Source: a virus
Taxonomy: Duplodnaviria; Caudoviricetes
DNA: 64,000 bases
IMG/VR virus record: IMGVR_UViG_3300031629_000002
Coordinates: 343-64,342 of that record
Strand: one strand, 5' to 3'
Shown: positions 1 to 64,000 of the stretch, one piece after another
How positions within the stretch are numbered: the stretch's first letter is position 1
How the letters are laid out: every line of letters starts with the position of its first letter
Translations under genes and position numbers: made by a program
Notes under the pieces: model-generated
Database searches by the model: none
What the model saw: only the letters and a program-made list of their open reading frames with translations
What the model was told of the DNA's origin: nothing

Positions 1-1255
1 CAGCCTTTTCAAAGGCGATAAGGCGACCTGCATTTTCGTCGCCTTCAAGTGCTGATAGTAAAAGGGATGCTTCACTGCGACGGGTTTCCAAATAAGGCAA
101 AGCGATTTCAGCCGCCTTATACACGGCCAAATCACCCTCGAATACGAATTGACGGCCTTCCCACATAACACCCTCCACACCCAATTCCTTCTTCAAGACA
201 TTGGTGTAGTCAATCGCACGCTTCGTGGCGAACGGTAGAATAAGTCGTGGAATACCGTTTTTAGTGATGGACATTTCGCCACCAACTTCCCATAGATTTC
301 CTATAAACGAGTCTATTCTCTTCAAAAATACTGGCTGTCTATTGGCACCGTAATGGAGGGTGCGATCATCTTGCTTGGTTCCTTTGCCAACCACCGACAT
401 TTCAAAGAGGTGCCCGTATGTCTTGATGAGGCCAGCGACTTCACCGCTTGTAGCCCCCACTTCATAACTGGCAATTGTAGCCGCATTCATGTCACCATTC
501 TTTTGTAAGGTGGTGTGGCAAGTGGAAAGTATGTTTCGTTCACGACGGCTTAGGCGGTTTTCAGCATTAAGGCGGTCATGCCATGCTTTCCAAATCTCAT
601 CTCGTTCCTCTTTACTTTCGGATCTCTTAACCCCAGTCACCGTTTTCTTTAATTGATATTCAAGGCGTTCGGGGTATTTGATAAGTAAATTGAAATCGTT
701 GTCCTGCAATTCCAACAAGCCCCAATCATCCTGTTGCCACCAATCAAATGATTTTAGGACAGCATGTTGTTCTTGTAGTAACATTTCGACAACCGAGGGT
801 ATTAACGCCTCTTCGCCCGCTTTTGAAAGTAATTCGATTAAGTCGGCACCGGCAATACCCAGTTCGTCTTTGAAAAATGATTTGGTGATTCCTACTGTCG
901 GAGAAGCGGTGACACCGGGTTGGTCGGTGGGGTTCGCTGTTTGTTCACCGCCCTTCATCCCCGTGATTTCAGATCCGGTGGTTGCTTGGGGAGGCATTGG
1001 TGCGGCTGTCGGCGGGGGGGTTTGTTGTTGTTGTTGTTCTGTTTCGGCATCGACATCGGTATCTATCTGTGCCAATTCCTGCTCTTTGACCTTCTTTTGG
1101 TCGAGCAACCCAGTCATTTTACCTGCGGCGGCACCAATAAGGGATGGTGCTAATTTTTTTGCGGCGACACCGGCCACTGCCCCAAGCGCAGGGAGTATTT
1201 TGACAATTGCATCGTTCATAGAACGGACTTCACTATTCCAAACAATTCTTGTCAT
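1..1255 (-). CDS. Partial (3'-truncated) protein with low-complexity N-terminus, possible HTH, and degenerate LAGLIDADG-like C-terminal domain
   Basis: Absent from the ORF track because it runs off the window. I translated it by hand: ATG at 1255 overlaps the terL stop (ATGA) and the frame is open to base 2. MTRIVWNSEVRSMNDAIVK...IDSFIGNLWEVGGEMSITKNGIPRLIL...LKKELGV...ALPYLETRRSEASLLL resembles the LAGLIDADG pattern without an intact DADG. Confidence 0.7.
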   Translation of the reverse strand, partial: MTRIVWNSEVRSMNDAIVKILPALGAVAGVAAKKLAPSLIGAAAGKMTGLLDQKKVKEQELAQIDTDVDAETEQQQQQTPPPTAAPMPPQATTGSEITGMKGGEQTANPTDQPGVTASPTVGITKSFFKDELGIAGADLIELLSKAGEEALIPSVVEMLLQEQHAVLKSFDWWQQDDWGLLELQDNDFNLLIKYPERLEYQLKKTVTGVKRSESKEERDEIWKAWHDRLNAENRLSRRERNILSTCHTTLQKNGDMNAATIASYEVGATSGEVAGLIKTYGHLFEMSVVGKGTKQDDRTLHYGANRQPVFLKRIDSFIGNLWEVGGEMSITKNGIPRLILPFATKRAIDYTNVLKKELGVEGVMWEGRQFVFEGDLAVYKAAEIALPYLETRRSEASLLLSALEGDENAGRLIAFEKA

Positions 1256-2688
1256 GTTTCCGACCACCCTAAGCGTTGCGACCACGCCGCCCCATCAAGG
1301 ACTACGATGCTGTCCCTATATTCTTTTGTGGCTTGAACCGCCAAAGCGAGGGCAATAACGGTATCGTCGTGTCGGCCAAGCGACTCCATTTTACCATTTG
1401 GTAACATGGTGAACATAGAAAGTTCGTTGAGTAAAATGTCCATCATCCGGCGTGTTCTACCTTCTTCCTTGTAAGGGAGAATCAAATGACGCTGTTCAAA
1501 GTGCAATTGGAGAGAATGTATAACCGCTTCTTTTCTCATACGGCTCATAGTAAATGGTTTGATAGGCAAGTCGCTAATCTCTTTCAGCACTTGGTGGAAT
1601 GCTTGAGCGAAATTGTTTGTTTCCAATTCAACGATGACGGGGTTGAACCTTGCATTCAATTCTATGATTTTATCAATTTGAGAACTGAAATCCATTCCCT
1701 TTTCATGGTGCATCCAAACCACTCTCTTATGTCTATTCTTATCCATAGCCAAAACAACCATGCAAGTATAGTCGGCCTTTCGGTCGGGGCTGATTGCAGG
1801 ATCCCAGCCGATGTAGTAATTGACATCCTCTTCAAAGTCGCCAGCATATGGGTCAAAGACAAATGCGTGGTCGTCGTCTTTACAAGGGTCTGTCATTTCA
1901 ATTGGGAACAGACTCGATTCACTGGCAATTGGTTTGCACAGGTATTCACGGGTAAATGATATGGATGTCATTTCATCACGGCGTTGATGTAGTGCGTCAA
2001 GCGACCAGCGTTCGGGCCAAAGCGGCTTACCTGTTTCTTCGCTAATCGCAGGGTATTCGCTCACTTTATACCCCTTGAGTGATTTTAGTTCTTGATACAG
2101 ATCAGTGTATGAAAAGGGAGTTCCTACAATACATAACTGTGCAGTGTGGTGGAGAACAGGTAGGAGGGCTGTGAAGAACCATGAAGAAATGTGAGTCAAT
2201 TGGGTAGCGGCTTCACTGGACAATATATCGTCAAGCACTACAATGTCGGGGTGGGCACCACGAACAGCCTTACCAACGGACATAGCCGAGATGGAGGATT
2301 TGTTTGTCATCTTGAACTTTTGCTTGGCCCAACCACGCTTTGGTTTCAAGTGAGAGAGAGTAGGAACTGATTCTATGAGTTCGTTCATTTTTGCCATGTG
2401 TTCGATGGATTGGTGCTGACTGTGAGAAAAGAATAGGACTTCTGTGCCGGGGTTGTATGCCATTTTCCATAATAGATATACCCGATAGAATACCGACTTC
2501 CCATGATCACGAGAAGCAATAACACAGGTCTTGTTGAAGTTCTCGCTCATATCAAACCATTCTTGGTGAAAGTCAGCGACCATGTAATTCTCGGCTTTGC
2601 CGCAAATGTCTTCAAAAAAATACTTGAAGTCACGACGACCCATTTCCCAATCGACTTTGTTGGCGAGATCTAACACAGGGGCACTCAT
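1252..2688 (-). CDS. terL: Terminase large subunit
   Basis: Walker A-like ASRDHGKS, Walker B VVLDD, coupling motif VGTP, RNase H-like nuclease GWDPA ... HDDTVIALALA; 478 aa. Confidence 0.95.
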   Translation of the reverse strand: MSAPVLDLANKVDWEMGRRDFKYFFEDICGKAENYMVADFHQEWFDMSENFNKTCVIASRDHGKSVFYRVYLLWKMAYNPGTEVLFFSHSQHQSIEHMAKMNELIESVPTLSHLKPKRGWAKQKFKMTNKSSISAMSVGKAVRGAHPDIVVLDDILSSEAATQLTHISSWFFTALLPVLHHTAQLCIVGTPFSYTDLYQELKSLKGYKVSEYPAISEETGKPLWPERWSLDALHQRRDEMTSISFTREYLCKPIASESSLFPIEMTDPCKDDDHAFVFDPYAGDFEEDVNYYIGWDPAISPDRKADYTCMVVLAMDKNRHKRVVWMHHEKGMDFSSQIDKIIELNARFNPVIVELETNNFAQAFHQVLKEISDLPIKPFTMSRMRKEAVIHSLQLHFEQRHLILPYKEEGRTRRMMDILLNELSMFTMLPNGKMESLGRHDDTVIALALAVQATKEYRDSIVVLDGAAWSQRLGWSET

Positions 2689-2694
2689 TAAGCA

Positions 2695-4758
2695 TCAACC
2701 CGTTATCTCATTTAGTTCGTCTTCGCTCATGCCGTGGTGGTCGATTAAATCGCCACTATCGTTCTTTAGTCTTGATATGGCCGAAGCGTTGCCACTTCGT
2801 GCGGCCTCGACTACCTCACTCACATAATCCTTGCTGGATGAACCGGAAATATATTTGTCGTAAGTTTTGGCTGGGCCGTCACTCATTGTTTCGTTTTTTT
2901 TTGACTCGGCCCTTGCATTACTGCGGGTTTCAGCCGCCGCCGTGCTTGCAGGGGCTAATGGGACTTTCTTTGGATTCTTTGGTCTTATCCTTGCTGGCTG
3001 TTTATTGGCTCTTTCTTGAAAAACATTCTTACCACCCGTTTGCCCTGCACGCTTGGTGGCAGTAGTCTTCACTGCCTTTGCTTTTGTTTTTGGAGTGAGT
3101 TTGACTTCCTTTGCGGCCTTAGCGGGTGTTGCTTGCTTCTTAGATGGTGGCTTGTGAGTCCCTCTTGTCATTGGTGGTTGTGTGTCCGGCTTGTTCATCA
3201 ATTGTTCAAGTAAATCCGGTTTGGTGGCTTCTTTGCCTTTTGGGGTATTAGCCACGGCTTTTGCGGGTGATACCTTCTTAGCGGCCTTTGCGGCTGGTGT
3301 TGCCTTCTTAGCGGCCTTTGCGGCCTTTGCGGCTGGTTTCTTCTCATCCACGGCGGCTAATGCCTTTGCGGCTGGTGTTGCCTTCTTTTCTTTTGGAGGT
3401 TCCTTCTTGGCTTCGGTTGGATCGACGCTTCTATCAGCAACGGCCTTTTCACGGCGGTTCTTCTCGTTCAAGCGTCCACTTTGACTTCGACCACCCGGCC
3501 CTTGCTTGCCCTTGTCGTCATCGTTACGATCATTGACTTCATTGAAGCCCATGCGCTTTCCTCTTTCGGGGCCGACCAAATCTCCTGTCCAGTTTTGTTC
3601 ATCATTCGCATACTGCGGCAATTGCCTATCTTCGCTGGCAATTGGTGGTGAATTGTCACCAAGAAGTCCCTTTACGCCTTTACCACCTGTTGGTAGTGGT
3701 TTGGTTTCGGGTATTTCCTCGAACTCGGCATCGGGGGCTTGAGATTGTTTGTTACCCGCATTTGGCTTCCACTTATTATTCTCATAATCCCAATTTTCAT
3801 ACACTCGGTTTTGGCCGGGTGTCACATCTCGACCCCATTCGGAGATTTCGGTTCCGAAGTCTCCCGGTTTTGGATCACCATATCTCGGTGGGTTTGCTTG
3901 AGTTTGCTGTGACCCCTCTTCTCCGACCATTCGGTCATAGAAGCCGTCATCGGGTTGTTCTCCCATGGCTTCAAAGCCAGCATCGGCTGAACCACTGCTG
4001 TTCATGTCCATTCCGTCATCGGTAGGTTGAAGACTGGGTGGTGCGCCCTGTGCGGCCTCCACTGCTGGGTTTTGTTGTGCATCCCACTTGTCCCACTGTT
4101 CAAGATCTTCTTGTGTGCCACGACCCCGTATGTATTCCCGTGAAGGGAAGTCTTGGCCGGGTTCGGTGTTCCTATCCTGTTGCCATCGTTTGTAAGTGGG
4201 ACTCATATTTGCTACTGGGGTATTGTTCCATGAAACCATTGGTGGTTCTTCGGTAGTTTCCGGTTGAAGTCCCGGTGGTGTAGCCTGTGCTTCTTCCACA
4301 GAACCGGCTTGCGGCTTTGGGTTTCGCTTGAACTTATCCATAAATCGACCCATCATCCCTTTCTTATTCGGGTCACGGGTTTCTTGTTGTCCTGCTTTGA
4401 AGTTCGCACCCATGCCCTTTGGTGGGGCTTGAGCAGGTGGTCGTTCTTGTCCAAATGTAGTGGAGCCTTGTGTTGGATCACCAAACATTCCGCCGGTAAT
4501 AGATTCAGCCGTGTCGCCACCTTGAGGTGTTGCTTCCTGTGCCATAGAATCTACACGCTTCTTTTCATCTTGGTCGGCATAGAATTGTCGGTGGCTGTTA
4601 AAGGCTTCCATCTCTTCGGCGGATAATTGAGGTGGTGCCTTGATAACATGTTCCCATACCATTGAAAACATATCATCATTCTTTGGTGCCTTTCGTAGTG
4701 GTTCCTTGCCAATCATTTCAGCACGGGCTTTGAGTAACATGTCGTCGTATCTGTCCAT
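2695..4758 (-). CDS. Large low-complexity protein (acidic N-half, K/A-rich histone-H1-like C-half); candidate internal virion/DNA-binding protein
   Basis: 687 aa with PAAKAAKAAKKATPAAKAAKK repeats; motif variant DDMFSMVWEHVIKA near the N-terminus; directly upstream of terL. Confidence 0.7.
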   Translation of the reverse strand: MDRYDDMLLKARAEMIGKEPLRKAPKNDDMFSMVWEHVIKAPPQLSAEEMEAFNSHRQFYADQDEKKRVDSMAQEATPQGGDTAESITGGMFGDPTQGSTTFGQERPPAQAPPKGMGANFKAGQQETRDPNKKGMMGRFMDKFKRNPKPQAGSVEEAQATPPGLQPETTEEPPMVSWNNTPVANMSPTYKRWQQDRNTEPGQDFPSREYIRGRGTQEDLEQWDKWDAQQNPAVEAAQGAPPSLQPTDDGMDMNSSGSADAGFEAMGEQPDDGFYDRMVGEEGSQQTQANPPRYGDPKPGDFGTEISEWGRDVTPGQNRVYENWDYENNKWKPNAGNKQSQAPDAEFEEIPETKPLPTGGKGVKGLLGDNSPPIASEDRQLPQYANDEQNWTGDLVGPERGKRMGFNEVNDRNDDDKGKQGPGGRSQSGRLNEKNRREKAVADRSVDPTEAKKEPPKEKKATPAAKALAAVDEKKPAAKAAKAAKKATPAAKAAKKVSPAKAVANTPKGKEATKPDLLEQLMNKPDTQPPMTRGTHKPPSKKQATPAKAAKEVKLTPKTKAKAVKTTATKRAGQTGGKNVFQERANKQPARIRPKNPKKVPLAPASTAAAETRSNARAESKKNETMSDGPAKTYDKYISGSSSKDYVSEVVEAARSGNASAISRLKNDSGDLIDHHGMSEDELNEITG

Positions 4759-4764
4759 TTGAAA

Positions 4765-5700
4765 TCACCTTTGCATTTGCTTGCGGAGCATAATATGTCC
4801 GATAGAATCGTGAATGCGTTCAGCCGAAGCGAACTTCATGTTTGTTGGTTGTCCACCAGCCGCACGCATTCCCATGTTTGTATTTGCTTGATTGAAGCGG
4901 TCAGTCTGTGCTGTGGCGGCTGTGTTTGCTTTGTTGCGGGCACCCATTCCTGTGGAACCCATACCGGCTGTTAAACCGCCTGTCATAACATCAGCGAACT
5001 TACCCATACCAGATCGATTCTTCATCCAAGACTGTTTGTCGCCGCCTTTTCCTGCTTGTAATGCTTGAGCGTCAGCACCAAAGGCCATAGTTTGGGCCGC
5101 TTCTTGCATTTTGTTTGGTGCGGCGGCGGCTGGTGCGGCGGCGGCTGGTGCGGCGGCTGGTGCGGCTGGCCCTGCTGGTGCGGCGGCGGCTGGTGCGGCG
5201 GCGGCTGGGAGTGGGACGGCGGCTGGCCCTGCTGGTGCGGCGGCGGCTGGGAGTGGGACGGCGGCTGGCCCTGCTGGTGCGGCGGCGGCTGGGAGTGGGA
5301 CGGCGGCTGGCCCTGCTGGTGCGGGAACTGGTGGGGTGAGGGTTGGTGCGTTTCCTTGTGTGAGAGCCGTCTGTTGCTCCCTTCCTCTTTCGGATTGGAG
5401 GTTTCTTACTTGATCATTAGCGTATTGATTTGCTGAACCACCTATTGCGGCTTGGGCGGAAGGTTCTGCGTTATTGAATGCCCTTTTGGCTTGACCTCCG
5501 GCCATTTTATCGCTTACTGTGTTTTTGACTTTTGATGCGGCACCAGCAACAGCACCGGGAGTATTTGCTATGGCGGCGGCAGTGGATGTAATGGCGTTGC
5601 CAACCTTGTCCATCCTTGCTCCTTTTTGAAAAGCCTCTCGTTCAGCAATCATTCTTGCTCTCGCCATTCGATCTGCACTAAACTCTCTTCTACTTACCAT
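4765..5700 (-). CDS. Ala/Pro/Gly-rich hypothetical protein with tandem repeat
   Basis: 311 aa ORF containing (PAAAAPAGPAAVPL)n; GGTGA SD-like motif upstream. Confidence 0.75.
   Translation of the reverse strand: MVSRREFSADRMARARMIAEREAFQKGARMDKVGNAITSTAAAIANTPGAVAGAASKVKNTVSDKMAGGQAKRAFNNAEPSAQAAIGGSANQYANDQVRNLQSERGREQQTALTQGNAPTLTPPVPAPAGPAAVPLPAAAAPAGPAAVPLPAAAAPAGPAAVPLPAAAAPAAAAPAGPAAPAAAPAAAAPAAAAPNKMQEAAQTMAFGADAQALQAGKGGDKQSWMKNRSGMGKFADVMTGGLTAGMGSTGMGARNKANTAATAQTDRFNQANTNMGMRAAGGQPTNMKFASAERIHDSIGHIMLRKQMQR
5117..5322. repeat. Coding tandem repeat (42-bp unit about x3, plus GCGGCGGCGGCTGGT subunits)
   Basis: Unit GCTGGCCCTGCTGGTGCGGCGGCGGCTGGGAGTGGGACGGCG is directly repeated. 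Confidence 0.9.
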
Positions 5701-7732
5701 TAAAAATCACCTTCACTAATTGTATGCAATCCAACGGGATGTCCATTGATTTGGACATCTCACGCCAGTCGCCCCTGCTGTTGAGGATAGCGACGACATC
5801 GGAAACGGGTCGTTGTATTTGACCTGCCATCATGGCAAGGTCTATTGCGTTGGATTGAATCATAGGGGTATGAGGAACTGCCTTTGCGATGGTTTCATCT
5901 TGCAGTGCTAATTGACATTGGACGGTTTCGAGCATGGACTCGATTTCTTCTTTTCCGAAGACATTTCCAGCATGTCCCGCACCTTTTCCGGTCATGTATG
6001 CAAGTTTATCAGCCATTCCTCTCCATCCTTCTCTAAACCGTGGCGGGCCGTCCTGCCGATTAGGCCCAGCAGGTTGCGCTTGAAAAGGGTTTAGGCGAGC
6101 AGGAGATTGTTCGGGTGGAATGTTTGGGGGTATTTGACCCACGGGTGCTGGTGGTGCTGGCTGTTGTAATCGCACTGGCGGTGCTGGTGCTTGGCGAGGA
6201 ACTGGTGGTGCTGGTGGTTGCTGTTGAATGACTGGCGGGGCAGGAGGCTGTGCCTGTTGCATTGGCGGTGAGGGTGCCGGTGCTGGTGGTATTACTGGGG
6301 CTGACCGAGTGTTGGGCGGATTTGGGCGATTCGCTCCACGGGCTTCGGCTCTCCGTTGGGCTTGAGCCTCCATTTGCCCTTGTAAGTCGTTTCTTGGTTG
6401 AGGTTGGGTTTGTCCTTCGTTTGGTTGAGGTTGCTGTGCTTGGGGTTGCATTCTATTTTGCGGAGGCTGAATACCCGGATGGTTCGATTGAAGGTGGCTG
6501 ATGAAACCGCTAATGAGGCGATCCGCCGCCGAGCCACCGGAACCTTGACCCATCAAATGTTCCATTGGAGGGAGGTCAGTCATGTTATACTTCTTACCTA
6601 AGTATTCATGGAGTTTAGGTAAGTAATGCCTCTTTGTAGTTCTTGCCCCGTTGTAAAGGTCTGTTCCCTTTTCGTTTTTGAATCCGTCTTCAAACCATGT
6701 GCTGTAAGCATCTGTTGGTGATTGAGGCATAACATTTGCTTCTTGCTGTTGTCCCTCAATCGCTTGCTGTGCCAAATCCGGTGCCGCATCGGCAACGATG
6801 CCCGGTGTTTCATTAGATTGGATGGATTCTCTTTGTCGGATTCCGTAAAGGTGCTGAATGTTCGTTTTGTTTTGAGGTGCGTAATTACTCAACACAGGGT
6901 GTCGAAGCCATGCTTCTTGAACCATTTCGGGTGTTAATTCCTGCCCGTTATTTTGAGCATGACGGGCTAATTCATTCACCATAGCAATACTGTGTTTCTG
7001 TGCTTCGTGATTGATATATACCCCGTTTGGGCGCACCTTGTCGGCTTTGATTGATTCGCTGGTGTTGCCCTTATGGCCTTGTTGCTCACGCACCCACTTG
7101 AGTCCTTCTTGGTATGGGCGATTCCATGACTCGTTCATTAGGTTCTCTTGATCACGGTTTCCTACACGCAATTTAGGAACACCGTGTGCGTCAAATTGCC
7201 AAGGGGTTTCTTTTTTCTGTGGCCCCCAAACACCTTCTCGCCACTGCTGTGTCAAGACAGAACGCCCTAAATCCGTGCTGAACGGTAGAGGAATGTCGTC
7301 GGGGATTTTGTCAAGCCCTTTTCCTGTCATACCTGCTTCATCTCGTTTTTGCGCCCAAAGGTGGTTTTGAACTTCAACAGCGTGGTTTATGTGCTTGCTA
7401 CCGATATTGATTGCTTTTTGGAGTGTGGCTTTGTATGTGTCTTCGTCGCCCTGCGGCCCCGCTTGAATAATTGCGGCTTCTTGAATTGTTAAGTGACTTG
7501 GATCTGATGGGTCAGCATTGTATATTGCTTCATAGACAGCATCGGCTTCTACACCAGTTAAGTGGTCGCCGGTAATATCACCCATAGGCATTGGGTAGGC
7601 TGTCAATTTGCCGTCTTCACCTATTTGTCCAATCAACCCGTTAATGAGTGCATCGAAGTCATAGAACCCCATACCCTTGTTAATGATAGTGCATCGGTCA
7701 AGAATGGCCCATGGTGTGCGTAGTAATGTCAT
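5690..7732 (-). CDS. Hypothetical protein with Pro/Gln-rich linker
   Basis: 680 aa ORF; ATGA overlap with the upstream gene. Confidence 0.75.
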   Translation of the reverse strand: MTLLRTPWAILDRCTIINKGMGFYDFDALINGLIGQIGEDGKLTAYPMPMGDITGDHLTGVEADAVYEAIYNADPSDPSHLTIQEAAIIQAGPQGDEDTYKATLQKAINIGSKHINHAVEVQNHLWAQKRDEAGMTGKGLDKIPDDIPLPFSTDLGRSVLTQQWREGVWGPQKKETPWQFDAHGVPKLRVGNRDQENLMNESWNRPYQEGLKWVREQQGHKGNTSESIKADKVRPNGVYINHEAQKHSIAMVNELARHAQNNGQELTPEMVQEAWLRHPVLSNYAPQNKTNIQHLYGIRQRESIQSNETPGIVADAAPDLAQQAIEGQQQEANVMPQSPTDAYSTWFEDGFKNEKGTDLYNGARTTKRHYLPKLHEYLGKKYNMTDLPPMEHLMGQGSGGSAADRLISGFISHLQSNHPGIQPPQNRMQPQAQQPQPNEGQTQPQPRNDLQGQMEAQAQRRAEARGANRPNPPNTRSAPVIPPAPAPSPPMQQAQPPAPPVIQQQPPAPPVPRQAPAPPVRLQQPAPPAPVGQIPPNIPPEQSPARLNPFQAQPAGPNRQDGPPRFREGWRGMADKLAYMTGKGAGHAGNVFGKEEIESMLETVQCQLALQDETIAKAVPHTPMIQSNAIDLAMMAGQIQRPVSDVVAILNSRGDWREMSKSMDIPLDCIQLVKVIFNGK

Positions 7733-9402
7733 CGCTTGCTGGCCCCCGCAAATGCGACCGGCATTAGCGTGGTGTCTTCAAACTTCCACCCTTTGAGGTT
7801 CTCGGTCGGGCCGGTTGGGGCACTGTTTCTTTCCTCACTTGCTTGACTTCCTCTCTTAGCGTCAGCGTCATGTTCGGGTGTTGCCTTTGTTAATTTTTCT
7901 ACGGCGGTAAGGAGTTTAGTCAATTGCTGTTTTAGTTTTTGGAGTTCGTTTAATTTGAAGCCACTGATGTCAGTTCCTCGGAGGCCAAGTTTGGCACCCT
8001 TCTCCATTTTCAAAGCGTCCCCACTAAGAGGGTCGTGTATTAGTGACCCTTCTCGGTCAGCGTTCTTTGGTTTTTTGAATGATGTGCCTTTGCTGGATGA
8101 AGGCTGTGAACCCATACGGGTTCCTCGCCCACTCATACCGATAGTTTGCACCTTTTCGCCAGTGATACCACGGGTGTCAGCGTGTGCCGACATTCCAGTA
8201 GGGAGTGACCCCATTTCACGGCGGAACTTCTCGGAGGCTAATTTGCGCTGGTAAGCAACAGGATCACGAAGACGCAAAGGCATATCCTTTGCCCGTGGGT
8301 TGCCACTAAACATACGGCGAGGTGCAAAGGCTTGACGCTTAGTATGGCGAGTGAGGTTCTGTTCAGTCGAAGCGGCACGGCGGGAGGTCTTGCTTTTTGG
8401 CTGACGGCTTGCTTCTTGCTTGCCTTTTTTGGCCTTGCGCCTTCGCTCTCGCTTATGCTTCTTTTTAGACTTCTTTTCATCCTCTTCGGATTCTTCATCC
8501 TCTTCATACTTACGCCCCTTTTTCTTTCGCTTTGATTTTGTAATATCGGAAATGAATACGGTGTCGGATGATGCTTGGATGTCTTTGTTCCAATCCTCCG
8601 GTAGTTCGCCAACCGGGGTAGGTGCGAACCATTTGAATGAATCTTCGGGCCAACCACCAAGCGGGTGAGGTATTTGTTCTTTGATTTTTTGTTGGGCTTC
8701 TAAGGCTTGATGTGGTTTTATGTCAGCCCCGGATGCGAAACCCGTTGATCTTGGCCCCATCATACCAGCGTCCCCTAATTCAATTAAGTCGTGAAGCATG
8801 TAGCCTTGAGAAGTTTTTCTTTCTTCGTCGGTCATATCTACCGCCCATTGGTCGTCCATCTGATCAGCCGACATTTGTTCCATGTCGGCAATCATCTCTT
8901 CTCTTGTTGGGAGGTCTTTGTCTCCATCGTTCTTCACCAACGACCAAGCGTCTTCAAATGCGTCGTTGCTACGACCGAATACCATTCCCGGCCCTTCACG
9001 CCGAACAGAACCAACGCTGGCACCGGCTGAAATACCCATACCGTTTCGATGGCCCATATCAACACCCATAGCCGATTCAAGCAATTCGCTTTCACCGTTC
9101 ACCATAGGTGTGTCATTTAGTGTTTCGGCCATTTCCTCCGCATGGATTGAAATGTGTGGGAGGTCGCCCTCCATCTCTTTGAGTGCTTTTTTGCGGCGTG
9201 TCGCCGGATCCATCTGTTCTCTTGTTTCATGTGAAGCCGCACCAAATTGGCTGATATGCGACAAACCGTCAGCATTTTCATTTGGGTTCACATCGTAATC
9301 GCCCATCATCTCACGGGGATTATGCCCTCCTGTGAACTCTTGAACCCGTATGGATGTATCATTGGGGTTAAGGTTGGGGGCTTGCGGGGGCATTTCAATC
9401 AC
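7729..9402 (-). CDS. Hypothetical protein with basic/acidic tracts and internal AFEDAWSLVK motif
   Basis: 557 aa; KSKRKKKGRKYEEDEESEEDEKKSKKKHKRERRRK block. Confidence 0.75.
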   Translation of the reverse strand: MIEMPPQAPNLNPNDTSIRVQEFTGGHNPREMMGDYDVNPNENADGLSHISQFGAASHETREQMDPATRRKKALKEMEGDLPHISIHAEEMAETLNDTPMVNGESELLESAMGVDMGHRNGMGISAGASVGSVRREGPGMVFGRSNDAFEDAWSLVKNDGDKDLPTREEMIADMEQMSADQMDDQWAVDMTDEERKTSQGYMLHDLIELGDAGMMGPRSTGFASGADIKPHQALEAQQKIKEQIPHPLGGWPEDSFKWFAPTPVGELPEDWNKDIQASSDTVFISDITKSKRKKKGRKYEEDEESEEDEKKSKKKHKRERRRKAKKGKQEASRQPKSKTSRRAASTEQNLTRHTKRQAFAPRRMFSGNPRAKDMPLRLRDPVAYQRKLASEKFRREMGSLPTGMSAHADTRGITGEKVQTIGMSGRGTRMGSQPSSSKGTSFKKPKNADREGSLIHDPLSGDALKMEKGAKLGLRGTDISGFKLNELQKLKQQLTKLLTAVEKLTKATPEHDADAKRGSQASEERNSAPTGPTENLKGWKFEDTTLMPVAFAGASKR

Positions 9403-9414
9403 TCACTATATGGG

Positions 9415-9741
9415 TTATCGTTTTGCTTCTTTAGCGGCTTGCATTCTCTTGAGTCGTTCTAATAAATCTGGATCTCTCGGCATCCCAGCATTGTTTGATG
9501 GGACGACATCGGGTCGCCCCGACGATGAAAGAACTCCGTCGAGTGAACCTTCTTTGGGTAGGTGTGGATTGTTTTTGACGATAGACCAGCCTGTGCTGAA
9601 TGCTCGGCCAAGAGATTTGGCGACTTTTTTAGCAGGGTCTTTTGTATTAGATTCACGCTTGCCGCCACATGCTATACACGGTTCTTCACCCATTCTCATA
9701 TGTGGACATCCCATGTCAAAGGTTTTCGTTGGTTCGGCCAT
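9415..9741 (-). CDS. Small Cys-containing protein with AFSTGWSIVK motif
   Basis: Start moved to MAEPTK (GGTGTGA SD-like motif upstream); CPH...CIAC. Confidence 0.65.
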   Translation of the reverse strand: MAEPTKTFDMGCPHMRMGEEPCIACGGKRESNTKDPAKKVAKSLGRAFSTGWSIVKNNPHLPKEGSLDGVLSSSGRPDVVPSNNAGMPRDPDLLERLKRMQAAKEAKR

Positions 9742-9746
9742 ATGTA

Positions 9747-10052
9747 TCACACCTTCCATGGGCACGGTGTCCCGGATTTCCACGCTAACCCCGGAGATCT
9801 GCCGCATTTTTTACACGATGCAGTAGTATCGTAGCCCGAATATGGCGGGGTTGTTACTTTTCCGCCACATTTTTTTCCTTCTTCTTTAATCACAGACCAG
9901 CCGACGCTGAACGCCTTTTCAACCCTATCCGGGTGCGGCTGAACATCTTGATAGCCGCATTCCGAATCGGGGCATCTCACCCATGTATCGTCAGTGCGAA
10001 CCATTTGTTTATCACAGTCGTTGCATAGTCCTATTTTGTCTTTCTTTGCCAT
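9747..10052 (-). CDS. Zn-ribbon protein with AFSVGWSVIK motif
   Basis: CNDC...CPDSEC...CKKC; TAATG overlap with the upstream stop. Confidence 0.7.
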   Translation of the reverse strand: MAKKDKIGLCNDCDKQMVRTDDTWVRCPDSECGYQDVQPHPDRVEKAFSVGWSVIKEEGKKCGGKVTTPPYSGYDTTASCKKCGRSPGLAWKSGTPCPWKV

Positions 10053-10474
10053 TATCGTTGCCCCCGTAGTCGGTTGTATGTTTCAGCCACTCGTAGTGGT
10101 AGTTCAATATACCAATGAGCGAGCATTGGTGTTTTAGCATAAGATCTTGCCATTGGCAAGAATGCTTTGGAGAGTGAGCGAAGGAGTTCGTCGGCTTCTT
10201 CACGGGGAACTTCGGGTAGTGCGTTTTTCAAATCGTGGTATGCCATGCGGATTAGCATAACTGACCCGATGGCTTCACTTGAGCAATCCTCTTGAGATGT
10301 AAGGCCGAATGCGTCGAGTCCTACTTTCCAAACGGAAATGACTTCTTCGAGTGCATCACACATTTGTAGTGCCTCAAGCATGGTGTAAATGTTGTTATCG
10401 CCGTGAAGGTAGTCGGCATATTCTGTATGCTTTAACATCAAGGCTGGAATGGTTTGATACCCTCGTTCATCCAT
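10052..10474 (-). CDS. Hypothetical alpha-helical protein
   Basis: ORF packed between its neighbours; ATG start at 10474. Confidence 0.65.
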   Translation of the reverse strand: MDERGYQTIPALMLKHTEYADYLHGDNNIYTMLEALQMCDALEEVISVWKVGLDAFGLTSQEDCSSEAIGSVMLIRMAYHDLKNALPEVPREEADELLRSLSKAFLPMARSYAKTPMLAHWYIELPLRVAETYNRLRGQR

Positions 10475-10480
10475 TTTCAA

Positions 10481-11041
10481 TCATCCCTCCATATCTTCGT
10501 CACAGTTTAAGCAATATCCCCAATAATTAGGGCCTTGCTTTGTTTTTTCCCTCTCACGCTTCAATTCCTGATCGCTCATACCTTGAAACCGACCTCCTTT
10601 TTCTGCTATTTCCTGTAAGTTATCTTCTTTTGTATCTATTTCCAACTCTTCGGATAGGCACATGGGGCAAGACCTTGGTGATTTTGATTTCACCACAGAC
10701 CAACCTGCGCTGAACGCTCGGTCAGTGGATGCTTTCTTAGAACCCCATTTCGGACGGCGGTTGCACTTTGAGCAATTATCATCACCGCACCCACCACCAC
10801 ATGAGGAACAATTACCTTGTCCACAGTAAGACCAATCTTTCTTGTCGCATTTGTCTTCACAATTCATTGTAGCACAAGCGGCCTTTTTCACGACAGGTTT
10901 GAAATCCTCTTCTCGTTCCATGTAACCGCATTTATTACAAACGAAATTAACATGACCTTCTTCTTCTCTTATCATGCCGCCATGTGGATTTCCACATTCG
11001 GGACACTCGACAGGCTCTCCAATAAATCTCGCTTCAACCAT
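10481..11041 (-). CDS. Cys-rich multi-Zn-ribbon protein with AFSAGWSVVK motif
   Basis: CPEC..CNKC, a Cys-rich middle, CPMC..CLNC; start MVEARF overlaps the upstream stop. Confidence 0.7.
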   Translation of the reverse strand: MVEARFIGEPVECPECGNPHGGMIREEEGHVNFVCNKCGYMEREEDFKPVVKKAACATMNCEDKCDKKDWSYCGQGNCSSCGGGCGDDNCSKCNRRPKWGSKKASTDRAFSAGWSVVKSKSPRSCPMCLSEELEIDTKEDNLQEIAEKGGRFQGMSDQELKREREKTKQGPNYWGYCLNCDEDMEG

Positions 11042-11744
11042 CTTCAAGAACCCCCGCATCGGCTAATGCTTTACGCATAACTCGCCACTCTTCCGGTGAC
11101 TTTTCGGAGAAGTGGGCCTGTATAACTGTCAAGACACTCACCTGCTCGTTAGAGCCGAGTGATTCGGCTTTAATTAGGTATTCGCTAATGTCGGTTAAAG
11201 TGTCACGAACTTCACGATGTAATTTCACTGCGGTGTCAAGACCCTTGTAATCAAGAGTTCCTGTTTCCTGCCGTTCCTCTTGCATCAGATCCAAGTGGTC
11301 GTTGAATAAGCCGTTAAGGCGTTGGAGGTTTCGTTCCGTCTGTGCCATAGCGGTGTGTGCGGTTTCGATGGCGGCTGGCAATACCTCCATATTCACTTGT
11401 CTTTGTATTACGGGTTGAGTGTGATGTTCGATATGTTGGGCGAGAGCCGTTTCGGTGACATCCAAATCCGTCGCCATATCGGCCATTCCAACAAGACCGT
11501 TGAGAATTGCCGCTTCAAGGTTGGCTCTTTCGGGGTGTGTGCATACAGGACATTCTGTATTGCTATTATTATGATACTCACCGGAATGACGCCTCATGTG
11601 GCGGTGTGCTGTTCCCTCCGCCCAGTCTTGGTTCAAATCCAATTCAAATACCTCAAGCAATCCAATACGGATTTGTTCTTCGTATCGATCTCTTGATTCA
11701 TGCTGACAAAAAGAGCAGTTTCTACGCACACGCCTCCCCGTCAT
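11034..11744 (-). CDS. Duplicated CxxCxH/HTH DNA-binding protein with coiled coil (candidate terminase small subunit)
   Basis: Two repeats, CSFCQHESR..G..HRHMRRH and CPVCTHPER..G..AQHIEHH, then a coiled coil. The TerS role is inferred from architecture and arm position. Confidence 0.55.
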   Translation of the reverse strand: MTGRRVRRNCSFCQHESRDRYEEQIRIGLLEVFELDLNQDWAEGTAHRHMRRHSGEYHNNSNTECPVCTHPERANLEAAILNGLVGMADMATDLDVTETALAQHIEHHTQPVIQRQVNMEVLPAAIETAHTAMAQTERNLQRLNGLFNDHLDLMQEERQETGTLDYKGLDTAVKLHREVRDTLTDISEYLIKAESLGSNEQVSVLTVIQAHFSEKSPEEWRVMRKALADAGVLEDG

Positions 11745-11771
11745 GTTTTACCGATAGGGGCTGGGTTTATT

Positions 11772-11975
11772 TCACTTTTGACTGTTTCGGCGGTGAGCAT
11801 TACAAAATAGGCCATCAATCATGTGCCAATTTTTACACGGTGTCCCGTCTTTCTTGACAGCCGCACATTTCAACGATTTGTGTTGAACGACGGGTTTCGG
11901 TGTGGGCACCACTTGTTCATACGCTGGTGGCGGCGAGGCGGAATAATTGCGCCCATCAATAGCGAAAGGATGCGT
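11772..11975 (-). CDS. Small CCCH Zn-finger protein (no ATG; ACG or internal GTG start)
   Basis: Hand translation: (T)HPFAIDGRNYSASPPPAYEQVVPTPKPVVQHKSLKCAAVKKDGTPCKNWHMIDGLFCNAHRRNSQK*. Confidence 0.55.
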   Translation of the reverse strand, partial: THPFAIDGRNYSASPPPAYEQVVPTPKPVVQHKSLKCAAVKKDGTPCKNWHMIDGLFCNAHRRNSQK

Positions 11976-12216
11976 ATTGTCGTATTGCTATAACGGAGGT
12001 AAGTATTAGACCGAAGAACATAGCCATTACTGCGCTTGTTCCCAAGGCTGGCCCTTTCCATACTAATACCACGAATGAGAAGAGAATGAATGCTATAATG
12101 TAGATCATCGTTGCACTTTCAACAAGTAGTTTCTTTGGACTTAATATGTCAATCGTGGCCGAAGACCATGATACTTCTGCGTTTATTGCTGGTTGATTTG
12201 GTTTTTCATTTGTCAT
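11956..12216 (-). CDS. Small two-TM membrane protein
   Basis: Two hydrophobic helices, MIYIIAFILFSFVVLVW and AVMAMFFGLILTSVIAI; GAGGTGA SD. Confidence 0.75.
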   Translation of the reverse strand: MTNEKPNQPAINAEVSWSSATIDILSPKKLLVESATMIYIIAFILFSFVVLVWKGPALGTSAVMAMFFGLILTSVIAIRQYASFRY

Positions 12217-12227
12217 TGTTCATCACC

Positions 12228-12896
12228 TCAAAGGACTGTTCCTGCTTTAGCGGCCATATTGACCCCGTGTCCCATAGTAGCACCAAAGCCACCTTGGCCT
12301 TGAACTGCGTTGCCCATCATTCCACCAAGCATACTACCGAAGAATCCCGGCTGTTGCTGTTGTTGCATCATCTGTGATTGCATAGAACCTTGCTGATGTG
12401 CGGCAAGGAACATTTGTAATTGCTGTTGATTGGTGTTTAGAACATTCTGTGCCGACGATTGAACCTTTTGTAGTGTCAAGGCGAGATTTTCCGGTGACAT
12501 TGTTTGGAGTTCATTTGGCATAGAAGAAGCATCGAGGGTCATTTTGTTATCCTCGATTTTGAATGAAACATTATTGAAGAACTCTTTGATTGATAATTGG
12601 ACAATTTCTCCTACTAAGTCTAAAACCAAAGCCATGTTATTGCTGACTACAAACGCTGACATTGGGTCATACATACCAAGTAATTGAGATGTTGCTACAA
12701 TTGGATCGTTGGCGGCCTGTTGCATCATAGGGTTGTTTGCTTGTTGCATCATCCCAAGTCCTCCACCCATTCCCATTGGCTGTTGTTGTCCGTAGCCCAT
12801 CATGTTCTGTTGTCCGTAGTTTTGCTGTGCGGCCAAAGAAGGGGCACCAAATTGCTGTGTCGTTTGCGGTTTATTTCCAAATCCAAATAGTCCCAT
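12228..12896 (-). CDS. Gln/Gly/Met-rich protein
   Basis: Begins MGLFGFG with Q/M-rich termini; AGGTGA SD before the ATG at 12896. Confidence 0.75.
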   Translation of the reverse strand: MGLFGFGNKPQTTQQFGAPSLAAQQNYGQQNMMGYGQQQPMGMGGGLGMMQQANNPMMQQAANDPIVATSQLLGMYDPMSAFVVSNNMALVLDLVGEIVQLSIKEFFNNVSFKIEDNKMTLDASSMPNELQTMSPENLALTLQKVQSSAQNVLNTNQQQLQMFLAAHQQGSMQSQMMQQQQQPGFFGSMLGGMMGNAVQGQGGFGATMGHGVNMAAKAGTVL

Positions 12897-12906
12897 TATT
12901 CTCACC

Positions 12907-13812
12907 TTATTGTTGTGCCATCATTGGCTCTTGGGGCACCATGGTGCCTTGCATGTCTTGAGGGGAAACGCCCATCATAGATTGTTGTTGCGCCATCTGT
13001 TCCAATTGCATGGCTCTCATATCGAAGGTCACAGTCACCAGATCAGCAACACCAGTAATTGGGTTTGCGTGTTGTGTCAAGGAGACACCCTTTGAGTATT
13101 GAGCGTCCTTTTGAATCATTTGGAAAAAAGTGCCATACTTTGCTAATGACTCCGGTGTGGAACGGTTTTTTGCTTGACTTCTATTCAAACCCGGAACCTT
13201 CAAGAAACGGGTTCCTTTTGACACCGCCTTGCCGAATCCCTCGTTTTCCATCTCATGTTCCTCGACCATACAATACAGTGTATGGAATATGTGAAGGTGT
13301 GCTGGACATAGTGTGCTGTTCATTTCGTCGCCGTGATCGCCGTGTGTTCGGGCGTGTGGCTTGCGAGCCTGTCCCGAATCCTCGTCAAACCAATAGATGT
13401 CGGCTAAAGACAAACCTGTCTTTTCATCAACAATGTGGTTGTATGCGTTGTCTCCTTCAAGGAAACGGCGCACATCAACACCACAGCAAGAGCATTCATG
13501 TGCGGCATTGTAGCGGTAGATTTTGAATAAGCCCAAATTGTAGTTTGGAGGGCGTAGTGCCTTTCTCATTTTCTTAATGTTCTTTTTACGGGCTTTGCGT
13601 GGATTATTGACATTGGTGACAAGTTTCAATTCGACAGTGGGGATGAGGGCTTCTCCTTCTACTCCACCAGTGGAACCTGCGGTTGCCATCTCGGCTCGCT
13701 GTTGGGTCTTTAACATAGCAAACGAAACACCAGTATGTGCGGCAAGTATTTTCAACTCTTCGTCACTTAAGCCGTTTAATGTAATACCGCCGCCGAATGG
13801 ATTAAGCCTCAT
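12907..13812 (-). CDS. Hypothetical protein with putative Zn-binding Cys/His residues
   Basis: HECSCCG ... LCPAHLH; GGTGA SD. Confidence 0.75.
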   Translation of the reverse strand: MRLNPFGGGITLNGLSDEELKILAAHTGVSFAMLKTQQRAEMATAGSTGGVEGEALIPTVELKLVTNVNNPRKARKKNIKKMRKALRPPNYNLGLFKIYRYNAAHECSCCGVDVRRFLEGDNAYNHIVDEKTGLSLADIYWFDEDSGQARKPHARTHGDHGDEMNSTLCPAHLHIFHTLYCMVEEHEMENEGFGKAVSKGTRFLKVPGLNRSQAKNRSTPESLAKYGTFFQMIQKDAQYSKGVSLTQHANPITGVADLVTVTFDMRAMQLEQMAQQQSMMGVSPQDMQGTMVPQEPMMAQQ

Positions 13813-13867
13813 GTTTCATCACCGCCTATGACCCTGTGAGGACTGACAACATGAAAAGGATTCCCCT

Positions 13868-14593
13868 TCACATCATGTCAATAGTCCGTATAACGCCAGC
13901 CTCCACATTTAGTCCATATTGAGCCGCCATAGCCTCGACATTGGTCGCTATTGCCGCCCTTCTCAAGCGTCTCATATCTGTTTGAAAGGGCATAACCATA
14001 GGATGTTGGCGTTTCAAACCCAAGTCCCACATTTGCTGACATTCGTTAGTCCACCACAGATCCATTTTATTCAACACTAAACACACTACCTTTGGTTTGT
14101 AGTTCTTTGCTTGTTTCTTCATAGAGCGTGTAAATGTTGAGGGGAACCTATGATTGACTATAATGTCTGTAAGGTATTTGAAACCAGCAACCGCTTCTTG
14201 CATAGCGGGTTCCGACCATCCTACCCTATCATCCACCACGAAAAAGACAATGGAAGCGTTTCTATTGAGCATGTCTTCGGCCCACATGTTCCAGTATTGG
14301 GATTGTCCCCCGATGTCGGTTGTAGAAATAGGAACCCTTTCTCCCTTCCACCGCACTTGTTTCTTTGAACCGTGTGGCATTAGGTATGACCCGTTCTTAA
14401 CAGGGTGTGTAGTTCTCAATTCCAATGGGATTGGGTCGATGTCACCGGGAACAGTAAGGTATTGGTCGAGTGTTGTCTTACCGGCCAAAGAAGGGCCGTA
14501 AATGGCTACTCTATGAGGCCGTAGCAAACGATAGACATAGGCGGCTATTTGAGCCGACCCCATCAATAGGTGTCCTGCAAACATCCAAGACAT
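13868..14593 (-). CDS. Small Ras-superfamily (Arf/Rab-like) P-loop GTPase
   Basis: G1 GPSLAGKTT, G2 candidate RTT, G3 DIGGQ (followed by SQYWNMW), G4 NKMD, G5-like AMAAQYGLNVE; hydrophobic/amphipathic N-terminal helix. Confidence 0.85.
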   Translation of the reverse strand: MSWMFAGHLLMGSAQIAAYVYRLLRPHRVAIYGPSLAGKTTLDQYLTVPGDIDPIPLELRTTHPVKNGSYLMPHGSKKQVRWKGERVPISTTDIGGQSQYWNMWAEDMLNRNASIVFFVVDDRVGWSEPAMQEAVAGFKYLTDIIVNHRFPSTFTRSMKKQAKNYKPKVVCLVLNKMDLWWTNECQQMWDLGLKRQHPMVMPFQTDMRRLRRAAIATNVEAMAAQYGLNVEAGVIRTIDMM

Positions 14594-14598
14594 TCACT

Positions 14599-14820
14599 TC
14601 ACTTCCCCCTGATCCATTCCCAAACGCTTGTTGGGTTTATGGAGAGCCATGTGTCCATTCCAAGTAGTATGAAGAAGGTTAAGGCCATTCCGCCAAGAAA
14701 GGCTAAGGCTGTTTTCACAGACCAAGCGGCTCTTTCCATCCTTCGATCATATGCGTTCTCGGCAAGAATGGCTGACATCGCTTCGGCTTGTCGTTCTTGT
14801 TGTGTGTTGAAAGGCCACAT
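14599..14820 (-). CDS. Single-TM membrane protein
   Basis: Hydrophobic segment ALAFLGGMALTFFILLGM. Confidence 0.7.
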   Translation of the reverse strand: MWPFNTQQERQAEAMSAILAENAYDRRMERAAWSVKTALAFLGGMALTFFILLGMDTWLSINPTSVWEWIRGK

Positions 14821-14835
14821 GGGTTTCCCTCACTA

Positions 14836-15312
14836 TCACTGTGCTGGTTCTTCCTTTTTGGGTTCTTCGGTGTTTGGTAGCCCGAATGTCTGTTGAGAAG
14901 GATCATTCCACGCCTGTTGCTTATACATTTGCGATTCTTGGCTCATGTTGTAGTCTTTTCGAGAACGACGCTGTTGTAGTCTTTGTTGGTTACGGTGCCA
15001 CTTGTCATAGCGACCTTCTTGAGAGAACTCGGCTCGTAGTGCAAGGGAGTCACGAATACCCCCAACATGGAATAAAACCATAGAGATACAAAGGAAACCG
15101 AATGCTATAAGCCCGTATTGAAGACCCATCTCACCGGGGCTTGCTCCCGGTAGATACCATTGTAGATGCGATATTGTTACCGAAACGCCAGTTAAGAGTG
15201 ATTGCCATAATAACATAGCAATCAAATTGATGTCGATCCGGTTATTGTCGTCGCCGCCGTTGTTGGCCCACGGAGGCATCTGTGCAGGTTGGGGTGCGTT
15301 TGGGGCTTGCAT
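14836..15312 (-). CDS. Two-TM membrane protein with basic coiled-coil tail
   Basis: LIAMLLWQSLLTGVSVTI and YGLIAFGFLCISMVLFHV; TAATG overlap with the upstream RHH gene. Confidence 0.75.
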   Translation of the reverse strand: MQAPNAPQPAQMPPWANNGGDDNNRIDINLIAMLLWQSLLTGVSVTISHLQWYLPGASPGEMGLQYGLIAFGFLCISMVLFHVGGIRDSLALRAEFSQEGRYDKWHRNQQRLQQRRSRKDYNMSQESQMYKQQAWNDPSQQTFGLPNTEEPKKEEPAQ

Positions 15313-15458
15313 TACTGTTCATCTCCATTTTTCTTTTTATTTTCAAAATACTCCTTAAGTATGAAACACACGAAGGATGACTTCGATTCCCGACCTCTTG
15401 CCGCTTCTACTTTAGCGAACAAATCGTCGGGCATAACTACTGATACATGACGGCTCAT
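15312..15458 (-). CDS. Ribbon-helix-helix (CopG-like) regulator, 48 aa
   Basis: Below the ORF-track cutoff. MSRHVSVVMPDDLFAKVEAARGRESKSSFVCFILKEYFENKKKNGDEQ fits the RHH pattern (VSVxxPDDL..V.....SKSSFV...L). Confidence 0.75.
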   Translation of the reverse strand: MSRHVSVVMPDDLFAKVEAARGRESKSSFVCFILKEYFENKKKNGDEQ

Positions 15459-15526
15459 GTATGTATGCCAGTAGTGTTAGGGCTATGAAGGTTATGATTA
15501 TGAACATGGTGGGCGTGGGGGTTCAC

Positions 15527-16036
15527 ATGACGACCCCAAATGTGCCGGACGCTGTGACCGCTATGCGCTCATATCAATATGTTGTAAATGCCTCACCGAA
15601 CAGCAGTTCTCTCCTTTCTTCGTGGATCCAACGCCACACCGATGAGTCCTTAGCCGCCGACTTTGACTATAAAGCGGCAATCGCAGTGTTGGCGTATTTC
15701 AACCACCCACTTTACACTACTACTACGAACCAACCAACAGGCACAGCCGCATGGGTTTCACTGATGAATGGGGCCGAAAGCATACTTCAAGCCGAGGCGT
15801 CATGGATAGACGACCAATTACTTATTGCCAACATCACACGCCCACAGCGTTTGTTCGATAGCGACATCACTTGGTTGAGCCAGTGGGCGGCGGCAAACAA
15901 TGTGTCGGCTAATACCGAAACCGCATACTTGCTGAACTCTTTGATTCTTCAATTACAAATCTGTGAAGGAACTAATGGTGCTACAAATGCGTCCAGTGTT
16001 TCACACACTGTTCACACATCACCGACAGTCCCTTAG
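15527..16036 (+). CDS. Hypothetical protein, divergent from the RHH/GTPase operon
   Basis: Likely start MTTPNVP; fills the gap between minus-strand genes; stop overlaps the convergent gene. Confidence 0.6.
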   Translation: MTTPNVPDAVTAMRSYQYVVNASPNSSSLLSSWIQRHTDESLAADFDYKAAIAVLAYFNHPLYTTTTNQPTGTAAWVSLMNGAESILQAEASWIDDQLLIANITRPQRLFDSDITWLSQWAAANNVSANTETAYLLNSLILQLQICEGTNGATNASSVSHTVHTSPTVP

Positions 16037-18060
16037 AGAATATCGTTCAACCGTTGCTGGTCGAGGTTGATTGGGAATAAAGGCTTCATGTTTTTATCGT
16101 AGTCGATGTTGCCGCCAGTTTTCAAACGCACTTGTTGGTTTTTGCTTCCAGCGATATGAGGGTTATATGAAACAGGTTTGTCACCCCAACATGCTTCGCA
16201 GTTATGATCCATACACGAACCACCCGCTATTGATACAGGGCAAATGTGTGTTCCGGGGGTGTCTTCGGCTCCAACGAACGAAGCGGTGACATTGGGATGT
16301 TCTGTCGCTTGTTGGAATGCCGATGATAATTTGGGTAGGCCCAATTCTTGGTTTCGGTCATTATCGGCCCCTTGACCGACAAACGGTGCGCTCAATGAAA
16401 CAGACAGGTTGTCGGGTATGGCGGTGTCATAGTCCCTGCCACTTGATTGAAGGAACATGTTCAGTGCTTGGGCTTCACGGGTAGGCAACCATGCCCTACT
16501 TTTCAAAGGACTCTTTGCACCTATTGTTCTCATGGTATCGGAGAGAAGGGAGAGATGTTTGGCTTTGTCTTCACTTGTTTTACCTTGTAAATCACCCGAC
16601 TCAAAGAAGCGGAATAAATCGGTTCCGTGGTCTAACACTGATGAGGACATCCTATTCCCCAAAGCCGAACCATAGCGAACCATGTCTTCGATGTTTTCGG
16701 GAGTCCTCAAAGCGATGGCGTTTCGCCAATTGGCTATTTGTTTTTGATTCATAGACGCACGACCATGATCGTGAGCATAACAGTTCTCACAGGTAGCACC
16801 TGCAACCTCTCTCATTTTACTACCGACACCACACATGTGAGTAGGGAAGTTTTGATGCGCTCCGGGCATTTTTGAATTATCACCCAATGGGCTACCTATT
16901 GTTCTTTCAGCCTGTTGTTTCATATTCCCGCCTTGTATCAGTGTTCTAAAATCGGGAAAGTAGTCGTCTATTCCTTCAAGGGGATAGTTCACATTGAAGT
17001 CTGTGTCGAATTGGTCGGTCTTATCTTTGTTCGCTTCGACCCAATTGAAAACATCACGCCCGTGACCCGGCCCCTTTCCGCTTTGGTTCAACCTTTTGTC
17101 CCACCAACCTATTTCACCGGGATCTCCCAGTGCTTTGATGAGAACCTCACCAAGACTGAATAATGAATCACTTCGTCGGACAACATTGGTGAAATCTATG
17201 CCCTTTGGAAAATACATACCGTGTGGGGTGACAATACCCGTATTACCATCGAAGCGTGTTCCCTGTCCAATAGGTATTGGTTCGGCCATTTCACCAACAG
17301 GGCCAGCAGGGAGCATGGCGAAATCACCAGTTCCCGATATTTGATGAGGTAATGGTCGGCCCATGTGTTCCGTTTGAGTTTTACTTCTTCGCCCGAACAG
17401 TGGGTGTATTCCCAAGTCCTTGTGATCCTCGACAGGTTCTTCCTTTACATCATCCCGATAAACGATATTACCTTGTTCATCATGGTAAAATGGGCGGTAT
17501 GTCACCAAGTCGGCTTGCCAGCCCTCTTCATCAAGAACTCTTGCGTTGCCGTTGGCGTCCATTTCCACATCATAATTATGGACATCTTGGGGTAGTTCGT
17601 CGCCTAAAAGGTATTGTTGGGATTCGGAAACATCAAGCCGACCGGAAATCGGGGCGTGTAATGTGCGACCCGGCCCCCTTGCTGGCAGTTTTCTTTCGCC
17701 CTCCCTCCAACGCTTATTGCCATGCAAAGCGTCACGCTGTGAGTTTCGATCAACAGACACCATAGGATCATGTATAGGAACCTGTGAAGCGACTTCGGTG
17801 CTTACAGGCGCACCCCCTCCAACAAGCCTTCGTTGAACCGCCATCATACCCGGCCCTCTCTTAGCGGGGTCTTTTGGATCCGATGGGAACTCATCAAAGT
17901 GTTCGGGCCTTAGACCCGGAGGCAAACGCAAATCACGACCCGGTGATGCTTGACTTATGTTGCGAAAGGAGGCGATAGAGTCGTCTTTTGGAACATTACC
18001 TGCGGCGTCTTCTTTCTTACCACGGGCGGTATATTTCCAGTCAAACGGCCCTGTCATCAT
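16033..18060 (-). CDS. Protein with C-terminal Gp88-like (putative Fe-S) domain
   Basis: SKMPG..C....CENCYA...FRFFESGD..WLPTRE..PDNL..CP....C...CEACW....Y.PH matches the phage gene-product-88 family pattern as I recall it; start at 18060 overlaps the upstream stop. Confidence 0.7.
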   Translation of the reverse strand: MMTGPFDWKYTARGKKEDAAGNVPKDDSIASFRNISQASPGRDLRLPPGLRPEHFDEFPSDPKDPAKRGPGMMAVQRRLVGGGAPVSTEVASQVPIHDPMVSVDRNSQRDALHGNKRWREGERKLPARGPGRTLHAPISGRLDVSESQQYLLGDELPQDVHNYDVEMDANGNARVLDEEGWQADLVTYRPFYHDEQGNIVYRDDVKEEPVEDHKDLGIHPLFGRRSKTQTEHMGRPLPHQISGTGDFAMLPAGPVGEMAEPIPIGQGTRFDGNTGIVTPHGMYFPKGIDFTNVVRRSDSLFSLGEVLIKALGDPGEIGWWDKRLNQSGKGPGHGRDVFNWVEANKDKTDQFDTDFNVNYPLEGIDDYFPDFRTLIQGGNMKQQAERTIGSPLGDNSKMPGAHQNFPTHMCGVGSKMREVAGATCENCYAHDHGRASMNQKQIANWRNAIALRTPENIEDMVRYGSALGNRMSSSVLDHGTDLFRFFESGDLQGKTSEDKAKHLSLLSDTMRTIGAKSPLKSRAWLPTREAQALNMFLQSSGRDYDTAIPDNLSVSLSAPFVGQGADNDRNQELGLPKLSSAFQQATEHPNVTASFVGAEDTPGTHICPVSIAGGSCMDHNCEACWGDKPVSYNPHIAGSKNQQVRLKTGGNIDYDKNMKPLFPINLDQQRLNDIL

Positions 18061-19226
18061 TGTCCCCCCTGTTTCAGCACAGCCCACCCTTGTTCAAAGG
18101 CGTTTTGGGGTTCGGAGAGTTCAAAGTCCAATAATGCTGTCTGTGAACCTTCTTTCGGGAGGAACTTACCGTAGCCGTAGGTCTGCAATAATTGATTGAT
18201 AGAATGACCGTCAAAGTCGTCCACATTCGCAACACCTATCATTTCGGGTTTGGGGCCACGCTTTTCGGGGTTTCCCGATACATTATCGGGGCGTTGAATG
18301 ACGGTAGTGTCAAGGCCAATATCCTTGTATTGTTCGATGGGGTCGATACTGTCAAAGGCCAATACAGGCTGGCCTTCTTGTATTCTTTCCTCTAATTGGC
18401 GGAACATCTGTCTTGGATCGAAACCCTCACCGTAAGTGCCGGGTTGCCCCGAATAAGGAGGGTCATTGATAACTCCTGCTTTATTGTCAATATCCCATTC
18501 GGCCAGTGCTTCGGCACCATCGCCTTGGCGCACATTCACATTTTTGAGAGGTTCCCTGTAATTCAACAGGTTTTCCATTGAGGGTAAGGATTGCATGGTT
18601 TTGACATCGGGTGGGTTGCTCGGCCACAGCATTCCTTCGTGTTCATTACCAACTTTGTTATGGCGGATTTGTCCCACATGTCCCGCACGCTTATTGCGAA
18701 AAAGGTTGAGTGCTTGGGCAAGGCGCATAGACTCGGAGCGTGGTTCACCATCTCTCATCAATGTATCATAATAAGCCAAGGTATCGGGGGGGACAGCATC
18801 TCCACGCTTTCTTTCAGTGACATTCGGGCCTCTTATTTGTGTTCTCCAATGGTCTTTCAATTGTTGATCGTTTAGACCCTGCAACATACTCCAATCAATG
18901 TCAATACCTTGTGTTCCTTGATTAGACATGGCCTCAACCAAAGCGGCGGTTCCGGCATCCATTTCATTGTAGTCGCTCGAACCCTGTGGCAAAATGTTGA
19001 GTATGTCATTAGCAGGGCCGCCATAGGGAACTTGTAGGCCATCAATACCGGCTTTATCGGCAAAGTTCCTTTGAACCATCCTATAATGTGGTTTATTTTT
19101 GGAGCCAGTGTGTCGAACGATGGGTGCCATACCTTTAGCACCCGACATGTCGGCACGCATAGCGGCCATTTCGGCGGCGTCAATACGGCGACCTGTGCGG
19201 TGTCCCTTGTATCTCGGCAAAACCAT
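18057..19226 (-). CDS. Dam-like (D12-class) DNA adenine methyltransferase, divergent
   Basis: PIVRHTGSK (cf. LKWAGGK), VPYGG (cf. EPFxG), catalytic INDPPY; C-terminal AFEQGWAVLK motif. Confidence 0.7.
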   Translation of the reverse strand: MVLPRYKGHRTGRRIDAAEMAAMRADMSGAKGMAPIVRHTGSKNKPHYRMVQRNFADKAGIDGLQVPYGGPANDILNILPQGSSDYNEMDAGTAALVEAMSNQGTQGIDIDWSMLQGLNDQQLKDHWRTQIRGPNVTERKRGDAVPPDTLAYYDTLMRDGEPRSESMRLAQALNLFRNKRAGHVGQIRHNKVGNEHEGMLWPSNPPDVKTMQSLPSMENLLNYREPLKNVNVRQGDGAEALAEWDIDNKAGVINDPPYSGQPGTYGEGFDPRQMFRQLEERIQEGQPVLAFDSIDPIEQYKDIGLDTTVIQRPDNVSGNPEKRGPKPEMIGVANVDDFDGHSINQLLQTYGYGKFLPKEGSQTALLDFELSEPQNAFEQGWAVLKQGGQ

Positions 19227-19649
19227 TTACTCTTCCTCCCTTCGTTTGCTATGAGTCCATTCATCGGCCATAGCATCCCACGGCCCCGAAGTTTCGCTCT
19301 CGACCGCTTGTCGGAACATTTCTTCTTGGGTGTATTCAACCATGTTCGGGGCACTGATTTGCCCTATCCCGTAAAACACATCAGCAGGTAGTGTCATCCC
19401 ACTGCTTGGATCGTGAACCATTTTCTTTCCATCCTCACCCATGAAGGTTGTAAAGGCGTGTCCATAGGAACGACCGGCCAATGGCCCAACGGTTGGGGAC
19501 ACTTGGGCGTGAACCAGTGTATGGTTTGGATTAGCGCACATGTAATTGTATGCGTTATGGTAACAACTCCCACCTTTGTTTTCATCGGGTAGGTCGTCTA
19601 AATCCTCGACGCCTTTCAAAACACGAAAACCGGCATCAATGGCGTTCAT
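19227..19649 (-). CDS. Putative transglutaminase/papain-fold Cys-His enzyme
   Basis: GSCYHNA ... LVHA ... YGHAF ... VHDP; N-terminal motif variant MNAIDAGFRVLK. Confidence 0.55.
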   Translation of the reverse strand: MNAIDAGFRVLKGVEDLDDLPDENKGGSCYHNAYNYMCANPNHTLVHAQVSPTVGPLAGRSYGHAFTTFMGEDGKKMVHDPSSGMTLPADVFYGIGQISAPNMVEYTQEEMFRQAVESETSGPWDAMADEWTHSKRREEE

Positions 19650-20920
19650 TGATTCTTCCCCCAGTCAATGAGGTCACGCCATGGTGGTTTTGAAAATGGT
19701 GCGTGGAATTGTGAAGCAAAGGAGGGAGGTGTTTTTCCACTTGTAAGGATTTCACGCTCTCTATCCTGTGCTTCAAGTATTGCTTTCATCCGTGATACAG
19801 GGATTGCGTCTTCACCATCTCTCATTTGAGAAAGTGATTGATCTCTCACTCCAACCCTCGTTGGTGTGTGAGGGGTTAAGCGAGTTCCTTCGGCAATTGA
19901 CATACCTACATCCCCTCGGTGTGGATAGCGGGCGTCGGCTTGATGCCAATTCTGTATTCTTTCTTGAGGGGTCATTCGTTCACGGAGTGTGCTGGGGCTT
20001 ATGTCCAATTTGTGGTCGATGCCTTGTTCATCCAACTTACGCCCTAAACCCTGCACTGTGGCAAGGCCACCGGGACTCAAATAGGATTCTTTGATACGGC
20101 CAGTGTTTTCCAACAAAGCACCCAATGTGGAATACCCTAAGCCCATTCCAGTGAATGCTGGGTTCACCTCAACCATAGGGCCGCCCCCCAATCCATCTAT
20201 TGTCCCTGCTGAAACAGAAGCCATTCCGGCACCTGCCTCACGCCTTTGGTCGAGTGTATTGAGTAATTGGTCTTGAACTACGGAGGCGTATGCTTCTCGC
20301 CAATGTGGGCCGCTTGATTCCATGTTAATACCGATTTCATCGGCTTGCGGAGGGAATGGTCTTTTGTTCATACCCTGTGCGTGGTGTGAATTGAAATAAG
20401 GGAGTTCTGTATCTAAATAATCTTCAACACTATATCCCACTCCGGCGGCGGCCATTTCTTCTCTAAGCCATTCTTCGTCATTGTCAAAGTCCTCAATACG
20501 CAAACCAACATCCTCGGCGGTTTCCCATCCTTTAGTGCGTGCATAGGTTTCTTTGTCATCCAGCCCCTCAACATGGGAGATTGCTTGCTTGATTGGTATT
20601 TGGCCTCCAACCCGTAGTCCTACGCTTGGTGGCAAATTACCGAACTGTGTTGATAATTGGTGTGGTTCTATATTGAGGTTGTATTGGAAATCGTCACGAC
20701 CGACGGTCTTTTGCATGGTGTCCCATGCTACTTCAAACGGATCTGCTGATGCGGCTATGTCATCGTCGCTGGAATGGTCGTATTCCTTTTTCTCGGTGTC
20801 TTCTTCGCCTTCAATAGTAATAGGCGACCCAAGCAAGTCCATCGGCTCAATAGGTGCCGGTTGTAGCCTTATCCGGGGTCGCCCGTCGGGCGGCATAGGG
20901 CGAGGGCTGATACTCGGCAT
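19646..20920 (-). CDS. Protein with GNAT-like segment and PFEVAWDTMQK motif
   Basis: VEVNPAFTGMGLGYSTLGALL...YLSPGG resembles GNAT motif A; start re-set to MPSISP. Confidence 0.6.
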   Translation of the reverse strand: MPSISPRPMPPDGRPRIRLQPAPIEPMDLLGSPITIEGEEDTEKKEYDHSSDDDIAASADPFEVAWDTMQKTVGRDDFQYNLNIEPHQLSTQFGNLPPSVGLRVGGQIPIKQAISHVEGLDDKETYARTKGWETAEDVGLRIEDFDNDEEWLREEMAAAGVGYSVEDYLDTELPYFNSHHAQGMNKRPFPPQADEIGINMESSGPHWREAYASVVQDQLLNTLDQRREAGAGMASVSAGTIDGLGGGPMVEVNPAFTGMGLGYSTLGALLENTGRIKESYLSPGGLATVQGLGRKLDEQGIDHKLDISPSTLRERMTPQERIQNWHQADARYPHRGDVGMSIAEGTRLTPHTPTRVGVRDQSLSQMRDGEDAIPVSRMKAILEAQDREREILTSGKTPPSFASQFHAPFSKPPWRDLIDWGKNQ

Positions 20921-21027
20921 AGGAGGGCTATACCCTGTCGGTTTCAAATAGATTGTTATTGGTGTGTTAGGTGTGTGAACACTCACAAGGTTGATAAGCC
21001 ACTGCTGATGAGCGTTGGTTGAGCAAC

Positions 21028-22596
21028 ATGATGCAAAGCGGCCAACAACCAATCTTCATTCTAAAGGAAGGAACCGAGCGAAGCCACGGACGAGTGGCAC
21101 AGTCGAATAACATAGCCGCCGCAAAAGCGGTCGCTGATGCAGTGAGAAGCACACTTGGGCCAAAAGGAATGGACAAGATGCTTGTTGATGAAGGCGGAGA
21201 TGTCATCATCACCAACGATGGTGCTACAATTCTTCGTGAAATGGACATCGACCATCCTGCGGCGAAAATGATTATCGAAGTGGCGAAGACTCAAGAGCAA
21301 GAATGCTATGACGGGACAACCAGTGCTGTTATCCTTGCTGGTGAACTCCTAAAGAAGTCGGAAGAACTCATTACCCAAAACATTCATCCGACAACAATTT
21401 GCTCGGCATTCCGTGACGGTGGACAATACATAAACGCCAAATTAGAGGGATATGCTGAAAACAGTGAAGACCGTTTGCTTTCTATCGCTACTACTGCCCT
21501 TACTGGCAAATCATCAACATCTATCAAAGATCACCTTGGTGCTATCTGTGTCGATGCTGTTTCCAGTCTTTCTCAAGACGGTGCGGTTGATTTAACGCAA
21601 ATCAATGTGGTAAAGGCTGTTGGCGGCGACGCACACGACAGCGAACTCATTAGCGGCATTATTGTTGATAAAGAGCGTTGCCACAGTGGTATGCCAAGTG
21701 CTATCAGCAACGGTAAGGTTCTACTCATTGATTTCCCACTTGAAGTCAAGACAACCGAAATGGATGCGAACATCCAAATCACAGATCCAAACCAAATCAC
21801 TGCTTTCTTAGAACAAGAAGAAGGCTACATCCGTGAACTGGTTGAGAGGATTATAGCAAGCGGAGCAAAAATCGTTGTCTGTCAAAAGGGAATAGATGAC
21901 CTCGCAAAACACTATCTATCCAAAGCAAGTATTTTTGGACTCGAAAAGGTCAAGCGTTCCGATATGGAGTCCTTAGCCCGTGCTACTGGCGCAGGTATCA
22001 TCAACAACCTTGACGATGCCGAAGACGCCCTCGGTCTATGTGAATCATTAGAAGAGAAGAAGGTTGGTGAAATGCCTATGTCTTTCTTCTCCACACCTAA
22101 CTCTTCGGCTGTTACACTGCTTCTTAGAGGCGGCACAGCACCTTTCGTTGAAGAAATTGAACGAGCCTTTGAAGACGCAGTAGGTGTAGTGGCTATTGCA
22201 TACGAAGACGGTAAGGTTCTCACTGGTGGCGGTTCTATCTACGCCGCTTTGAGTCGTGATCTTGCTGACTATGCACTTACTATCGGTGGCCGTGAGCGCA
22301 TGGCTATGGAGGCTTTCTCTCAAGCACTTGAGGTAATCCCACGCACACTCGCTGAAAACGGTGGTCTTGACCCCGTTGATGAGATGATGGCACTACGCAA
22401 GGCACACAGCGAAGGTTTGCATAACCACGGTGTCAATGTCGAGAGTGGCGGTGTCATGCACATGGGCGAAGCCGGTGTCTATGAACCAAAGCGTGTTGTA
22501 GAACAGGCATTGAAGTCTGCTGTCGAAACAGCGACCATGATTCTCCGTATTGACGATGTAATTTCATCCCGCAAGGGCGGCCCAAGACAAGGTTAA
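21028..22596 (+). CDS. ths: Thermosome subunit (group II chaperonin)
   Basis: [45 protein letters not shown]; archaeal type. Confidence 0.97.
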
Positions 22597-23309
22597 ATCT
22601 CGTCTTCTGTCGGCCATTCCCATGGTTGTAATTGATCACTGCTTATTTTAGGTGCGAAGTGTTTGCCATCTGTTGTCACACGGGGATTGGATCGTGTTGA
22701 AGCACTGTGTATAGCACCTCTATCTACCATCTTGTCCCAAAAGCCAGCCTTGCTGGGTTCGACCTTTGTAGCGTGAGCATGAAAAGAGTCTAATTCTGTT
22801 TGACCTGCCATTTCCTGTTCAAGTTCCGCAATCATCTCACGCAGGTATGATTCACCGAGGCCACCATCCCGCACAGTGGTAGCGACTTCAAAGTGGTGAA
22901 CTTCTACCTGCCCTGTATCGAAGTTCGTTTGAGCGACACCTCTTGCCATCCCATCTTTGGATTCCCAAGAAATATCACCAAATGGCGATGCTGGTGTCAT
23001 TAGATCTGACATGTAATCGGGAAACATTTCTTTTTCCCGTGCAGTAGGTGTTTTGTTGGGGTCTATCGTGTCTTCCCATTTTTCTTCGGGGTAGAAGAGG
23101 GGTGACTTGAGCAATCGCCAAGCCATGTCCATTGGCCCGCCTTTTTTGACAGCAGGACATTGGCACTTATCCGTTCCACTCTTGGACTTGCCACATTTTT
23201 TACAATCCCATTCAACCTCAATCGGAGGGGGTAATTTTTTGTTATCCCAATCTACCTCAATCGGGAGGGACTTCATTAGTAATGCGAAGGCGGTTTCAAA
23301 GGCGGTCAT
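22593..23309 (-). CDS. Signal-motif protein: Zn knuckle plus GNAT acetyltransferase-like domain
   Basis: N-terminal MTAFETAFALLMK; internal GPMDMAWRLLK; FEVATTVRDGGLGESYL...AGFWDKM. Confidence 0.7.
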   Translation of the reverse strand: MTAFETAFALLMKSLPIEVDWDNKKLPPPIEVEWDCKKCGKSKSGTDKCQCPAVKKGGPMDMAWRLLKSPLFYPEEKWEDTIDPNKTPTAREKEMFPDYMSDLMTPASPFGDISWESKDGMARGVAQTNFDTGQVEVHHFEVATTVRDGGLGESYLREMIAELEQEMAGQTELDSFHAHATKVEPSKAGFWDKMVDRGAIHSASTRSNPRVTTDGKHFAPKISSDQLQPWEWPTEDEI

Positions 23310-24064
23310 TCATAACCACCCGCCCTCCATTCATCGGCTTCTTTGATTTGTTCATCAGTGGGATAGCGGATAACTTGCATTGAACCGGAACAATTGTTTT
23401 TGATTCCATCTACTGGTTCTTTGAGCGAAACCCCGCAAACCCCACTATTGCGATAAGCAATCCTGCCACAGTCACGGCATTGTCGCAATTTGGATATAAT
23501 ACCCTTGATTAAAGCCCATGCTTGTTCGACGGCGGTCGTTTGCGGGTCGGCGGAGGCAGTGAAATAAGACGAAGGATGACGGCGATTTGCCTTAGAAGCG
23601 CAATCATCCCATTCAGTAAGTAATTGGCGTGCGAATGCCTGTAATTTTTCATTCAATCCGGTTTTTGCCGCTTGCGGGCCTAAAAGACCCTGTGTATGAC
23701 CCTCTTTGTCATAATTGACACTGTGCTTCTCACCAAACCTGCCGCTTGCCCATTCTTCTAATTTTTCACGGAGGTTGTCGCACGCATTCTGTGTGTGGTA
23801 TTGTAGGGTGTCATAGGTTTCCGGGTAGTCGGGATCGTCGTCGCCCATAGCATGAGGCATGTCCCATTCTTCGTGACCCCAAGCACTTGTTTCATAATAC
23901 CATTTTGTGCTAATTTGAATACAACATTCGTCAGCAGGGAGGCTGTCATCATCATCCCAACCGTCCTTATCGGGTATTTTCATCGGCGGTGGTGGTGATG
24001 ACATTTCCGGCGGTTCCAATGTCGCATTTTTGATAAGTGCGAACGCTTGTTCAAAGGCGGTCAT
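23306..24064 (-). CDS. Signal-motif protein with C-terminal Zn ribbon
   Basis: Likely start MTAFEQAFALIK (ATGA overlap); internal AVEQAWALIK followed by CRDC..C..C. Confidence 0.75.
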   Translation of the reverse strand: MTAFEQAFALIKNATLEPPEMSSPPPPMKIPDKDGWDDDDSLPADECCIQISTKWYYETSAWGHEEWDMPHAMGDDDPDYPETYDTLQYHTQNACDNLREKLEEWASGRFGEKHSVNYDKEGHTQGLLGPQAAKTGLNEKLQAFARQLLTEWDDCASKANRRHPSSYFTASADPQTTAVEQAWALIKGIISKLRQCRDCGRIAYRNSGVCGVSLKEPVDGIKNNCSGSMQVIRYPTDEQIKEADEWRAGGYE

Positions 24065-24543
24065 TCTTTGTCCCACTCCTGCACATGGCCCACTGGCCTC
24101 TCTTCCCATAGCCGCTTATCATTAGCCCTACCTTGATTTTTATTACGGTGAATAAACCACCCTGCTTCTTTGAGCGATTCCTCGTCAATTTCCTTTCCTG
24201 CCAATTCTTCCTCCGAATCATCAACAAGGCTAATGTGTTCGGGAGCCACCTCACCAGATCCAAGGACATTCCATCCCAAATCCTTAACATCATCTCGGCT
24301 GTTTATGTGATCATCATCAATATACAACAAAGCAGGAGGACTACCATGAGAAATAGAACGACTTGCGGCATAGGCTCTTGCCATGAGTTCATCGGGAGTC
24401 ATGTAAAATGATGGGTCGCCCATGAGCGCACCACCGGGATTCATAGCCTTGCCACCTTCTTGGAGGATTTTCTTTGCCGCCTCCATGGTAGTTCCGTGAT
24501 ATGGCATTTTCAGTAAAGCGAATGCTTGTTCAAAGGCGGTCAT
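24061..24543 (-). CDS. Signal-motif protein: putative ADP-ribosyltransferase-fold domain
   Basis: MTAFEQAFALLK-MPYHGTT..AAKKILQEG...FYMTPDELMARAYA shows the H-Y-Y ART-like spacing. Confidence 0.7.
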   Translation of the reverse strand: MTAFEQAFALLKMPYHGTTMEAAKKILQEGGKAMNPGGALMGDPSFYMTPDELMARAYAASRSISHGSPPALLYIDDDHINSRDDVKDLGWNVLGSGEVAPEHISLVDDSEEELAGKEIDEESLKEAGWFIHRNKNQGRANDKRLWEERPVGHVQEWDKE

Positions 24544-24737
24544 TCTTTCCCACCTCTCCATCCGAAGCCATATCCCTTGCTACAATCGGTCGGGCATTGA
24601 ATACCACCAAGCATTGAATTGTAGTTCACCCATTCACCAGCGTCAATGGTTCGACCACAGGTCTTACAATTGCCAGTGTATTTAGCCTTAAAGGGGGCTT
24701 TCAGTAGCGAAAAGGCTTTGGTAAATGCTGTCACCAT
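24540..24737 (-). CDS. Signal-motif Zn-finger microprotein
   Basis: MVTAFTKAFSLLK-APFKAKYTGNCKTCG...CPTDC. Confidence 0.75.
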   Translation of the reverse strand: MVTAFTKAFSLLKAPFKAKYTGNCKTCGRTIDAGEWVNYNSMLGGIQCPTDCSKGYGFGWRGGKE

Positions 24738-25480
24738 TCTTCATCCTCTTCCTGTTCCTGTCGCTCTTGATATTCTGCGAATCTCTTGCCAGCATCAAGC
24801 CAGCGTTGTTGCCACTCGGATTTAGGCACTTTTTCGGCTTCATCGGGATGAACCCAATTTGACCCACGCCCGAACTCGCTGTGCATGTATTGAGTGTCCG
24901 GGTCGTTCCAGTTCTGTTCTTTAGGTATTGATGCCAACCCTTTAGGAAAAATGCCCCTGCTTGCTAAAAGCCCAAGCATGTCAGCACTGTTCTCACGGGC
25001 TGGGCCAAACGACCCACTCTTACCGTATTTTGAGAAGTTCTTTCGGTATTCTTCTAAAGCATCCAAAAGCCCTGCACCCATAGACCTTCTTCGTAAATCC
25101 GATGGAACAAAGACACGCTCGATTTTGTTATCAATAACGGCGGCGAATGGGTTTTTTTGACCCAAACCGAACTGTTGCTCGGCTTCTCTATCTTCATCTA
25201 TTGCGTCCATAGGGATAACTGCGGCATCCATCCGATCTATGTTGTTATGCTTGTGCCCAAAACCACGCTTGTCATCTTCACCTATCCATTCTCGCTGTGG
25301 TTCGATGTTGATTGGGAGTGTCCGGTCGTCTGTGGGGTCATAGAAGTCACCAACATACTTTTGCGCTGGGGCGTGGTCGTCGTCACCCTCCGTGAACTCA
25401 CCCTCTAAAGGGCGCACTGAACCGGGAACGAAGGGCATTTTCAGTAGTAAGAAGGCTTGGTCGAAGGAACTGATTGTCAT
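24731..25480 (-). CDS. Signal-motif protein: GNAT-like domain
   Basis: MTISSFDQAFLLLK-MP; IERVFVPSDLRRRSMGAGLLDAL. Confidence 0.65.
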   Translation of the reverse strand: MTISSFDQAFLLLKMPFVPGSVRPLEGEFTEGDDDHAPAQKYVGDFYDPTDDRTLPINIEPQREWIGEDDKRGFGHKHNNIDRMDAAVIPMDAIDEDREAEQQFGLGQKNPFAAVIDNKIERVFVPSDLRRRSMGAGLLDALEEYRKNFSKYGKSGSFGPARENSADMLGLLASRGIFPKGLASIPKEQNWNDPDTQYMHSEFGRGSNWVHPDEAEKVPKSEWQQRWLDAGKRFAEYQERQEQEEDEEW

Positions 25481-25596
25481 TGTTCCACCACCACCGAGTA
25501 TAGATAGGCGAGGGGGAGCAGTATGATAAGAATTGGGATTAGGACAAATGCTCCCACTGCCTTTATTAGTAGGTTGCCCAAAGAGTCACCCTCCAT
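25477..25596 (-). CDS. 39-aa single-TM microprotein
   Basis: Hand translation MEGDSLGNLLIKAVGAFVLIPILIILLPLAYLYSVVVEQ*; fills the gap; stop overlaps the next ATG. Confidence 0.65.
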   Translation of the reverse strand: MEGDSLGNLLIKAVGAFVLIPILIILLPLAYLYSVVVEQ

Positions 25597-25600
25597 TTTC

Positions 25601-27379
25601 TCACTCCATATCGGGGTAGTCCAATAACTCGGCGTCTTCGGAACGATTGCGTCTTATGAAGTCCCTTTCCCATTCTTCCATACCATTATTCCAGTCTGCT
25701 AAATCAATTTCCCTCTCCATGAGATCATCGGTTTCCGATGTGGACATTTGCCCTTGGAACTCATCGGGTAGTGCTATTTTACCCGACGCACCTTGTTGAA
25801 GGCGTTTTAATGCCTCCGACATGTGTTGATCTCGTTCATGGTCTTCATAGTAATATCCGGTTGTTCCTAAAGCATTTACTGGTTGAACTGCTCTTGGTGC
25901 CACCTCATCCCCTTCGTCGTTGTAATGCCAGCCTCTATGGGCACTCTTCTCTTCTTCGGGTGTCATATCATGGTCGGGCATCATCGAAGCAATCCACGCA
26001 TAAAGTTCGTCTTCATCCATAAACTCGCCATCCATACCTTCAAGGTCGTCTTGAATGTAACCCATTGATTGCGGGTCGGCTGTAACGAACGACGCAGGGT
26101 TTCCGTCTTCATCGAAGCCGGGGTCGGGTGCCACTTTGATTGCTGGGTAGGTTTGGCGCATAGGTGGAACCCCGTGATGACTTAATCCCAAATTAGATAG
26201 AATACTTTGATTAAACGACGATTCGGGAACAGCAGATCCATACATCGCATAGGCCAATGCTTCTTCCTTGTCCTTTGTCCAATATCGGAACTCGTCGTTG
26301 ATTCTGTCACCGCCGGAGTAAAGTGGCCCCGTGACCTTGCCGTATGTGCCTTGTGGTGTATCAACGCTCCACGGTGCCTTGATTAAATGCCAAGCCTCAT
26401 CAAATGCACCCATAGGTTCACCCGCTTGCTTAATATCCCCCTGTGATTCTATCGGTCGGGGCATTTTTACCTGTTCCCCGCCATGTTGCCTTTGGTATTT
26501 GGCTGGCACTTTATTCCCTCTTGCTGTTGTCGAAGGGTGATATGAGAGGCGGTCATTTACTTCCTTTTCTTCTCCCGCAAATTGTCCCGAATAAGCACCT
26601 ATTTCGTGTGCCATATTATAATTCGCTCTCGGTAATTCCCCTTCTGCAACCGCACTACTTATGGGCTGGTCTATTGCCGCATGGGTTCCTTCGTGGGCGA
26701 GAGTGGATGTTATTTCGGGTGTTTTATTTTCGGCTTCTTCCGCCGAAAGCATCTCGTCAGTCCACCCATATTTACCAAAAGCCGCTAAATTGACACCATT
26801 CATGGTTTCATAATCTTGCATACCACCCAATTTTTGCGGTGCCTTACTATCGAGATCCATTACATTGTTATTTCTGTCCACTCGACCTCGGTCTATTTCG
26901 TTGCCCTTCATATCAAGCAAGTTTGAACTTCCGTGGAACTTTGCTGTATCGGATTGAACAGTAGTAGTTCTCGGTTGAGAAGCACCTCTTCTAAAAGGAA
27001 CATCTCCTTGCTGGGCAAACTCCCCTCGTTCCGCCCGTTCCTCTTGGGTAAATGGTTCATTGGCGGTTCTTACATCATCATCCATCACTCTTGTCGAAGG
27101 GCCACCATATTGAGTGTTCTCGGCGGTCATAGGAATACGCTGTTCTGTTCCCGTTGCACGCTCTTTGTTGTGTTTTTCACTCTCCATGTTATTGTAATCC
27201 GCTTGAAACTTGCGCTCTTTAGGATGCCACCAGCGTGGTTTTTGATAATCAACGGTGGTGGTGGCGTTTGCTTCCGGCCCCCAATAAGTTCCTGCGCTTG
27301 ACCCATCGTCCATACCGTCTTTACGGGGGAAATACATTTCCGATTTCATCAAATGCCACACTCTATCAATTGCGCTCAT
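25601..27379 (-). CDS. Two-module signal-motif protein: HExxH metallopeptidase-like plus possible ART-like domain
   Basis: MSAIDRVWHLMK; AHEGTH...HEIGAY; internal GEPMGAFDEAWHLIK followed by LYSGG...YWTKDKEEALAYA. Confidence 0.7.
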   Translation of the reverse strand: MSAIDRVWHLMKSEMYFPRKDGMDDGSSAGTYWGPEANATTTVDYQKPRWWHPKERKFQADYNNMESEKHNKERATGTEQRIPMTAENTQYGGPSTRVMDDDVRTANEPFTQEERAERGEFAQQGDVPFRRGASQPRTTTVQSDTAKFHGSSNLLDMKGNEIDRGRVDRNNNVMDLDSKAPQKLGGMQDYETMNGVNLAAFGKYGWTDEMLSAEEAENKTPEITSTLAHEGTHAAIDQPISSAVAEGELPRANYNMAHEIGAYSGQFAGEEKEVNDRLSYHPSTTARGNKVPAKYQRQHGGEQVKMPRPIESQGDIKQAGEPMGAFDEAWHLIKAPWSVDTPQGTYGKVTGPLYSGGDRINDEFRYWTKDKEEALAYAMYGSAVPESSFNQSILSNLGLSHHGVPPMRQTYPAIKVAPDPGFDEDGNPASFVTADPQSMGYIQDDLEGMDGEFMDEDELYAWIASMMPDHDMTPEEEKSAHRGWHYNDEGDEVAPRAVQPVNALGTTGYYYEDHERDQHMSEALKRLQQGASGKIALPDEFQGQMSTSETDDLMEREIDLADWNNGMEEWERDFIRRNRSEDAELLDYPDME

Positions 27380-28385
27380 TATGACCCCTCCATGTCCAAT
27401 TTTCTTTTAATCTATCGTAACGGTCGTATTGATCTTCCGACCCCATGCCTTTCGGCTCATCTAAATATGGAGGCATTTCATTAAACGGCTTTAAGCCCTC
27501 AACCTCAACCATGGCATCCATCCATTCTTTGATTTCCGTTGCTTCGGGATAACCCAAAGCATCCCAAATGTTGAGGTTGCCGACGACAGTAGTGGGTTCC
27601 GTTATGTCGTAGGTCAATGAATTGTGTAGTCCCGCCTCCCGCACTTTCGCCACCGCTTGTTGGAGTATTCCTTCATAGGGTTTTGCCGAGTAGTTTCTTT
27701 CAACGGCCATCATATCAGCCGTTTCACGGTCAAACCCTTGATTCCTTGCCCAAAGTCGCCTCGCTTTATCCGATTGCGCCGAGTCCGGCTTCAACGGAAC
27801 ACCCCAATGGGTCAATAAATCATACATGTCTGTCCCCAAACCAAGCCCTTGTAGGCGGTTTGGTAAATCCGGCATAGGGGTGGAACGGGGATCTTGGGTT
27901 TGGGCGGTGTCTGCACGGGTATGATACCGACGACCGAACGGGTCGGTATGATTGTAAAAGTCGGCACCACCCACATGGCGGTCTTGGCCGTGTATTGATT
28001 CTTTAATTTCGTCTATATCTATTTCATTTGAACGAGCCGCTTCGGCCAATTGCTCTTCACTCATAGGTTGCGTCACCGACATTTCACCGCCTTCACGCCT
28101 GTAAGGTTCCCAAGCGGGTTTGTTTTTTGGGGGATTGAGAGTATTACGAAGCCACTTATCCATCCTAATGTTGTAGCGTTCTCCCGTGTGCGGGTGAATC
28201 CATTGGGCTGATGCTTCACCGCTTTGTAAATCCCGTGAGTTTCTTTGGGCCTGTCCACGGTGGTCTTTAGCCTCCATGAAGTGGGGTGGTTTGTCGGACG
28301 GCTTATCAGTCCACACGGGTTCAGTCACCGTGTCCCAGTCAATGGGCATCTTAATGAGGGTAAAGGCTCGACTAAATGCACTCAC
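27366..28385 (-). CDS. Signal-motif protein: GNAT-like domain
   Basis: MSAFSRAFTLIK-MP; LPNRLQGLGLGTDMYDLL...PDSAQSDKARRLW. Confidence 0.65.
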   Translation of the reverse strand: MSAFSRAFTLIKMPIDWDTVTEPVWTDKPSDKPPHFMEAKDHRGQAQRNSRDLQSGEASAQWIHPHTGERYNIRMDKWLRNTLNPPKNKPAWEPYRREGGEMSVTQPMSEEQLAEAARSNEIDIDEIKESIHGQDRHVGGADFYNHTDPFGRRYHTRADTAQTQDPRSTPMPDLPNRLQGLGLGTDMYDLLTHWGVPLKPDSAQSDKARRLWARNQGFDRETADMMAVERNYSAKPYEGILQQAVAKVREAGLHNSLTYDITEPTTVVGNLNIWDALGYPEATEIKEWMDAMVEVEGLKPFNEMPPYLDEPKGMGSEDQYDRYDRLKENWTWRGHNERN

Positions 28386-29215
28386 CAGTCATCACCCCAA
28401 ATCGCTTTGCCTCCAACCGTCAATTGCGGAGGATTGTCGGAATGTGGTTCCATCTGTTCCAGCCAAAGGGCCAAATCATCTCTTTGCGCCCTTAGATATT
28501 CTTGATCGCCCGTATTGCTTTCGAGGAAATTGTTGTCCTCATCCAGATCAGGCAACCTATCCAAGAGTGCCGTGACAGGTAATTGCATGTTCCTCTTGTT
28601 GGTGAGGTATTCTTGGTATTGTTCGGCACTATCTTGCCCATCTGCATTTGACTCGCCCGGCCACCAATCGGCACCTCGATGCTCCACTTGAGAGTCAAGC
28701 ATCCTCGCTCTACCCTTTGTATCGTAGCCAAAGTTCATAGGGTGCCTATCCCCAATTATGTGGGCTAAGGCTGTATGCGCTACATGGGCACTGCGTTCCG
28801 GTTTCTTAGAGGGATCCGGCGGCCAGTCGGGGTTTTTGAGGGAAAGTTTAGGCTGGATGTTGTAATGGCCCTGCCCGCCCTCCGAAAGTTCATTAGAGGC
28901 GTCAATGTATTTTTCCGAGGCAACTGGGAAGCCTAATTCCTCCAACGCCAAAACAATGGCATTGTCACGGTCTTTACCAACCGCACCAGCACCCTCGCCC
29001 CAGCCATTCGGGATTTTCGCAACGAATCTACGGTCATTCGGGTGTTTGAAGGTTTCCATCATGCCGCCACCGCCTAAGCCCAAACCCTTGGCACCCCCTT
29101 GAGTCAAGAGTTCGTGCGTATCAATATCGGTATCAATACTCGAAATCTCGTCACGCCAGTTAGGACTCCACTCTTTGAGAAGCGAAAAGGCTATGTCAAA
29201 GGCGGTCATACTCAT
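28382..29215 (-). CDS. Signal-motif protein: HipA/PI3K-like kinase
   Basis: MTAFDIAFSLLK; Gly-rich loop GLGGGG, VAK lysine, catalytic GDRHPMN, Mg-binding MLD. Confidence 0.7.
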   Translation of the reverse strand: MSMTAFDIAFSLLKEWSPNWRDEISSIDTDIDTHELLTQGGAKGLGLGGGGMMETFKHPNDRRFVAKIPNGWGEGAGAVGKDRDNAIVLALEELGFPVASEKYIDASNELSEGGQGHYNIQPKLSLKNPDWPPDPSKKPERSAHVAHTALAHIIGDRHPMNFGYDTKGRARMLDSQVEHRGADWWPGESNADGQDSAEQYQEYLTNKRNMQLPVTALLDRLPDLDEDNNFLESNTGDQEYLRAQRDDLALWLEQMEPHSDNPPQLTVGGKAIWGDDW

Positions 29216-29637
29216 TCCTCCGTATAATCGTGTATGATGCCGTCTTCATACATGCGTTCCCAAAATCCTTTGGCCGATTCAATCACATCTTGCCCCATAA
29301 CCTTTGAGTCGGGATTCATTTTCTCATGCTCTCGCATTTCAGCAATCATTTGCACCAAAGCCTCACGCCCCTTACCCTTCCCTCTCATAGAAGGATCTAT
29401 CTCAAAGTATGGAATGCGTGCCCCAATGTGAGTTCCGTTCCCCGTTGTATAGTCAGCACGGCGGTGAAGACCCCAAGCCTTCGGGTTCGCTTCATCATCA
29501 ACCCAAAAGTCATCTCTTTTTTGGTGTTCAAAGTCGGAAACAGAACCCATAACCCCATCCCATGCCTTTTTTGGTAATTTGTCGGGGGCGACAAAGGGCA
29601 TTTTCAGTAAAGCCCAAGCGGTGATGAAAGCGGTCAT
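29212..29637 (-). CDS. Signal-motif protein: GNAT acetyltransferase
   Basis: MTAFITAWALLK-MP; FEIDPSMRGKGKGREAL...SAKGFWERM. Confidence 0.75.
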   Translation of the reverse strand: MTAFITAWALLKMPFVAPDKLPKKAWDGVMGSVSDFEHQKRDDFWVDDEANPKAWGLHRRADYTTGNGTHIGARIPYFEIDPSMRGKGKGREALVQMIAEMREHEKMNPDSKVMGQDVIESAKGFWERMYEDGIIHDYTEE

Positions 29638-30155
29638 ATTCCAAGCCCCTCCAAGATTTCTCGAACCATAGCCTCGTATGCTTCCGGGTCTAATCCACTT
29701 TCAGTCCTTGAAGGGAATTGTTGCATTACCTTGAGATTCTCCGGCCTAATAGTCCGGGGACTCCTTTGGTGTCCAGTAAAATATCCATAATCCGGCATCC
29801 AGTCTTCATACTGACCGGCGTGAAGTAAAACAGGCGTTTCATGTCCATTTGCATAATTCGCTAAGTCCTCGGCATTAGCATGGTCTTCATCGGCACCATA
29901 TATCCACTCGCCATCCCACAAATCTTCAACCTTGTCCATCCCGTAATAGTCAGCCTGTCGTTTCAAATGAGCCTCCGCTTCATCACGGTCGTAGTCGTGG
30001 TATTCCTCAAGGTCGGTTAAAGCCTCCTTCAACCCTGCATTAGTCCCATTATGAATTGGTTTCAAACCCTCCGACATAATCGAAGGCAGGTTTGAAGCAT
30101 CCGTCATATGATACGGCATTTTCAAAAGAGCAAAGGCGTCATCAAAAGCGGTCAT
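29634..30155 (-). CDS. Signal-motif protein: putative ART-fold (Tpt1/KptA/DarT-like N-terminus) domain
   Basis: MTAFDDAFALLK-MPYHMTDASNLPSIMSEGLKP ... IRPENL. Confidence 0.65.
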   Translation of the reverse strand: MTAFDDAFALLKMPYHMTDASNLPSIMSEGLKPIHNGTNAGLKEALTDLEEYHDYDRDEAEAHLKRQADYYGMDKVEDLWDGEWIYGADEDHANAEDLANYANGHETPVLLHAGQYEDWMPDYGYFTGHQRSPRTIRPENLKVMQQFPSRTESGLDPEAYEAMVREILEGLGI

Positions 30156-30778
30156 ATCCAACTACTCCTACCATGAACGGCGTTATACCACTTCTCTTCC
30201 GATTCTTCCTCTTCCATAGCCCGTTGAGCATTCCATCTCGCCCTCTCGCCCATAGTTTGCGCTTGCCTATCGGGGCGAATACCACCATCAACAAGATCCT
30301 CTAAAATCCTTTCAATACCCTTGGTGTCTTGAACCTGCGGGTGCCTAAGTATCTGATCCATCCTGTTTTTAGGCTCATAGTGAGCATCTTGGGCGGATTC
30401 GCCAGCGTAAGCACCATACTCTTGGGCAATACTATTATTCCGCAAAGAAGGCTCAACACTGTGAATCGCTTGATGGGTGGCCTCATGCGCCGAAATCCTA
30501 CCAATCTTGGTAGCCATCGACCGTTGCTGGGCCGCATCGAACTCACGGTCTTTACGACGACCGATATTAGAAGGATGAACACGGGAACGGGAATAAGAAC
30601 CATCTATCCCCAATTCAGCACCACCTACCAAATCATCATCTTCCGGCGATAACTCGAAATCCTGCGCCCCTATGTGCTTACGATCAAGGAAACCAAACTC
30701 ATCAGTAGGCATAGCACGGTATTCCTCCTTGCTTGCGCTCTCCTTGAACAATTGCCAAGCGGTGTCAAATGCGCTCAT
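30152..30778 (-). CDS. Signal-motif protein: HExxH metallopeptidase-like
   Basis: MSAFDTAWQLFK; AHEATHQAIH...AQEYGAY. Confidence 0.7.
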   Translation of the reverse strand: MSAFDTAWQLFKESASKEEYRAMPTDEFGFLDRKHIGAQDFELSPEDDDLVGGAELGIDGSYSRSRVHPSNIGRRKDREFDAAQQRSMATKIGRISAHEATHQAIHSVEPSLRNNSIAQEYGAYAGESAQDAHYEPKNRMDQILRHPQVQDTKGIERILEDLVDGGIRPDRQAQTMGERARWNAQRAMEEEESEEKWYNAVHGRSSWI

Positions 30779-31299
30779 GGGGCATCATCCTCTTGCATCC
30801 AAGCAGGTTGCTCTTGAGTAGTAGGAACTTGAACCACCCTCTCCGGTGGTATTTGATTTGGGAATATAGTAAAATTGCCGAATATGTCTTTTTTGTTTTG
30901 CTGTTCCAAACCCCCACCTCTAACTCCGAACATAGTAGGCTCACTTGCGTTCCTCTCTCCGGCAATATCGGCATATTGTTGGGAGGTAGGCTTTTCGGGA
31001 GATGTATATACTCCTTCGCCATAATTACCACCCGATGGTTGTAACCCATCCTGTTTAATTCGGTTTGTCATACTTTCCTGTTGTAAGGGTAACTTCTTTG
31101 GAAAAAGCCGCCTAAAAGGATTCCGAGTATTCATATTACGCCTCATATTGGCGTCCATTTCTTCGAGGTTGGTGTGTCTCTTTTCACTCGTTCCATGATA
31201 ATGTGTGACAGGCCCATGACTACTGGGAAAATCCTCATGGTGTTCACCCAATTCAGTTTGGCGTTTTATTAACAACCAAGCGGTGTCGAAAGCGGTCAT
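30775..31299 (-). CDS. Signal-motif protein: putative ADP-ribosyltransferase (PARP/DTX-like H-Y)
   Basis: MTAFDTAWLLIK; YHGTS...IKQDGLQPSGGNYGEGVYTSPEKPTSQQYA...IPPERV. Confidence 0.75.
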   Translation of the reverse strand: MTAFDTAWLLIKRQTELGEHHEDFPSSHGPVTHYHGTSEKRHTNLEEMDANMRRNMNTRNPFRRLFPKKLPLQQESMTNRIKQDGLQPSGGNYGEGVYTSPEKPTSQQYADIAGERNASEPTMFGVRGGGLEQQNKKDIFGNFTIFPNQIPPERVVQVPTTQEQPAWMQEDDAP

Positions 31300-31799
31300 T
31301 CCCAATCACCCTCACTTTCTGTTAATGAACGGTGGTATTGCTCCCCTTGAGCGTGCCCTAATTCCATACCCTCCGATGAACGACCTTGCTCAACGAACAA
31401 ATCCCACGGCGATACACCATCCGGGCAACGGTGACGGTTCTCCCAACCGGCCATTTCGTTGTCATAGTCCTCATCGGGAGCAAGTCCGTGAATGAGATGG
31501 CGTTTCGGCGGCTCATCCAAATGTCGATGGCTCAAACCATCCGTTAGATTTTCAGCGCACCTCTCGCATATTGTTTCCGAGGTTCCCCGACCACCCACTT
31601 GACTTGGGTTTGTTTCCCCAGTAGGGGTCGCTGTATCGGGCTTGTGGCTATCCTTATCAAAATGAGGATAAAACGAAGTAAAGTCAAGGCTAAACAGCCC
31701 ACCGTCTTGTTCCATCCCTGCAACAGTGTCGGGAATGTGACCGTAAGGCGCAAAAGTAGATGACTTCACAATGCTCCAAGCCATTTCAAAAGCACTCAT
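31296..31799 (-). CDS. Signal-motif hypothetical protein
   Basis: MSAFEMAWSIVK-S; CERC...HRC. Confidence 0.7.
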   Translation of the reverse strand: MSAFEMAWSIVKSSTFAPYGHIPDTVAGMEQDGGLFSLDFTSFYPHFDKDSHKPDTATPTGETNPSQVGGRGTSETICERCAENLTDGLSHRHLDEPPKRHLIHGLAPDEDYDNEMAGWENRHRCPDGVSPWDLFVEQGRSSEGMELGHAQGEQYHRSLTESEGDWE

Positions 31800-32686
31800 C
31801 TCTTCACCACCCGTAGGATCTTACCCTTCGTTTCACGAACCTTATTGCGGAGCGTAGTGCGAAGGTCGGGATTCTTAATCCGATGAGCAAGAGCAATCGC
31901 TGGCTTCAAAGCATCCTCTTCAACGCCACAGGGAATGTTCATTTTCACGCACCAAGCAACAAGTTCCTCCGTCGCTAAATTGGCACCCGACTTCGGCATG
32001 AAGGGACAACCGCCCAAACCGCCAATACTCGAATCAAACTCTCGAACACCATGAAGGTAGGCCGTCTCAACATTCGCCATCAAGTGCTTACCCCTGTGAA
32101 GGTGAAGTCCTATGTTTCGTGTCAAGTCATACACCACATCTATACCAAGAGCGATGTCAAACGGCGTAGCATCACCCTCCGTGTCGCAAAGAACAATTTT
32201 ATCCCCAAATGTAAGGCCCGACTTAACAGCACTGGACAATTCATCCATACAACCGCCAAACGCCATCGAAATATACACACGAACCAATTTCGGGTCGATT
32301 CCCTCAAGTGCCTCAACATACCCTTTGAGTATGTTTTTAAGAGACAATCCGTAGTTCTCACGGTTGAAATCGTCATTAGGAGAGAAGAATATGTTGAAAT
32401 TAGTGGCTCCAACAGCCTTAGCACGGTCGATTCCACGCTTATTCGGTATCAATACTGAAAGGCCGACACTATTTGAAGAATCCATACAAACACCCGTATA
32501 AACAGCCTCCGCATCAGCCATGTTCGGAACTCGCTTCGGATGGACAAATGAGGTCACTTCGATCTGTTTCAGCCCCGCTTCTCGGAGAAGGGCAACCAGT
32601 TCGATTTTGTCGGCAGTATTTACCACATGTTCGAGGCCCTGCAAGCCATCACGGGGGCCAACCTCGAAAATGTGAACACCCGCCAT
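31796..32686 (-). CDS. hmgL: Hydroxymethylglutaryl-CoA lyase (DRE-TIM family)
   Basis: IFEVGPRDGLQ, IEVTSFV.PK.VP.MAD, LHLH, DSSIGGLGGCPF....ANLATE. Confidence 0.92.
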   Translation of the reverse strand: MAGVHIFEVGPRDGLQGLEHVVNTADKIELVALLREAGLKQIEVTSFVHPKRVPNMADAEAVYTGVCMDSSNSVGLSVLIPNKRGIDRAKAVGATNFNIFFSPNDDFNRENYGLSLKNILKGYVEALEGIDPKLVRVYISMAFGGCMDELSSAVKSGLTFGDKIVLCDTEGDATPFDIALGIDVVYDLTRNIGLHLHRGKHLMANVETAYLHGVREFDSSIGGLGGCPFMPKSGANLATEELVAWCVKMNIPCGVEEDALKPAIALAHRIKNPDLRTTLRNKVRETKGKILRVVKR

Positions 32687-33422
32687 GTTTCCTGCCTAAA
32701 CATAACTACCAAAAAAAGGATGGGGTGGTTCACCACGAAAAATGAGCCAAAAGAGGAAGGGCATGGAGTAAGCATGGGGATGCAGTTATTCGTGGCGAAC
32801 CATGTGGTGACAGGGGGCGATTCGATATGAAAATTGCGGTGTGTGATGTGTGATGTCAAAGGTGTGAGGACTGACAAAAAAAGTTCTCAATTTTATTCCG
32901 TTTAGCATCTGTGGTTAGGGAAGCCCGCACAAAAAAAAAAAAAATGTGCCCGTAAGCAAGCCTGTGGGTGTTTTTTTTGCGCCCCACACAGCCAATCACA
33001 CACGCCCACAGCATCACACATGGCCTCGCAGTGCCACGGTTAGCGGGCCGAGCCACCAATCACACACAGTATGGGGACGGCTGGGCGTAGGCCCAGCCCA
33101 CCGGCCCAGTGACCCGCAGTGTCACGGTTACGGGGCTATTTGAGGCCCATTCACACGCTAAACAGGCCCATTCATCCACGATCTGCCCTCATTTGGCCTG
33201 TTCCATGTGTGATTCGGTGCTTCGCTGGGTGACTTGACACATGTGTTGAGAGGTGTGGTTCTTCATGTGTGATTGGCCCAGCCATCGACAATCACACACC
33301 AATCACACATCACACAGATCCGTGGCAAAACCGAGTCCACGCCGAGCCTCACCGGAGTGTGTCCTGTTGTGGTTGTTATGGGTTGCTGGGTTGCATTCGA
33401 TTGCTGGTTGTTGGTGCTGTGC

Positions 33423-33479
33423 CATGTGCGTCGGGCATGTGTCATGCTCATGTCTCATGTCCCATGTCCATGTATCATG
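33423..33479. repeat. Array of eight CATG palindromes, mostly 6-7 bp apart
   Basis: CATG at 33423, 33436, 33443, 33449, 33456, 33463, 33469 and 33476. Confidence 0.85.
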
Positions 33480-33682
33480 TGGGCTACTATTATCACTTTA
33501 CTCACTTCTCTCTCTCTCTCTCTTCTCTCTCTCCCTATGTCCCTATACCCTTTAGGGCCTATTGATGATAGATGAAAGTGATGAAAGTGATGAAAGCCCC
33601 AGTGACCTTTGGTAAGGTGGCTGGAACTGGCTGTAAATGCCCTTGAATAGAACCGTGCTACTGTGGGCTTGTAGTAGCCGTT

Positions 33683-33698
33683 GGTTCATATAGGCCGG
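33683..33698 (+). promoter_or_regulatory. Putative early archaeal promoter (TATA box TTCATATA), leaderless transcript
   Basis: GGTTCATATAGGCCGG lies ~25 nt before ATG 33715; an identical 16-mer is at 37519. Confidence 0.65.
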
Positions 33699-33714
33699 AG
33701 GGTGTGGATGGGCC

Positions 33715-36570
33715 ATGTCGGAAGAGAACACCACATTGAAGCCCGCCCTTGAACTCCCCCTAACCGTTGCACTACGGGACTGGATGCCGGACATTGAGTC
33801 CCATGGTAACGACCCATCCCCGGAGCAATTGGTGTTCCTATCCCATCTCATCTCTCAAGCCCATGCTGGATTGCCAATCAAAGCGGCACTTGAATCGGTC
33901 GCAGGATCCGGCAAAACAACGGTGATTGACATGTCCTTCTACATTCTTGCTCATGCTCACCGTGCTGGTCGTCGATACAGCATCACAGCAACAGCCTTCA
34001 ACGGAACTATTGCGGCAGTAGTAGTGAATGCCATGAAGAAGTGGAAACCCGATGGTGCTGACTGGACAAGTGGCGGTGGAACTGGAACTCTCAACAGTCA
34101 TGGTAAGAAGTCACTGTTGAAGTTCTTTGAACATCCAATGGTCTTACAGAACAATCGCTACACATCCCTTGCTCGTATAGTGTCCTGTGACCTCCTTGCT
34201 GACCCAGTGCTTCGTGCTGACTATGAGAACAATATGCCATTGACTAAAGCAGGTAACAAGCGAGAGTCTTGGTCTTGGTTTGCTCTTGCTCGTTTCATCA
34301 AAGCGGCTACTGAAAAAGCGATGATGCAAGGATTCTTCACACCAGTAGGAACTAAGCCATCCGAAGAGGATTGGACTACCTACATGGACAGAAACCGTGA
34401 CTCCCTCCGAATATCCGACCATCCAGTCGGCCCACAGATCCTTGCTCAATTGCCATCTATCATTGAGCGTGTAATTGACCTTGGTATGTTCCACCTTGAG
34501 AACGAAGGGGAGATTGCCCAGTGTTCACCTAATGCTATGGTATTCCAACGCCGGGACCAGTATTCCGGTTTCTTACAAGCGGCATCCAATTACACTGATG
34601 CTGAACTATTGGAGAAGGGACTCCGTGTCATGCCACCAACCACCAAACAGAACGGTGGTTCATCAGTGGTCGCAGTTCCATTCACTTCTCGCAATTACCG
34701 CACTGGTAAGTTCACTGACCGTCGAATTGAGATTAGGTTTCCTAATGAGCATTTTGATATTGCTAAGGCCATCAAAGCATCATGTAAGAAGGCCAGCATG
34801 GACAAGACAGGACGCTTCACAATGTTTGGCACATCCAATGATGGCCCTTTCAGTCAAGAGAAGTGGGACAAGCGTTCTCAAGCGACCTTCCAATCCGATG
34901 AATGGGTCTTCTCCGTCAAGGATAATCAGCAGGATATTGATGGGTTCATCGCTACTGCTTTTGAGCATGGTATTGATGTCGCCCCAGCATTTGCTACTGG
35001 CAATCAATCCGATGCTACTGACGGTGAGTATGCGGCTACTTTCAGCCACTTGGATTGTATCTACGCCCCAGCATATTTCAACATCCCAGCATGGAGACAA
35101 TTTGATATGATGTTCTGTGATGAAGTGCAAGACATGTCCCCACTTCAACACGACCTACTGGCAGGACTTCTCGTCGATGGTGGTAATGTGGTTCTTGTTG
35201 GCGACCGTCGCCAATCACTGTATTTGTTCGCAGGAAGCGACAGTCGGTCATTTGACTACGGTGTTGAAACCTATGGCTGTGAATCCTTCCCAATGACAAT
35301 ATGCTGGCGACAAACTGTCACACTTGCTGATGAAGTATCACTACTCATCGGTAGCCGTGATGGACAGCGCACCATGTATGCCGACCACCGTTCACCAGTG
35401 GAACTCATCCCAACATGGAAACAAGGATCCTCATCCACTGTTCACCATGTCAATGCCTTGACTCAAAGCGTAGAGGTAGGAGACATGGTTCTGTGTCGTA
35501 TTACAGCCCCTCTTGTATCATATGCTGTCGCTACCCTCAAGCAAGGAATACCTGCCCGTTTAGCGGGTGGTGGCGACCTTGAATCACAGGTTCGTAACAT
35601 GTGGTCGGGTAAAGTCGGCATGAGCATGGTCGGTGTTGTTGATAAGAAATTGTCCGAACTTCAATCGTTCACCTCAAGACATGGACAAGGTGCTGACTAC
35701 CTATCCGCTTTGTTGCTCAAACTGACTCAACAGTGCAAGGGTGATTCTGTGCAAGCATCCAACCATGATGACTACCGAACTGCTACCGATATGATTGAGG
35801 CTACACTTGCTCTCGCTGACCGATACACCACCGAAGAATCAAACCCTACCAGCATTGGTTTCTGTGGCGATAACAAATCGGATTGGCTCTCTCAAATGTT
35901 CGTCGATCCAAATGAAACTGGCGAAGCATTCGTTCTGTTCTCATCAGTTCACCGTGCTAAAGGATTGGAGCGCAAGACTGTTCACATCATCACTGACCGC
36001 ATGGTTATTGATGCTCAAGGTGAAGAACGCCTGTCACCATGTTTCATGCTACCATGGTCGATGAACACATCGGCTGAAATTGATCAAGAACTCAACGCAG
36101 TATATGTTTGCATCACCCGTTCTATGGACACCCAGCGATACTACACCAACAACAAAATAGTGTCCACTGGCGATACTCCGAATGACCTTGAACATGCTAT
36201 GTGGATGCTCAACGGTGACGACATTGAGATGGGTTCATGGCCTGTGTCAAACGACGAGGATGAAGACGAGGACACCACTACACCTTCTCACATGTCAGTT
36301 CCAGATCCTTCTTTTGAGGACACATTCATGGTGCCTACTATGCCCCAATTTGCATGTGTCGCTGATAGCAAGGTGCTTCACTTAACCAATGATGCGGAGT
36401 TCGCTATGGACTTCATCCAGCAGGTTATGGGTGAGGATTATGATGTTGAAACATACCATGCTGGCACCGAAGTCGGTGGGCATTCAGTATGGATGACATC
36501 CGAGGTCATGGATGACGACATCACACAGGCTGTCGCAAGCCACTGGCAAGCGGCTCAAGAATGGATTTGA
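33715..36570 (+). CDS. UvrD/Rep-like superfamily 1 helicase with large insertion
   Basis: AGSGKTT, DEVQD, VGDRRQSLYLFAGS, SVHRAKGLE, YVCITRS. Confidence 0.9.
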   Translation: MSEENTTLKPALELPLTVALRDWMPDIESHGNDPSPEQLVFLSHLISQAHAGLPIKAALESVAGSGKTTVIDMSFYILAHAHRAGRRYSITATAFNGTIAAVVVNAMKKWKPDGADWTSGGGTGTLNSHGKKSLLKFFEHPMVLQNNRYTSLARIVSCDLLADPVLRADYENNMPLTKAGNKRESWSWFALARFIKAATEKAMMQGFFTPVGTKPSEEDWTTYMDRNRDSLRISDHPVGPQILAQLPSIIERVIDLGMFHLENEGEIAQCSPNAMVFQRRDQYSGFLQAASNYTDAELLEKGLRVMPPTTKQNGGSSVVAVPFTSRNYRTGKFTDRRIEIRFPNEHFDIAKAIKASCKKASMDKTGRFTMFGTSNDGPFSQEKWDKRSQATFQSDEWVFSVKDNQQDIDGFIATAFEHGIDVAPAFATGNQSDATDGEYAATFSHLDCIYAPAYFNIPAWRQFDMMFCDEVQDMSPLQHDLLAGLLVDGGNVVLVGDRRQSLYLFAGSDSRSFDYGVETYGCESFPMTICWRQTVTLADEVSLLIGSRDGQRTMYADHRSPVELIPTWKQGSSSTVHHVNALTQSVEVGDMVLCRITAPLVSYAVATLKQGIPARLAGGGDLESQVRNMWSGKVGMSMVGVVDKKLSELQSFTSRHGQGADYLSALLLKLTQQCKGDSVQASNHDDYRTATDMIEATLALADRYTTEESNPTSIGFCGDNKSDWLSQMFVDPNETGEAFVLFSSVHRAKGLERKTVHIITDRMVIDAQGEERLSPCFMLPWSMNTSAEIDQELNAVYVCITRSMDTQRYYTNNKIVSTGDTPNDLEHAMWMLNGDDIEMGSWPVSNDEDEDEDTTTPSHMSVPDPSFEDTFMVPTMPQFACVADSKVLHLTNDAEFAMDFIQQVMGEDYDVETYHAGTEVGGHSVWMTSEVMDDDITQAVASHWQAAQEWI

Positions 36571-36611
36571 AATACAGTGGACAGGATGCGACAAAACACG
36601 GAGGAATAGAT

Positions 36612-37094
36612 ATGGGATGTGAGCGAGCGAAACAATTGCGAAAGACTGGTGCTGACAACCAGCACATGATCGCCAAATACCTCAAGGTTCGACACACAGA
36701 TCTGAATGCCGAGGATGTATCAAGTGAAGGTTACGAAGGGCTGTGGTGCAAACTCCACGGAGCCGTTGGTGAGTTCCATTCTAAGGTGTCTAAGGCTGGG
36801 TGTGTGTGTTCTTTGAACTCCGCCCCATCTAAGACAGTTCGCCGTGCCAGCGTTCACTTCACCGTGCTGTCCAAGGATGGCACATCAATCGCCAAAGGAT
36901 GTTCCCAAACACCCCACTTTGATGGAGGAAAAGTGTTTCAATACACAGTCACCGATGGAGTCAGTGGTATGACACCAAGCACCGACCAACAACCAGCGAC
37001 TCTTGATCCACGGCACATTGGATGTGCCAATTGTATCAACCGAGTTCGTGCGGCTATGCGTCTCAACAATACACCACAAAACACGGAGGAATAA
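36612..37094 (+). CDS. Hypothetical Cys/His-containing protein
   Basis: GGAGG SD before ATG 36612. Confidence 0.6.
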   Translation: MGCERAKQLRKTGADNQHMIAKYLKVRHTDLNAEDVSSEGYEGLWCKLHGAVGEFHSKVSKAGCVCSLNSAPSKTVRRASVHFTVLSKDGTSIAKGCSQTPHFDGGKVFQYTVTDGVSGMTPSTDQQPATLDPRHIGCANCINRVRAAMRLNNTPQNTEE

Positions 37095-37096
37095 AT

Positions 37097-37327
37097 ATGC
37101 CAACACCAAGAATAATCAGCGATGTCAAAAAGAATCGCCAAACAGGAACACACATTCAAGTGGACTTTAGCATCAACGAAGGTGGATATTATCAAGCAAC
37201 ATGCTATGCTCACGGCCAGTATTGTAATTCGGACACACTGCGTTCTATTCGTCGCATAGCCACAGATCCACTTGGTTGGTGCAGTGGATGTGCCCAAGTA
37301 TTCGTTGATAATGGCGGGGTCTATTGA
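37097..37327 (+). CDS. Small putative Zn-binding protein
   Basis: GGAGG SD; CYAHG...WCSGC. Confidence 0.65.
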   Translation: MPTPRIISDVKKNRQTGTHIQVDFSINEGGYYQATCYAHGQYCNSDTLRSIRRIATDPLGWCSGCAQVFVDNGGVY

Positions 37328-37345
37328 ACACCACAAAGCACTCAA

Positions 37346-37437
37346 GGTCGGCCAGTAATGTTCTCATCATCCCCCTAAAACGGGGGCTGGTTTTGCTGGT
37401 CGGCCACTTATTTATTTGCGTTTAATTCTCTTTTTTT
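37346..37437 (+). terminator. Stem-loop followed by U-rich tract (terminator or structured RNA)
   Basis: GGTCGGCCAGTAA pairs with TTGCTGGTCGGCC (three G-U pairs); inner CCCCC/GGGGG hairpin; downstream TTCTCTTTTTTT. Confidence 0.5.
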
Positions 37438-37518
37438 GCACATTAACAAAAGAAAGACTATAAGCCGTCAGTGTCACCTGCGGCAGACACCGGACAGGCG
37501 GCCCCTTGAATATCGGGG

Positions 37519-37534
37519 GGTTCATATAGGCCGG
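37519..37534 (+). promoter_or_regulatory. Putative early promoter, second copy of GGTTCATATAGGCCGG
   Basis: Identical to 33683-33698; both copies are preceded by CCCTTGAATA. Confidence 0.65.
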
Positions 37535-37603
37535 TGTCTGTGGGTTGGTTGTAGCGGGTCAAACATCACAACCTGCTGACAAATAAAAACGGAGGACAAA
37601 AAC

Positions 37604-39439
37604 ATGCAAGCAATAAATGAAAATAATGAGCCAAGTGCTACCCTCGACCACATCGTGGTTGTTGGCAGTATCACCCAACGAACGCCAACACAGGTTACTG
37701 TGTCCTACCCATCTATGATGGGCGACACTGACTTGACAGTCACTCGCACCGAGTTCGGTGCTGGTGGTTCAATTGGTGTGCGACTGAATGACACCATGAG
37801 CAACGAAGACACCAACCGTGCCTTCGCTATCAAGCGATGTGTTTGTCCAACATGCGACAACAACAACGAAGGATCTGAAGCCGTCATCAGTGGTAACACA
37901 GACATCAACACATTAGTTAGTGAACTTGAAGCAATCAACGCACGCCGTGTCGTCGTTGAAGTCAATGAGAATCGCACTACTATCAAATGTGGCACATGTA
38001 AGGGAACTGGCAAGGCATCTACTTTGCCTCAATCTATCTCCCCTCTAATCGACGGTGAATGGCAAGACCTTACTGAATCCATGAATGGTGGCGAACTACC
38101 GGCATCACACATGCCAGTATTCCCTTCTTCATTCAATGGTCGTCGTGGTGGTATTGTTGATAACATCACTGACATGACAATGGTCTTCAAGGAAGCACAA
38201 TTGGAGAACACCAAAGGTGACATGGTTGGAACTGGTATCTACACCGTTCTAAACGAAGGATATGCCAATGAGGACAATAACTACCTCGGTATGCAATTGG
38301 GTCGCCCTAAGACCGATTGCTACGCCTTTGCTCAACACAGCACCATCATTGACGAGTTCGGTGATTGGTCTTCTAAAGCAGGATTGCCTTACACTACATA
38401 CGGAACAAACTACGGCCAAGACGCTGTTATGGACATCCGTGTTATTGATGGTTCAATGACAAAGCAGGAAGTAATGGACGACCTTCAAACTCGCTTAGAA
38501 GCGGGTGAGTTCGGTGACAATACTGGCTACGGTTTAATGTCCACATTGGAAGCAAACCCCGACCTTGGTAACATTGGATTCGGAGTCCAGATCCGCCATT
38601 CATTCGACGGTGCCCTCACCATTCGTGGTGTCTCGGAACGCCTATGGTGCTTGAACGGCTGTTCATCCACTAAGGAAACTGTTATTCTTTCAGCAACCCA
38701 CAAGAAGGGTGTTTTTGAGAACCTTAACTTTGGCAACATCGCTAAACTTGTAATGACGGCGGTTGCTTCAATGGTTGCTCAAAACAGCGAGGTTGAGAAC
38801 ATGAATGATATTATGCTCGGTTCCCAAAACCTTGAGGCTCTAATTGCGCTTCAAGTGAACCGTGGCCTCATCTCCTACCCATCTATCGGACAGGACTCTC
38901 AATTGACTGGTGGACGCCAATACCGTGCCTTTACTCAAGGCTGGGGCAACCCCGAAGAAGCATGGGTCGCTGTTGGCGAAGACTTTGGAGGTTCTCAAGT
39001 CGGTTCTCTTTACCAAGCATACCAAAACACCAACGGTATCATCAATCACCAACCTGCTGTCAATGATGCACATGGTAGAGTCGATGGTGGTAAAGCGGTT
39101 TCATTCGCTAAGACCAACGCTGACCTTGCTAAGCAACATTCTCTCTTTGTTGAGATACAGAACGATGCTCAACGGGCTTTCGCTGAAACAATGGGTCATT
39201 CGCCACAAGGCAACGAACTCAATGAGTTCATCGCTGAACATGGCATCCCAATGCTCAATGAAATGGTCGCTACTGAAACTCGATCTGAAACTGTTGGCAC
39301 TGATTCACACGGCAACATCACTATCCGTGAATGGAACGCTGGTGACATCCTCCCAACAGTCGTAAAGAATGTTGGACAGGCCAATGAAGTCTCTCGCACA
39401 CTTGACGCAATCTACACCCCTATGGCGGTGGTTGCTTAA
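37604..39439 (+). CDS. DUF932/DUF945-like protein with N-terminal Zn finger
   Basis: CPTC..CGTCKGTG; GVQIRHSFDGALTIRGVSERLWCLNG fits the (N/H)SxDG...RxxCxNG signature. Confidence 0.65.
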   Translation: MQAINENNEPSATLDHIVVVGSITQRTPTQVTVSYPSMMGDTDLTVTRTEFGAGGSIGVRLNDTMSNEDTNRAFAIKRCVCPTCDNNNEGSEAVISGNTDINTLVSELEAINARRVVVEVNENRTTIKCGTCKGTGKASTLPQSISPLIDGEWQDLTESMNGGELPASHMPVFPSSFNGRRGGIVDNITDMTMVFKEAQLENTKGDMVGTGIYTVLNEGYANEDNNYLGMQLGRPKTDCYAFAQHSTIIDEFGDWSSKAGLPYTTYGTNYGQDAVMDIRVIDGSMTKQEVMDDLQTRLEAGEFGDNTGYGLMSTLEANPDLGNIGFGVQIRHSFDGALTIRGVSERLWCLNGCSSTKETVILSATHKKGVFENLNFGNIAKLVMTAVASMVAQNSEVENMNDIMLGSQNLEALIALQVNRGLISYPSIGQDSQLTGGRQYRAFTQGWGNPEEAWVAVGEDFGGSQVGSLYQAYQNTNGIINHQPAVNDAHGRVDGGKAVSFAKTNADLAKQHSLFVEIQNDAQRAFAETMGHSPQGNELNEFIAEHGIPMLNEMVATETRSETVGTDSHGNITIREWNAGDILPTVVKNVGQANEVSRTLDAIYTPMAVVA

Positions 39440-39535
39440 GTCGGGTAAGTGACATTCCCATCCCAAGTGACGGCCAGTGAAATGCTTGCCCGATGAGATG
39501 TTGAGTCACATACCACATACGATGGAGGAATTATC

Positions 39536-40084
39536 ATGGCTTCAATGACACAACCAAAAGCACCGCACACACCAGTGCAGATCTGCTTCCGCAGGATGCC
39601 CTCAATAGACCCGACGGGTCTAAAGGGGCTTCTCGTTGATGAGGAATCCCTCAACGCACCAAGAGTGCTTGGGATTCTCCCTTACACACCACTACCTGCT
39701 GGCATGAAGGCTGGCGGTATGGTGGCTTGTGTGGGTGCTGGTGGCGAGCGTTTTGCTTGCGACTACACTACACTCATCAAGGACACTTTACCATGCAACG
39801 AAGAACACTATACTGCCCTTATCACCGAGATGCGTGACAAGGCTGGCTGGGATGTTCAAGCAATCATGGCTACATCTATCAATCACACACTTCGCACTAT
39901 TGAGCGAGTCGCTGGCGACACATCAGCCGAGGAACTTGCACAGGTGCCGGACAGTTCGTCACCAATTACTGACGACAGCACCATTGAGGTTGAGGATTTC
40001 GTGATCGACTTTGAAATTGTCAATGATGATGTGGATTCTAAAACTGGATATGGTAGCGATGCTTTCAAGGAGGAATGGGCATGA
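39536..40084 (+). CDS. Hypothetical protein with acidic C-terminus
   Basis: GGAGG SD; 182 aa. Confidence 0.7.
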   Translation: MASMTQPKAPHTPVQICFRRMPSIDPTGLKGLLVDEESLNAPRVLGILPYTPLPAGMKAGGMVACVGAGGERFACDYTTLIKDTLPCNEEHYTALITEMRDKAGWDVQAIMATSINHTLRTIERVAGDTSAEELAQVPDSSSPITDDSTIEVEDFVIDFEIVNDDVDSKTGYGSDAFKEEWA

Positions 40085-40320
40085 GCAAACCAAACGATCA
40101 ACACCAGCAGTGGCTTGACTTGAACCCATGCGGTATGTGCGGCAACGCACTGAACCGACCCTTCGGTCGTGAGCGTTCACATGGCAATTACATTGTCCTT
40201 GAAGCCACCCAATCATGTGGCGGTAAAGACATTCACGATCTCCGTAATAGTCTCCGTAGAACATATGTCGGTCGCTGTTGTTTCGGTTCTTTGTCACCAA
40301 TGATGGAGGAATCAGTATGA
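40081..40320 (+). CDS. Small Cys-rich hypothetical protein
   Basis: ATGA-coupled; CGMC. Confidence 0.6.
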   Translation: MSKPNDQHQQWLDLNPCGMCGNALNRPFGRERSHGNYIVLEATQSCGGKDIHDLRNSLRRTYVGRCCFGSLSPMMEESV

Positions 40321-40601
40321 GTATTGTCGGTTCACTACACATTCAGTGTGGCTTTGTTGGCAAGTGCGGTGGACATGTGTTCCCCGTCGATGCTGACCGC
40401 TACCTTTCCGATCTGGCTGATGTTGCTATGAACTCCGTGAAGGAGGGTCATGCTGGCACTTATTCATACCCTAATCGCTACTGTCCTGCCTGTGAAGCCA
40501 TTGACAAGCACCGTAGTGTTGAAACTGCTCAACAGCGTGACGAGCGAATAGAAGCCCGTCGTTCGGCACAGGAAGCGGAGATGAAGGAGGAATCAGCATG
40601 A
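40317..40601 (+). CDS. Small Zn-binding hypothetical protein
   Basis: SD plus ATGA coupling; CGFVGKC...CPAC. Confidence 0.65.
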   Translation: MSIVGSLHIQCGFVGKCGGHVFPVDADRYLSDLADVAMNSVKEGHAGTYSYPNRYCPACEAIDKHRSVETAQQRDERIEARRSAQEAEMKEESA

Positions 40602-40738
40602 TTACCGATGACCCAACCTGCCCGATATGCGACATGCCAGTGCGTATGCACACAGCGACCTTCGCTAAGGTTTGTTTGCATGAGATATGCCAGCAATATA
40701 TGTTCACCGCAAAAAACACAAGGAGGCAATCCCAATGA
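40598..40738 (+). CDS. 46-aa CxxC-H-C microprotein
   Basis: MITDDPTCPICDMPVRMHTATFAKVCLHEICQQ...; ATGA-coupled at both ends. Confidence 0.6.
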   Translation: MITDDPTCPICDMPVRMHTATFAKVCLHEICQQYMFTAKNTRRQSQ

Positions 40739-40808
40739 TTTACTGTCTCAACCGAAACCCGAGATCCATTGTCACATGGTATTGTGGATGTGGGGAGTGT
40801 GATTCTCA

Positions 40809-40994
40809 ATGAGTGATTCAGCACGAACAATGGTGGGCAGTGTGTGGTTGGAGCAATTGCTTGAGGAAAACACACGCCTCAAGGCTGGTATTGCCAAATA
40901 CATTGACACCATTGAAAAGGGCGGTTGCGATACCGAACCTGTTGAATGTATTGTTGAAGAACTGGAACTATTGTTGAAGGAGGAATCACAATGA
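40809..40994 (+). CDS. Small coiled-coil hypothetical protein
   Basis: ATGA-coupled ORF. Confidence 0.6.
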   Translation: MSDSARTMVGSVWLEQLLEENTRLKAGIAKYIDTIEKGGCDTEPVECIVEELELLLKEESQ

Positions 40995-41233
40995 AACAAC
41001 CCGATGATTATTACCGCATGAAATACGCCCTACTACCGATCGATGTGCAGAAGTTCAAGGAACCTGTTGAGGGTGACATATGTCGCTTCTGTGGCGAAGG
41101 AATCGCCCAGCACACCATCGGGTCACTTCAGATCTGTCTTGCAGGATTTAGTGGCTACAATGTGGATAATGTGACACATCACTCGTCGAAATGTGGTCGT
41201 CACTGGCAAACCAAATTGGAGGAATGCCAATGA
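40991..41233 (+). CDS. Small CxxC-H-C protein
   Basis: CRFCGEGIAQHTIGSLQICL; SD plus ATGA. Confidence 0.65.
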   Translation: MKQPDDYYRMKYALLPIDVQKFKEPVEGDICRFCGEGIAQHTIGSLQICLAGFSGYNVDNVTHHSSKCGRHWQTKLEECQ

Positions 41234-41604
41234 CTCATGCACCTACCTATGAGGAAACATCAACGGTCGTTGGTGACGAACTGTGGGACATGGTTGATTC
41301 TCTTACCAAAGCATGGCGTGTGTCATGCGGCGACAAAGAGGGTCAAGATCTGTTGCACTACTTAGCCGGTCATACAGGCCGTCATGCTATCAACGAACTG
41401 ATACTTGGCTTGCCAACCTTTGGCTGTGATGAACACTGTCTTGATAAAGGACATGCTAAACAAAAACTCATCGCAAGCATAATCATCAACACCACTGTAA
41501 ATGGTGCCGACGACATGGAGGATCTTGTCTATGCTCTTGCCAGTGACTTGGCACGAATGACGAAGACGCTTGAGTCTATCAAGAAACTGGCAGGTGATGA
41601 ATGA
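41230..41604 (+). CDS. Hypothetical protein
   Basis: GGAGG SD plus ATGA coupling. Confidence 0.65.
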   Translation: MTHAPTYEETSTVVGDELWDMVDSLTKAWRVSCGDKEGQDLLHYLAGHTGRHAINELILGLPTFGCDEHCLDKGHAKQKLIASIIINTTVNGADDMEDLVYALASDLARMTKTLESIKKLAGDE

Positions 41605-41819
41605 TGCCGGACGAAAGTGCCTACATCAAATCGGAAATGCTTATGGAGATTAGGATGCACCAATCGACCCTCAAGGAGATCGAAAGGCTTACCGAATCAA
41701 TAGAAGCAAACACTCGCTTTGTCTTGGAATTAACCAAACGCCTTGAGCAACGGGCGGCTACAATAGAGGACTTACAAAAGCGGTTGGCTGACATTTCCAC
41801 AGTGGAGGAATCACAATGA
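41601..41819 (+). CDS. Coiled-coil hypothetical protein
   Basis: Heptad pattern; coupled ORF. Confidence 0.65.
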   Translation: MMPDESAYIKSEMLMEIRMHQSTLKEIERLTESIEANTRFVLELTKRLEQRAATIEDLQKRLADISTVEESQ

Positions 41820-42112
41820 GTAATTCGTCACATAACATTGAGACTTTTGATAAAGAACTCTCATACGAAGTTCGGATCGGGGTGGATGGGCTTGTGTCCA
41901 CTGGCATGGATGCAGTGAACGCCATTCTTCAAGAAAGAGGAATCACATTCGACACAGGAGTAGCCATCAACGATGGCAAACCCATCATGCGTTCGTGGTT
42001 CTTGGATTGGTCTTTGGCTGGTGCTACACCACAAACTGTGATGAGTCTTTTGAAGGAGAACGATGTTCCCTTTGAAGTTCTAATTGACATAGAGAAGGAG
42101 GAAGACGAATGA
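41816..42112 (+). CDS. Hypothetical protein
   Basis: Coupled ORF with SD. Confidence 0.65.
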   Translation: MSNSSHNIETFDKELSYEVRIGVDGLVSTGMDAVNAILQERGITFDTGVAINDGKPIMRSWFLDWSLAGATPQTVMSLLKENDVPFEVLIDIEKEEDE

Positions 42113-42381
42113 CTGGATTTGTTGAAGCACGGTATGAGGAATTACCTTTGGTGAAGCATCGCATGGTTCGACGCATGTGGAACGCTGTCAAGCAATCCAC
42201 TGGCACACCACCTACCTTGATCCACTACCGACCACCTCAAAAGTATCACGATGGTGTATGGGAACCTCGTTCGTCTTGGGTCATACACCACGAAACGGGG
42301 ACATTCACATTCAGTGGACAGAAACCGGCGGATATTACAGAAGGTATTCGCCAAGAGGGATTGATACAACAGGAGGCTTGA
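42109..42381 (+). CDS. Hypothetical protein
   Basis: Coupled ORF with SD. Confidence 0.6.
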   Translation: MTGFVEARYEELPLVKHRMVRRMWNAVKQSTGTPPTLIHYRPPQKYHDGVWEPRSSWVIHHETGTFTFSGQKPADITEGIRQEGLIQQEA

Positions 42382-42385
42382 AAGA

Positions 42386-42601
42386 ATGACTAATTGCTTA
42401 TGGAATTGTAAAGAATGCAATAAGAAAGTTAAGAATAAGGAACGAGCCTTTCATTCGTTTTGGAACTACGACCTATGTTTAGATTGCCATAAAGTGGTGG
42501 ACTACGACGACTACTACCGAGAATATAATTTAGAAACCAAAGAATACACCAATGTTTATTGTTTGAAAGACGGTGGATTTAGGAGGGATGTAAATGGGTA
42601 G
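42386..42601 (+). CDS. Small AT-rich Zn-finger protein
   Basis: CKEC...CLDC. Confidence 0.55.
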   Translation: MTNCLWNCKECNKKVKNKERAFHSFWNYDLCLDCHKVVDYDDYYREYNLETKEYTNVYCLKDGGFRRDVNG

Positions 42602-42797
42602 ATATGGCGGATTTGAATGCGGTAAATGTGGTGGTAGTCACCGAGGAATATGCCCTTCGTATGCTGATGCAACGGAGATCACAATCGACGAGGAACGACG
42701 CCGTGGGAGTGTGTGTCGCTGTGGCGACCCCAAGTGCCCTCACCGTGCATCGTGCTACTCATTCGTGGCAAAGCAGGAGAAAGACGAAGAGGAATGA
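42594..42797 (+). CDS. Small Cys-rich protein
   Basis: CGKCGGSH..IC; CRCGDPKCPH; GGAGG SD. Confidence 0.6.
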   Translation: MGRYGGFECGKCGGSHRGICPSYADATEITIDEERRRGSVCRCGDPKCPHRASCYSFVAKQEKDEEE

Positions 42798-42811
42798 CTA
42801 ATCCTACCGTT

Positions 42812-42824
42812 GATTAAATACCCC
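42812..42824 (+). promoter_or_regulatory. Putative TATA box (TTAAATA) for a leaderless transcript
   Basis: GATTAAATACCCC lies ~25 nt upstream of ATG 42844, which has no SD. Confidence 0.5.
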
Positions 42825-42843
42825 GAACCCAATGGCATAGAAC

Positions 42844-43440
42844 ATGGCGACCAAATCCAGCAAGAAGCGAAAGACCCGTGTGATGTGCGACATGCCGCAG
42901 ATCCATAGACTTATTGATGAAGCAGTAGCAGACGGTGTGAAGGATGTGGTGAACCATGTGTTGAACCTATACAAGCACGCTCGCTATCAGCAAAAACCAA
43001 CACCCGCTTCTCTCCGACAATGTGTCCGTCGAGAATGCAAGAAAAGAACACTTAGAAAGAATACGACCGTAAAGGAACCGCACATCGACTACCTCGCTCC
43101 GAAAATGAGGACGAGAAGCGGCAAAGGAAATGCGTCATATTATTACGAGGATCACGACCCGAAGGAAGTCACAAGGGATGTGACAAACCACTGGGGCAAG
43201 CCTCACAATTGGCAGAAGACGGTGAAACCTGATCCAACAGTGTCTCTCAAGCAAATCGAACGCCTCACAAAAACCATCACTGACAAATTAGAACGGTCAG
43301 TGCTTCGCCTCAAGGCTTTGAATGAGGAAGAGGGTAAATTGCTACTTCTAATCGGGGTGTTGCGGGGACGAAGTGAAGTTCTTGAAGCATTCAATAACGA
43401 TCCGCAAACGCTCAAGATTCTGTCTTGGCTCAACGAGTGA
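42844..43440 (+). CDS. Basic hypothetical protein with C-terminal coiled coil
   Basis: 198 aa, K/R-rich. Confidence 0.65.
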   Translation: MATKSSKKRKTRVMCDMPQIHRLIDEAVADGVKDVVNHVLNLYKHARYQQKPTPASLRQCVRRECKKRTLRKNTTVKEPHIDYLAPKMRTRSGKGNASYYYEDHDPKEVTRDVTNHWGKPHNWQKTVKPDPTVSLKQIERLTKTITDKLERSVLRLKALNEEEGKLLLLIGVLRGRSEVLEAFNNDPQTLKILSWLNE

Positions 43441-43499
43441 GTGGATGCTTCGTGTCAAAACGCTCAAGGGAAATCCTCTCAAAATATGAGAGTTCATAC

Positions 43500-43802
43500 A
43501 TGTCCGAGGAAAGGATATACCGACGAAAGGCTGGCGACTGGAAAGCCGTCATACTGGAACTCCATGCGGATCGAGGAATGCTTCTTGGTTCGTCGCAATA
43601 CGGGGAGATGACTGGTGTTGAACGGGTCAAGTCGTTGGTCGCAATAGACCAACCTATCTACGACGCTCACACTCGCATAGCGGAGATAGAGGATTTGAGG
43701 GATAGAGCGATCCCCATTCCCACTGGTTACAAATACCGTGTCAAAAGCATAAGGAATAAAATACACGCACTTGACGACGAAGCACTGGGGGTATTGGAAT
43801 GA
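43500..43802 (+). CDS. Hypothetical protein
   Basis: ATG start MSEERIY; coupled to the next gene. Confidence 0.55.
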   Translation: MSEERIYRRKAGDWKAVILELHADRGMLLGSSQYGEMTGVERVKSLVAIDQPIYDAHTRIAEIEDLRDRAIPIPTGYKYRVKSIRNKIHALDDEALGVLE

Positions 43803-44074
43803 TAGCATGGGAAGATCCAACGGACAGGAAGAAGGAGTTCGTTATGTCTATCACCGACGCTGACCGTGCAGGATGGCACGAAGCACTGATACACTTTCCA
43901 TATGGAGAGCCTCACTTCAAGCGTGTTCAAGGAATCCTCGAAGAACTTGGATATTATCGTCCCCGCAATAGGTGGGAGTGGGATAAACAAGAGGTAACAT
44001 ACATGCGAAGTGTGGATGATTATTACCTCACCAAACTACGCTACAAAGAACCCGAAGGAGAGGAAGAGGAATGA
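43799..44074 (+). CDS. Hypothetical protein
   Basis: ATGA-coupled. Confidence 0.6.
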   Translation: MIAWEDPTDRKKEFVMSITDADRAGWHEALIHFPYGEPHFKRVQGILEELGYYRPRNRWEWDKQEVTYMRSVDDYYLTKLRYKEPEGEEEE

Positions 44075-44244
44075 GTATAACAGAACTTAACTGCCCCGAT
44101 TGCGAAGGGCCAATGCACACATGGACTGACGGCGATCACCCCGACGAAGGGATGATACCAAGGGCCAAGTGCAAAGCATGTGGTCGCTGGATATTCACTG
44201 ATTATTTTAGGACACGCTTTAACACGAAGGAGGAAGCAGTATGA
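44071..44244 (+). CDS. 57-aa Zn-ribbon protein
   Basis: MSITELNCPDCEG...AKCKACGRW; ATGA overlaps at both ends. Confidence 0.65.
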   Translation: MSITELNCPDCEGPMHTWTDGDHPDEGMIPRAKCKACGRWIFTDYFRTRFNTKEEAV

Positions 44245-44891
44245 GTGAGGAATTAGATCTTGGCCCGTTACCAATGCCAAGCGAAGAGGATGCAACATGG
44301 GCTTGGCGGCTATGGAACTCACTACAAATTGGTGGTGAAACACTGGGTGTAGAAGGTGGGATATGGGATATGCCTAATGTCGGTCGCTATCGTCGGACAG
44401 GACAGACCGAACTGACACTTACGGAGATTCATGCCGACATGATGCCTGATCGATTAGGTATTTCTGTATGGCATAAACATGACTGGATCCGTGTGCTTGC
44501 AGACACCATTGGGTGGCATGTGGTAGGCGACCAAGTGGAGAAGGCTGATTCGGATTCACTCGCAATCGAAGAGAATGAACCTCGTATGGAACATATCGGT
44601 AAGGTGTGGGCATGTCCATGTGGCATGGTCTATACATTACTGGGTGCTGGAACTACTGAACCCCGACTCAAGGTGGGTGAAAACGGTGACTGTATCAATA
44701 CAACATGTGACATAACCATCCCTCACCCACACGCTGGTGTGTTGAATGTGGTGAACGACACAGCCGTCATCGCAAAAATGGAGGCTCAAGAACTTCTAAG
44801 TATAGCACGGGATGAGGATGAATACCCGGCTCCACCTATGGATGCTCACTTTGTTGAGAGCGATATTCCCCCGATTAGCGAAGAAGAATAA
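44241..44891 (+). CDS. Hypothetical protein
   Basis: 216 aa; CPCG..C...C. Confidence 0.7.
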   Translation: MSEELDLGPLPMPSEEDATWAWRLWNSLQIGGETLGVEGGIWDMPNVGRYRRTGQTELTLTEIHADMMPDRLGISVWHKHDWIRVLADTIGWHVVGDQVEKADSDSLAIEENEPRMEHIGKVWACPCGMVYTLLGAGTTEPRLKVGENGDCINTTCDITIPHPHAGVLNVVNDTAVIAKMEAQELLSIARDEDEYPAPPMDAHFVESDIPPISEEE

Positions 44892-44899
44892 TCGAGGGG

Positions 44900-44908
44900 T
44901 TTAAGTAG
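44900..44908 (+). promoter_or_regulatory. Putative TATA box TTTAAGTA
   Basis: ~25 nt before ATG 44930 (leaderless). Confidence 0.55.
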
Positions 44909-44929
44909 GCTACCCCCTGTGGATATGCT

Positions 44930-45280
44930 ATGGGCAACCAAAACAGACAAGGCTGGAATGAATTGAGCAACGCACTATCCTTCGGTGGCACTACTCATCA
45001 TAAGAAAACAACAGCCATCGAAACCACTCAAGAAGAGAGAGAGGCTATGTGGCGCAATATGAACAGTGCTGAAATCAAAGAAGTGCTTCACTATGACACA
45101 GAAAAAAACAAAGAACGCTTCCATGAATTGCGTGTGGCTTTTTACAGGACACCCAGTAAGACTGGGCGATTAGTGATGAATGATGGGATTGGTTGTGAAA
45201 ATTATTACGCATTGAACGGCAACCAGTCATGGCAAGAGGCCATGATTGTTCTACAAAACGAAAAGGGGGCTTCTCAATGA
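44930..45280 (+). CDS. Hypothetical protein
   Basis: Follows a TATA box; coupled to the next gene. Confidence 0.65.
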   Translation: MGNQNRQGWNELSNALSFGGTTHHKKTTAIETTQEEREAMWRNMNSAEIKEVLHYDTEKNKERFHELRVAFYRTPSKTGRLVMNDGIGCENYYALNGNQSWQEAMIVLQNEKGASQ

Positions 45281-46038
45281 GTAAGAAACGCTTCACAGCA
45301 TTCGTTGAAGCACTATCCGACGAACAGATCGATGACCTCGCTGGGGTCGGTGCATCAGTTCGTGATTTTGGCACAGCACTTGAGTCGGAGTTCTTGGCTC
45401 GTCGTGGCAAACTACTGACCGCCGAACAACGCAAGGAGAATGACGGCAAGCCGAACGCTGTCGCCAGTCCTACAATAGACATAGAAGTCCCCAATGTTAT
45501 GTGCATCATGCTCCAAACATGTGATGAGAACACCAAGACAAGGGGTCACGGCTACGCCAATGATGTTGGGCTATCCGACAAGGTGAAGACTGGTAATGTC
45601 CCACCTACGCTCGTTGCTGAAATCCTACTTGACAAACTCATTGGTATGCTCAACGGCAAGGTTGCCGACAAAGCACTGACCGAGGTTAAGAATGCCCTCA
45701 AGGACGGTATGACTGTCACTGATGGTAAGTTCACATTCGATAAGAAGGCGGCACCACCGTTGAAGCACGCTGTTGAGGTTGCTGAATGGATGGCCGAACT
45801 CAAGACATCATTCGTTGGCTCTACCAACGGTGCTACCCACACCAGCATGGAGGTCATACCAATACCTCTAGATCCACATTCCACACCACTGATGATGAAC
45901 GCCGACATAACAGGAGTCCTCCCGTCGCCTGTTGGTTCACCACCAACCCCCAACCAAGATGTGGAACTTGTAAGTCCCGATGTTGTCGCATCGGGCAACT
46001 CTACTTTCATTGACTCCTTTGACGAGGTGGTTGTATGA
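45277..46038 (+). CDS. Hypothetical protein
   Basis: Start MSKKRF via ATGA overlap. Confidence 0.7.
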   Translation: MSKKRFTAFVEALSDEQIDDLAGVGASVRDFGTALESEFLARRGKLLTAEQRKENDGKPNAVASPTIDIEVPNVMCIMLQTCDENTKTRGHGYANDVGLSDKVKTGNVPPTLVAEILLDKLIGMLNGKVADKALTEVKNALKDGMTVTDGKFTFDKKAAPPLKHAVEVAEWMAELKTSFVGSTNGATHTSMEVIPIPLDPHSTPLMMNADITGVLPSPVGSPPTPNQDVELVSPDVVASGNSTFIDSFDEVVV

Positions 46039-46406
46039 GTGGTTCGTCGCCAAACATGGAACCTTTCTTGATTGAGAAGGTCGAACACCTATCCAACATG
46101 GTGACAAAACTAATCGATCAAGTCGAGGAACATGATGCTGAAATCATTCGCATGGCTGAACAATTAGAAAACCAAAGCCATATACTCCAAAAACTCGGTG
46201 TTCTAAAGGATAAGTGGGAAGAACAATTTTCCACTCTTGAAGAGGCCATTGAGGAACACAAAAGGGAGAACCCCAATGACCGTTTATACGAGATAGCAAA
46301 GGCCATAGAGGAACTTCAAGACATATTCCGCAACAATGGCATCATCACTATACAAGACAAGATCGTGAAGGATGTTATATTTAATTCCGGCATAGGAGCA
46401 GTGTAA
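46035..46406 (+). CDS. Coiled-coil protein
   Basis: Heptad repeats; GAGGTGG SD. Confidence 0.7.
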   Translation: MSGSSPNMEPFLIEKVEHLSNMVTKLIDQVEEHDAEIIRMAEQLENQSHILQKLGVLKDKWEEQFSTLEEAIEEHKRENPNDRLYEIAKAIEELQDIFRNNGIITIQDKIVKDVIFNSGIGAV

Positions 46407-46409
46407 TAG

Positions 46410-46727
46410 ATGTCCGATAATCGCTACAACCAAAAGGAACACGCTGTAATACAGACCACATTCACCATAGGTGAAGAAGTCCGTATTTTGACACAGGATG
46501 CCCAAGACACACGGATCATGAACATCCGTGTCTTTAGAGTGGCTCCATCACGCAACGGTCATGTTGGCTTCACCAAGAAGGGGTTCTACTTGACCGAGAG
46601 CGAAGCACTGGAACTGCGAGACAAACTCAATGAACTACTCCATGAGGATAACATCTCAACCCTATTCGACAAGGTGGACACCAAAATGACACCTGTGCCG
46701 GAGACTCTTAAGCGAGGTGGTGTATGA
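46410..46727 (+). CDS. PC4/Sub1-like ssDNA-binding protein
   Basis: IMNIRVF......GFTKKGFYLTESEALEL fits the PC4 'DIR...PTKKGIxL' signature. Confidence 0.7.
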   Translation: MSDNRYNQKEHAVIQTTFTIGEEVRILTQDAQDTRIMNIRVFRVAPSRNGHVGFTKKGFYLTESEALELRDKLNELLHEDNISTLFDKVDTKMTPVPETLKRGGV

Positions 46728-47404
46728 TGACTAAACTGAAAGCATACACACCGGAATGGTTCTCCGTCAAAGAGCAAGAACTCCAAGTCCTTTGTGACGA
46801 ACTATCCGAGAGAGGATGGCATCCAGCATACTTTGTTTCCGACGATCCTACTCAAGAGGTCATGGCTAATACCTTGGTTCTTTGGCGAACTGTCGTCGGC
46901 AAGGTGAGCCGTGCCCCGAAACCACTGATGGTAGATTGCCTCTACATTTGTGCTAAACTGTCGGGCAACCGTGTTGGTATCAAGGCGGTAAAACGAGCAA
47001 CAAAGTTCCTGTATGGAAAATCAGTAGAGGTATTGCCTCTCGACCGACGACGGGATCTGCGCCGTTGGGTTTGGACATACAAGGCAGAAATCCTCGCTCT
47101 CTACCCCGATAAGCGGGCGTGGGATGACTTCGTAAGCGCATGGCGTGACAACACAGTCGAGCCAGCGTATTTTGACGAGGAACCACCAATGTGCCTGTCG
47201 TGTGGGCGTGATGACTTGGAATTAACCACAGTCGTTAATCACCAACGACAGCACAAGGGGGTTGCCCATTGGGTTAAGCCCGGCACTCCCTTGAGATGGA
47301 TTCCACAGAACCGATTGCTTGAAGCAACGGTGTGCCCGAACTGTCTCTCGTTTTACAACAAATCTATCAAGAATAAGGAACTAATAACAACAAAGGAGGA
47401 ATAA
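46724..47404 (+). CDS. Protein with TFB/cyclin-like helical segment and C-terminal Zn ribbon
   Basis: RAPKPLMVDCLYICAKLSGNRVGIKAV resembles the TFIIB repeat 'R....AAclYiacr....tl.ei'; CLSC...CPNC. Confidence 0.45.
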   Translation: MMTKLKAYTPEWFSVKEQELQVLCDELSERGWHPAYFVSDDPTQEVMANTLVLWRTVVGKVSRAPKPLMVDCLYICAKLSGNRVGIKAVKRATKFLYGKSVEVLPLDRRRDLRRWVWTYKAEILALYPDKRAWDDFVSAWRDNTVEPAYFDEEPPMCLSCGRDDLELTTVVNHQRQHKGVAHWVKPGTPLRWIPQNRLLEATVCPNCLSFYNKSIKNKELITTKEE

Positions 47405-47406
47405 AT

Positions 47407-48162
47407 ATGCAAACAAAAACATGGAATATAATAGAAATAGGCCCGCATGATGAAAATATACGATTTATAGGGGGGAACAGAAGCGTCGATCCAAAAATCG
47501 TTAAAAAACTGAAAGCCAGCATGACTGAACACGGTGTTTTGTCAGCCATTACAGTGATGAAGAAGCGTAAGAACTTTCACATCGTGGACGGTCAGCACCG
47601 CTACACCGCCGCTAAAGAACTGGAATACAGTATGCCAGCAATTGTCATCTCAAATGGTGATGTTGAGGCAATCAAAGACATGAACACTATTCAAAAGTCG
47701 TGGTCGCTGACGAACTTTGCTGACTTCTACGCTGAAATGTCGCCGGAAGAATCGACACAGGAAGCCTATGTTGAATTGAAGGAAACCCAAGAAACAACCA
47801 CTTTGAATTACAGTGCTTTGCTCCACATACATGGTAGCACCATTGGCCGTTTCAAGAAGGGGCTATTTGTGATAAAGGACAGGGAGTTCGCTGATAAGGT
47901 AATTAGCCATATCCAAGACATACTACCCTATGTTCCCTTTGCAGATCTCGCTCGATTCATTGACGCCTATGCTCGCATGGTAAAACATGAGTCATACAAC
48001 CATGAACACATGTTGCATAAATTAGAAGTCTATACTGGTCTTGAAAACCCACCGATTGACATTGATAAGAAAGCCAACCCAGCAGGATATGGCCGACTCA
48101 TGCAAGGTATTTTCAATTACAAAACAAGGGTAAATGATTTGGTAATGTTCGCAAACTGGTGA
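47407..48162 (+). CDS. ParB/Srx-like N-terminal domain protein
   Basis: NRSVD...VKKLKASM.EHG....ITV......IVDGQHRYTAAKEL. Confidence 0.8.
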   Translation: MQTKTWNIIEIGPHDENIRFIGGNRSVDPKIVKKLKASMTEHGVLSAITVMKKRKNFHIVDGQHRYTAAKELEYSMPAIVISNGDVEAIKDMNTIQKSWSLTNFADFYAEMSPEESTQEAYVELKETQETTTLNYSALLHIHGSTIGRFKKGLFVIKDREFADKVISHIQDILPYVPFADLARFIDAYARMVKHESYNHEHMLHKLEVYTGLENPPIDIDKKANPAGYGRLMQGIFNYKTRVNDLVMFANW

Positions 48163-48166
48163 TTCT

Positions 48167-48430
48167 ATGCAAGGATATACAATAGGCGACCGATGGGTGA
48201 ACAACCACACTGGTGATGTAGCACGAATGACTGGGTGTGAGACTGTTATTATCAAAAGTAATGACGAATGCAAAGGCACCGGAGTTCATGTCTATACCTT
48301 GACCTATGAAGACGACTCGATCTACATGAGAAACGCACTGACTCATCAATTCAGCCATGTAGTCCGAATGGATGAGGAATGTATCAAATTGCACTTCACC
48401 TGCCTTGAGACAAACGACGAAGAGGAATGA
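48167..48430 (+). CDS. Hypothetical protein
   Basis: GGTGA SD; coupled to the next gene. Confidence 0.6.
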   Translation: MQGYTIGDRWVNNHTGDVARMTGCETVIIKSNDECKGTGVHVYTLTYEDDSIYMRNALTHQFSHVVRMDEECIKLHFTCLETNDEEE

Positions 48431-49878
48431 ATATGAGCGTGAACTTCACACATATTGCCGCTTGTTGCAGACAAGCATACAATGGTGTGCGAAGGCCATA
48501 CATCGTGGCGGAGTCGGCATTTGCTATGACTCCCAAGGAGATACCCGAACTCATAGACTTCTTTTACGAAGACAGCCGACTTGACAGGAAATTGACCGAC
48601 GAGGATCTGCGAGAGATTTTCTATCATCTCACAGACCTTTACCCCGAAGAAGCGGTAGCGGAACCCGACACTGTGGAACTGTTATCGAAACTGGTGACGA
48701 CAGGAAATGAAACCAAAATGACTTTCGGTTTCGCCTATCAACGGATGCAGGATATACTCAATGCTGATTCAAACCAAGTCCGTGCTATGATTATGCGTAT
48801 CGTGTTGAAACGAACTCATCCCCGTGATGCCTATTGGTTCATCCTTCGTTTGACACGAACCGCTAATCCTTTCAAGCGTCGGGATATACTCACGGCACTG
48901 GCAAAACAATACAACATTCCAGTGCAACGCTTGATGAAGGAATCTATGTTCTCTTCACTAAAGGCAGTGGCGGAAAAGGTGTTGGCTGGTGCTGATATGA
49001 TCGGAGTGCCGAGGATTGGCGATTCGATGATACTACCACTACCACGCCGACATAAGGGAGAGGATTTACCTTTCACCACTGCCAATGCTGAACTTGAGGT
49101 TATTCGTGGCGAACGACTGACTCTCCATGTTGGGGAGTCGATTGGTTCGATGTTGTATGACCCACATGGTGTTGAGGTTGAGGAAGTGGACAGCACTCAA
49201 TTAGCATCCTGTCTTGAAGAAGGCATCTATGTGGTCGAACATACACCCCAAGACGATTTCCCCCTCAAGGTATGCGACATACTCACATTGGAGGGACAGG
49301 AAGCCCATGACTGGGACAGACGGAAACGCCGCCAATACATACAGGATGAAGTATCAGATCTACTCATCAAGGAAACGCAAAGCGTGGACAACATGAAGCA
49401 GGTAAAGAAACTTGCACCAAAGAACGGAGTGTGTTTCATACATAACCCCGCTTCTAATCTCTCTTACACCAGCGACAACAAAGAGGTGGTGCTATTCAGC
49501 ACGAAGCACAACGGAGAGATATTCCGTGTGGTTGCTGGGGTATGGCAACATGAACCAGCCCGTGGCTTGGTGTTGAACGGCTGGTGCGTAGCCGCCCGTG
49601 ATGGCATTGACGGTTATTATGAGGTAGGAACTATTACTGCCGAGCATCACATAGAGAAGCGTTTAGCACGAATGACAGGAGAAGCAAAGGCCGTTGAAGG
49701 GTCACGGGTGGATATGAAAGCACCAACCTTTGTTGAGGTTGAGATCCACTTCGCTGACTATGACGACCGTGGCATACACATTCAAGGAGTCATCACTGAT
49801 TTGGCACCAACCGCAGGGTTGTCCGATGTAGTCCCTGTCGAGGATGTAGAGTATTTGGTAGGTGAAGACGATGCTTGA
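48427..49878 (+). CDS. ATP-dependent DNA ligase-like protein, probably catalytically inactive
   Basis: Ligase-like layout (helical DBD, adenylation, OB domains): DAYWFILRLT, LKVCDIL...RRKRRQ, YYEVGTI, PTFVEV. Motif I reads LEVIRGERLTLH instead of ExKxDGxR. Confidence 0.65.
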   Translation: MNMSVNFTHIAACCRQAYNGVRRPYIVAESAFAMTPKEIPELIDFFYEDSRLDRKLTDEDLREIFYHLTDLYPEEAVAEPDTVELLSKLVTTGNETKMTFGFAYQRMQDILNADSNQVRAMIMRIVLKRTHPRDAYWFILRLTRTANPFKRRDILTALAKQYNIPVQRLMKESMFSSLKAVAEKVLAGADMIGVPRIGDSMILPLPRRHKGEDLPFTTANAELEVIRGERLTLHVGESIGSMLYDPHGVEVEEVDSTQLASCLEEGIYVVEHTPQDDFPLKVCDILTLEGQEAHDWDRRKRRQYIQDEVSDLLIKETQSVDNMKQVKKLAPKNGVCFIHNPASNLSYTSDNKEVVLFSTKHNGEIFRVVAGVWQHEPARGLVLNGWCVAARDGIDGYYEVGTITAEHHIEKRLARMTGEAKAVEGSRVDMKAPTFVEVEIHFADYDDRGIHIQGVITDLAPTAGLSDVVPVEDVEYLVGEDDA

Positions 49879-50236
49879 AGAAGAGGACATCACTATACTA
49901 CTGGTAGCACACAACATTAGGTTCCGTATTGCTTCACGCCTCACCACGAAGAACCAAACTGGGTATGACATAAGACCCGAATGCGACCTCTTTGGCCGTA
50001 GAACTATTCCAGCGCAAGTGAGCGCATTCCTGATCGAGAACGGGTTGCCCGTTCAACAGCGATACACTAAAGCCCATCATTTGACACGGCTTTTGAGGCT
50101 GATGAAGCCGTTCATCCATTTCACTAAGGATCCGGAAGGTTTTTTAGCCGTCTCGGCTCATGTCGGTAGTCTTCCCGAAGCGACTACACATGCTGGCGTG
50201 TTGGAGATATTAGATAAATTAGAGGTGATTGAATGA
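49871..50236 (+). CDS. Hypothetical protein, possibly a degenerate LAGLIDADG fold
   Basis: RFRIASRLTTKNQTGYDIRPE...LTRLLRLMKPF; weak resemblance only. Confidence 0.5.
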   Translation: MLEEEDITILLVAHNIRFRIASRLTTKNQTGYDIRPECDLFGRRTIPAQVSAFLIENGLPVQQRYTKAHHLTRLLRLMKPFIHFTKDPEGFLAVSAHVGSLPEATTHAGVLEILDKLEVIE

Positions 50237-50805
50237 ATCTGTTTGAAGACGAGGCACTTGACACGAACGACTGGTTCGATGTATGCCCAAACGCCGAGGA
50301 TATTATTTTCGATGAGAAGAAGGTATCACTGTTTGATGCCATGCGAAAGTGGTTGAACGACTACGACCGCCTCCATGTAAGAGATGCTTTGGAAACCGCC
50401 TCCACACACCACGCATTCATGCTTGATGTTATGAATGCCACATGCCCCAACGATCCAACCGTGATGTTTGCCGCCCGTGAACTATTACAGAAGGAGAGTT
50501 TTGGTATTATGTATTCCCTGCTGGCACTTTCAAAGGATGGTTCCGGTCGCCGTCGCATTACCTTTCCAAACAAAGCCCCAAAGCCTGTGCCGAACCGCCT
50601 ACTTGCTGTGTTCGGATTGCGACCAAGTGAACAGAATTGGTTTGAGAGAATTGTAGCCCGTGAAGAGAATGTTCGGGCGGTCTTACCACACCTTTTAGAC
50701 AGCGATTGGGATTTCATCATCCATGATAAAGCAACGCTACTAAAACCGACCCCTAAACAGGCTACTAAGAGCCTGTCCATTGAAGATTGGGGGTCGAGTC
50801 GATGA
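50233..50805 (+). CDS. Hypothetical protein (possible clamp-loader large-subunit remnant)
   Basis: GAGGTGA SD; directly upstream of the RFC gene; function inferred from context. Confidence 0.55.
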   Translation: MNLFEDEALDTNDWFDVCPNAEDIIFDEKKVSLFDAMRKWLNDYDRLHVRDALETASTHHAFMLDVMNATCPNDPTVMFAARELLQKESFGIMYSLLALSKDGSGRRRITFPNKAPKPVPNRLLAVFGLRPSEQNWFERIVAREENVRAVLPHLLDSDWDFIIHDKATLLKPTPKQATKSLSIEDWGSSR

Positions 50806-50858
50806 CACCCCAACCTATATACCCAACCCCCTATTGGCATGAATCCCACGGAAGTGTA

Positions 50859-51818
50859 ATGATGACTCAATTATGGATGACCCACCGCCCCGACACCCTA
50901 CAAGGAATGGTTGGGCTTGAGCAATTGAAGGACGATGTGCCTTCATGGGTAGTCCATTCACAGAACAAGCATCAATTAAGGTGTGGGGGAGTCATATTCT
51001 ATGGGAAACCGGGCACTGGTAAGACCAGTGGAGCAAGGGCTATTGCTAAGGATATGCTCGGATCTGGTTTCGATAACAATTTCCATGAGTTCAACGCCTC
51101 CGACGAGAGAGGCATACAGTTCGTAAGAACCCGCCTCAAGCCTTTGGCTGAACAGAAGGCAGTAGGCCACGATTTCAAAGTGATAGTGCTGGATGAAGCC
51201 GACGGACTCACCAAGGACGCTCAAGACGCCATGCGCCAATTGATCGAACAGACTGGTTCACATGTCCTTTGGATTCTCACATGCAACCGTATTGGTCGCA
51301 TTATACCTGCTCTCCGTTCAAGACTACCAGCATACTCATTCAGCCCTCTTGGGGATGATGACGCCGTTGGTTTCATTGTCCGTATAATAGAGGAAGAAGG
51401 ATTTCCTACACAGTGGAGTGAGAATGTCCAGCAGTTCGTCGCAAAATACAAAGGCGATATGCGTGCTTGTTTGAAGGCTATGCAAACATGCAATCCCGAA
51501 GACCCCGACGCACTACTTCGTCTCATAGCCGTTGATATGTCGCCTATTTTCGCACTTTATACGGATATGCTTACTACCGAGGCGACAATTACCGTTGCCT
51601 CCGAACTCATCAATACTCTCGGCATAAACCGTGACGAGTGCATAGAAGGATTGCATGAAGCCATCCTTCAAAATTACAAAGACAATGAGATAACTTACTT
51701 GGTTGCATGTAAGCATCTCATGATCCTCGGACAGTGGGCGGCAAGAAGCCCCGACTGGACAGCGAGCGATCTCCTATTCCTCCATGCTATGATTGGGGAT
51801 TATGAACAAAGAGGGTGA
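50859..51818 (+). CDS. rfcS: Replication factor C small subunit (clamp loader)
   Basis: W...RP.TL, GKPGTGKTS, EFNASDERGI, LDEADGLTKDAQDAMR, IIPALRSR, GDMR. Confidence 0.93.
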   Translation: MMTQLWMTHRPDTLQGMVGLEQLKDDVPSWVVHSQNKHQLRCGGVIFYGKPGTGKTSGARAIAKDMLGSGFDNNFHEFNASDERGIQFVRTRLKPLAEQKAVGHDFKVIVLDEADGLTKDAQDAMRQLIEQTGSHVLWILTCNRIGRIIPALRSRLPAYSFSPLGDDDAVGFIVRIIEEEGFPTQWSENVQQFVAKYKGDMRACLKAMQTCNPEDPDALLRLIAVDMSPIFALYTDMLTTEATITVASELINTLGINRDECIEGLHEAILQNYKDNEITYLVACKHLMILGQWAARSPDWTASDLLFLHAMIGDYEQRG

Positions 51819-51823
51819 AATAT

Positions 51824-53164
51824 ATGAGCGAAAGACAAATTGGAAATGATTGCATAAGCGAAGCGGCTAAAATACTTGGAATAGGGGTAGAAGAGGCATT
51901 AGCCTCTTTTGGTGCGTGGATGAACGAAACCTTCACCGACATGTGGGAACTGGCTGGTAATTCAGCACAGGGCTTGGATGCTGATGATTTTAACGACTTT
52001 GCTGACATGTATGTATGTGCTAATCGCCCAAGTGGCGGTGGCGGCGGCGGATCTGGCGAAGAGTGGGTTGGTATGTTCATCGGCTTCGACCGACGCTTTG
52101 ACTTGATGAAGCGCAAGCGTGAGTCGGCTATCGACTTCGCTACTTCCGACCTTACAGGTGCTATCAAAAACGGATTCAATTACAACGGTAACAAAGTCGG
52201 TATTGGCCGTGCTTACACCTCCGAAGGCGTATGGCGAGCCGAACACGGTAGTGGGACATTTGTGTCAAAGGACACATCCGACTCATCACCCGACTGGGTT
52301 ATTCCTCTCAACGAGAAACTATCGATCTGTATGCTCAAGGGTGACAACACTCCACAGCGTGCTACCGCTATGAAGTCTCTTTGGGCTTTCCACGGCAACG
52401 CCAAGGACAAGTTCCTTGACGAAGGCCCGATTATGATTACTGTTGAAGGTGCTTTTGAAGGTGCTACACACGACTGGAACCTTTGGCAACCAATTTCCAT
52501 CAAAGGAAAGTTCGATGCAGAAGGCTACAACGGTGCTGGCCCTACTCTATCGGTGAGCAACACAAAGTCCACCTATGGTCTTGACTGGGTTCCCGAAGGT
52601 AAGAAGCGAGACACATGTGTTGGCCTGTTCAATCCCGAACAATACCTCACTACTACTGGTGACTGTGCTGTTAATTTGAAGGATTTGCTCTCTCACCATC
52701 TCGACAACCGCCGTGAGTCATACACTGACCGCAACGGTATTCAACGCTATGATGGCCCTATGGTCTGTATTGTTGGTGGTGTCATGGACATTAACCATGA
52801 AGGCCGTGAGTCCCAGTGGGACACCACAGGCCGTGACTACTGGCTATCCATCAGCACACAGGTTCTTCGCCGTGAAGATCCAAATGCTCGCATTGGTATT
52901 GGCGTTGCCGGACAAGTGAAGGAGGCTCATAATGCTCTCTCCGTTCTCAAGGGCGGCGAATGGCTACCATACGCAAAGGGTTCCCGTGTTTGGGTCGTCG
53001 GTCGAACCGAGTCCTATACCAACCAAGACGGCGATGAAGTCGTCAAGGTTCAAGCACACGGTATCTATGCAGTTCCACACAAGTCTATTCCAGCACGCAA
53101 GCCGAGCGAGTCAAGTAACGATCTTGGCAACCTCAATGGCTTCGGTGTCGGAGGTGATGAATGA
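51824..53164 (+). CDS. Putative OB-fold ssDNA-binding (RPA-like) protein
   Basis: Beta-rich and aromatic; C-terminal KGSRVWVVGRT...VQAHGIY OB-like strands; lies in the replication cluster. Confidence 0.5.
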   Translation: MSERQIGNDCISEAAKILGIGVEEALASFGAWMNETFTDMWELAGNSAQGLDADDFNDFADMYVCANRPSGGGGGGSGEEWVGMFIGFDRRFDLMKRKRESAIDFATSDLTGAIKNGFNYNGNKVGIGRAYTSEGVWRAEHGSGTFVSKDTSDSSPDWVIPLNEKLSICMLKGDNTPQRATAMKSLWAFHGNAKDKFLDEGPIMITVEGAFEGATHDWNLWQPISIKGKFDAEGYNGAGPTLSVSNTKSTYGLDWVPEGKKRDTCVGLFNPEQYLTTTGDCAVNLKDLLSHHLDNRRESYTDRNGIQRYDGPMVCIVGGVMDINHEGRESQWDTTGRDYWLSISTQVLRREDPNARIGIGVAGQVKEAHNALSVLKGGEWLPYAKGSRVWVVGRTESYTNQDGDEVVKVQAHGIYAVPHKSIPARKPSESSNDLGNLNGFGVGGDE

Positions 53165-54372
53165 TGGCAGGAACAGGATTTTTGGACGGCTTTAAGGAAA
53201 AGAAAGGAAACTACGAACCACCAACCAAGACGGCTGGATCGAAGAAGGCGGCGGCGGCACCACGCCCTGCCACGAAAGAGGAAAGAGAACAATTCATTCC
53301 TCCCGACACCCCCTCCGTTGAACACGAACAATCGCTCGACGAGGAACCACCTGTCGATGAGCCTTCTCCTTCACCACCAAAGGTGAAGAGTAAGCCAAAC
53401 AACAACAAGGTGAATCGTGCCCATACGGAGAGTCACCTATCACGGGTCAATCCAACAATCGCTACCATGATTGCTAATGCTCGCCAACCGATGAATACCC
53501 CACAGGCATTCGTCATGTGCGGAATCGCTGGACATCCAAAGACAGGAAAGACTGGTATGGTGCTTGACAGCCTCACCCCACAAGAAGTGAAAGCCGGTGC
53601 CGAGATTTGGCACATTGATTTCGATCTTGGTGGAGAGACAACAAAGGCGGCTCACCATTCGGATAAGGCCGAAAACATGGTTATCCTCAACCCTTGGGTC
53701 TTCAATTACGGTGAGAGTCGTGTTCCTTATGACTTCCCTGCTACATTCCAACAGACCATTGATATTCTCAAAACTGCTAAATCCCAAATGGAAGCACAGG
53801 CTGAATACTTCGCTGAACATGGCAAAATGCCTAAACCATACCTAAAGACTGTGGTGTTCGATGGAGCAGACCATTGGCTACATATCACTGAAACCTGTAT
53901 GAAGGTAGATGACTTGGATCTGGGTGTCGATGGTATCGCTGTTTCCGGTAAGAAGACAACCACGCAAATTGGTCGCTTCAATTGGAACATCCGTGCTACT
54001 CGCTATCAAACTGCTATGGTTGCCATGCGTGAACTATGTCGTGGTGGAGTCCACTGCTACATCATTACTCACATGAAACCGGGTTATGACAAGAACGGAA
54101 ACGAACTTGCAGGACAGGACACACCGAAGTGGCTTAAGGACACCGAAGGACACCTTCAACAAGTTATCTATACTGAACTCGAAGAGGAACGCAACGAGAG
54201 TGGCGAAATGACGGGCGTTGTCCGTGGCTACGCTGTCATCGTTGCAGATCGAACTTCTCTCCAATCGTCGGGTCGTGTTATGCTCTTTGAGCGAAACGAC
54301 GACGGTGGCGTTTGGCACGGATGGCCGGGTATTAAAGAAGGCGACTTCACAGTGACAGGAGGCGATGAATGA
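53161..54372 (+). CDS. RecA-superfamily/AAA_24 (Sak4-like) ATPase
   Basis: GHPKTGKT, HIDFDLG, TVVFDG, IITH. Confidence 0.75.
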   Translation: MMAGTGFLDGFKEKKGNYEPPTKTAGSKKAAAAPRPATKEEREQFIPPDTPSVEHEQSLDEEPPVDEPSPSPPKVKSKPNNNKVNRAHTESHLSRVNPTIATMIANARQPMNTPQAFVMCGIAGHPKTGKTGMVLDSLTPQEVKAGAEIWHIDFDLGGETTKAAHHSDKAENMVILNPWVFNYGESRVPYDFPATFQQTIDILKTAKSQMEAQAEYFAEHGKMPKPYLKTVVFDGADHWLHITETCMKVDDLDLGVDGIAVSGKKTTTQIGRFNWNIRATRYQTAMVAMRELCRGGVHCYIITHMKPGYDKNGNELAGQDTPKWLKDTEGHLQQVIYTELEEERNESGEMTGVVRGYAVIVADRTSLQSSGRVMLFERNDDGGVWHGWPGIKEGDFTVTGGDE

Positions 54373-54671
54373 TGGTGCAAATGACGATTAACTATACCAT
54401 AGGTGGTAAGGAAACCAAGACGGTGACAGGCGAGTGGGTTATTGCCACTGGCCCGTTCTCATCCTTTTGGGTAGTCAAGAACGACGAAGGTATTTTCTCC
54501 GTGAGCGAACACACGGTTATTACTATCCTTTGCGACGAATTACCCGACGCTATCATGATCCCTGTTGAAGACGCATTGAATCATATTACTATGCAAAAGG
54601 AAATGATGGTGAACCAATTGACCCAACAGTATTCAAGTGAACTAAACCCTTCAAGGAGGGATTACTCTTGA
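54369..54671 (+). CDS. Hypothetical protein
   Basis: ATGA-coupled ORF. Confidence 0.65.
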   Translation: MMVQMTINYTIGGKETKTVTGEWVIATGPFSSFWVVKNDEGIFSVSEHTVITILCDELPDAIMIPVEDALNHITMQKEMMVNQLTQQYSSELNPSRRDYS

Positions 54672-55465
54672 GTGGGTTCCGTATGCTTCAACACAACCTG
54701 CTCGGTTTCCTCAAGGCTTTCGACGGCATGGACGATTTAGTCGTCACTGTCACGGAAGAGGGTCTTGTTGCGGCAGGAACGCTTGAGAAGGCTTACTTCA
54801 TCACACGGTGGACAAACTACCGTGAGGGCGAAGAATGCCTCGTAGAAGGCGAAATACCACTGGGACAATTGAAGACCTTTACATCCCTCATCAGCGAATG
54901 CGGTGCAGGAAACGAAGAAGTGGAATTACAGGTAAGTGAGGATAACATGATCCAAGTCATTGGTTCTAATGCAAAGTTCTCTATGCCAACAGTGAACACT
55001 GCTTCATCACAGGCTGGTGTTTCGGCTGTTGTAGCCATGATTGAGGAAAGTGAAGCATCCGATTGGATGGCTTTTGGTTCGGCTAATTTTGGTTTTCATA
55101 TGGCCTTCGATTCATCGGAGTTCCAGCAATTACGCAATACAGGTAAGGCCATCCAAAGCGGTGCGCTCTATTGCCTTGAAGCGAATGTCGCTGGTTTGAC
55201 ACTAAGTGTCAAGCGTGATCAAATACGCATGGAATCTACACTTGAACCCCAAGAGAGCAGTGTCGCTGATGAAGACGACATTACTCTAAATTGGTTTGGA
55301 AAGTGGCTTATGGATGCTCTCAAGGCTATGCCGGGAAATGGGACAATCCACTTGCACGGAGGCAACGACAGCCCCCTGCTAATACGCCACGAATCACCCG
55401 ATGGTGATTTTGGAACGCACACAGTTATTGCACCCCGGCAAGAAGAAGCCGAGGGTTCTCAATGA
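54668..55465 (+). CDS. pcn: PCNA-like DNA sliding clamp
   Basis: Acidic, 265 aa; C-terminal WLMDALKAM...IHLHGGNDSPLLI...VIAPR is typical of PCNA; adjacent to polB; TTG start. Confidence 0.75.
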   Translation: MSGFRMLQHNLLGFLKAFDGMDDLVVTVTEEGLVAAGTLEKAYFITRWTNYREGEECLVEGEIPLGQLKTFTSLISECGAGNEEVELQVSEDNMIQVIGSNAKFSMPTVNTASSQAGVSAVVAMIEESEASDWMAFGSANFGFHMAFDSSEFQQLRNTGKAIQSGALYCLEANVAGLTLSVKRDQIRMESTLEPQESSVADEDDITLNWFGKWLMDALKAMPGNGTIHLHGGNDSPLLIRHESPDGDFGTHTVIAPRQEEAEGSQ

Positions 55466-57756
55466 TTATTGCCACTTACGAAACAGACGAACAGGAATGT
55501 CCATCGATCTACCTTCGCTACCGTGATGAAGACGGGAATGTGATGGAGAACTATGTGTCGGATTACCGACCTTACTTCTATGTCGCCGCCGACAGTGACA
55601 TGTCACGAATTACGGAAATGTTCGATGAACGCTTCCGTGGATGGTATGCTGGTGAGAAGACCAGTATATCTCTCCCGACCGAGGAATTACCCGAAGGCCG
55701 TGAACTACTTTCTATTGTTGCTCCATCACCCAGTTCTGTGAAAGGTATGCGTGACCTTTGCGACGAAACATGGGAGGCTGACATTCACTTTCCCGACCGC
55801 TTTGCTATTGACAATATCAATCCAAAGGACATGCCCGACTGGTTTCCGAACATGGTTCGGGCTGGTGGCTTTGACCTTGAATGGAATGAAGAGGGTGAAC
55901 TCACCGCTATGGGCTTCACCACAGACGGTGAGGTAGTTCGACAGTGGTCTTGGCACCCGACACATGAAGGATTAGGTGCATTTCGTTCCGAGAGGGAGAT
56001 GCTATTGTCATTTGCCGATGCGTTCAAAACGCTGGATCCCGACCTCATTACTACATGGTCGGGCAACCGTGCCGACTGGCCGAAAATGTATGAACGCTAC
56101 AAGCACCACTACATTGGCTTCGATTGGATGTCGCCTCTTAGTGATGTCAGCAGTTCGCCGCCAATGACCCACCTCCCACGAAGTGGGGTTTATGAGGATG
56201 GTTCTCAAGTAATACCGGGTCGAATGACTGTTGATTTGGCAGACAGGAACCACGGCTTTGAGCGTGTGTGGAGAGACAGTGGCAACGGCCAATTGTCCGA
56301 CCGCCGACTTGGTGCTGTTGGAAAGGTAGCATTCCCCGATAGTCCCGAACTGTGGAAAATAGACACTAATGGGATTACTCACCACGATCTATGGTTGAAT
56401 CACTTCGATGACTTCTTGAAATACCATAGAGCCGATGTTATACTCACTGATCGACTCGACAGGGAATACCATGTCACCCGATTCTTCATGGCTTTACAGC
56501 GTGTGTGTGGGGTTTCATTTGGTTCCGTGTTCACCGTAAGTCGGTTCGCAAGGGGCTTACTACGCCGTAGGGCTTCGTGGGCTTCGCCAACAGGATTATA
56601 CAACAAAGGAAAAGGAGATTCATACGGTGGTGGTTTCGTGGCCGAGCCAAAGACTGGCCGCCATAACAATGTAGCCGTCTTCGATTACCGTGCCATGTAT
56701 GCTGAAATCCAGCGTGCTGACAATATCAGTCCCGAAATGCTTCGTCACGAAGCGGGAGAGAATATCCGTGCTGTTGGCAACGGGACATTTTGGAGTCAAG
56801 AGAGCATAGGGGTATTGCCACAATTGCAGATGGATCTTGCTGATGCTCGCAACGCCGCTAAGGCCGAGATGAAGAAGCACGAAGCAGGAACTTCGGAACA
56901 TGCTGGCTTCAACACACTACAATTAGCATTCAAGAGAGCCGCCGCATCGGTCTATGGCCTCATGGGACACACAGGTCATGGTGAAGCACACAGAACCGTT
57001 GCCGCCACTATCACCTATGTCGGGCGTTCATTGGTTTCACGACTCATGGATGTGTGCGAAGAGATGGGCTACGAGCCACTCGCAGGACACACCGACAGTG
57101 CATACATAGGAATTGGCGATGACGACGGTGAAGAGATTGCCGACGCTTTGACACGAAAGATACAGAAGGAGTTCGACTCCGAGCGTTTCGTCGTTGAATA
57201 TGAGAAACTGATGTCGTCATGGGTTGCCGCCAAAAAGAACAGAAACTTTGGCTGGGTCACTTGGCCGAGAGAAGCACTCCACTGCACTGGCTTTGAGATG
57301 AAGAAGTCAAATGCCGCATGGCTCACTAAACACATTCAAGAAACAGCCTTTGAATCACTATGTCGTGAAAATGCCACGGAGGAAGACATAAGGGACATGA
57401 TGAATAATTGGATAAGGGCTGTGCGAACTTTAGTGAAGCGAGAGTCTCTTGTTATGAGATCTAGGCTCGGTAAGAAGGCCGAATCATATGGACAACAAGG
57501 TGGGTTTCAAGGAGCCGCTAAAGACTACAACCGCCGCAACCCCGACAACCGCTTTGAGAAGGGTGATGGTGTCCCCCATGTCTATACTACAAGAGGGATC
57601 GAGGCGTTCCGAACAGATGAAGAACTCGAAGCCCTTGACATTGATTACACAACGGTTATACAGAAACAGATAATCGCTCCGGTCAGTCTCATTTTCGAGG
57701 CTATGGGCTGGCGAGAACTGACAGCCGACGGGGCAACCCCCCAAGAGTGGTGGTAA
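55462..57756 (+). CDS. polB: Family B DNA polymerase
   Basis: Exo I FDLE, Exo III YHRADV, Pol A FDYRAMY, Pol B KRAAASVYG, Pol C GHTDS, KKNR. Confidence 0.95.
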   Translation: MIIATYETDEQECPSIYLRYRDEDGNVMENYVSDYRPYFYVAADSDMSRITEMFDERFRGWYAGEKTSISLPTEELPEGRELLSIVAPSPSSVKGMRDLCDETWEADIHFPDRFAIDNINPKDMPDWFPNMVRAGGFDLEWNEEGELTAMGFTTDGEVVRQWSWHPTHEGLGAFRSEREMLLSFADAFKTLDPDLITTWSGNRADWPKMYERYKHHYIGFDWMSPLSDVSSSPPMTHLPRSGVYEDGSQVIPGRMTVDLADRNHGFERVWRDSGNGQLSDRRLGAVGKVAFPDSPELWKIDTNGITHHDLWLNHFDDFLKYHRADVILTDRLDREYHVTRFFMALQRVCGVSFGSVFTVSRFARGLLRRRASWASPTGLYNKGKGDSYGGGFVAEPKTGRHNNVAVFDYRAMYAEIQRADNISPEMLRHEAGENIRAVGNGTFWSQESIGVLPQLQMDLADARNAAKAEMKKHEAGTSEHAGFNTLQLAFKRAAASVYGLMGHTGHGEAHRTVAATITYVGRSLVSRLMDVCEEMGYEPLAGHTDSAYIGIGDDDGEEIADALTRKIQKEFDSERFVVEYEKLMSSWVAAKKNRNFGWVTWPREALHCTGFEMKKSNAAWLTKHIQETAFESLCRENATEEDIRDMMNNWIRAVRTLVKRESLVMRSRLGKKAESYGQQGGFQGAAKDYNRRNPDNRFEKGDGVPHVYTTRGIEAFRTDEELEALDIDYTTVIQKQIIAPVSLIFEAMGWRELTADGATPQEWW

Positions 57757-57759
57757 AAT

Positions 57760-58719
57760 ATGGAAGAAAAAGAAGACATAGCGATGGTATCATTTAGTGG
57801 CGGAAAAGACTCAACAGCCATGCTGTTGAAAATGCTTGAGATGGACGATCCAGTGAACTATCCGGTGCATCGCATCGTGTTCGCTGACACTGGTTTTGAG
57901 TTCCCCGAACTTTACGAATACATCAAGCATGTGGAGAAATACATTCAAGAGAAATACCCCGAAAGAGGGCTACATATCGAGCATGTGTTCTCAAAGAAGT
58001 CATGGAACGATTGGTTCTATGGAAAGGTGACGAGAGGAAAGAACGAGGGTAATGTGCGAGGGGCACCTCTAATTGTCTATCCTTGCTACTGGGCAAGAGA
58101 AGCAAAATTATACCCCCTCCAAAGGGCTACAAAGGAATGCAACATCAAGTATGTTGGTATCGCCATTGATGAGAAACGCCGTGTGTCGAAGACCGCAAAG
58201 GAGGATGGCATACGCTATCCCCTTATCGAATGGGGCTGGACAGAAGAAGACGCTTTCAAATATCTTGACGCCCTTGAGATGGTGAACCCTCTCTATGTCA
58301 ATTTCCAGCGTTTGGGCTGTTTTCACTGTCCCAAGCAACCTGTCGGTTCGTGGCATATCCTGTGGAAAAAATACCCGGATCTATGGGCGCAAGCAAAGGA
58401 ATGGGATGAAGAGAGTCGCCGTGTTTCAAATCCAGTTCATGGTTTCAATCAATACGACAGTCTTGCTGAAATGGAAGAGAAGTTCAAAGGCGGCTTTGTT
58501 CCAAAGGGCCGAAGGCCGTTTGAATGCAATTCCTGTGACGCTGTGAGTATCTATCACGACGACCAACAAGGCATCATTGAGATGTGGGGCGAAGAAGGCG
58601 AACTACATGCCGACGACGCTATGTCCTGTGAAATTAACGACCCCGGAAATGAAAAAGTCCTTGAAACCTTTCAATGGGTGAAGGCCGAAGAAGAACCAAA
58701 ACCAAAGGAGTTATGGTAA
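57760..58719 (+). CDS. PAPS-reductase family (PP-loop) protein
   Basis: VSFSGGKDS, FADTG.EFPE, YPLIEW, RLGCFHCP. Confidence 0.85.
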   Translation: MEEKEDIAMVSFSGGKDSTAMLLKMLEMDDPVNYPVHRIVFADTGFEFPELYEYIKHVEKYIQEKYPERGLHIEHVFSKKSWNDWFYGKVTRGKNEGNVRGAPLIVYPCYWAREAKLYPLQRATKECNIKYVGIAIDEKRRVSKTAKEDGIRYPLIEWGWTEEDAFKYLDALEMVNPLYVNFQRLGCFHCPKQPVGSWHILWKKYPDLWAQAKEWDEESRRVSNPVHGFNQYDSLAEMEEKFKGGFVPKGRRPFECNSCDAVSIYHDDQQGIIEMWGEEGELHADDAMSCEINDPGNEKVLETFQWVKAEEEPKPKELW

Positions 58720-59660
58720 TGATAACCCATAAAGCACCTCGCCCATACCCTGTGGCAAACCATGAGGATTTGTTCTCTTGCTACGATTGGCACCCCGGTA
58801 TGCCCGACAATATCATTCTCCGTATGACTAAATCGTCACTGGGAGAATCTACCTTTTGCTCTCAACAATACGCAATCAAGCGGATTATAGGCATGAAGGA
58901 GCCACAGAACGACAACATGCTACGAGGAACCAATGTCCACGACGCCGTTGAAGGCTTCTATCAAAGGGTGGACATCGAGAAGGCTACTGAATCGGAGGAT
59001 CTAGATGGCTATTTCCGTGAATGTTTCCCTTCTTCATCGGAAATCCGTTCGGGGCAGGATTCTTTCTATTTGGATGAAGACTTGCATATTGACCGCTACC
59101 GTGTGAAGGAGGTAGAGCGATTCAACAACAGCCAACCCGACAATTTCTTGCCGACTGGTAATGAAAAGGAGGTGGACACTGTTGTCGAAATAACCGTTGA
59201 TGGTGTGGCACAGCGCATCCACTTTGTTGGGTTCATTGACCGAATATATAGCAACCCCGACGGCTCTCTTCACATACACGAACTCAAGACAGGGGCTTGG
59301 AAAGAGTCCCCATACAAATACGAGGCTATGCGTAAGGAAATGGCATTCTATGTGTGGTTGTTGCGAAAGGCCGAGCCTTTGACACCAATTACCCACTGGG
59401 GTTGGGATCACACGAAAGGGGTGAAGGACACCGACACAGAAAACGCTGAAATGTTCCGCTTAGTGGAGGCAGTTCGTGTCAAAGAACTGGGCTTGATGAT
59501 GGTTGATATGCAAAACCTCGTCCGTATGCACAAGAAATACAAGGGTGATGGGGAAATCAGTATGTTTCCTCTTATCCCTCCCTTCCGCCAATACTCGATA
59601 TGCGACCCGTGGTGCGCTGTCAAAGAGTTCTGTCCACGCTATCAAACACATTTGGAGTGA
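58719..59660 (+). CDS. Cas4/RecB-like PD-(D/E)xK nuclease
   Basis: FC..Q, RGTNVH, GFIDRI, HELKTG, EMAFY, C-terminal CDPWC....C. Confidence 0.85.
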   Translation: MITHKAPRPYPVANHEDLFSCYDWHPGMPDNIILRMTKSSLGESTFCSQQYAIKRIIGMKEPQNDNMLRGTNVHDAVEGFYQRVDIEKATESEDLDGYFRECFPSSSEIRSGQDSFYLDEDLHIDRYRVKEVERFNNSQPDNFLPTGNEKEVDTVVEITVDGVAQRIHFVGFIDRIYSNPDGSLHIHELKTGAWKESPYKYEAMRKEMAFYVWLLRKAEPLTPITHWGWDHTKGVKDTDTENAEMFRLVEAVRVKELGLMMVDMQNLVRMHKKYKGDGEISMFPLIPPFRQYSICDPWCAVKEFCPRYQTHLE

Positions 59661-59665
59661 CTATT

Positions 59666-60730
59666 ATGACGCACATGTTCCGACATTTCCCCCGTGAAGT
59701 GGATATGCGTAAGCGTAAGGTAGTGCATAACATGGAGGAACTCCAACGCTATGTAGCCGCCACCAACGGTGCCGATGACCTCACCACCACCGTCTATGGG
59801 TTCCGTCAATTGAAGACGAAAGGGAACCGTGGTGAATACAATACTGCTGTGATCCCTCATTTCGTCATCGACATGGACTATGAACGAGCCATGAAAGAAG
59901 GTGTTTCATATGCCCAAGCGGGAGATAGGTGCTTCACAGAAGTCTCTACACTGCACCAGCACCTTGTGGCGAACGGCTGGCGACACGCCATGTGGTTCAC
60001 CGGAGGCGGTGTCCATATTTGGGTGAGCCTCGACAAAACATACTCACCTACTTCTGTTGAACTCGGTGACTTCTTACTCACTGGTCGCAAAATGATTGAC
60101 TCATGGGTCAAGAAGTGGGACTTATCCACACTTGATCCAGTGGTTTCATTCCGACCCGACCGTCACATTCGCATTCCTAATACATACAATTTCAAGCGTG
60201 GGCTGTGGGGTATGCCACTAACGACGGAGGACATTGATAATGGGTGGGCATCAGTCATAGCAAAGGCCGATGAACCGCACGGTGGTATGGTTCCATACGG
60301 CGAACAAGGTATGGAAATCAAAACAAAGAAGCGTGACCCAGCCGCCCCATTTGAGGCAGATCCTGTCGATGTGGACATGAAAAAGGTCGGGAACATCACC
60401 GTCCTCCCATGCTTGGCGTCAGCCGCCTGTGAGAAGGGTAGCAACCCAACGCACGAAGCGAGAGTGTATCTCGCCATGTATTTGGGCGACAGACTCCGTT
60501 CATTCGCCCGACCCCCTCGTTCGTCACCAGTCACCAACCGTAGCATAAAAGAGACAATAGTCGCTTTCATCGAGGATCTTCAATGGTCGGACTACAAAGC
60601 CGACATCACAAAATCATACATCAGCCACAATGTGGACAAATACTACAAGACACCTTCGTGTAAAACCCTGCTTGAAAAAGGGTATTGCATCGGGCGTTGT
60701 CCCTTCTATGATAGGAGTGGTGGAATATGA
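59666..60730 (+). CDS. Archaeo-eukaryotic primase, PriS fused to PriL-like Fe-S domain
   Basis: IDMD, FTGGGVHI, RHIRIPNT; C-terminal LPCL..HEAR..PSCKTL..C..C. Confidence 0.88.
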   Translation: MTHMFRHFPREVDMRKRKVVHNMEELQRYVAATNGADDLTTTVYGFRQLKTKGNRGEYNTAVIPHFVIDMDYERAMKEGVSYAQAGDRCFTEVSTLHQHLVANGWRHAMWFTGGGVHIWVSLDKTYSPTSVELGDFLLTGRKMIDSWVKKWDLSTLDPVVSFRPDRHIRIPNTYNFKRGLWGMPLTTEDIDNGWASVIAKADEPHGGMVPYGEQGMEIKTKKRDPAAPFEADPVDVDMKKVGNITVLPCLASAACEKGSNPTHEARVYLAMYLGDRLRSFARPPRSSPVTNRSIKETIVAFIEDLQWSDYKADITKSYISHNVDKYYKTPSCKTLLEKGYCIGRCPFYDRSGGI

Positions 60731-60815
60731 TTTTCTCAATTGAGAAATTGATTATTCAATTGATAAAACCCAAAAAGCATTCCAATTGGAAAATGAAAAC
60801 CGGAGATGAAAAACA

Positions 60816-60938
60816 ATGAGATTAACAGCAAGAATATGTGTAGATAGAAAGTGCCACAATTTAGCACGAAGTGGCTTCCGAAAATGTGTCCGATGTATGG
60901 TTGGACAAACCCCCGACAAACGAGGTGAAGAGGAATGA
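60816..60938 (+). CDS. 40-aa Cys-rich microprotein
   Basis: MRLTARICVDRKCHNLARSGFRKCVRC...; ATGA-coupled. Confidence 0.5.
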   Translation: MRLTARICVDRKCHNLARSGFRKCVRCMVGQTPDKRGEEE

Positions 60939-61189
60939 AGTGCTGGCACTGTAATGAAGAACTCATTTGGGGAGGCGACGATTCTTTCGAGGACTGGGGC
61001 TTAGATGGCGAGGGCATTGTTTCTAATTTCGTTTGTAGTAATGAAAAGTGTGAGGTTACTGTATTTGTCCACTTACCATTGGAACCGATCCGAATAAAAT
61101 GTAAAAAACCATTAGTCCATAAACCTCAATTTGAGGGTAAAATACACTGCAAACGGTGTGAAGCGGAACAAACGGAGATGATTGAATGA
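60935..61189 (+). CDS. Zn-ribbon protein
   Basis: MKCWHC.EELIWGGD...C...C; GAGGTGA SD. Confidence 0.7.
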   Translation: MKCWHCNEELIWGGDDSFEDWGLDGEGIVSNFVCSNEKCEVTVFVHLPLEPIRIKCKKPLVHKPQFEGKIHCKRCEAEQTEMIE

Positions 61190-61515
61190 GCGAAGACATA
61201 GAAAAAATACGAGCCAAAAAAGTGGCAGAAATGCAAGCGAAAATAAAGAATATGGAAAAGGATGTAGACGAAGTTCGTGCCATGCAGAACCAATTTACTT
61301 GGGCTGATTTCGATATTGACGAACCCGACTGGGGATTTCGTGTGAGCGAAGAAATGGAGGGTGCCTTTGAGGTATGCCAACAAGGCCAAATAGTGGCGAT
61401 GACCGCCGACCCAAAATGGGCACTGCTCGTTACCGACCTTCTCAACCGGGCAAGACTGGAAGAACTCATTATGACAAAGAAAAACACAAGTGCCGAGGAT
61501 GCACAAGGGGAGTGA
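61186..61515 (+). CDS. Hypothetical protein with N-terminal coiled coil
   Basis: Coupled ORF. Confidence 0.7.
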   Translation: MSEDIEKIRAKKVAEMQAKIKNMEKDVDEVRAMQNQFTWADFDIDEPDWGFRVSEEMEGAFEVCQQGQIVAMTADPKWALLVTDLLNRARLEELIMTKKNTSAEDAQGE

Positions 61516-61601
61516 AGTTAGTGCATCCTAATCACTCACTTTGTCATGCTTGTTTTATGAGTCTCCGAAAGACATATCCCGAAATTATGAAGGTGGAATA
61601 G

Positions 61602-62309
61602 ATGGTTGAAAAAATCCTCTATATCGACAATCGGGAACGATCTGGTCTTGAAGCGGCTGTTAAAGAGAAGGCTGATAAGGCCGGTATCAAGTGGGAAGTG
61701 AACCAAAATCTCATCACAGACTACTGCTACGGTCAATTGGGCATAGAAGCCAAGACCATTGATGACTACATGCAATCCCTCCAAAGCGGGCACCTTGCCC
61801 ACCAATTGGAAAACATGGACGAGAACTACAACCGTAACATCCTCGTCATTCATGGCAAACTGGACGCCTATGTGGCTCGTTTGAAGCGAAGAGGCAACAG
61901 AACCCCCTTCGCTCGCATACAGGCCCAATTCTTAGGTTCCTTGGCTCGCCTTGATGTGGATTTTGATTTGACAGTTATGCAATTCCCTACACCCTCCGCC
62001 GCCGCCTACTGGATCGTGAAGAGATGTGAGAAGGATGGCACGCTGGGTAGTATCAGCACATATCGCACACTGCGCCGCACATCGAGCGAAGACATGCGTA
62101 TTGATGCTCTTAGGGGTTTAGGATGTAGTGAGGCAATCGCCAAGCGTTTGCTAAAGTCATTCGGCTCTATTACTGAAATTGCTGGCGCAAGTGCAAACGA
62201 ACTTATGAAACTTGAAGGGATCGGAAAAGTGCGTGCTAAGGGCATCGTAGAGGCATTAAATAGTGAGTCCCCTGTGGTGAAAGAGAGAATTAAAATCACC
62301 AATGCCTAA
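61602..62309 (+). CDS. ERCC4/XPF (Hef-like) structure-specific nuclease with HhH motifs
   Basis: YIDNRE, DY, IEAKTIDD, QL..M; C-terminal LKSFGS...EGIGKVRA. Confidence 0.88.
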   Translation: MVEKILYIDNRERSGLEAAVKEKADKAGIKWEVNQNLITDYCYGQLGIEAKTIDDYMQSLQSGHLAHQLENMDENYNRNILVIHGKLDAYVARLKRRGNRTPFARIQAQFLGSLARLDVDFDLTVMQFPTPSAAAYWIVKRCEKDGTLGSISTYRTLRRTSSEDMRIDALRGLGCSEAIAKRLLKSFGSITEIAGASANELMKLEGIGKVRAKGIVEALNSESPVVKERIKITNA

Positions 62310-62359
62310 GTGTTGATATAGGGGATAGCGATAGGCACAATTCCAACGGAGAGAGAACC

Positions 62360-63898
62360 ATGACAGTATCAATAAACAGCGACATGAACAACTTAATGGC
62401 GCAACAAAGGCAGTGGGACGACTATATGGTCGTGAATAGCGACCATGAAGGTTCACAATTCATTCGTGGTTATATTGAACGGTTCAATACCGTTTCTTTC
62501 TTCAATGAATATGCTGGTCTGTTGTCGTTCTTTTTCGTCATGGGTCAGTTATGTGCCCCGTTCATGCGAATACCTATTCACGGCACTTACATCGACTGTC
62601 GGGTTCACACATACTGGATCCAACAATCAAGGACTGGAAAGTCAATCGCATGGGAGTTCACCGACCGCTTGCTTGAGGCATGTAATGTCGAGAGCGACAC
62701 CTTCACTGCTGGTTCGGATGCTAAACTCATCGGAACAGTCCTGTCCGAGCCTGTAATGGACGACAACGGGCGTCCAACGGGTGAAACCAACCACATAACC
62801 GTTCCCGGCCTTCTAAACGGCTACAAGACGCTTCTCTTTGACGAGGCGTCAATACTACTCAATGACTCAAAGTCACACTTCTCCGACAAAATCCTATACC
62901 TCCAACAAGCGATGGCACCACTCGGCTCACGAACCAATGTCCTCGTTAAGCACCTTGTAGGAGGCGATGTAAGGACTCCATCGGGTGTTTCCCTATGGAT
63001 GACTACCTATCCTCCTAAAGACATCATGGCGCATGTCTTAGACAAGGGTTTCTTCCAGCGTGTATTCTTATTCCAAAACGACATTACGGCGGAACAACGC
63101 CAAACCACCAGCGAACACCGTGTTGCAGGGGCGTATGTGCAAACAAATGAAAATATCATGGATTACGACATTCTCGCTGAATACATAACAGGCTGTGTCG
63201 ATGTGATGAAGAACCGACTCTTTGACGCTATGGGCATTACATGGGAAACCGTTGAAATCCGTAACGCCGAAGGGGAGATAGAGGAACGCCGTATAGAGCG
63301 TGACGAAGTGTGGAACCGTATTCCCGAAGGGGAGAGGGAACAAGCCGCTATGCGCCACGCACACGACATTTTCACGGTATCAGCAGGGTATCATCCTGCC
63401 ATCCTTAACGCCGTTGATGACTACTACGGGCTGGTGAACAACATAGCCAGTGAAGCGGTGCGTGAAACAGCCCTGTCGTTCCTACCCAACATTGAGAACT
63501 ACACTATGATTTTCTCAAACCTAATCGCTGTTCTCATGCAGGAAACAGAAATCACCGAGGATCATGTGATGATGGCAAGCGAAATCATTTTCGACAATCT
63601 CCATAACCTCACCATTTGGCTTGAACAGAAGGAATCTGTCAAGGATAAGAAAAAGGTCACAGCCGAGCGTGCTTCGTGGTCTAAGGCACAGACCATGTGC
63701 AAGCGATATACCAGCGAGAAGGACGGTATTGAGCGTGTTATGCAATCCGAACTACTCAAGGTATATGCCGCCCAGCAATCGGTGGCTGACATCACAGCCC
63801 AACGACGCTTCAATGCCTTGACAAAGGGCGGTTCGGTGGAAATCGTCAAGCAAGGAAAGGGCGGTAGGAATTATGTTTCCTTCTCATGGGGTGGCTAA
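62360..63898 (+). CDS. Divergent AAA+ (MCM-like) ATPase / putative replicative helicase
   Basis: Walker A QQSRTGKS, GSDAKLIGTV, PGLL, Walker B LLFDE, FFQR arginine finger, probable C-terminal wHTH. Confidence 0.65.
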   Translation: MTVSINSDMNNLMAQQRQWDDYMVVNSDHEGSQFIRGYIERFNTVSFFNEYAGLLSFFFVMGQLCAPFMRIPIHGTYIDCRVHTYWIQQSRTGKSIAWEFTDRLLEACNVESDTFTAGSDAKLIGTVLSEPVMDDNGRPTGETNHITVPGLLNGYKTLLFDEASILLNDSKSHFSDKILYLQQAMAPLGSRTNVLVKHLVGGDVRTPSGVSLWMTTYPPKDIMAHVLDKGFFQRVFLFQNDITAEQRQTTSEHRVAGAYVQTNENIMDYDILAEYITGCVDVMKNRLFDAMGITWETVEIRNAEGEIEERRIERDEVWNRIPEGEREQAAMRHAHDIFTVSAGYHPAILNAVDDYYGLVNNIASEAVRETALSFLPNIENYTMIFSNLIAVLMQETEITEDHVMMASEIIFDNLHNLTIWLEQKESVKDKKKVTAERASWSKAQTMCKRYTSEKDGIERVMQSELLKVYAAQQSVADITAQRRFNALTKGGSVEIVKQGKGGRNYVSFSWGG

Positions 63899-63899
63899 T

Positions 63900-64000
63900 A
63901 TGAAAGGCGTTGCTGTGATGTTCGACACGAACTTTGAGGAAGGCTGGCGTAGTGACATGGACATCATACTGATTGCCACATGGGATGGAAAGAAACCCAT
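63900..64000 (+). CDS. Partial ORF (5' end only)
   Basis: MKGVAVMFDTNFEEGWRSDMDIILIATWDG... runs off the window. Confidence 0.5.
   Translation, partial: MKGVAVMFDTNFEEGWRSDMDIILIATWDGKKP

Follow-up and report, generated by a model that had tools for sequence, protein, structure and literature searches.

A short helix found at the start, joints and end of unrelated proteins in a magrovirus-like contig is a candidate capsid-targeting tag

The window analyzed here is a 64,000-nucleotide stretch of viral DNA (IMGVR_UViG_3300031629_000002:343-64342). It is a magrovirus-like contig, from a tailed virus of marine Poseidoniales archaea, and encodes a thermosome. Its left arm carries an array of genes (named below by their first coordinate) that adjoins the terminase and portal genes without a break and is read in the same direction. 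Many of the products contain the same peptide, a tag of about 11 residues forming an amphipathic helix of the form Phe/Met-x-x-Ala/Gly-Trp/Phe-x-Leu-Leu-Lys, with the consensus [TS]AF[DE]xA[FW]x[LI][LIV]K in the window. The core is followed by Lys in 60 of 81 matches and by Arg in 1 of 81. In magroviruses the tag heads accessory proteins that are encoded on the structural (late) strand, are unrelated to one another and form a fast-changing set; about twenty unrelated proteins bear it, and no Pfam or PHROG family is common to them. The published literature, as far as searched, does not mention it.

The 32 left-arm proteins contain 22 strong copies, 14 of them N-terminal, 7 internal and 1 C-terminal (Table 1). 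A preliminary description had reported the motif as recurring internally and at a C-terminus, which these copies bear out; all 11 peptides that it quoted are present in the minus-strand ORFs it named. Three further copies from that description (genes 2695, 19646 and 16033) are present but weak, at 1.0 bits or less or undetected by the profile, and relatives of these genes are tagged at the matching position.

Table 1. Copies of the tag in the window. Residue numbers refer to the gene product.
Copy	Position	Strand	Gene	Residues	Profile score	Remarks
Weak internal, FSMVWEHVIK	4639..4668	-	2695-4758 (687 aa)	31-40	-1.1 bits	
Strong internal, FEDAWSLVK	8932..8958	-	7729-9402 (557 aa)	149-157	13.7 bits	
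Strong internal, FSTGWSIVK	9574..9600	-	9415-9807 (130 aa)	70-78		Cys-rich
Strong internal, FSVGWSVIK	9885..9911	-	9747-10052 (101 aa)	48-56	13.8 bits	
Strong internal, FSAGWSVVK	10688..10714	-	10481-11059 (192 aa)	116-124	12.7 bits	
Degenerate internal, FSLGEVLIK	17134..17160	-	16033-18087 (684 aa)	310-318	undetected	
Strong C-terminal, FEQGWAVLK	18072..18098	-	18057-19226 (389 aa)	377-385	14.7 bits	
N-terminal, IDAGFRVLK	19614..19640	-	19227-19649	4-12	10.6 bits	
Weak internal, FEVAWDTMQK	20708..20737	-	19646-21052	106-115	1.0 bits	ASADP before
N-terminal, FETAFALLMK	23271..23300	-	22593-23309 (238 aa)	4-13	10.3 bits	one extra residue
Strong internal, MDMAWRLLK	23106..23132	-	22593-23309 (238 aa)	60-68	14.3 bits	
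N-terminal, FEQAFALIK	24029..24055	-	23306-24109		15.8 bits	
Strong internal, VEQAWALIK	23504..23530	-	23306-24109	194-202	14.4 bits	ASADP before
N-terminal	24508..24534	-	24061-24561		16.5 bits	ART-like
N-terminal	24699..24725	-	24540-24737 (65 aa)		14.8 bits	small gene
N-terminal	25439..25465	-	24731-25480		12.1 bits	
N-terminal, IDRVWHLMK	27344..27370	-	25601-27379 (592 aa)		12.5 bits	model helix 3-14
Strong internal, FDEAWHLIK	26378..26404	-	25601-27379 (592 aa)	326-334	15.8 bits	cassette joint
N-terminal	28350..28376	-	27366-28385		12.0 bits	
N-terminal	29174..29200	-	28382-29215		14.3 bits	
N-terminal	29602..29628	-	29212-29637		14.9 bits	
N-terminal	30120..30146	-	29634-30161		15.5 bits	
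N-terminal	30743..30769	-	30152-30778 (208 aa)		10.1 bits	
N-terminal	31264..31290	-	30775-31305		16.8 bits	
N-terminal	31764..31790	-	31296-31799		16.3 bits	last of array

A strict regular expression run on the six-frame translation of the window matched 21 times on the minus strand and 0 times on the plus strand. When 19 copies were made into a profile, it gave 21 ORF matches at 10.1–16.8 bits, with the next best at 1.9 bits; these scores are circular, as the profile is applied to the same copies from which it was built. With ORF 9415 added, the total is 22 copies of at least 10 bits in 32 proteins (8861 residues), and 0 of 200 residue shuffles contained any match at that level (best shuffle, 9.5). 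Copies lying at least 20 residues from an ORF start are likewise more frequent than in shuffled left-arm proteins (8 observed vs. a shuffle mean of 0.0155 and a maximum of 1; 2000 shuffles). Synonymous codons vary between copies, and the conservation is therefore at the protein level. In a scan of cellular genomes, tag matches were scattered at chance level among unrelated bacterial families; the N-terminal form occurred only on a Poseidoniales single-cell contig and at two other loci, and no host protein with an N-terminal tag was found in that scan except on one likely viral single-cell-genome contig. By this measure the tag is virus-specific.

The cargo attached to the tags looks like host-modifying enzymes (ART-like, methylase-like and HExxH). 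For gene 24061, ADP-ribosyltransferases are the closest of the named Atlas clusters (score 0.93), a match that we treat as a lead only. Gene 25601, previously described as two enzyme-like domains, combines an HExxH domain with a separate mobile domain: the HExxH motif of the N-half is conserved (H229, E230 and H233 invariant in 9 sequences, with a downstream Glu and His also invariant in 9/9) and has no match to a Pfam peptidase family, while the C-half gives weak ART-fold matches (Z 3.3–3.9), again a lead only. A second HExxH protein is encoded by gene 30152 (zincin-like profile match, E 1.6e-7). Support for the earlier “GNAT” and “methylase” labels is sub-threshold or indirect. The GNAT match of gene 29212 (E 0.036) falls under the cut-off, and gene 18057 shares 32% identity over 143 aa with a region of an 808-aa G001 protein that has a MethyltransfD12 match; the C-terminal tag on this methylase-like gene, with four residues after the tag Lys, is as described. 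The degenerate copy in gene 16033 precedes a GP88 domain (E 2.4e-5). Gene 2695, which adjoins the large terminase gene, has a Lys/Ala/Pro-rich tail, and its orthologues keep a tag at the position of the weak copy, canonical in L045 and L047. The internal tag of gene 9747 sits between two Cys clusters. Gene 10481 has weak Pfam zinc-ribbon matches and homologues with the tag at other offsets. Gene 23306, whose true start is probably Met16, has a 65-aa Cys-rich end after its internal tag. Genes 22593 and 23306 are two-module proteins; most tagged genes are single-module.

Internal copies lie at module boundaries, and proteins with two copies are fusions of cassettes, as the preliminary description had proposed; for genes 25601 and 22593, the domain after the internal copy is found elsewhere as a separate gene with the tag at its start. 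Among shorter homologues of gene 25601 residues 320–592, 13 of 15 start with the tag, and 24 of 43 phmmer matches place query residues 323–327 on their own residues 1–5. In the AlphaFold model of this protein, whose N-half is not resolved, the internal copy is a helix (residues 325–333, pLDDT about 81) between a stretch with pLDDT <50 and a confident domain. The downstream domain of gene 22593 has stand-alone homologues with an N-terminal tag in L088, L132, L110, and L166, and also occurs in other fusions (L139). A 778-aa methylase-GP88 fusion in G005 has a canonical tag at its joint; the C-terminal tag of gene 18057 aligns with it, and the degenerate copy in gene 16033 falls in the same alignment columns. 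The weak copy in gene 19646 shares 50% identity over 22 aa with the C-terminal tag region of a 200-aa G001 protein, to which the upstream module of gene 23306 is also homologous; this protein terminates in the tag at the point where the forms in the window are fused. ASADP does precede two copies, as noted earlier, but belongs to this shared paralogous upstream module, outside the tag. Nine cases were found of modules that are N-terminal elsewhere but lie internally; the strict tag lies exactly at the projected joint in 2 of 9, and 4 more have a variant tag on inspection (post hoc readings). Cassettes move, fuse, and split along with their tags: each internal copy was once the N-terminal tag of the cassette that follows it, and a C-terminal copy is the remnant of a fused gene that was split, or that ends, just past the tag.

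We infer a link between the tag and the virus head from strand bias, neighboring head genes, a portal tail, the Lys that ends the tag, and partly similar strings in other head proteins. All 57 copies of at least 6 bits in 7 genomes are on the MCP/TerL strand, with ORFs about evenly split between strands, and tagged genes directly adjoin head genes in G006, G005, and G001. The C-terminal tail of portal-length proteins has a stand-alone tagged homologue of 97 aa (L162); of the 21 matches to L162, 19 are ORFs of 595–604 aa (E 1e-24 in G005), and the two of these portal-length proteins that were scanned both match Pfam Phage_portal. A degenerate tag lies at the portal-tail junction.

Other head proteins carry partly similar strings. 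The scaffold has a conserved C-terminal helix that shares small-Trp-x-x-hydrophobic with the tags. The MCP has an invariant L36-K37 in an N-terminal region of low confidence within a poor model (mean pLDDT 61); this site has only [LI]-L-K in common with the tag, a string that, by a rough estimate, would turn up by chance about once per protein of MCP size. The relatives' protease matches Peptidase_S78 (HK97 type); the window's own protease lies outside the contig. In 62 of 62 close relatives [YF]-x-[IL]-L-K closes the protease domain and a variable acidic linker comes next, and all three distant proteases inspected (G003, G006, G008) have the same ending. The protease N-terminus also has F-I-L-K within the fold, and the terminal Y-x-L-L-K lies on the border of what Pfam matches as S78 (residues 17–167); the K-ended strings may therefore be structural.

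Our preferred reading, to which we give about an even chance, is that the tag is a portable, position-independent helix that addresses proteins to the interior of the head. Through the tag, the protein that bears it would dock on the scaffold or capsid protein of the assembling head, and the docked cargo would end up inside the capsid and be delivered together with the DNA, as happens in T4 to Alt and the internal proteins by way of their capsid targeting sequence (CTS). The head protease (HK97 type, S78) may in addition cleave behind the conserved Lys, so that N-terminal tags would be removed and fused modules set apart. Docking rather than cutting would have to be the common function, because just 1–4 residues follow the Lys of C-terminal copies; such copies cannot be clip-off labels.

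Since tags at several old joints are degenerate (the 808-aa G001 protein, gene 16033, and the portal tails), internal copies may often be decaying, functionless relics. Extended to all internal and C-terminal copies, so that these are leftovers of recent fusions or splits, two of them perhaps marking internal translation starts, and only N-terminal copies work, this reading seems to us unlikely. Genes 25601 and 22593 do have a G-rich, Shine-Dalgarno-like stretch and an in-frame ATG just upstream of their internal copies, an arrangement also seen upstream in 14 stand-alone tagged genes, but no Met precedes five of the seven strong internal copies. Moreover, the gene 7729 family has kept its internal tag in place (15 of 20 homologue rows, at 54–80% identity, match the regular expression at the equivalent position), and in other genomes, too, unrelated proteins repeatedly have C-terminal tags. 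The tag might instead be a helix that docks on a hub lying outside the capsid, most obviously a viral (or host) group II chaperonin, another candidate being an effector-recruiting host protein; this, too, we hold to be of low probability. The array encloses a thermosome gene on the other strand (21019-22596, Cpn60_TCP1 E 8.7e-166), and a homologue is present in all 7 canonical-tag genomes (G000, G001, G003, G004, G005, G006, and G007), a co-occurrence that is confounded by relatedness in a small sample. The hydrophobic positions of the tag are spaced i, i+4, i+7, which is typical of many helix-in-groove motifs. However, the chaperonin is absent from G008 (100% complete by CheckV), nor did any of the 4 records of its group yield one, and G008 still has a shorter N-terminal tag, Trp-x-x-hydrophobic-Leu/Ile-Lys, in 7 of 129 ORFs (shuffle mean 0.063), three of the seven genes being in its head module. 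Such a hub is further disfavored by the location of all tags on the late/structural strand and by the tagged module that serves as a portal tail. The thermosome common to the canonical-tag genomes is left unexplained by a capsid-targeting helix.

Cutting by another enzyme is conceivable: the tag might mainly be a processing site of polyvalent proteins, cleaved by the HExxH (zincin-like) domain of some tagged proteins rather than by the head protease, with modules released after translation or after injection. The invariant residues of the gene 25601 N-half family would suit such an enzyme, members of this family have up to five tag copies (P0137), and processing by zincin-like peptidases is predicted for phage polyvalent proteins, which are encoded near late genes (PMC5512222). 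We nevertheless find this improbable, as a profile of the HExxH domain detected it in only two of 8 genomes, G000 (2 genes) and G001 (1 gene), vs. 7 of 8 for the tag. Pfam, moreover, assigns no peptidase family to the domain, and most tagged proteins, with their single module, have nothing to release. The tag is short, amphipathic, position-independent and contains Trp/Phe, all of which would fit a membrane-targeting helix functional from either end of a protein. Membrane-binding helices are basic and far more tolerant of variation, whereas the tag is highly conserved (a small residue before Trp; Lys over Arg 60 to 1) and usually has a net charge of zero or below; we consider this role of the motif very improbable. 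A secretion signal (Sec/Tat or archaeal class III) was rejected, given the internal and C-terminal copies and a length of 9–11 residues that include an acidic one.

Returning to a helix that targets proteins to the capsid, the tag could form part of a plug-and-play cargo system, a broader proposal that we put forward tentatively. One helix at the start, joint, or end of any protein would dock it at the procapsid site that the C-terminal helix of the scaffold would also occupy; cassettes would be exchanged, fused, and split at the tags, which would double as recombination joints; and a changing set of host-modifying enzymes would be delivered into Poseidoniales cells. If true, archaeal viruses would thereby have their first described cargo-loading code, one that works wherever in a protein it sits.

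Several known systems offer comparisons. The encapsulin cargo-loading peptide is short, sits at either end of unrelated cargo, and binds the inner face of an HK97-fold shell. The magrovirus shell, whose capsid protein is a candidate docking partner of the tag, differs in being a DNA-filled virion with a scaffold and a protease. In Staphylococcus phage 80alpha, the non-homologous capsid and scaffolding proteins have a common N-terminal motif, and 13–14 N-terminal residues are removed at a fixed site by the host protease Prp (PMC5744158). There the motif imitates a ribosomal protein of the host, whose own protease cuts it, whereas the magrovirus N-terminal tag has no host protein as its counterpart in the cellular-genome scan, the one likely viral contig aside.

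In T4, a conserved terminal CTS encapsidates diverse internal proteins into the scaffolding core and is the sole element they share (PMC3012670). Both peptides are conserved over about 10–12 residues and are the only thing common to a diverse, fast-changing set of proteins; the cargo of the T4 CTS (IPI-III, Alt) includes an ADP-ribosyltransferase (PMC5512222); and the magrovirus tag ends in a residue that could be the cleavage position of the head protease. Unlike T4, the magrovirus has an archaeal host and a protease of the HK97-type S78 rather than the gp21 type, and the CTS is N-terminal only, whereas the magrovirus tag is also internal and C-terminal and travels with shuffled cassettes. 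The comparison is by analogy, with no sequence relation claimed, and magrovirus loading and cutting are predicted.

Polyvalent proteins of phages and conjugative elements combine several unrelated effector-like domains in one polypeptide, are encoded beside late/virion genes, and include a zincin-like HExxH domain with predicted packaging and processing; fusion to the portal was taken there to indicate that a protein resides in the virion (Iyer et al., 2017, PMC5512222). The word “linker” has 0 occurrences in that paper. The magrovirus array is likewise encoded next to late/virion genes. It differs in that most tag bearers are single-module and that a single conserved short helix marks, or formerly marked, every module boundary.

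The tag, a short helical peptide with the consensus [TS]AF[DE]xA[FW]x[LI][LIV]K, recurs in otherwise unrelated proteins of the left arm; genes are named here by the lower window coordinate of their minus-strand open reading frame (ORF). All peptides quoted in the preliminary description are present in the named ORFs, and the observation of a recurring tag in the window is confirmed. A strict regular expression matched 21 times on the minus strand and not once on the plus strand. A tag profile gave 21 ORF matches at 10.1–16.8 bits with all else at or below 1.9 bits, a separation that is circular in that the profile, built from 19 copies, scored its own seeds. With ORF 9415 counted in, 22 strong copies occur among 32 left-arm proteins. 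None of 200 residue shuffles reached 10 bits, and eight copies lie at least 20 residues into a protein, compared to a shuffle mean of 0.0155 (maximum 1; 2000 shuffles). By position, 14 copies are N-terminal, seven are strong and internal, one is C-terminal, and three are weak (genes 2695, 19646, and 16033); for each of the weak copies, a relative has a better tag at the homologous position. Synonymous codons differ among copies, which indicates that selection acts at the protein level. A DNA- or translation-level signal was rejected because of this codon variation and because copies are also internal and C-terminal.

PHROGs returned a family for only one of 33 proteins, a helicase (gene 33715), and none for the other 32; Pfam searched at E values up to 1 gave nothing beyond sub-threshold GNAT hints. 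The polar-residue share in the flanks of internal copies is no different from that of whole proteins, so flank composition is uninformative about linkers. A G-rich, Shine-Dalgarno-like stretch lies 4–12 bases upstream of the ATG of tagged genes. In genes 25601 and 22593, the two whose internal copies have a Met, a like stretch stands in frame ahead of that residue (Met323 and Met60, respectively); there it may be a fusion relic or an internal start.

The preliminary description read two-copy proteins as fused cassettes, and this part of its interpretation is supported by test: the downstream modules of genes 25601 and 22593 stand alone elsewhere with a starting tag. Residues 320–592 of gene 25601 have 15 shorter homologues, 13 of which start with a tag. 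An exhaustive phmmer search gave 43 matches, of which 24 pair query residues 323–327 with their own residues 1–5, and further matches to the C-terminal module have differing N-terminal parts ahead of it. The AlphaFold model of this protein (mean pLDDT 60) does not resolve the N-terminal half; both tags are helical (residues 3–14 and 325–333), the internal one following a stretch with pLDDT <50 (164–304) and directly preceding a confident domain. The 592-aa model had no Foldseek match in the PDB at E ≤0.001, and Z was at most 3.9 in a wide VIA-align search. The domain after the internal tag of gene 22593 is encoded by stand-alone, tag-starting genes at four loci (L088, L132, L110, L166) and belongs to other fusions (L139, whose two tags are at residues 7 and 195). 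Within the gene 7729 family, 15 of 20 homologue rows retain the internal tag.

Comparison with related virus genomes accounts for the C-terminal copy as well. In genome G005 methylase and GP88 form a single protein of 778 aa whose canonical tag is at residue 389, and the methylase-like gene 18057 stops four residues past a tag aligned with this joint, which explains why its copy is C-terminal. The GP88 gene 16033 contains a degenerate copy whose columns align with the same G005 joint tag, and in genome G001 the methylase-GP88 joint has a decayed tag. Gene 16033 overlaps the end of gene 18057 by 31 bases, and its first ~300 residues align loosely to the methylase part of the relatives’ fused proteins, an arrangement suggestive of a duplication or split of the fused gene at this place. 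The internal tags in genes 23306 and 19646 follow a module that has a homologue in G001, a 200-aa protein with its tag three residues ahead of the stop; the homology extends to the preceding AS[AS]D and indicates that ASADP was inherited with the module.

A small systematic joint test covered nine proteins with an internal module that is N-terminal elsewhere; a strict tag stood at the projected joint in two and at none of the other seven. By post hoc inspection, the same seven joints comprised four with a variant tag, two with a decayed tag, and one with none.

The window is nearly the whole of a 64,342-base virus contig, which has no terminal repeats and whose left end truncates the gene adjoining the large terminase. 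The right arm is on the plus strand and includes a helicase-like gene. No close cultured phage was found (best terminase identity 27%); the terminase relatives are 73 IMG/VR loci at 22–93% identity. Relatives of ~100 kb encode a portal (Phage_portal), an SU10-type HK97-fold capsid protein (PF17236), and an S78 prohead protease whose fused C-terminal part is scaffold-like; the head genes of the window’s virus lie past the contig end. Gene content agrees with what has been published on the magroviruses of Marine Group II archaea, of which groups A and D encode a thermosome according to passages of PMC5434244. Coordinates of individual features are collected in the table. The thermosome gene of the window sits mid-array, on the strand opposite to the tagged genes, and an HMGL-like gene closes the array; apparently the same gene is on the other strand in G001 (N-terminus alone compared). 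The proteins next to the terminase include gene 2695, with a histone-H1-like Lys/Ala/Pro tail, gene 4765, with Ala/Pro repeats, and gene 5690, with a Pro/Gln-rich stretch; no family assignment was found for these three.

Coordinates of features in the window and in related genome G008
Feature	Sequence	Coordinates	Strand	Family or evidence
Large terminase	Window	1252-2688	minus	Terminase_6C
Three large terminase-adjacent proteins	Window	2695-7732	minus	Largely low-complexity
241-aa protein	Window	13868-14593	minus	P-loop; sub-threshold small GTPase family matches, E 0.02-0.13
GP88 gene 16033	Window	16033-18087	minus	
Methylase-like gene 18057	Window	18057-19226	minus	
Group II chaperonin (thermosome)	Window	21019-22596	plus	Cpn60_TCP1, E 8.7e-166
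HExxH-domain region, tagged gene 25601	Window	26416-27379	minus	Invariant HExxH plus downstream Glu and His, 9/9 sequences
HExxH-domain region, tagged gene 30152	Window	30152-30778	minus	Same 9/9 sequences
HMGL-like gene (HMG-CoA lyase / pyruvate carboxyltransferase family)	Window	31796-32686	minus	E 3.3e-19
Example ORF, shorter Trp peptide	G008	16994-17311		
Example ORF, shorter Trp peptide	G008	17647-18000		
Example ORF, shorter Trp peptide	G008	24392-24829		
Example ORF, shorter Trp peptide	G008	33682-35841		

Across the 73 terminase loci the regular expression matched 50 times on the coding strand and never on the other. A degenerate DNA pattern of the tag was found at no fewer than 150 IMG/VR loci, often in arrays with ~400–700 bases between copies. 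Among the loci listed, 276 copies are in ORFs of at least 50 aa (177 N-terminal, 82 internal, five C-terminal, and 12 undecidable), a set that contains some unrelated repeat proteins. In cellular genomes totalling 596 billion bases the same pattern occurred at 122 or more loci, roughly the number that we estimate for chance; among the matches listed, nearly all were single and most were within unrelated bacterial families. The N-terminal M-T-A-F-D form was restricted, among those matches, to one Poseidoniales single-cell contig and two other loci. With cellular matches near chance and the N-terminal form so restricted, the tag belongs to these viruses and not to cells. The 106-kb contig from the Poseidoniales single-cell genome (L294/L295) has the sole clustered N-terminal tag among the cellular matches listed; the contig probably stems from a magrovirus that was infecting the sampled cell, in agreement with the proposed host.

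Several observations suggest a link between the tag and the virus head. All 57 copies scoring at least 6 bits in seven genomes are on the capsid/terminase strand, with ORFs about evenly split between strands, and some tagged genes directly adjoin head genes. The C-terminal tail of the portal (last ~40–100 residues) has a homologue in a stand-alone tagged protein of 97 aa (L162): 19 of the 21 matches of L162 are proteins of 595–604 aa, both of the two scanned match Phage_portal, and the G005 portal (L444:16922-18715) matches at E 1e-24. Portal proteins have a degenerate tag at the tail junction, so a tagged cassette was at some point either joined to the portal or separated from it. Portal tails generally point into the head interior, which places one tag-preceded module there.

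The final residue of the tag is Lys in 60 of 81 copies and Arg in one of 81. In 62 of 62 close relatives and in all three distant proteases examined, the last residues of the S78 protease domain are [YF]-x-[IL]-L-K, followed by a variable acidic linker. The capsid protein has an invariant L36-K37 within a poorly modelled N-terminal region. A sequence search with its profile gave no match to a solved structure, and its model (pLDDT 61) was too poor for locating K37 in the fold. These K-ended short strings in capsid protein and protease may be structural. The N-terminal F-I-L-K of the protease was dropped as a tag, as it is inside the S78 fold. Like the tags, the conserved helix at the C-terminal end of the scaffold has a small residue, a Trp, and, three positions further, a hydrophobic residue.

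Docking and cleavage, both raised in the preliminary description, are each plausible roles for the tag. C-terminal tags have one to four residues after the Lys and so cannot be clip-off labels, which means that docking would have to be the common function. The HExxH domain, which had no Pfam family match in genes 25601 and 30152, may be a zincin-like peptidase and could be a processing enzyme; however, it was found in just two of eight genomes searched, and for that reason its role as a universal tag protease was rejected as the main reading. Docking of the tagged proteins to the chaperonin is a rival that we keep alive, with a thermosome homologue in all seven genomes that have the canonical tag. 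Against it, genome G008 (L456-L460; terminase 38% identical), which is complete, lacks a chaperonin, and so do the other three records of its group. The canonical tag is absent from G008, and its peptide is Trp-x-x-hydrophobic-Leu/Ile-Lys; this shorter tag, a pattern defined after being seen, is N-terminal in seven of 129 ORFs vs. a shuffle mean of 0.063, and three of the genes bearing it are in the head module. The scaffold-like proteins of G008 end in a similar Met-Ser/Asp-Trp helix.

In our reading, the peptide would be a position-independent capsid-targeting tag in archaeal viruses. If it is a readable address, the proteins that these viruses probably carry into the cell could be picked out by their sequence: about twenty in the window’s genome and, among the loci listed, far more than a hundred different tagged ORFs in the relatives sampled. 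Such an address would offer a direct experimental handle and, being independent of position and coinciding with points of fusion, would naturally exemplify the modular exchange of cargo. The resemblance of the bearers to host-modifying enzymes is at the level of a lead. Should the tag have another role, the list of its bearers still marks a large, unexplained functional class.

The tag is not described in the main text of three magrovirus papers (PMC5434244, PMC11706807, PMC10160649), as judged by word search; their supplementary tables may annotate the genes. The closest parallels are in other systems. Taken together, the observations resemble the capsid targeting sequence of T4, which, according to passages of PMC3012670, is the sole peptide shared by diverse internal proteins. 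The tagged proteins also bear an overall likeness to the polyvalent phage proteins, as these are outlined in parts of PMC5512222.

Follow-up and report, generated by a model that had tools for sequence, protein, structure and literature searches.

Why would a tailed virus of marine archaea carry a small GTPase gene among genes for small membrane proteins, and on what would its product act? The question is raised by a window of 64 kb (the whole stretch of DNA that was analysed), which is a fragment of a group-A magrovirus, one of the tailed viruses that infect Marine Group II archaea. For tailed viruses of archaea, one source describes the egress machinery as uncharacterised (PMC10791045). With the gene block described here, a tailed virus whose archaeal hosts are abundant in the ocean encodes a GTP switch of its own, Arf-like but very divergent; the block is a candidate for how magroviruses act on, or exit through, the host membrane. 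No published literature on a magrovirus GTPase cassette was found.

Gene organisation and conservation

In the virion (late) arm of magroviruses, a virus-specific small GTPase forms the centre of a conserved gene cassette, the block described here. All eight open reading frames (g1 to g8) listed in a preliminary description of this DNA are present on the minus strand, in the order and at the coordinates given there. The gaps between them are, in order, -1, 15, 5, 55, 1, 11 and 43 nt, which indicates co-expression, and GGTGA-type Shine-Dalgarno-like motifs precede several of the starts. The gene string stays tight past g8, into open reading frames at 11034-11744 (g9) and 10481-11059. Since the GTPase has relatives in 261 IMG/VR stretches and its neighbours are conserved at 40-89% identity across the 80 viral loci examined, the cassette frames are not chance frames.

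Occupancy was counted over these 80 loci, for some genes by tblastn and then after profile iteration. The GTPase is always co-encoded in a fixed order with two small membrane proteins upstream (g2, g3) and two soluble orphans downstream (g5, g6). This core order, g2 to g6, is unchanged in 80/80 loci, the same gene order recurs in 6/6 loci from the genome collection, and a branch at ~30% identity keeps g2, an ORF at the g3 position, g4, g5 and a g6-like ORF in 3/3 loci. The preliminary description had regarded an operon that is not conserved as evidence against its reading; across magroviruses the operon proved to be conserved as a unit. The GTPase gene behaves as a core gene: it was found in 13/18 TerL-bearing relatives, including all five that are at least 90% complete.

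The minus-strand arm that carries the cassette ends in TerL, with the cassette ~9 kb upstream of that gene. A viral thermosome is encoded in the same arm. This position fits an assembly role equally well, namely that of a morphogenesis or packaging accessory that organises head, tail or DNA-packaging steps at the membrane, with g9, taken as a Zn-ribbon/helix-turn-helix protein, as a small-terminase-like protein or late regulator. The 236-aa g9 (11034-11744, minus strand) follows the cassette in 79/80 loci and combines a coiled coil with a CxxC...CxxC element (C10, C13, C65 and C68 invariant) and a helix-turn-helix (residues 66-112 match the GerE domain 1fse, E 0.0071). A Cys-pair element and these other two features often occur together in small terminases, and the thermosome shows viral investment in assembly helpers. 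However, the conserved partners include three integral membrane proteins and the GTPase N-terminus is of membrane type, neither of which is known to be needed in tailed-virus assembly. Moreover, g7 and g9 were not detected in the three distant-branch loci that keep g2 to g6, so that the GTPase core can occur apart from g9. A morphogenesis role is considered unlikely.

The GTPase

Judged by its motifs and predicted fold, g4 (241 aa; 13868-14593, minus strand) is a genuine small GTPase, with relatives in all 80 loci. The four motifs quoted in the preliminary description were all recovered: GPSLAGKTT (G1/P-loop, residues 33-41; 14471-14497), DIGGQSQYWNMW (G3/switch II, residues 93-104; 14282-14317) and the guanine-specificity motif NKMD (G4, residues 175-178; 14060-14071), together with AAQYGLNVE near residues 221-229. 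G1 and NKxD are present in 71/71 family members. Two family alignments show G33, G38 and K39 to be invariant in G1, as are D93 and G96 of switch II and N175 and K176 of NKMD. DxxG is kept throughout, and the switch II Trp stands at D+11 in 70/71 members. The residue after DxxG is Gln in 49/71 and otherwise D (10), E (8), H (3) or R (1), the catalytic Gln thus being absent in 22/71.

The predicted structure (pLDDT 73.5) is poor over residues 48-95, which cover switch I and the interswitch, and gives no basis for judging an Arf-type toggle. Its fold matches (VIA Z 12.5-11.4) include LokiRagO (12.5), Arf6 and Arl8 (12.2), Sar1 (12.0) and SR-beta (11.7). The best PDB profile match of the family is the Asgard protein GerdArfR1 (8oun_A; E 7.2e-9), and comparison with Pfam gave sub-threshold matches only, with no family at cut-off. 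Small GTPases had been described as rare in tailed viruses, in agreement with which neither the GTPase nor g5 had a tblastn match in 50,697 GenBank phage records; against PHROG, the GTPase had no match below E 0.079.

The Arf/Sar-type N-terminal helix and DxGGQ...W switch II noticed at the outset both hold up. The helix (residues 2-25; 14519-14590, minus strand) is hydrophobic to amphipathic, spans residues 2-24 in the model and is matched in the alignment by the corresponding helix of GerdArfR1. The first 26 residues are helical and uncharged to basic, without an acidic residue. Over 44 members, the mean hydrophobic moment is 0.49 and the mean hydrophobicity 0.16, making the amphipathicity borderline, and the best 19-residue Kyte-Doolittle window (1.19) lies below the transmembrane threshold. 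Hydropathy gave no transmembrane segment above threshold in g4 itself, and the N-terminus is frankly hydrophobic in P0156, the most distant family member. At the other end, a C-terminal Cys was found in 0/71 members, and no lipidation motif was found at the C-terminus.

Partner proteins

The GTPase sits in a membrane-protein operon, as first proposed, and hydropathy reproduces the two, one and two transmembrane segments assigned to the 158-, 73- and 86-aa proteins. The first of these, g2 (14836-15312, minus strand), has its segments at residues 30-48 and 68-86, contains a coiled segment of basic character and carries an FG(L)P motif at the C-terminus; it was found in 78/80 loci after profile iteration, in 6/6 genome-collection loci and in 3/3 distant-branch loci. 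The second, g3 (14599-14820, minus strand), combines a conserved N-terminal MWPF helix with a transmembrane segment at residues 37-55, and its stop lies 5 nt ahead of the GTPase start. It was recognised by sequence in 53/80 loci, and ORFs at the g3 position of seven divergent loci have F4, N22 and W67 invariant. The third, g7 (11956-12216, minus strand), has segments at residues 34-52 and 61-79 and was found in 79/80 loci after iteration.

The two downstream proteins resemble nothing known, and their assignment as effectors of the GTPase is a guess. The 301-aa orphan g5 (12907-13812, minus strand) occurs in 80/80 loci and has a basic helix (KARKKNIK) and a Q/M-rich tail. It had been called Zn-binding, for which the invariant C107, C169, H172, H174 and H177 are the whole basis; these residues stand, while Zn binding itself is unconfirmed. 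The g5 model (pLDDT 67.9) had no fold match (best VIA Z 4.5; no BFVD entry at E <= 0.001), and no lead came from PDB, Pfam or the Atlas. The 225-aa g6 (12228-12905, minus strand) is Q/G/M-rich (Q 15.6%, G 12%, M 10.7%); it carries an MG(W/L)F motif at its N-terminus and has an ordered centre of ~100 aa. It was found in 68/80 loci by tblastn and in 80/80 after profile iteration, and had no PDB or Atlas match.

The composition of these proteins bears on a targeting role like that of SR-beta, whereby a membrane-anchored GTPase and Met/Gln-rich partners would help to insert or sort small viral membrane proteins, as a delivery route of the virus's own. The substrate-binding regions of SRP54, Get3 and Sgt2 are Met/Gln-rich, as are the g5 tail and g6, and the layout of g3 is tail-anchor-like. 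SR-beta is among the top structural matches of g4 (Z 11.7 and 10.8), and SRPRB was matched by 7/44 family members (E >= 0.021). The SR-beta matches nevertheless tie with those to Arf, Sar1 and Rag, all lying within 1 Z unit, and in sequence they stay below threshold; no partner resembling SR-alpha or SRX was recognised, and the Met-rich analogy is one of composition only. Such a role is regarded as very improbable.

At the two ends of the eight-gene string are small proteins whose earlier labels fared less well. The first gene of the string, g1 (48 aa; 15312-15458, minus strand), was found in 51/80 loci and has an RHH-like pattern, with an HVSVVM strand followed by an RGRESKSSF turn and H4, V5, S6, E18, R21, G22, K26 and S27 invariant. 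Only this pattern fits an RHH regulator: profiles did not confirm the label (2/21 members matched RHH_5, at E 0.054), and no PDB match was found. The basic, Cys-containing g8 (46 aa; 11772-11912, minus strand), the least conserved member (8/80 loci by tblastn, 51/80 after iteration), had been called a Zn finger; it does show weak matches to DUF5763 and zf-primase (E 0.001 each), but these lie below cut-off.

Host genomes and proposed role

The sampled genomes of the host order appear, from sequence searches, to encode neither the viral GTPase family nor the ArvA/ArvB vesiculation system. The GTPase family profile matched 2/201 of these genomes, one match being a viral contig and the other a 32-position P-loop match (E 0.006). 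The ArvA profile gave one partial match in 101 (E 2e-4), and OapB/ArvB was found in 0/61, compared with 74/151 genomes across the phylum. With neither this GTPase nor ArvA/ArvB in the sampled genomes of the host order, the virus would supply the switch itself.

The best explanation is a virus-specific GTPase cassette acting on the host membrane, with progeny release as the favoured role, a tentative proposal to which we would give somewhat less than an even chance. The preliminary description had put forward membrane remodelling, egress or lysis, or superinfection exclusion, all of which are still conjectural. More broadly, by analogy with membrane GTPases, this virion-arm cassette most likely encodes a membrane-anchored GTP switch that serves egress or membrane remodelling. 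In the manner of Arf, Sar1 and ArvA, g4 in its GTP state would insert its N-terminal helix in the cytoplasmic membrane of the host; g2, g3 and g7 would mark the sites. The membrane-bound GTPase would then recruit g5 and g6, and the resulting assembly could bend, vesiculate or breach the membrane, after which the switch would be reset by GTP hydrolysis, which may depend on a partner in those lineages without the catalytic Gln. The outcome would be virion release from a host without a peptidoglycan wall. Comparison of the cassette with Pfam and PHROG revealed no lytic enzyme and none that would degrade an S-layer.

The same membrane-linked anatomy would also serve a membrane takeover other than egress, such as superinfection exclusion, receptor masking, a membrane-bound replication or assembly site, or vesicle production, each of which would be driven by a viral substitute for ArvABC. 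Such a substitute would suit a host order in whose sampled genomes ArvA/ArvB was not found, and the low-complexity g6 could, speculatively, form a condensate or coat. Vesiculation is under ArvA control in the system as published (PMC10927574). However, g5 has no homology to ArvC or ArvB (hhalign probability 1.0% and 0.1%), and no cassette protein matched the OapB/OapC Pfam families. Exclusion systems are usually variable accessory genes, unlike this deeply conserved cassette, present in 5/5 near-complete relatives. A takeover of this kind is given a low probability, and progeny release is kept as the favoured role.

Comparison with known GTPase systems

The likeness to Arf had been read from the sequence, and it stands in its features but not in its affiliation. 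The G-domain fold of g4 is Arf-like (Z 12.2 and 12.0 to Arf6/Arl8 and Sar1, as above, and 10.8 to HodArfR1, 8OUL), as are the xAGKTT P-loop, the N-terminal helix directly ahead of strand 1, and the DxGGQ switch II with Trp at D+11, which may be compared with DVAGQxxFRFLW of Asgard Arf-like proteins. The profile alignment with GerdArfR1 (PDB 8OUN/8OUM) spans the N-terminal helix, and Arl8A is the next match (E 1.6e-5). On the other side, g4 scores 13.3 bits against Pfam Arf (cut-off 22.3), only 27/44 members match that model at E < 0.1 (best 1.3e-4), and the viral clade falls outside the Arf cluster in trees. Furthermore, hhalign rates a Ras/Rab-like set at least as high as the Arf sets (90 vs 57-64), the viral region from switch I to strand 3 is ~30 residues longer, a basic insert precedes G4, residue 2 is Ser rather than Gly, and no Sec7-type or ArfGAP-type partner was recognised among the cassette proteins by Pfam. 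The suggested relevance to how eukaryote-like GTPases spread is consequently weak, since the Arf cut-off is missed and in trees the family branches apart from Arf, Ras/Rab and ArvA.

ArvA (OapA), from the ArvABC operon of Euryarchaeota and DPANN, is a small GTPase with an N-terminal helix that drives vesicle formation in Haloferax (PMC10927574). Like the viral protein, it is an archaeal-world GTPase whose N-terminal helix is amphipathic and whose operon also encodes a Cys-containing protein downstream, and it has been linked to membrane deformation (PMC10927574). Seven ArvA homologues have two motifs in common with the viral family, RIGIYGPxxAGKTTL and the switch I motif IPxExR[TR], and score 21-27 bits against the viral HMM (hhalign probability 96-98%, a level equal to that of a Rab-like control). 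A search with the ArvA profile at E <= 0.001 missed the viral gene of G001. Unlike the viral proteins, ArvA has DTPGIATK as switch II, without DxGGQ...W, and the two form separate clades. The ArvABC operon, as far as the published description goes, has no transmembrane partners, unlike the viral cassette (PMC10927574).

The best cellular match of the family profile is L091:1486-2136, a divergent Asgard GTPase of 216 aa from a MAG titled Promethearchaeati (46 bits; hhalign 97.2%, E 3.5e-11 over 141 columns). It also has a basic insert before G4 (RKARK...NKVDL) and is the sister of the viral clade in trees (SH-aLRT 90 and 77), a position that may reflect long-branch attraction given its very long branch (2.2-2.6). 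It passes Pfam Arf at 38.4 bits, an unspecific match, since the model also matches 9/14 control genomes, including E. coli. It differs in lacking the long N-terminal helix and in having DCPGD as G3, and no cassette neighbours were found at its locus among ORFs of at least 120 aa.

The Rab-like label found no support, given the absence of a C-terminal Cys; the viral HMM scores Ras/Rab-like Asgard GTPases at <=12.8 bits, whereas Arf-like ones reach 27-46 bits, or 27-30 bits with L091 set aside. Among giant-virus Rab GTPases, the mimivirus protein (PDB 5XC5; fold match Z 10.0) is likewise a virus-encoded small GTPase, but a clear Rab taken up from a eukaryotic host. The magrovirus family differs from it in having Arf-type rather than Rab-type motifs, no C-terminal Cys, and an archaeal host in which no homologue was found. 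Neither trees nor hhalign controls put g4 within Arf, Rab or ArvA, and g4 thus represents a separate, virus-only family.

Gene layout of the virus

The virus record from which the window comes (IMG/VR; 64,342 bases) has an estimated completeness of 61%. The published description of group A magroviruses, tailed viruses attributed to archaea of Marine Group II (Poseidoniales; PMC5434244), fits the gene set of the window, above all its group II chaperonin (thermosome; PF00118, E 9e-166). Other recognised genes encode a family-B DNA polymerase, an RFC-like AAA ATPase, a PD-(D/E)XK nuclease, a UvrD-like helicase and the large terminase (TerL). Minus-strand genes run from about 32.7 kb to base 1, with TerL at the end, and replication genes occupy the plus strand from 33.7 kb. 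The cassette discussed here (11772..15458, minus strand) is located in the TerL arm.

Two genes of the wider window may deserve a look. An HMGL-like (pyruvate carboxyltransferase-type) domain protein (31796-32686, minus strand; E 3.3e-19) and a PAPS-reductase-domain protein (57760-58719, plus strand; E 6.4e-15) sit against the statement of the 2017 magrovirus paper that no auxiliary metabolic genes were observed. The AT skew is strongly negative (-0.24 to -0.31), more so than elsewhere in the window, at 2001-10000, where large minus-strand ORFs lie between the cassette and TerL; four proteins encoded there (687, 311, 680 and 557 aa) had no Pfam or PHROG match at E <= 0.001.

Structure and conservation of the cassette

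The eight minus-strand ORFs of the preliminary description are present exactly as it listed them. They are termed g1 to g8 in gene order, and the spacing between them is -1, 15, 5, 55, 1, 11 and 43 nt. Two further ORFs, 11034-11744 (g9) and 10481-11059, extend the string at spacings of 27 and -26 nt, and GGTGA-like motifs precede several of the starts. Hydropathy indicated two, one and two transmembrane (TM) segments in the 158-, 73- and 86-aa proteins (g2, g3 and g7), respectively.

Relatives of the GTPase (g4; 13868..14593, minus strand) are encoded in 261 IMG/VR stretches, of which the best 80 were studied, each with 6-kb flanks. Eleven sequencing runs also came up, all of them marine metagenome DNA contig sets with no RNA set listed among them; two may be the source sample. 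Searches of these 80 loci by tblastn with the window proteins recovered g4 and g5 in 80, g9 in 79, g6 in 68, g3 in 53, g7 in 52, g1 and g2 in 51 and g8 in eight. With profiles built over three rounds, the counts became 80 for g4, g5 and g6, 79 for g7 and g9, 78 for g2, 53 for g3, and 51 for g1 and g8. Conservation of the block as a unit, on which the preliminary description had staked its proposal, held up: a single gene order ran through all 13 patterns seen in the 80 loci, some of which are cut by contig ends. At seven divergent loci lacking a g3 match, an ORF of about 80 aa occupies the g3 place and aligns with g3, with F4, N22 and W67 invariant. A more distant branch at about 30% identity (loci L207, L210 and L086) retains g2, g4 and g5 (which overlaps g4 by 4 nt), together with one ORF in the place of g3 and another, rich in G/Q/N, in that of g6. 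Since g7 and g9 were undetectable in this branch, the evolutionary core comprises five genes.

Just upstream of the cassette, a 684-aa Cys-rich protein (16033-18087, minus strand), whose Pfam GP88 score of 24.7 bits is barely above the 24.4-bit cut-off, is kept in 37-41 of the 80 loci. Between it and g1 lies a 191-aa ORF on the opposite strand, divergent from g1 (15461-16036, plus strand), found by tblastn in 26 of the 80 loci and without a family match in Pfam or PHROGs. With its first ATG only 2 nt away from the start of g1, this ORF probably begins at one of the Met codons further downstream.

Only six loci (L081-L086) came out of a scan of 185,579 species genomes, with g2, g4 and g5 together in all six and g6, g7 and g9 in five. 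One lies on a contig of 106 kb that belongs to a single-cell assembly of Poseidoniales, and the rest are in metagenome-assembled genomes (MAGs) titled Parvibaculum, Maricaulis, Flavobacteriales and Promethearchaeati. These cassette contigs are read as viral contigs binned with cells; the placements in these MAGs look like binning errors, and the Poseidoniales contig fits the host assigned to magroviruses. Nineteen TerL-bearing relatives of at least 46 kb were chosen and 18 were searched. The GTPase was present in 13, including all five that are at least 90% complete; the other five are fragments with a completeness of 44-75%. The GTPase thus belongs to the core genes of the virion arm, and it was not found in the hosts sampled.

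A divergent viral small GTPase

All GTPase motifs quoted in the preliminary description were found, with G1 (GxxxxGK[ST]), G3 (DxxG) and G4 (NKxD) in the order expected of a small GTPase of the Ras superfamily (TRAFAC). Among 71 distinct proteins from the 80 loci, G1 and NKxD were each present in every one, and G38, K39, D93, G96, N175 and K176 are invariant in the alignments. A Trp lies 11 residues past the Asp of DxxG in 70 of the 71; the residue after DxxG is Gln in 49, Asp in ten, Glu in eight, His in three and Arg in one. In standard databases the window protein gave sub-threshold Pfam matches only (Ras, 14.7 bits; Arf, 13.3 bits, E 0.059) and nothing in PHROGs below E 0.079.

A word-indexed search identified 98 clusters at E <= 0.001 (132-422 aa, with lengths of about 241-246 aa in nearly all of them); contigs of 97-117 kb carry some of these. 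Exhaustive phmmer against 1.84 billion representatives gave only 62 matches at this threshold, and none of the 13 scanned with Pfam scored over the cut-off of an Arf or Ras family. The most distant member (P0156) could not be traced to a viral contig, and a 1462-aa hit (P0140) was set aside as a repeat protein with unrelated domains. Neither the GTPase nor g5 had a tblastn match in 50,697 GenBank phage records. Matches of the family profile to a RecA concatemer and to EF3/ABC proteins were dismissed, as they cover the P-loop only (16-44 residues).

The AlphaFold model (mean pLDDT 73.5) has an N-terminal helix at residues 2-24 and is good from residue 100. Switch I and the interswitch (residues 48-95) are poor (below 50-55), too low for judging an Arf-type interswitch toggle coupled to the N-terminal helix. 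A VIA fold search of 48,161 PDB representatives gave largely tied values: Asgard LokiRagO (Z 12.5), Arf6 and Arl8 (12.2), Sar1, Gs-alpha and Arl2 (12.0), SR-beta (11.7), Der and EF-type GTPases (11.5-10.5) and Rab (about 10). Matches at Z 12.5-10 span 124-178 aligned residues, and 127 chains reached Z >= 8. Foldseek with the same model returned GTPases only, at E around 1e-3. Together, motifs and model indicate that the g4 family is a real but very divergent small GTPase. The SR-beta match, within this largely tied field, bears on a reading of the protein as an SR-beta-like insertion aid, which is considered very improbable.

Relationship to Arf, Rab and Asgard GTPases

The protein had been described as Arf/Rab-like. 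Pfam Arf (PF00025) was matched at E < 0.1 by 27 of 44 family members (best 1.3e-4), and the window protein fell below the curated cut-off of 22.3 bits; Gtr1_RagA was matched by seven of the 44 (best 3.4e-6). As a probe for genomes, Pfam Arf was abandoned, given matches in 9 of 14 control genomes and hence a lack of specificity in six-frame searches. The top solved structure for the family profile was 8oun_A, with E 3.1e-6 for the first alignment and 7.2e-9 for a broader one, followed by Arl8 (1.6e-5) and Rab33B (5e-4). The 8OUN entry is full-length GDP-bound GerdArfR1, an Asgard Arf-related protein (bioRxiv 10.1101/2024.02.28.582541), and the 8oun_A alignment starts inside the N-terminal helix. 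This viral helix lies directly before strand 1, has no acidic residues and a mean moment of 0.49 across 44 members, and aligns with the GerdArfR1 N-terminus. An N-terminal amphipathic helix in this place is a feature of the Arf family, and membrane binding is predicted. The Arf switch II pattern DxGGQxxxRxxW is likewise present, the family consensus being DIGGQxQFRNLW; the window protein itself has W instead of R.

An internal panel of 26 small GTPases from one Asgard MAG (G002) was scored with the viral HMM. The divergent GTPase L091 scored 46 bits, three canonical Arf-like proteins 27-30 and L092 27, whereas all Ras/Rab-like proteins were at or below 12.8. L091 (216 aa; positions 1486-2136, plus strand) is the nearest non-viral relative (hhalign E 3.5e-11) and has in common with the viral family a basic insert before G4; its neighbour encodes a 305-aa acidic-repeat protein with a Cys cluster. 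In maximum-likelihood trees, whose references were Asgard and ArvA sequences only, the viral clade had SH-aLRT support of 90 and 75, with long-branched L091 as sister. Phylogeny against Arf, Rab and Asgard GTPases, among others, had been proposed as a check, and it did not bear out the Arf placement: in both trees the viral clade was excluded from the Asgard Arf cluster, and it likewise kept apart from the Ras/Rab proteins and from ArvA.

The Rab half of the label was not supported either, as the family lacks the C-terminal Cys (none within the last six residues in any of the 71 proteins) and the DTAGQE-type switch II of Rab and Ras proteins, and the Rab-like Asgard proteins score so low against its HMM. 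Against this, hhalign gave the Rab-like set 90, reported as the highest of all sets, with 64-91 for ArvA, 76 for L091, 64 for the Arf core and 57 for Arf long. The method was rejected as a family classifier because this Rab-like control scored as high as or above the ArvA, L091 and Arf sets, so that hhalign probabilities of 97% for L091 and ArvA indicate only common GTPase ancestry. Given the missed Pfam cut-off, the placement outside Arf in the trees and the non-discriminating hhalign scores, the viral GTPase is filed as a family of its own, specific to viruses, within the extended Ras superfamily. Its hallmarks are of the Arf/Sar type: the N-terminal helix, xAGKTT, DxGGQ...W and the absence of a C-terminal lipid anchor. 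Because it branches outside Arf, the family says little about how eukaryotic Arf arose.

Comparison with the ArvABC system and host genomes

In Haloferax, the small GTPase ArvA (OapA), which has an N-terminal amphipathic helix, drives the formation of extracellular vesicles, and its operon partners are arvB (DUF2073) and the Zn-ribbon gene arvC (PMC10927574). The comparison set was seven arvA-arvB-arvC loci from the phylum containing the Poseidoniales single-cell genome (G001). ArvA and the viral family have RIGIYGPxxAGKTTL and the switch I motif IPxExR[TR] in common, whereas ArvA has DTPGIATK where the viral family has DxGGQ...W. ArvA scored 21-27 bits against the viral HMM, with an hhalign probability of 96-98%, equal to that of the Rab control, and the viral gene in G001 escaped the ArvA profile at E <= 0.001. 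The ArvA clade (support 95) stood apart from the viral clade, the joining branch having support of only 77. No OapB (PF09846) or OapC Pfam match was found among the cassette proteins, and g5 had hhalign probabilities of 1.0% with ArvC and 0.1% with ArvB; by profile comparison, g5 appears related to neither. Another form of membrane takeover by the cassette, vesiculation and exclusion included, was judged unlikely.

The host-order surveys sampled incomplete genomes, so that absence means not found in those searched. Within the order of G001, the viral profile matched 2 of 201 genomes, one match being the viral contig of G001 and the other a 32-position P-loop match (E 0.006). OapB/ArvB was detected in none of 61 genomes of this Poseidoniales-titled order against 74 of 151 sampled genomes of the phylum, with positive Haloferax and Methanosarcina controls. 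The ArvA profile found one partial match (E 2e-4) in 101 host-order genomes. The OapB/ArvB contrast between phylum and order suggests that ArvABC was lost lineage-specifically in magrovirus hosts.

Partner proteins

In g5, the residues C107, C169, H172, H174 and H177 are invariant; the protein also has a basic helix (KARKKNIK) and a tail rich in Q and M. It had no PDB sequence match at E <= 5 and nothing in BFVD at E <= 0.001, and its Atlas feature matches (0.77) were under lead level. Its model (pLDDT 67.9) gave a best VIA Z of 4.5 to homeodomain-like helices over 46 residues, with none at 5. An HNH/treble-clef reading of CxxC...CPxHLHxxH, made by eye, was rejected as no profile stands behind it. 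A complex prediction from the GTPase and g5 alignments scored 0.01 against a mark of 0.32; run without controls, it carries no weight either way. The g6 protein (15.6% Q, 12% G, 10.7% M) has an ordered centre, PDB matches only at E >= 0.65, and Atlas TM-scores all <= 0.34 from a poor model (pLDDT 0.45); a sub-threshold HpaP match (E 0.042) was ignored.

For g1, RHH_5 was matched by 2 of 21 members at E 0.054, which is not significant, with nothing in PDB below E 0.9; by eye its strand-helix-GxSxS-helix pattern fits that of ribbon-helix-helix (RHH) proteins. Short aromatic-Gly/Pro motifs recur at protein ends in the cassette and may be shared docking peptides. The N-termini of g3 (14599-14820) and g6 (12228-12905) have MWPF or MGW(L)F, that of g5 (12907-13812) has PFxGGG, and g2 (14836-15312) has FG(L)P close to its C-terminus; all four genes are on the minus strand.

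The g9 protein (11034-11744, minus strand; 236 aa), which follows the cassette in 79 of the 80 loci, has invariant Cys pairs (C10/C13 and C65/C68), a coiled coil and a GerE-like HTH (PDB 1fse, E 0.0071, residues 66-112). A small-terminase-like protein and a late regulator are its candidate identities. A role of the cassette as an assembly or packaging helper seems improbable.

Proposed role and known systems

By its motifs, the cassette encodes a small GTPase with nucleotide-binding sites and a predicted N-terminus of membrane type; integral membrane proteins and two soluble orphan proteins are encoded and inherited along with it. A holin/endolysin cassette pairs one or more small TM proteins with a wall- or envelope-degrading enzyme; here small TM proteins are present and no hydrolase domain was detected in any cassette protein in Pfam or PHROGs, holins having no universal profile. 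According to a 2024 review (PMC10791045), envelope disruption by archaeal tailed viruses is completely uncharacterised. Egress is the role that we tentatively favour, on the grounds of a universally kept function in the late arm and of this uncharacterised egress system, and it is somewhat short of probable. No computed result separates egress from its three rivals.

By analogy with Arf, Sar1 and ArvA, the helix would insert into the membrane in a GTP-dependent manner at sites set by g2, g3 and g7, g5 and g6 would be recruited next, and local deformation or rupture of the membrane would result. Magrovirus hosts are uncultured, and in vitro tests (GTP binding, liposome flotation) are feasible without them. 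The conserved, core, virus-only cassette is a concrete, clonable candidate for envelope disruption or another membrane takeover.

Full-text searches turned up no paper on a GTPase of magroviruses or Marine Group II viruses; the few that matched for Poseidoniales viruses appear from their listing to concern Asgard archaea and eukaryogenesis. In selected magrovirus and archaeal-virus papers, a term search found GTPases unmentioned in the main text, and supplementary tables of the magrovirus papers may hold such an annotation. Titles and opening abstract lines of the archaeal-virus papers listed describe no virus-encoded GTPase of tailed archaeal viruses.

A bolder and rather doubtful reading is that the five-gene core, with its two membrane proteins, an Arf/Sar-like GTPase anchored through the N-terminus, a Cys/His protein and the low-complexity Q/G/M-rich protein, is a self-contained, GTP-switched membrane-deforming machine, minimal and coat- or vesiculation-like, that serves as the egress system of archaeal tailed viruses. 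Its logic would resemble that of Sar1/COPII or ArvABC while its parts are unrelated, and the virus would bring the machine to a host order in which no such GTPase was found. Elsewhere, small GTPases with an N-terminal helix and this switch logic are represented by Arf and Sar1 in eukaryotes, ArfR in Asgard archaea and ArvA in Euryarchaeota; here the logic occurs in a virus whose sampled host order showed neither the viral family nor ArvA/ArvB.

What the first reader, a model, noticed from the sequence alone, without database searches (positions are those of the whole stretch)
22593..31799. Array of 13 diverse effector-like genes sharing one N-terminal peptide: candidate capsid-targeting / injected-effector system
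Seen in the sequence: 13 co-oriented, mostly stop/start-overlapping genes begin with the same amphipathic helix ending in Lys: MTAFETAFALLMK, MTAFEQAFALIK, MTAFEQAFALLK, MVTAFTKAFSLLK, MTISSFDQAFLLLK, MSAIDRVWHLMK, MSAFSRAFTLIK, MTAFDIAFSLLK, MTAFITAWALLK, MTAFDDAFALLK, MSAFDTAWQLFK, MTAFDTAWLLIK and MSAFEMAWSIVK. After the Lys the proteins belong to different families (ART-like, GNAT-like, kinase, HExxH peptidase, Zn fingers). I saw no such motif in the replication arm. Established: T4 internal proteins share a ~10-aa capsid targeting sequence that is removed by the prohead protease, and they are injected to counter host defences. Inference: this is an archaeal-virus equivalent, a tag that loads a variable set of host-modifying enzymes into the head, possibly cleaved after the Lys. 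I know of no description of it.
Basis: partly seen in the sequence, partly recalled or inferred. Interest (0 to 1): 0.93.

Follow-up and report, generated by a model that had tools for sequence, protein, structure and literature searches.

The report
Shared address tag on archaeal-virus effectors
Thirteen unrelated small genes in this marine archaeal virus all begin with the same 12-residue helix, a virus-only label that most likely sends a changeable kit of host-modifying enzymes to one common place, probably the virus head.

Summary
Thirteen co-oriented, mostly overlapping minus-strand genes (22593-31799) start with M-[TS]-A-F-[DE]-x-A-[FW]-x-L-[LI]-K. The match is far beyond chance (11 DNA-pattern hits against 0 in 100 shuffles) and is selected at protein level. 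Three more copies lie inside fused genes of the array, and one lies in a basic 557-aa protein outside it.

The contig is a magrovirus-like tailed virus of Poseidoniales. The tag heads 179 distinct proteins in 78 unrelated cargo clusters in IMG/VR. It was absent from 200 of 201 Poseidoniales genomes; the one hit is a viral contig in a single-cell genome.

The commonest cargo is a KptA/Tpt1-like ADP-ribosyltransferase. Its untagged relatives start exactly after the tag. They are mostly domains of giant phage "polyvalent" proteins, some fused to the head protein MuF. Other cargo looks kinase-like, HExxH-zincin-like or zinc-ribbon-like.

Best reading (0.4): a modular docking peptide that loads variable effectors into the procapsid, like the T4 capsid targeting sequence. 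Capsid loading and cleavage after Lys remain untested. Docking to another hub (all tag-bearing genomes checked encode a thermosome) is a live rival. I found no description in print.

The parts
22593..23309 (-). g1, 238 aa: tag (MTAFETAFALLMK), a CxxC/CxC Zn-ribbon-like stretch, an internal tag copy (PMDMAWRLLKSP, about 23100-23129) and a g9-like module. It is a fusion of two tagged cassettes.
   Evidence: (the C-terminal half aligns with g9 from its internal tag onward)
23306..24064 (-). g2, 252 aa: tag, acidic region, weak internal tag-like AVEQAWALIKG (23504-23536), CxxC near the C-terminus.
   Evidence: no Pfam or PHROG hit
24061..24543 (-). g3, 160 aa: tag directly followed by a KptA/Tpt1-like ADP-ribosyltransferase domain (KMPYHGT...).
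   Evidence: profile against PDB, Tpt1 E 4.8e-4; AF2 pLDDT 70.6; Foldseek top hits KptA/Tpt1, E 1e-4, prob 1.0
24540..24734 (-). g4, 64 aa (GTG start): tag plus a CxxC...CxxxC zinc-ribbon-like mini-protein.
   Evidence: phrog_1581 (unknown function) E 6.4e-7
24731..25480 (-). g5, 249 aa: tag offset by two residues (MTISSFDQAFLLLKMPFVPGS); cargo unassigned.
25601..27379 (-). g6, 592 aa: tag (MSAIDRVWHLMK), an HExxH module, a full internal tag (PMGAFDEAWHLIKAP, 26378-26413) and a 'LYSGGD...ALAYAxYGS' module. It is a fusion of two cassettes.
27366..28385 (-). g7, 339 aa (GTG start): tag plus unassigned cargo.
28382..29209 (-). g8, 275 aa: tag plus protein-kinase-like cargo. K65, E90, D154...N159 and D172 are invariant in 6 of 6 family members.
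   Evidence: alignment A3; Atlas leads: AceK, Pkinase, Kdo, Kinase-PolyVal; all under that tool's bar
29212..29637 (-). g9, 141 aa: tag plus a small module with RGxGxGR...FW(D/E)(K/R)M..G. GNAT-like by motif only.
   Evidence: model pLDDT 42.7, unusable; best PDB hit a putative acetyltransferase, E 0.85, not significant
29634..30155 (-). g10, 173 aa: tag plus an ART-family domain (KMPYHMT...).
   Evidence: aligned in A2 with the invariant His
30152..30778 (-). g11, 208 aa: tag plus HExxH...E zincin-like cargo.
   Evidence: H98, E99, H102, E120 invariant in 12 of 12; no PDB sequence hit
30775..31299 (-). g12, 174 aa: tag plus the 'RQTELGE.H.DFPSS.GPV...YHG' family; possibly ART-related, not tested.
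   Evidence: cluster 7, 4 members
31296..31799 (-). g13, 167 aa: tag plus cargo with CxxC; a close homologue is in IMG/VR locus L089.
   Evidence: cluster 14
31796..32686 (-). Untagged HMGL-like gene. It is the first gene of the same overlapping gene string and keeps this place in relative G001 (61% identity).
7729..9402 (-). 557-aa basic, disordered protein of the morphogenetic arm with an internal tag copy NDAFEDAWSLVKND (8929-8961).
   Evidence: Orthologues keep a tag at the same site in G218 and G221, and a one-residue-longer variant elsewhere in G001 and G226. None was seen in G005:C2.
21019..22596 (+). Virus-encoded thermosome subunit, convergent with the end of the array. It is not adjacent to the array in G001.

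Best explanation
The 12 residues M-[TS]-A-F-[DE]-x-A-[WF]-x-L-[LI]-K form a short amphipathic helix. F4, W8 and L11 lie on one face, with A3, A7 and L10 beside them. The helix acts as a portable, virus-specific address label.

Genes for very different small enzymes and zinc-ribbon proteins acquire the label. They are kept in a fast-changing operon at the head of the morphogenetic arm. The label docks each product onto one conserved partner.

The most likely partner is the assembling procapsid: the interior of the highly conserved major capsid protein, or the protease-scaffold. The proteins would then be packaged and delivered with the DNA to modify host targets at the very start of infection. 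The label may be trimmed after Lys12 by the S78 prohead protease.

Functionally this would be a non-covalent, unbundled version of phage polyvalent proteins, and an analogue of the T4 capsid targeting sequence.

Shown here: modularity, restriction to viruses, variable cargo, ART cargo, and kinship of that cargo with polyvalent-protein domains. Inferred: docking, the capsid as destination, cleavage and injection.
For: 1. Discrete module. In 161 N-terminal tags, positions the search did not constrain are still conserved (D/E/N at position 5 in 148 of 161). Conservation collapses after K12. AF2 places a helix at residues 3-11 in both models made.

2. The tag is not part of a fold. I found 179 distinct tagged proteins in 78 BLAST clusters, 54 of them singletons; 169 of 179 have a start codon directly before the core. 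Among the best 150 of 892 hits to the ART-family profile, 62 carry the tag at the N-terminus. The roughly 82 untagged ones match from profile position 12-15 onward. The short untagged ones begin 'MPYHGT' or 'MTYYHGT', exactly where the tag ends.

3. Virus-only. 1 of 201 Poseidoniales genomes has hits, all on one 106-kb contig whose MCP is 81% identical to that of relative G001. In the truncated scan of cellular genomes, only that same contig gave ORF-start matches of the full consensus.

4. Repertoire of delivered effectors. Of 28 large untagged ART relatives, 5 carry Phage_Mu_F, 5 ART-PolyVal and 3 Acb1; others carry Zeta_toxin, Fic, C39, PI3/PI4-kinase, GNAT or Hint. These are the polyvalent proteins that Iyer et al. 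(PMC5512222, passages) argue are packaged and injected. That paper names the HExxH MPTase as their commonest domain. 19 of 179 tagged proteins carry HExxH.

5. T4 precedent. [quoted passage not shown] The N-terminal 30 residues of P1 DarB also target the capsid (PMC9024508, passages).

6. The tag is nearly invariant across magrovirus groups whose TerL is only 45-47% identical to the window's. This calls for a very conserved partner. MCP is 63-100% identical across these groups, while the protease-scaffold drops to 35-38%.

7. Internal copies are retained in fusions and in orthologues of the 557-aa protein. This argues against a function that needs a free N-terminus.

8. Weak, post hoc. A hydrophobic-hydrophobic-Lys-small motif is conserved near the N-termini of MCP ([DE][LI]LK-AD; 40 of 40 distinct close and 4 of 4 distant sequences) and of the S78 protease. 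It resembles the LLK-[MAS] end of the tag.

9. The array shares strand and transcription direction with TerL, portal, protease and MCP in G001. A second three-gene cluster follows the tail-fibre genes there.
Against: There are no virion data of any kind.

The window itself lacks portal, protease and MCP, so all links to the head come from relative G001.

The array is the first block after the divergent intergenic region and is co-strung with an untagged metabolic HMGL-like gene. In G001, DNA methyltransferase genes follow it. That layout fits an early host-takeover operon as well as a late one.

Thirteen to nineteen cargo species per genome is many more than the handful known for T4.

In the ART family the tag abuts the first strand with no linker.

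The nearest cultivated relative, HVTV-1 (MCP 32% identical), has no tag at E<=1, so the system is not general to this capsid lineage.

Every tag-bearing large record checked encodes a thermosome (6 of 6). An alternative conserved partner therefore exists.

The LLK cleavage-site idea rests on a tripeptide and could simply reflect structural conservation.
Confidence: 0.4

Rival explanations
1. The tag docks the proteins onto a hub other than the capsid. They act inside the infected cell as an early host-takeover kit. The hub could be the virus-encoded thermosome (a client or recruitment tag), another viral protein such as the tag-bearing 557-aa basic protein, or a conserved host machine.
For: The array is the first block after the divergent control region and is co-strung with an untagged metabolic gene. 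Group II chaperonin genes are present in 6 of 6 large tag-bearing records examined, including the window. Among 31 further tag-bearing records, all 5 that are at least 90% complete give a thermosome-type hit, and none of the 31 has a true GroEL. In the window the thermosome gene abuts the array. The F-x-x-x-W-x-x-L spacing is typical of helical peptides that insert into a hydrophobic cleft of a partner (recalled from p53-MDM2; not tested).
Against: The thermosome is not adjacent to the array in G001. The viral thermosomes are only 31-62% identical to each other while the tag is nearly invariant. I know of no precedent for a chaperonin client tag (recalled). The co-occurrence may only reflect shared ancestry. 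No GroEL-type magrovirus was available as a control. The relatives of the cargo ART sit in proteins thought to be virion-delivered.
Confidence: 0.3
2. The tag works in cis and has no shared partner. It could be an N-terminal element that sets translation efficiency, stability or turnover (a degron or anti-degron). Or it could be a propeptide that keeps toxic enzymes inactive until a viral protease removes it.
For: It sits at the extreme N-terminus in 169 of 179 proteins. Many cargos are potentially toxic enzymes (ART, kinase-like, zincin-like). HExxH proteins are themselves part of the set.
Against: Synonymous variation shows that the peptide, not the mRNA, is selected. Full copies persist internally in g6 and in orthologues of the 557-aa protein in three genomes, where neither initiation nor an N-end rule can act. 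A 12-residue helix is unlikely to inhibit unrelated folds. The helical periodicity of the conserved hydrophobic residues points to a binding surface.
Confidence: 0.12
3. The tags bind each other. The helices bundle and assemble the separate enzymes into a mixed multi-enzyme particle, a non-covalent polyvalent protein. The tag-bearing 557-aa basic protein would be a core member.
For: All members carry the same amphipathic helix. Cassettes are repeatedly found fused in one polypeptide (g1, g6, L001, L105), so physical linkage is tolerated or useful. A conserved large protein also carries the tag.
Against: Three helical turns are short for a stable bundle. The tool gave no coordinates, so self-association was not examined.
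Confidence: 0.1
4. This is an ordinary paralogue family. The genes are diverged duplicates that keep a conserved N-terminus for no special reason.
For: The genes are tandem and co-oriented. Some cargos are paralogous (g3/g10; g9/g1C; g6C family).
Against: There are 78 cargo clusters with no detectable similarity. Folds differ (ART, HExxH, kinase-like, Zn ribbon). Untagged homologues start exactly after the tag. Conservation ends sharply at K12.
Confidence: 0.03

Closest known systems
T4 capsid targeting sequence (CTS) and T-even internal proteins (IPI-III, Alt)
   Same: A short N-terminal peptide is the only thing shared by a diverse, fast-evolving set of anti-host proteins, one of them an ADP-ribosyltransferase (PMC3012670 and PMC5512222, passages). 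The genes are clustered and variable between relatives.
   Different: The host is archaeal and the protease is an S78/HK97-type prohead protease, not gp21. I made no sequence comparison with the T4 CTS. There are 13-19 tagged genes per genome rather than a handful. Packaging, cleavage and injection are untested here. The tag also occurs internally.
Phage polyvalent proteins and MuF-effector fusions (Iyer et al. 2017)
   Same: The domain repertoire is the same: ART, HExxH metallopeptidase, kinase-like, GNAT-like. The ART cargo is directly homologous to ART domains inside such proteins, 5 of 28 of which carry MuF.
   Different: Here each domain is a separate small protein, or at most two fused, with a common 12-residue tag in place of covalent linkage. 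No MuF domain was found in any tagged protein (0 of 13 and 0 of 62).
P1 Dar system (DarB N-terminal packaging signal; DarA/Hdf on the inner capsid surface)
   Same: An N-terminal signal is sufficient for capsid localisation of an anti-restriction enzyme, and helical domains anchor cargo to the inner capsid surface (PMC9024508 and PMC12810830, passages).
   Different: The P1 signal is about 30 residues and is not known to be shared by many proteins. P1 loading is hierarchical.
Encapsulin cargo-loading peptides (recalled, not searched here)
   Same: A short peptide addresses unrelated enzymes to the interior of an HK97-fold shell.
   Different: It is usually C-terminal, has a different sequence, and belongs to a cellular compartment rather than a virion. 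Nothing was tested here.

Membership tests
T4-type capsid targeting sequence system | Short N-terminal peptide shared by otherwise unrelated proteins of one virus | tested here: met
   13 genes in the window; 78 cargo clusters; conservation ends at K12
T4-type capsid targeting sequence system | The peptide is sufficient to bring a protein into the prohead; the proteins are present in virions and are injected | not testable with these tools
   No virion proteome or assay is available.
T4-type capsid targeting sequence system | The peptide is removed by the prohead protease at a site shared with head proteins | tested here: inconclusive
   A hydrophobic-hydrophobic-Lys-small motif is conserved near the N-termini of MCP and the S78 protease. 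It is only a tripeptide and no cleavage data exist.
Polyvalent proteins (Iyer 2017) | Two to 15 effector domains in one polypeptide | tested here: not met
   Most tagged proteins hold one module. g1 and g6 hold two.
Polyvalent proteins (Iyer 2017) | Effector domains homologous to those of polyvalent proteins | tested here: met
   The ART profile hits internal domains of 600-3974-aa proteins carrying MuF, ART-PolyVal, Acb1, Zeta_toxin and others.
ADP-ribosyltransferase superfamily, KptA/Tpt1-like (g3, g10 family) | ART fold with the N-terminal H-G-[ST] NAD-binding motif | tested here: met
   His is invariant in 17 of 17. Profile against PDB: Tpt1 E 4.8e-4, with DT and DarT weaker. Foldseek: KptA/Tpt1, prob 1.0, TM 0.44 over 98 residues.
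ADP-ribosyltransferase superfamily, KptA/Tpt1-like (g3, g10 family) | Full catalytic set (Tpt1 R-H-R-R tetrad or H-Y-E triad; recalled) | tested here: inconclusive
   Only the His was checked. No Pfam model reaches threshold. g10 has YHMT instead of YHGT.
Protein-kinase-like fold (g8) | Beta3 Lys, alphaC Glu, catalytic D-x4-N loop and metal-binding Asp, in that order (recalled definition) | tested here: inconclusive
   K65, E90, D154/N159 and D172 are invariant in 6 of 6. Atlas matches to AceK, Pkinase, Kdo and Kinase-PolyVal are under that tool's bar. There is no PDB sequence hit.
Zincin metallopeptidase (g6 N-terminal part, g11) | HExxH plus a downstream Glu ligand | tested here: met
   Present in 12 of 12 aligned sequences. 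The fold was not tested.
GNAT acetyltransferase (g9, g1 C-terminal part) | GNAT fold with the motif A R/Q-x-x-G-x-G/A | tested here: inconclusive
   A motif-like RGKGKGR is present. The model is unusable, pLDDT 42.7. The best PDB hit, a putative acetyltransferase, has E 0.85.
Sec/Tat signal peptide | Hydrophobic core of about 10 or more residues, or a twin-arginine motif (recalled definition) | tested here: not met
   The consensus has no run of more than 3 hydrophobic residues and no RR.

The most novel reading that the evidence does not exclude
Abundant ocean archaeal viruses use one universal, transferable 12-residue address label to load any protein into the capsid. The label replaces the covalent giant polyvalent proteins of phages with a plug-and-play operon of 1 to about 19 separately tagged effectors, and cassettes are gained, lost, split and fused between strains. 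This would be the first cargo-packaging signal in an archaeal virus, and a ready-made handle for finding every injected effector of these uncultured viruses by sequence alone.
Probability: 0.35. Interest if true: 0.9.

Novelty: new variant of a known kind. Interest (0 to 1): 0.8.

Why it matters
Magroviruses are among the most abundant archaeal viruses of the surface ocean, yet neither they nor their hosts are cultured. Nearly all proteins in this block are dark matter: 0 of 13 in the window and 1 of 62 representatives reach a Pfam threshold.

A sequence label that marks a whole functional class gives a direct way to list these viruses' host-manipulation tools. It also lets one follow how the tools turn over between strains, and pick candidates for biochemistry, such as KptA-like ARTs that may modify nucleic-acid ends or proteins.

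If the label is a packaging signal, it extends the T4 and P1 principle to Archaea. It would also link that principle, in evolutionary terms, to polyvalent proteins.

Tried and rejected
Complex prediction. I submitted G001 protease-scaffold (A5), MCP (A6) and a 112-aa tagged protein. The verdict was 'no answer' with score 0.00. This is no evidence either way.

The look-up of sequencing runs, kind rna, for the array. No RNA holder was listed.

Phage collection, megablast with the array: no match. tblastn with MCP found only haloviruses and methanogen viruses at up to 33% identity and no magrovirus record. GroEL-type magroviruses could therefore not serve as a control for the thermosome idea.

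MCP profile against PDB sequences: nothing, so no mature N-terminus could be read from a solved capsid.

g9 fold: pLDDT 42.7, not searched further. Profiles of the g8 family and the 'LYSGGD' family against PDB: only chance-level hits.

Atlas search with the 557-aa protein: disordered, no usable hit.

The 1148-aa G001 protein between portal and protease was considered as a MuF-like hub. Its consensus instead shows what I recall as ATP-dependent ligase motifs, in line with the 'ligase in the structural module' noted in PMC5434244. I dropped the idea.

A five-member cluster beginning MTAFTTAFELMKAHWRWW (a membrane protein in records from isolate genomes) matches the DNA pattern but not the extended consensus. 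I treated it as chance and left it out of the logo.

MCP-selected fragments: 4 of 14 have tags at E<=0.001. The fragments are 39-67% complete and may not reach the array, so this gives no prevalence.

Full report
**What the window is**

The window is almost the whole of a 64,342-b viral contig, which CheckV rates 61% complete.

- A minus-strand arm (1-21052) ends in a large terminase (1252-2688; PHROG E 1e-70).
- A plus-strand thermosome gene lies at 21019-22596.
- The array lies at 22593-31799, followed by an HMGL-like gene at 31796-32686, all on the minus strand.
- After a 1-kb divergent intergenic region comes a plus-strand replication arm with a UvrD-like helicase, ParB-N, RFC-like AAA, PolB, a PD-(D/E)XK nuclease and ERCC4.

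The layout and the thermosome fit the magroviruses of Marine Group II archaea (PMC5434244, passages).

A 96.6-kb relative, G001, is 91% complete and collinear with the window. Its TerL is 76% identical, its HMGL 61% and its thermosome 42%. Beyond the point where the window's contig ends, G001 shows what follows: portal, a 1148-aa protein, an S78 prohead protease fused to a scaffold-like tail, an HK97-type MCP, and tail genes.

**The observation**

All 13 genes begin with the motif. The regex finds 14 copies, all on the minus strand inside the block. The DNA pattern gives 11 matches against none in 100 shuffles. Codon choice differs between copies, so the peptide is what is conserved. Each start has a Shine-Dalgarno-like stretch upstream. 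Taking the tag Met (or GTG) as the start gives 4-nt overlaps at 10 of 12 internal junctions and at HMGL->g13.

The tag HMM also finds four further copies:
- a full internal copy in g6;
- two weaker internal copies in g1 and g2;
- a full copy at residue ~146 of a basic, disordered 557-aa protein in the morphogenetic arm (7729-9402).

The C-terminal half of g1 aligns with g9 from its internal tag onward. Internal tags therefore mark fusions of two tagged cassettes.

**Distribution**

*In viral contigs.* The degenerate DNA pattern hits 118 loci in IMG/VR. Nearly all encode the extended consensus MTAFDTAWxLLK at an ORF start, often in same-strand clusters. I pooled the window, these loci and five fetched arrays. 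This gave 179 distinct tagged proteins of at least 40 aa. Of these, 169 have a start codon directly before the core. The cargo parts fall into 78 BLAST clusters, 54 of them singletons. One five-member cluster looks like a chance match and was set aside.

*The consensus.* The logo from 161 tags is M, T122/S27, A157, F160, D112/E23/N13, x, A158, W150/F11, x, L128, L103, K161. After K12 come only M/A (81 of 161) and P (54 of 161).

*Copy number.* Copy number ranges widely:

| Records | Tag hits |
|---|---|
| The window | 15 at E<=0.001 |
| Records at least 90% complete | 1-11 at E<=0.001 |
| G005:C2, the viral contig in the single-cell genome | 19 at E<=10 |

More distant magroviruses (TerL 45-47% identical, MCP 63-65%) carry 1-5 hits at E<=0.01 with the same invariant residues.

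*Cargo turnover.* Six arrays share only 1-4 cargo clusters pairwise.

*Cellular genomes.* In 201 Poseidoniales genomes, only one has hits at E<=0.01. All its hits lie on one 106-kb contig of a single-cell genome, and that contig encodes an MCP 81% identical to G001's, so it is a virus. It returned mostly antisense chance matches. The only ORF-start matches of full consensus were on that same contig.

*Nearest isolate.* The nearest cultivated relative, halovirus HVTV-1 (MCP 32% identical), has no tag at E<=1.

**Cargo**

Pfam finds nothing for the 13 window proteins. It reaches a curated threshold for 1 of 62 cluster representatives.

- **ART.** The largest clean family is an ADP-ribosyltransferase (g3 by BLAST clustering; g10 added in alignment A2; 17 sequences aligned). 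Its profile hits Tpt1/KptA (E 4.8e-4), and more weakly diphtheria toxin, exotoxin A and DarT. The AF2 model of g3 (pLDDT 70.6) matches KptA/Tpt1 structures, with Foldseek E 1e-4, probability 1.0 and 98 residues at 2.8 A.
- **Kinase-like.** The g8 family has invariant Lys, Glu, D-x4-N and Asp in kinase order. Atlas leads point to AceK, Pkinase, Kdo and Kinase-PolyVal.
- **Zincin-like.** 19 of 179 tagged proteins carry HExxH. In an alignment of 12, HExxH plus a downstream Glu are invariant.
- **Zn-ribbon-like.** g1, g2, g4 and g13 have CxxC pairs.
- **GNAT-like.** The label for g9 stays unconfirmed.

**The key modularity test**

The ART profile was searched against 1.84 billion representatives and gave 892 hits at E<=0.001. 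Among the best 150:
- 62 carry the tag at the N-terminus, and 4 more carry variant tags. Their median length is 170 aa.
- 2 carry the tag internally.
- About 82 lack it. Their median length is 784 aa, up to 3974 aa. The match starts at profile position 12-15, just after the tag.
- The few short untagged ones begin MPYHGT or MTYYHGT.

The helix is therefore an add-on, not part of the ART fold.

Pfam on 28 of the large untagged proteins finds Phage_Mu_F in 5, ART-PolyVal in 5 (3 above cut-off), Acb1 in 3, and PARP or Tpt1 models in 23. It also finds Zeta_toxin, Fic, Peptidase_C39, PI3/PI4-kinase, GNAT, Hint and InPase.

These are the polyvalent proteins of Iyer et al. (PMC5512222, passages). That paper argues they are packaged, often through the head protein MuF, and injected to act in the first moments of infection. 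It names the HExxH metallopeptidase as their commonest domain.

**How it most likely works**

The conserved residues F4, W8 and L11 (with A3, A7 and L10) fall on one face of a helix that AF2 predicts at residues 3-11 in both models. Positions 5, 6, 9 and 12 are polar. The frequent M/A-P after K12 would end the helix.

Four things point to a docking peptide with one conserved partner:
- the periodic pattern of conserved hydrophobic residues;
- the sharp end of conservation at K12;
- retention of internal copies, so a free N-terminus is not needed;
- near-invariance across groups whose TerL is only 45-47% identical to the window's.

I rank the procapsid first (0.4) for the following reasons:
- the T4 CTS and P1 DarB precedents;
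- the polyvalent-protein kinship of the cargo;
- the arm and strand shared with the head genes;
- the very high conservation of MCP, including its N-terminal arm.

There is also a weak, post hoc resemblance. The tag ends in LLK-[MAS]. Conserved [DE][LI]LK-AD lies near the MCP N-terminus, and hydrophobic-hydrophobic-Lys-[SAG] lies just before the S78 protease domain. HK97 MCP is cleaved after a Lys (recalled).

**Rivals**

The layout equally fits an early takeover operon. The array is the first block after the divergent region, it is strung with an untagged HMGL-like gene, and in G001 it is followed by DNA methyltransferase genes.

Every large tag-bearing record checked has a group II chaperonin, and none of 31 further records has a true GroEL. 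The viral thermosome is thus a candidate partner, although the pattern may only reflect ancestry.

I keep these rivals:
- docking to a non-capsid hub, 0.3;
- a cis-acting stability or propeptide role, 0.12;
- tag-tag assembly, 0.1;
- plain paralogy, 0.03.

**Novelty**

- The listing of 22 papers that mention magroviruses (20 shown) includes no title on such a motif.
- Term searches inside three of them found no mention of an N-terminal motif, paralogues or ADP-ribosyltransferases. Their supplements were not read.
- A full-text search for four strings of the motif found nothing relevant.
- A search for 'capsid targeting sequence' together with 'archaeal' gave two unrelated papers.

I therefore regard the tag and its arrays as undescribed. 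If the best reading holds, it is a new variant of a known kind: a packaging or docking signal.

Noticed in passing
window 32686-33715: The divergent intergenic region between the two arms is packed with direct and inverted copies of CCAATCACACA / TGTGTGATTGG, at least 10 of them. These may be iterons or operator sites of an origin or control region.
   Followed up: partly
window 7729-9402 (-): A 557-aa disordered protein with a very basic K/R-rich centre and a C-terminal coiled coil. It is conserved in relatives and carries an internal tag copy whose position differs between orthologues. It may be a core client or a hub of the tag system.
   Followed up: partly
G005:C2 (loci L254, L255, L336, L350): A 106-kb contig in a Poseidoniales single-cell genome is a magrovirus. 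Its MCP is 81% identical to G001's, and it has about 17 tags in one cluster and 2 in another. This is a direct virus-host link for the group.
   Followed up: partly
window 31796-32686 (-); G001 21202-22071: An HMGL-like (HMG-CoA lyase / aldolase family) gene is conserved at the head of the array (61% identity). In G001 it is embedded between tagged genes, yet it never carries the tag.
   Followed up: no
G001 49232-52678 (L256:5121-8564): An 1148-aa protein lies between portal and prohead protease. Its C-terminal part shows what I recall as ATP-dependent DNA ligase motifs. HVTV-1 has a 1313-aa 'zeta toxin' protein at the same place.
   Followed up: partly
window 21019-22596 against G001 6313-7938: The viral thermosomes of two close relatives (TerL 76% identical) are only 42% identical and sit at different genome positions. 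This suggests replacement or very fast evolution.
   Followed up: no
window array against other genomes: Seven of 13 window tags have Phe at position 8, where 150 of 161 tags overall have Trp. The kinase-like family also has Phe in two other genomes. This is either a lineage or family effect, or co-variation with the partner.
   Followed up: no
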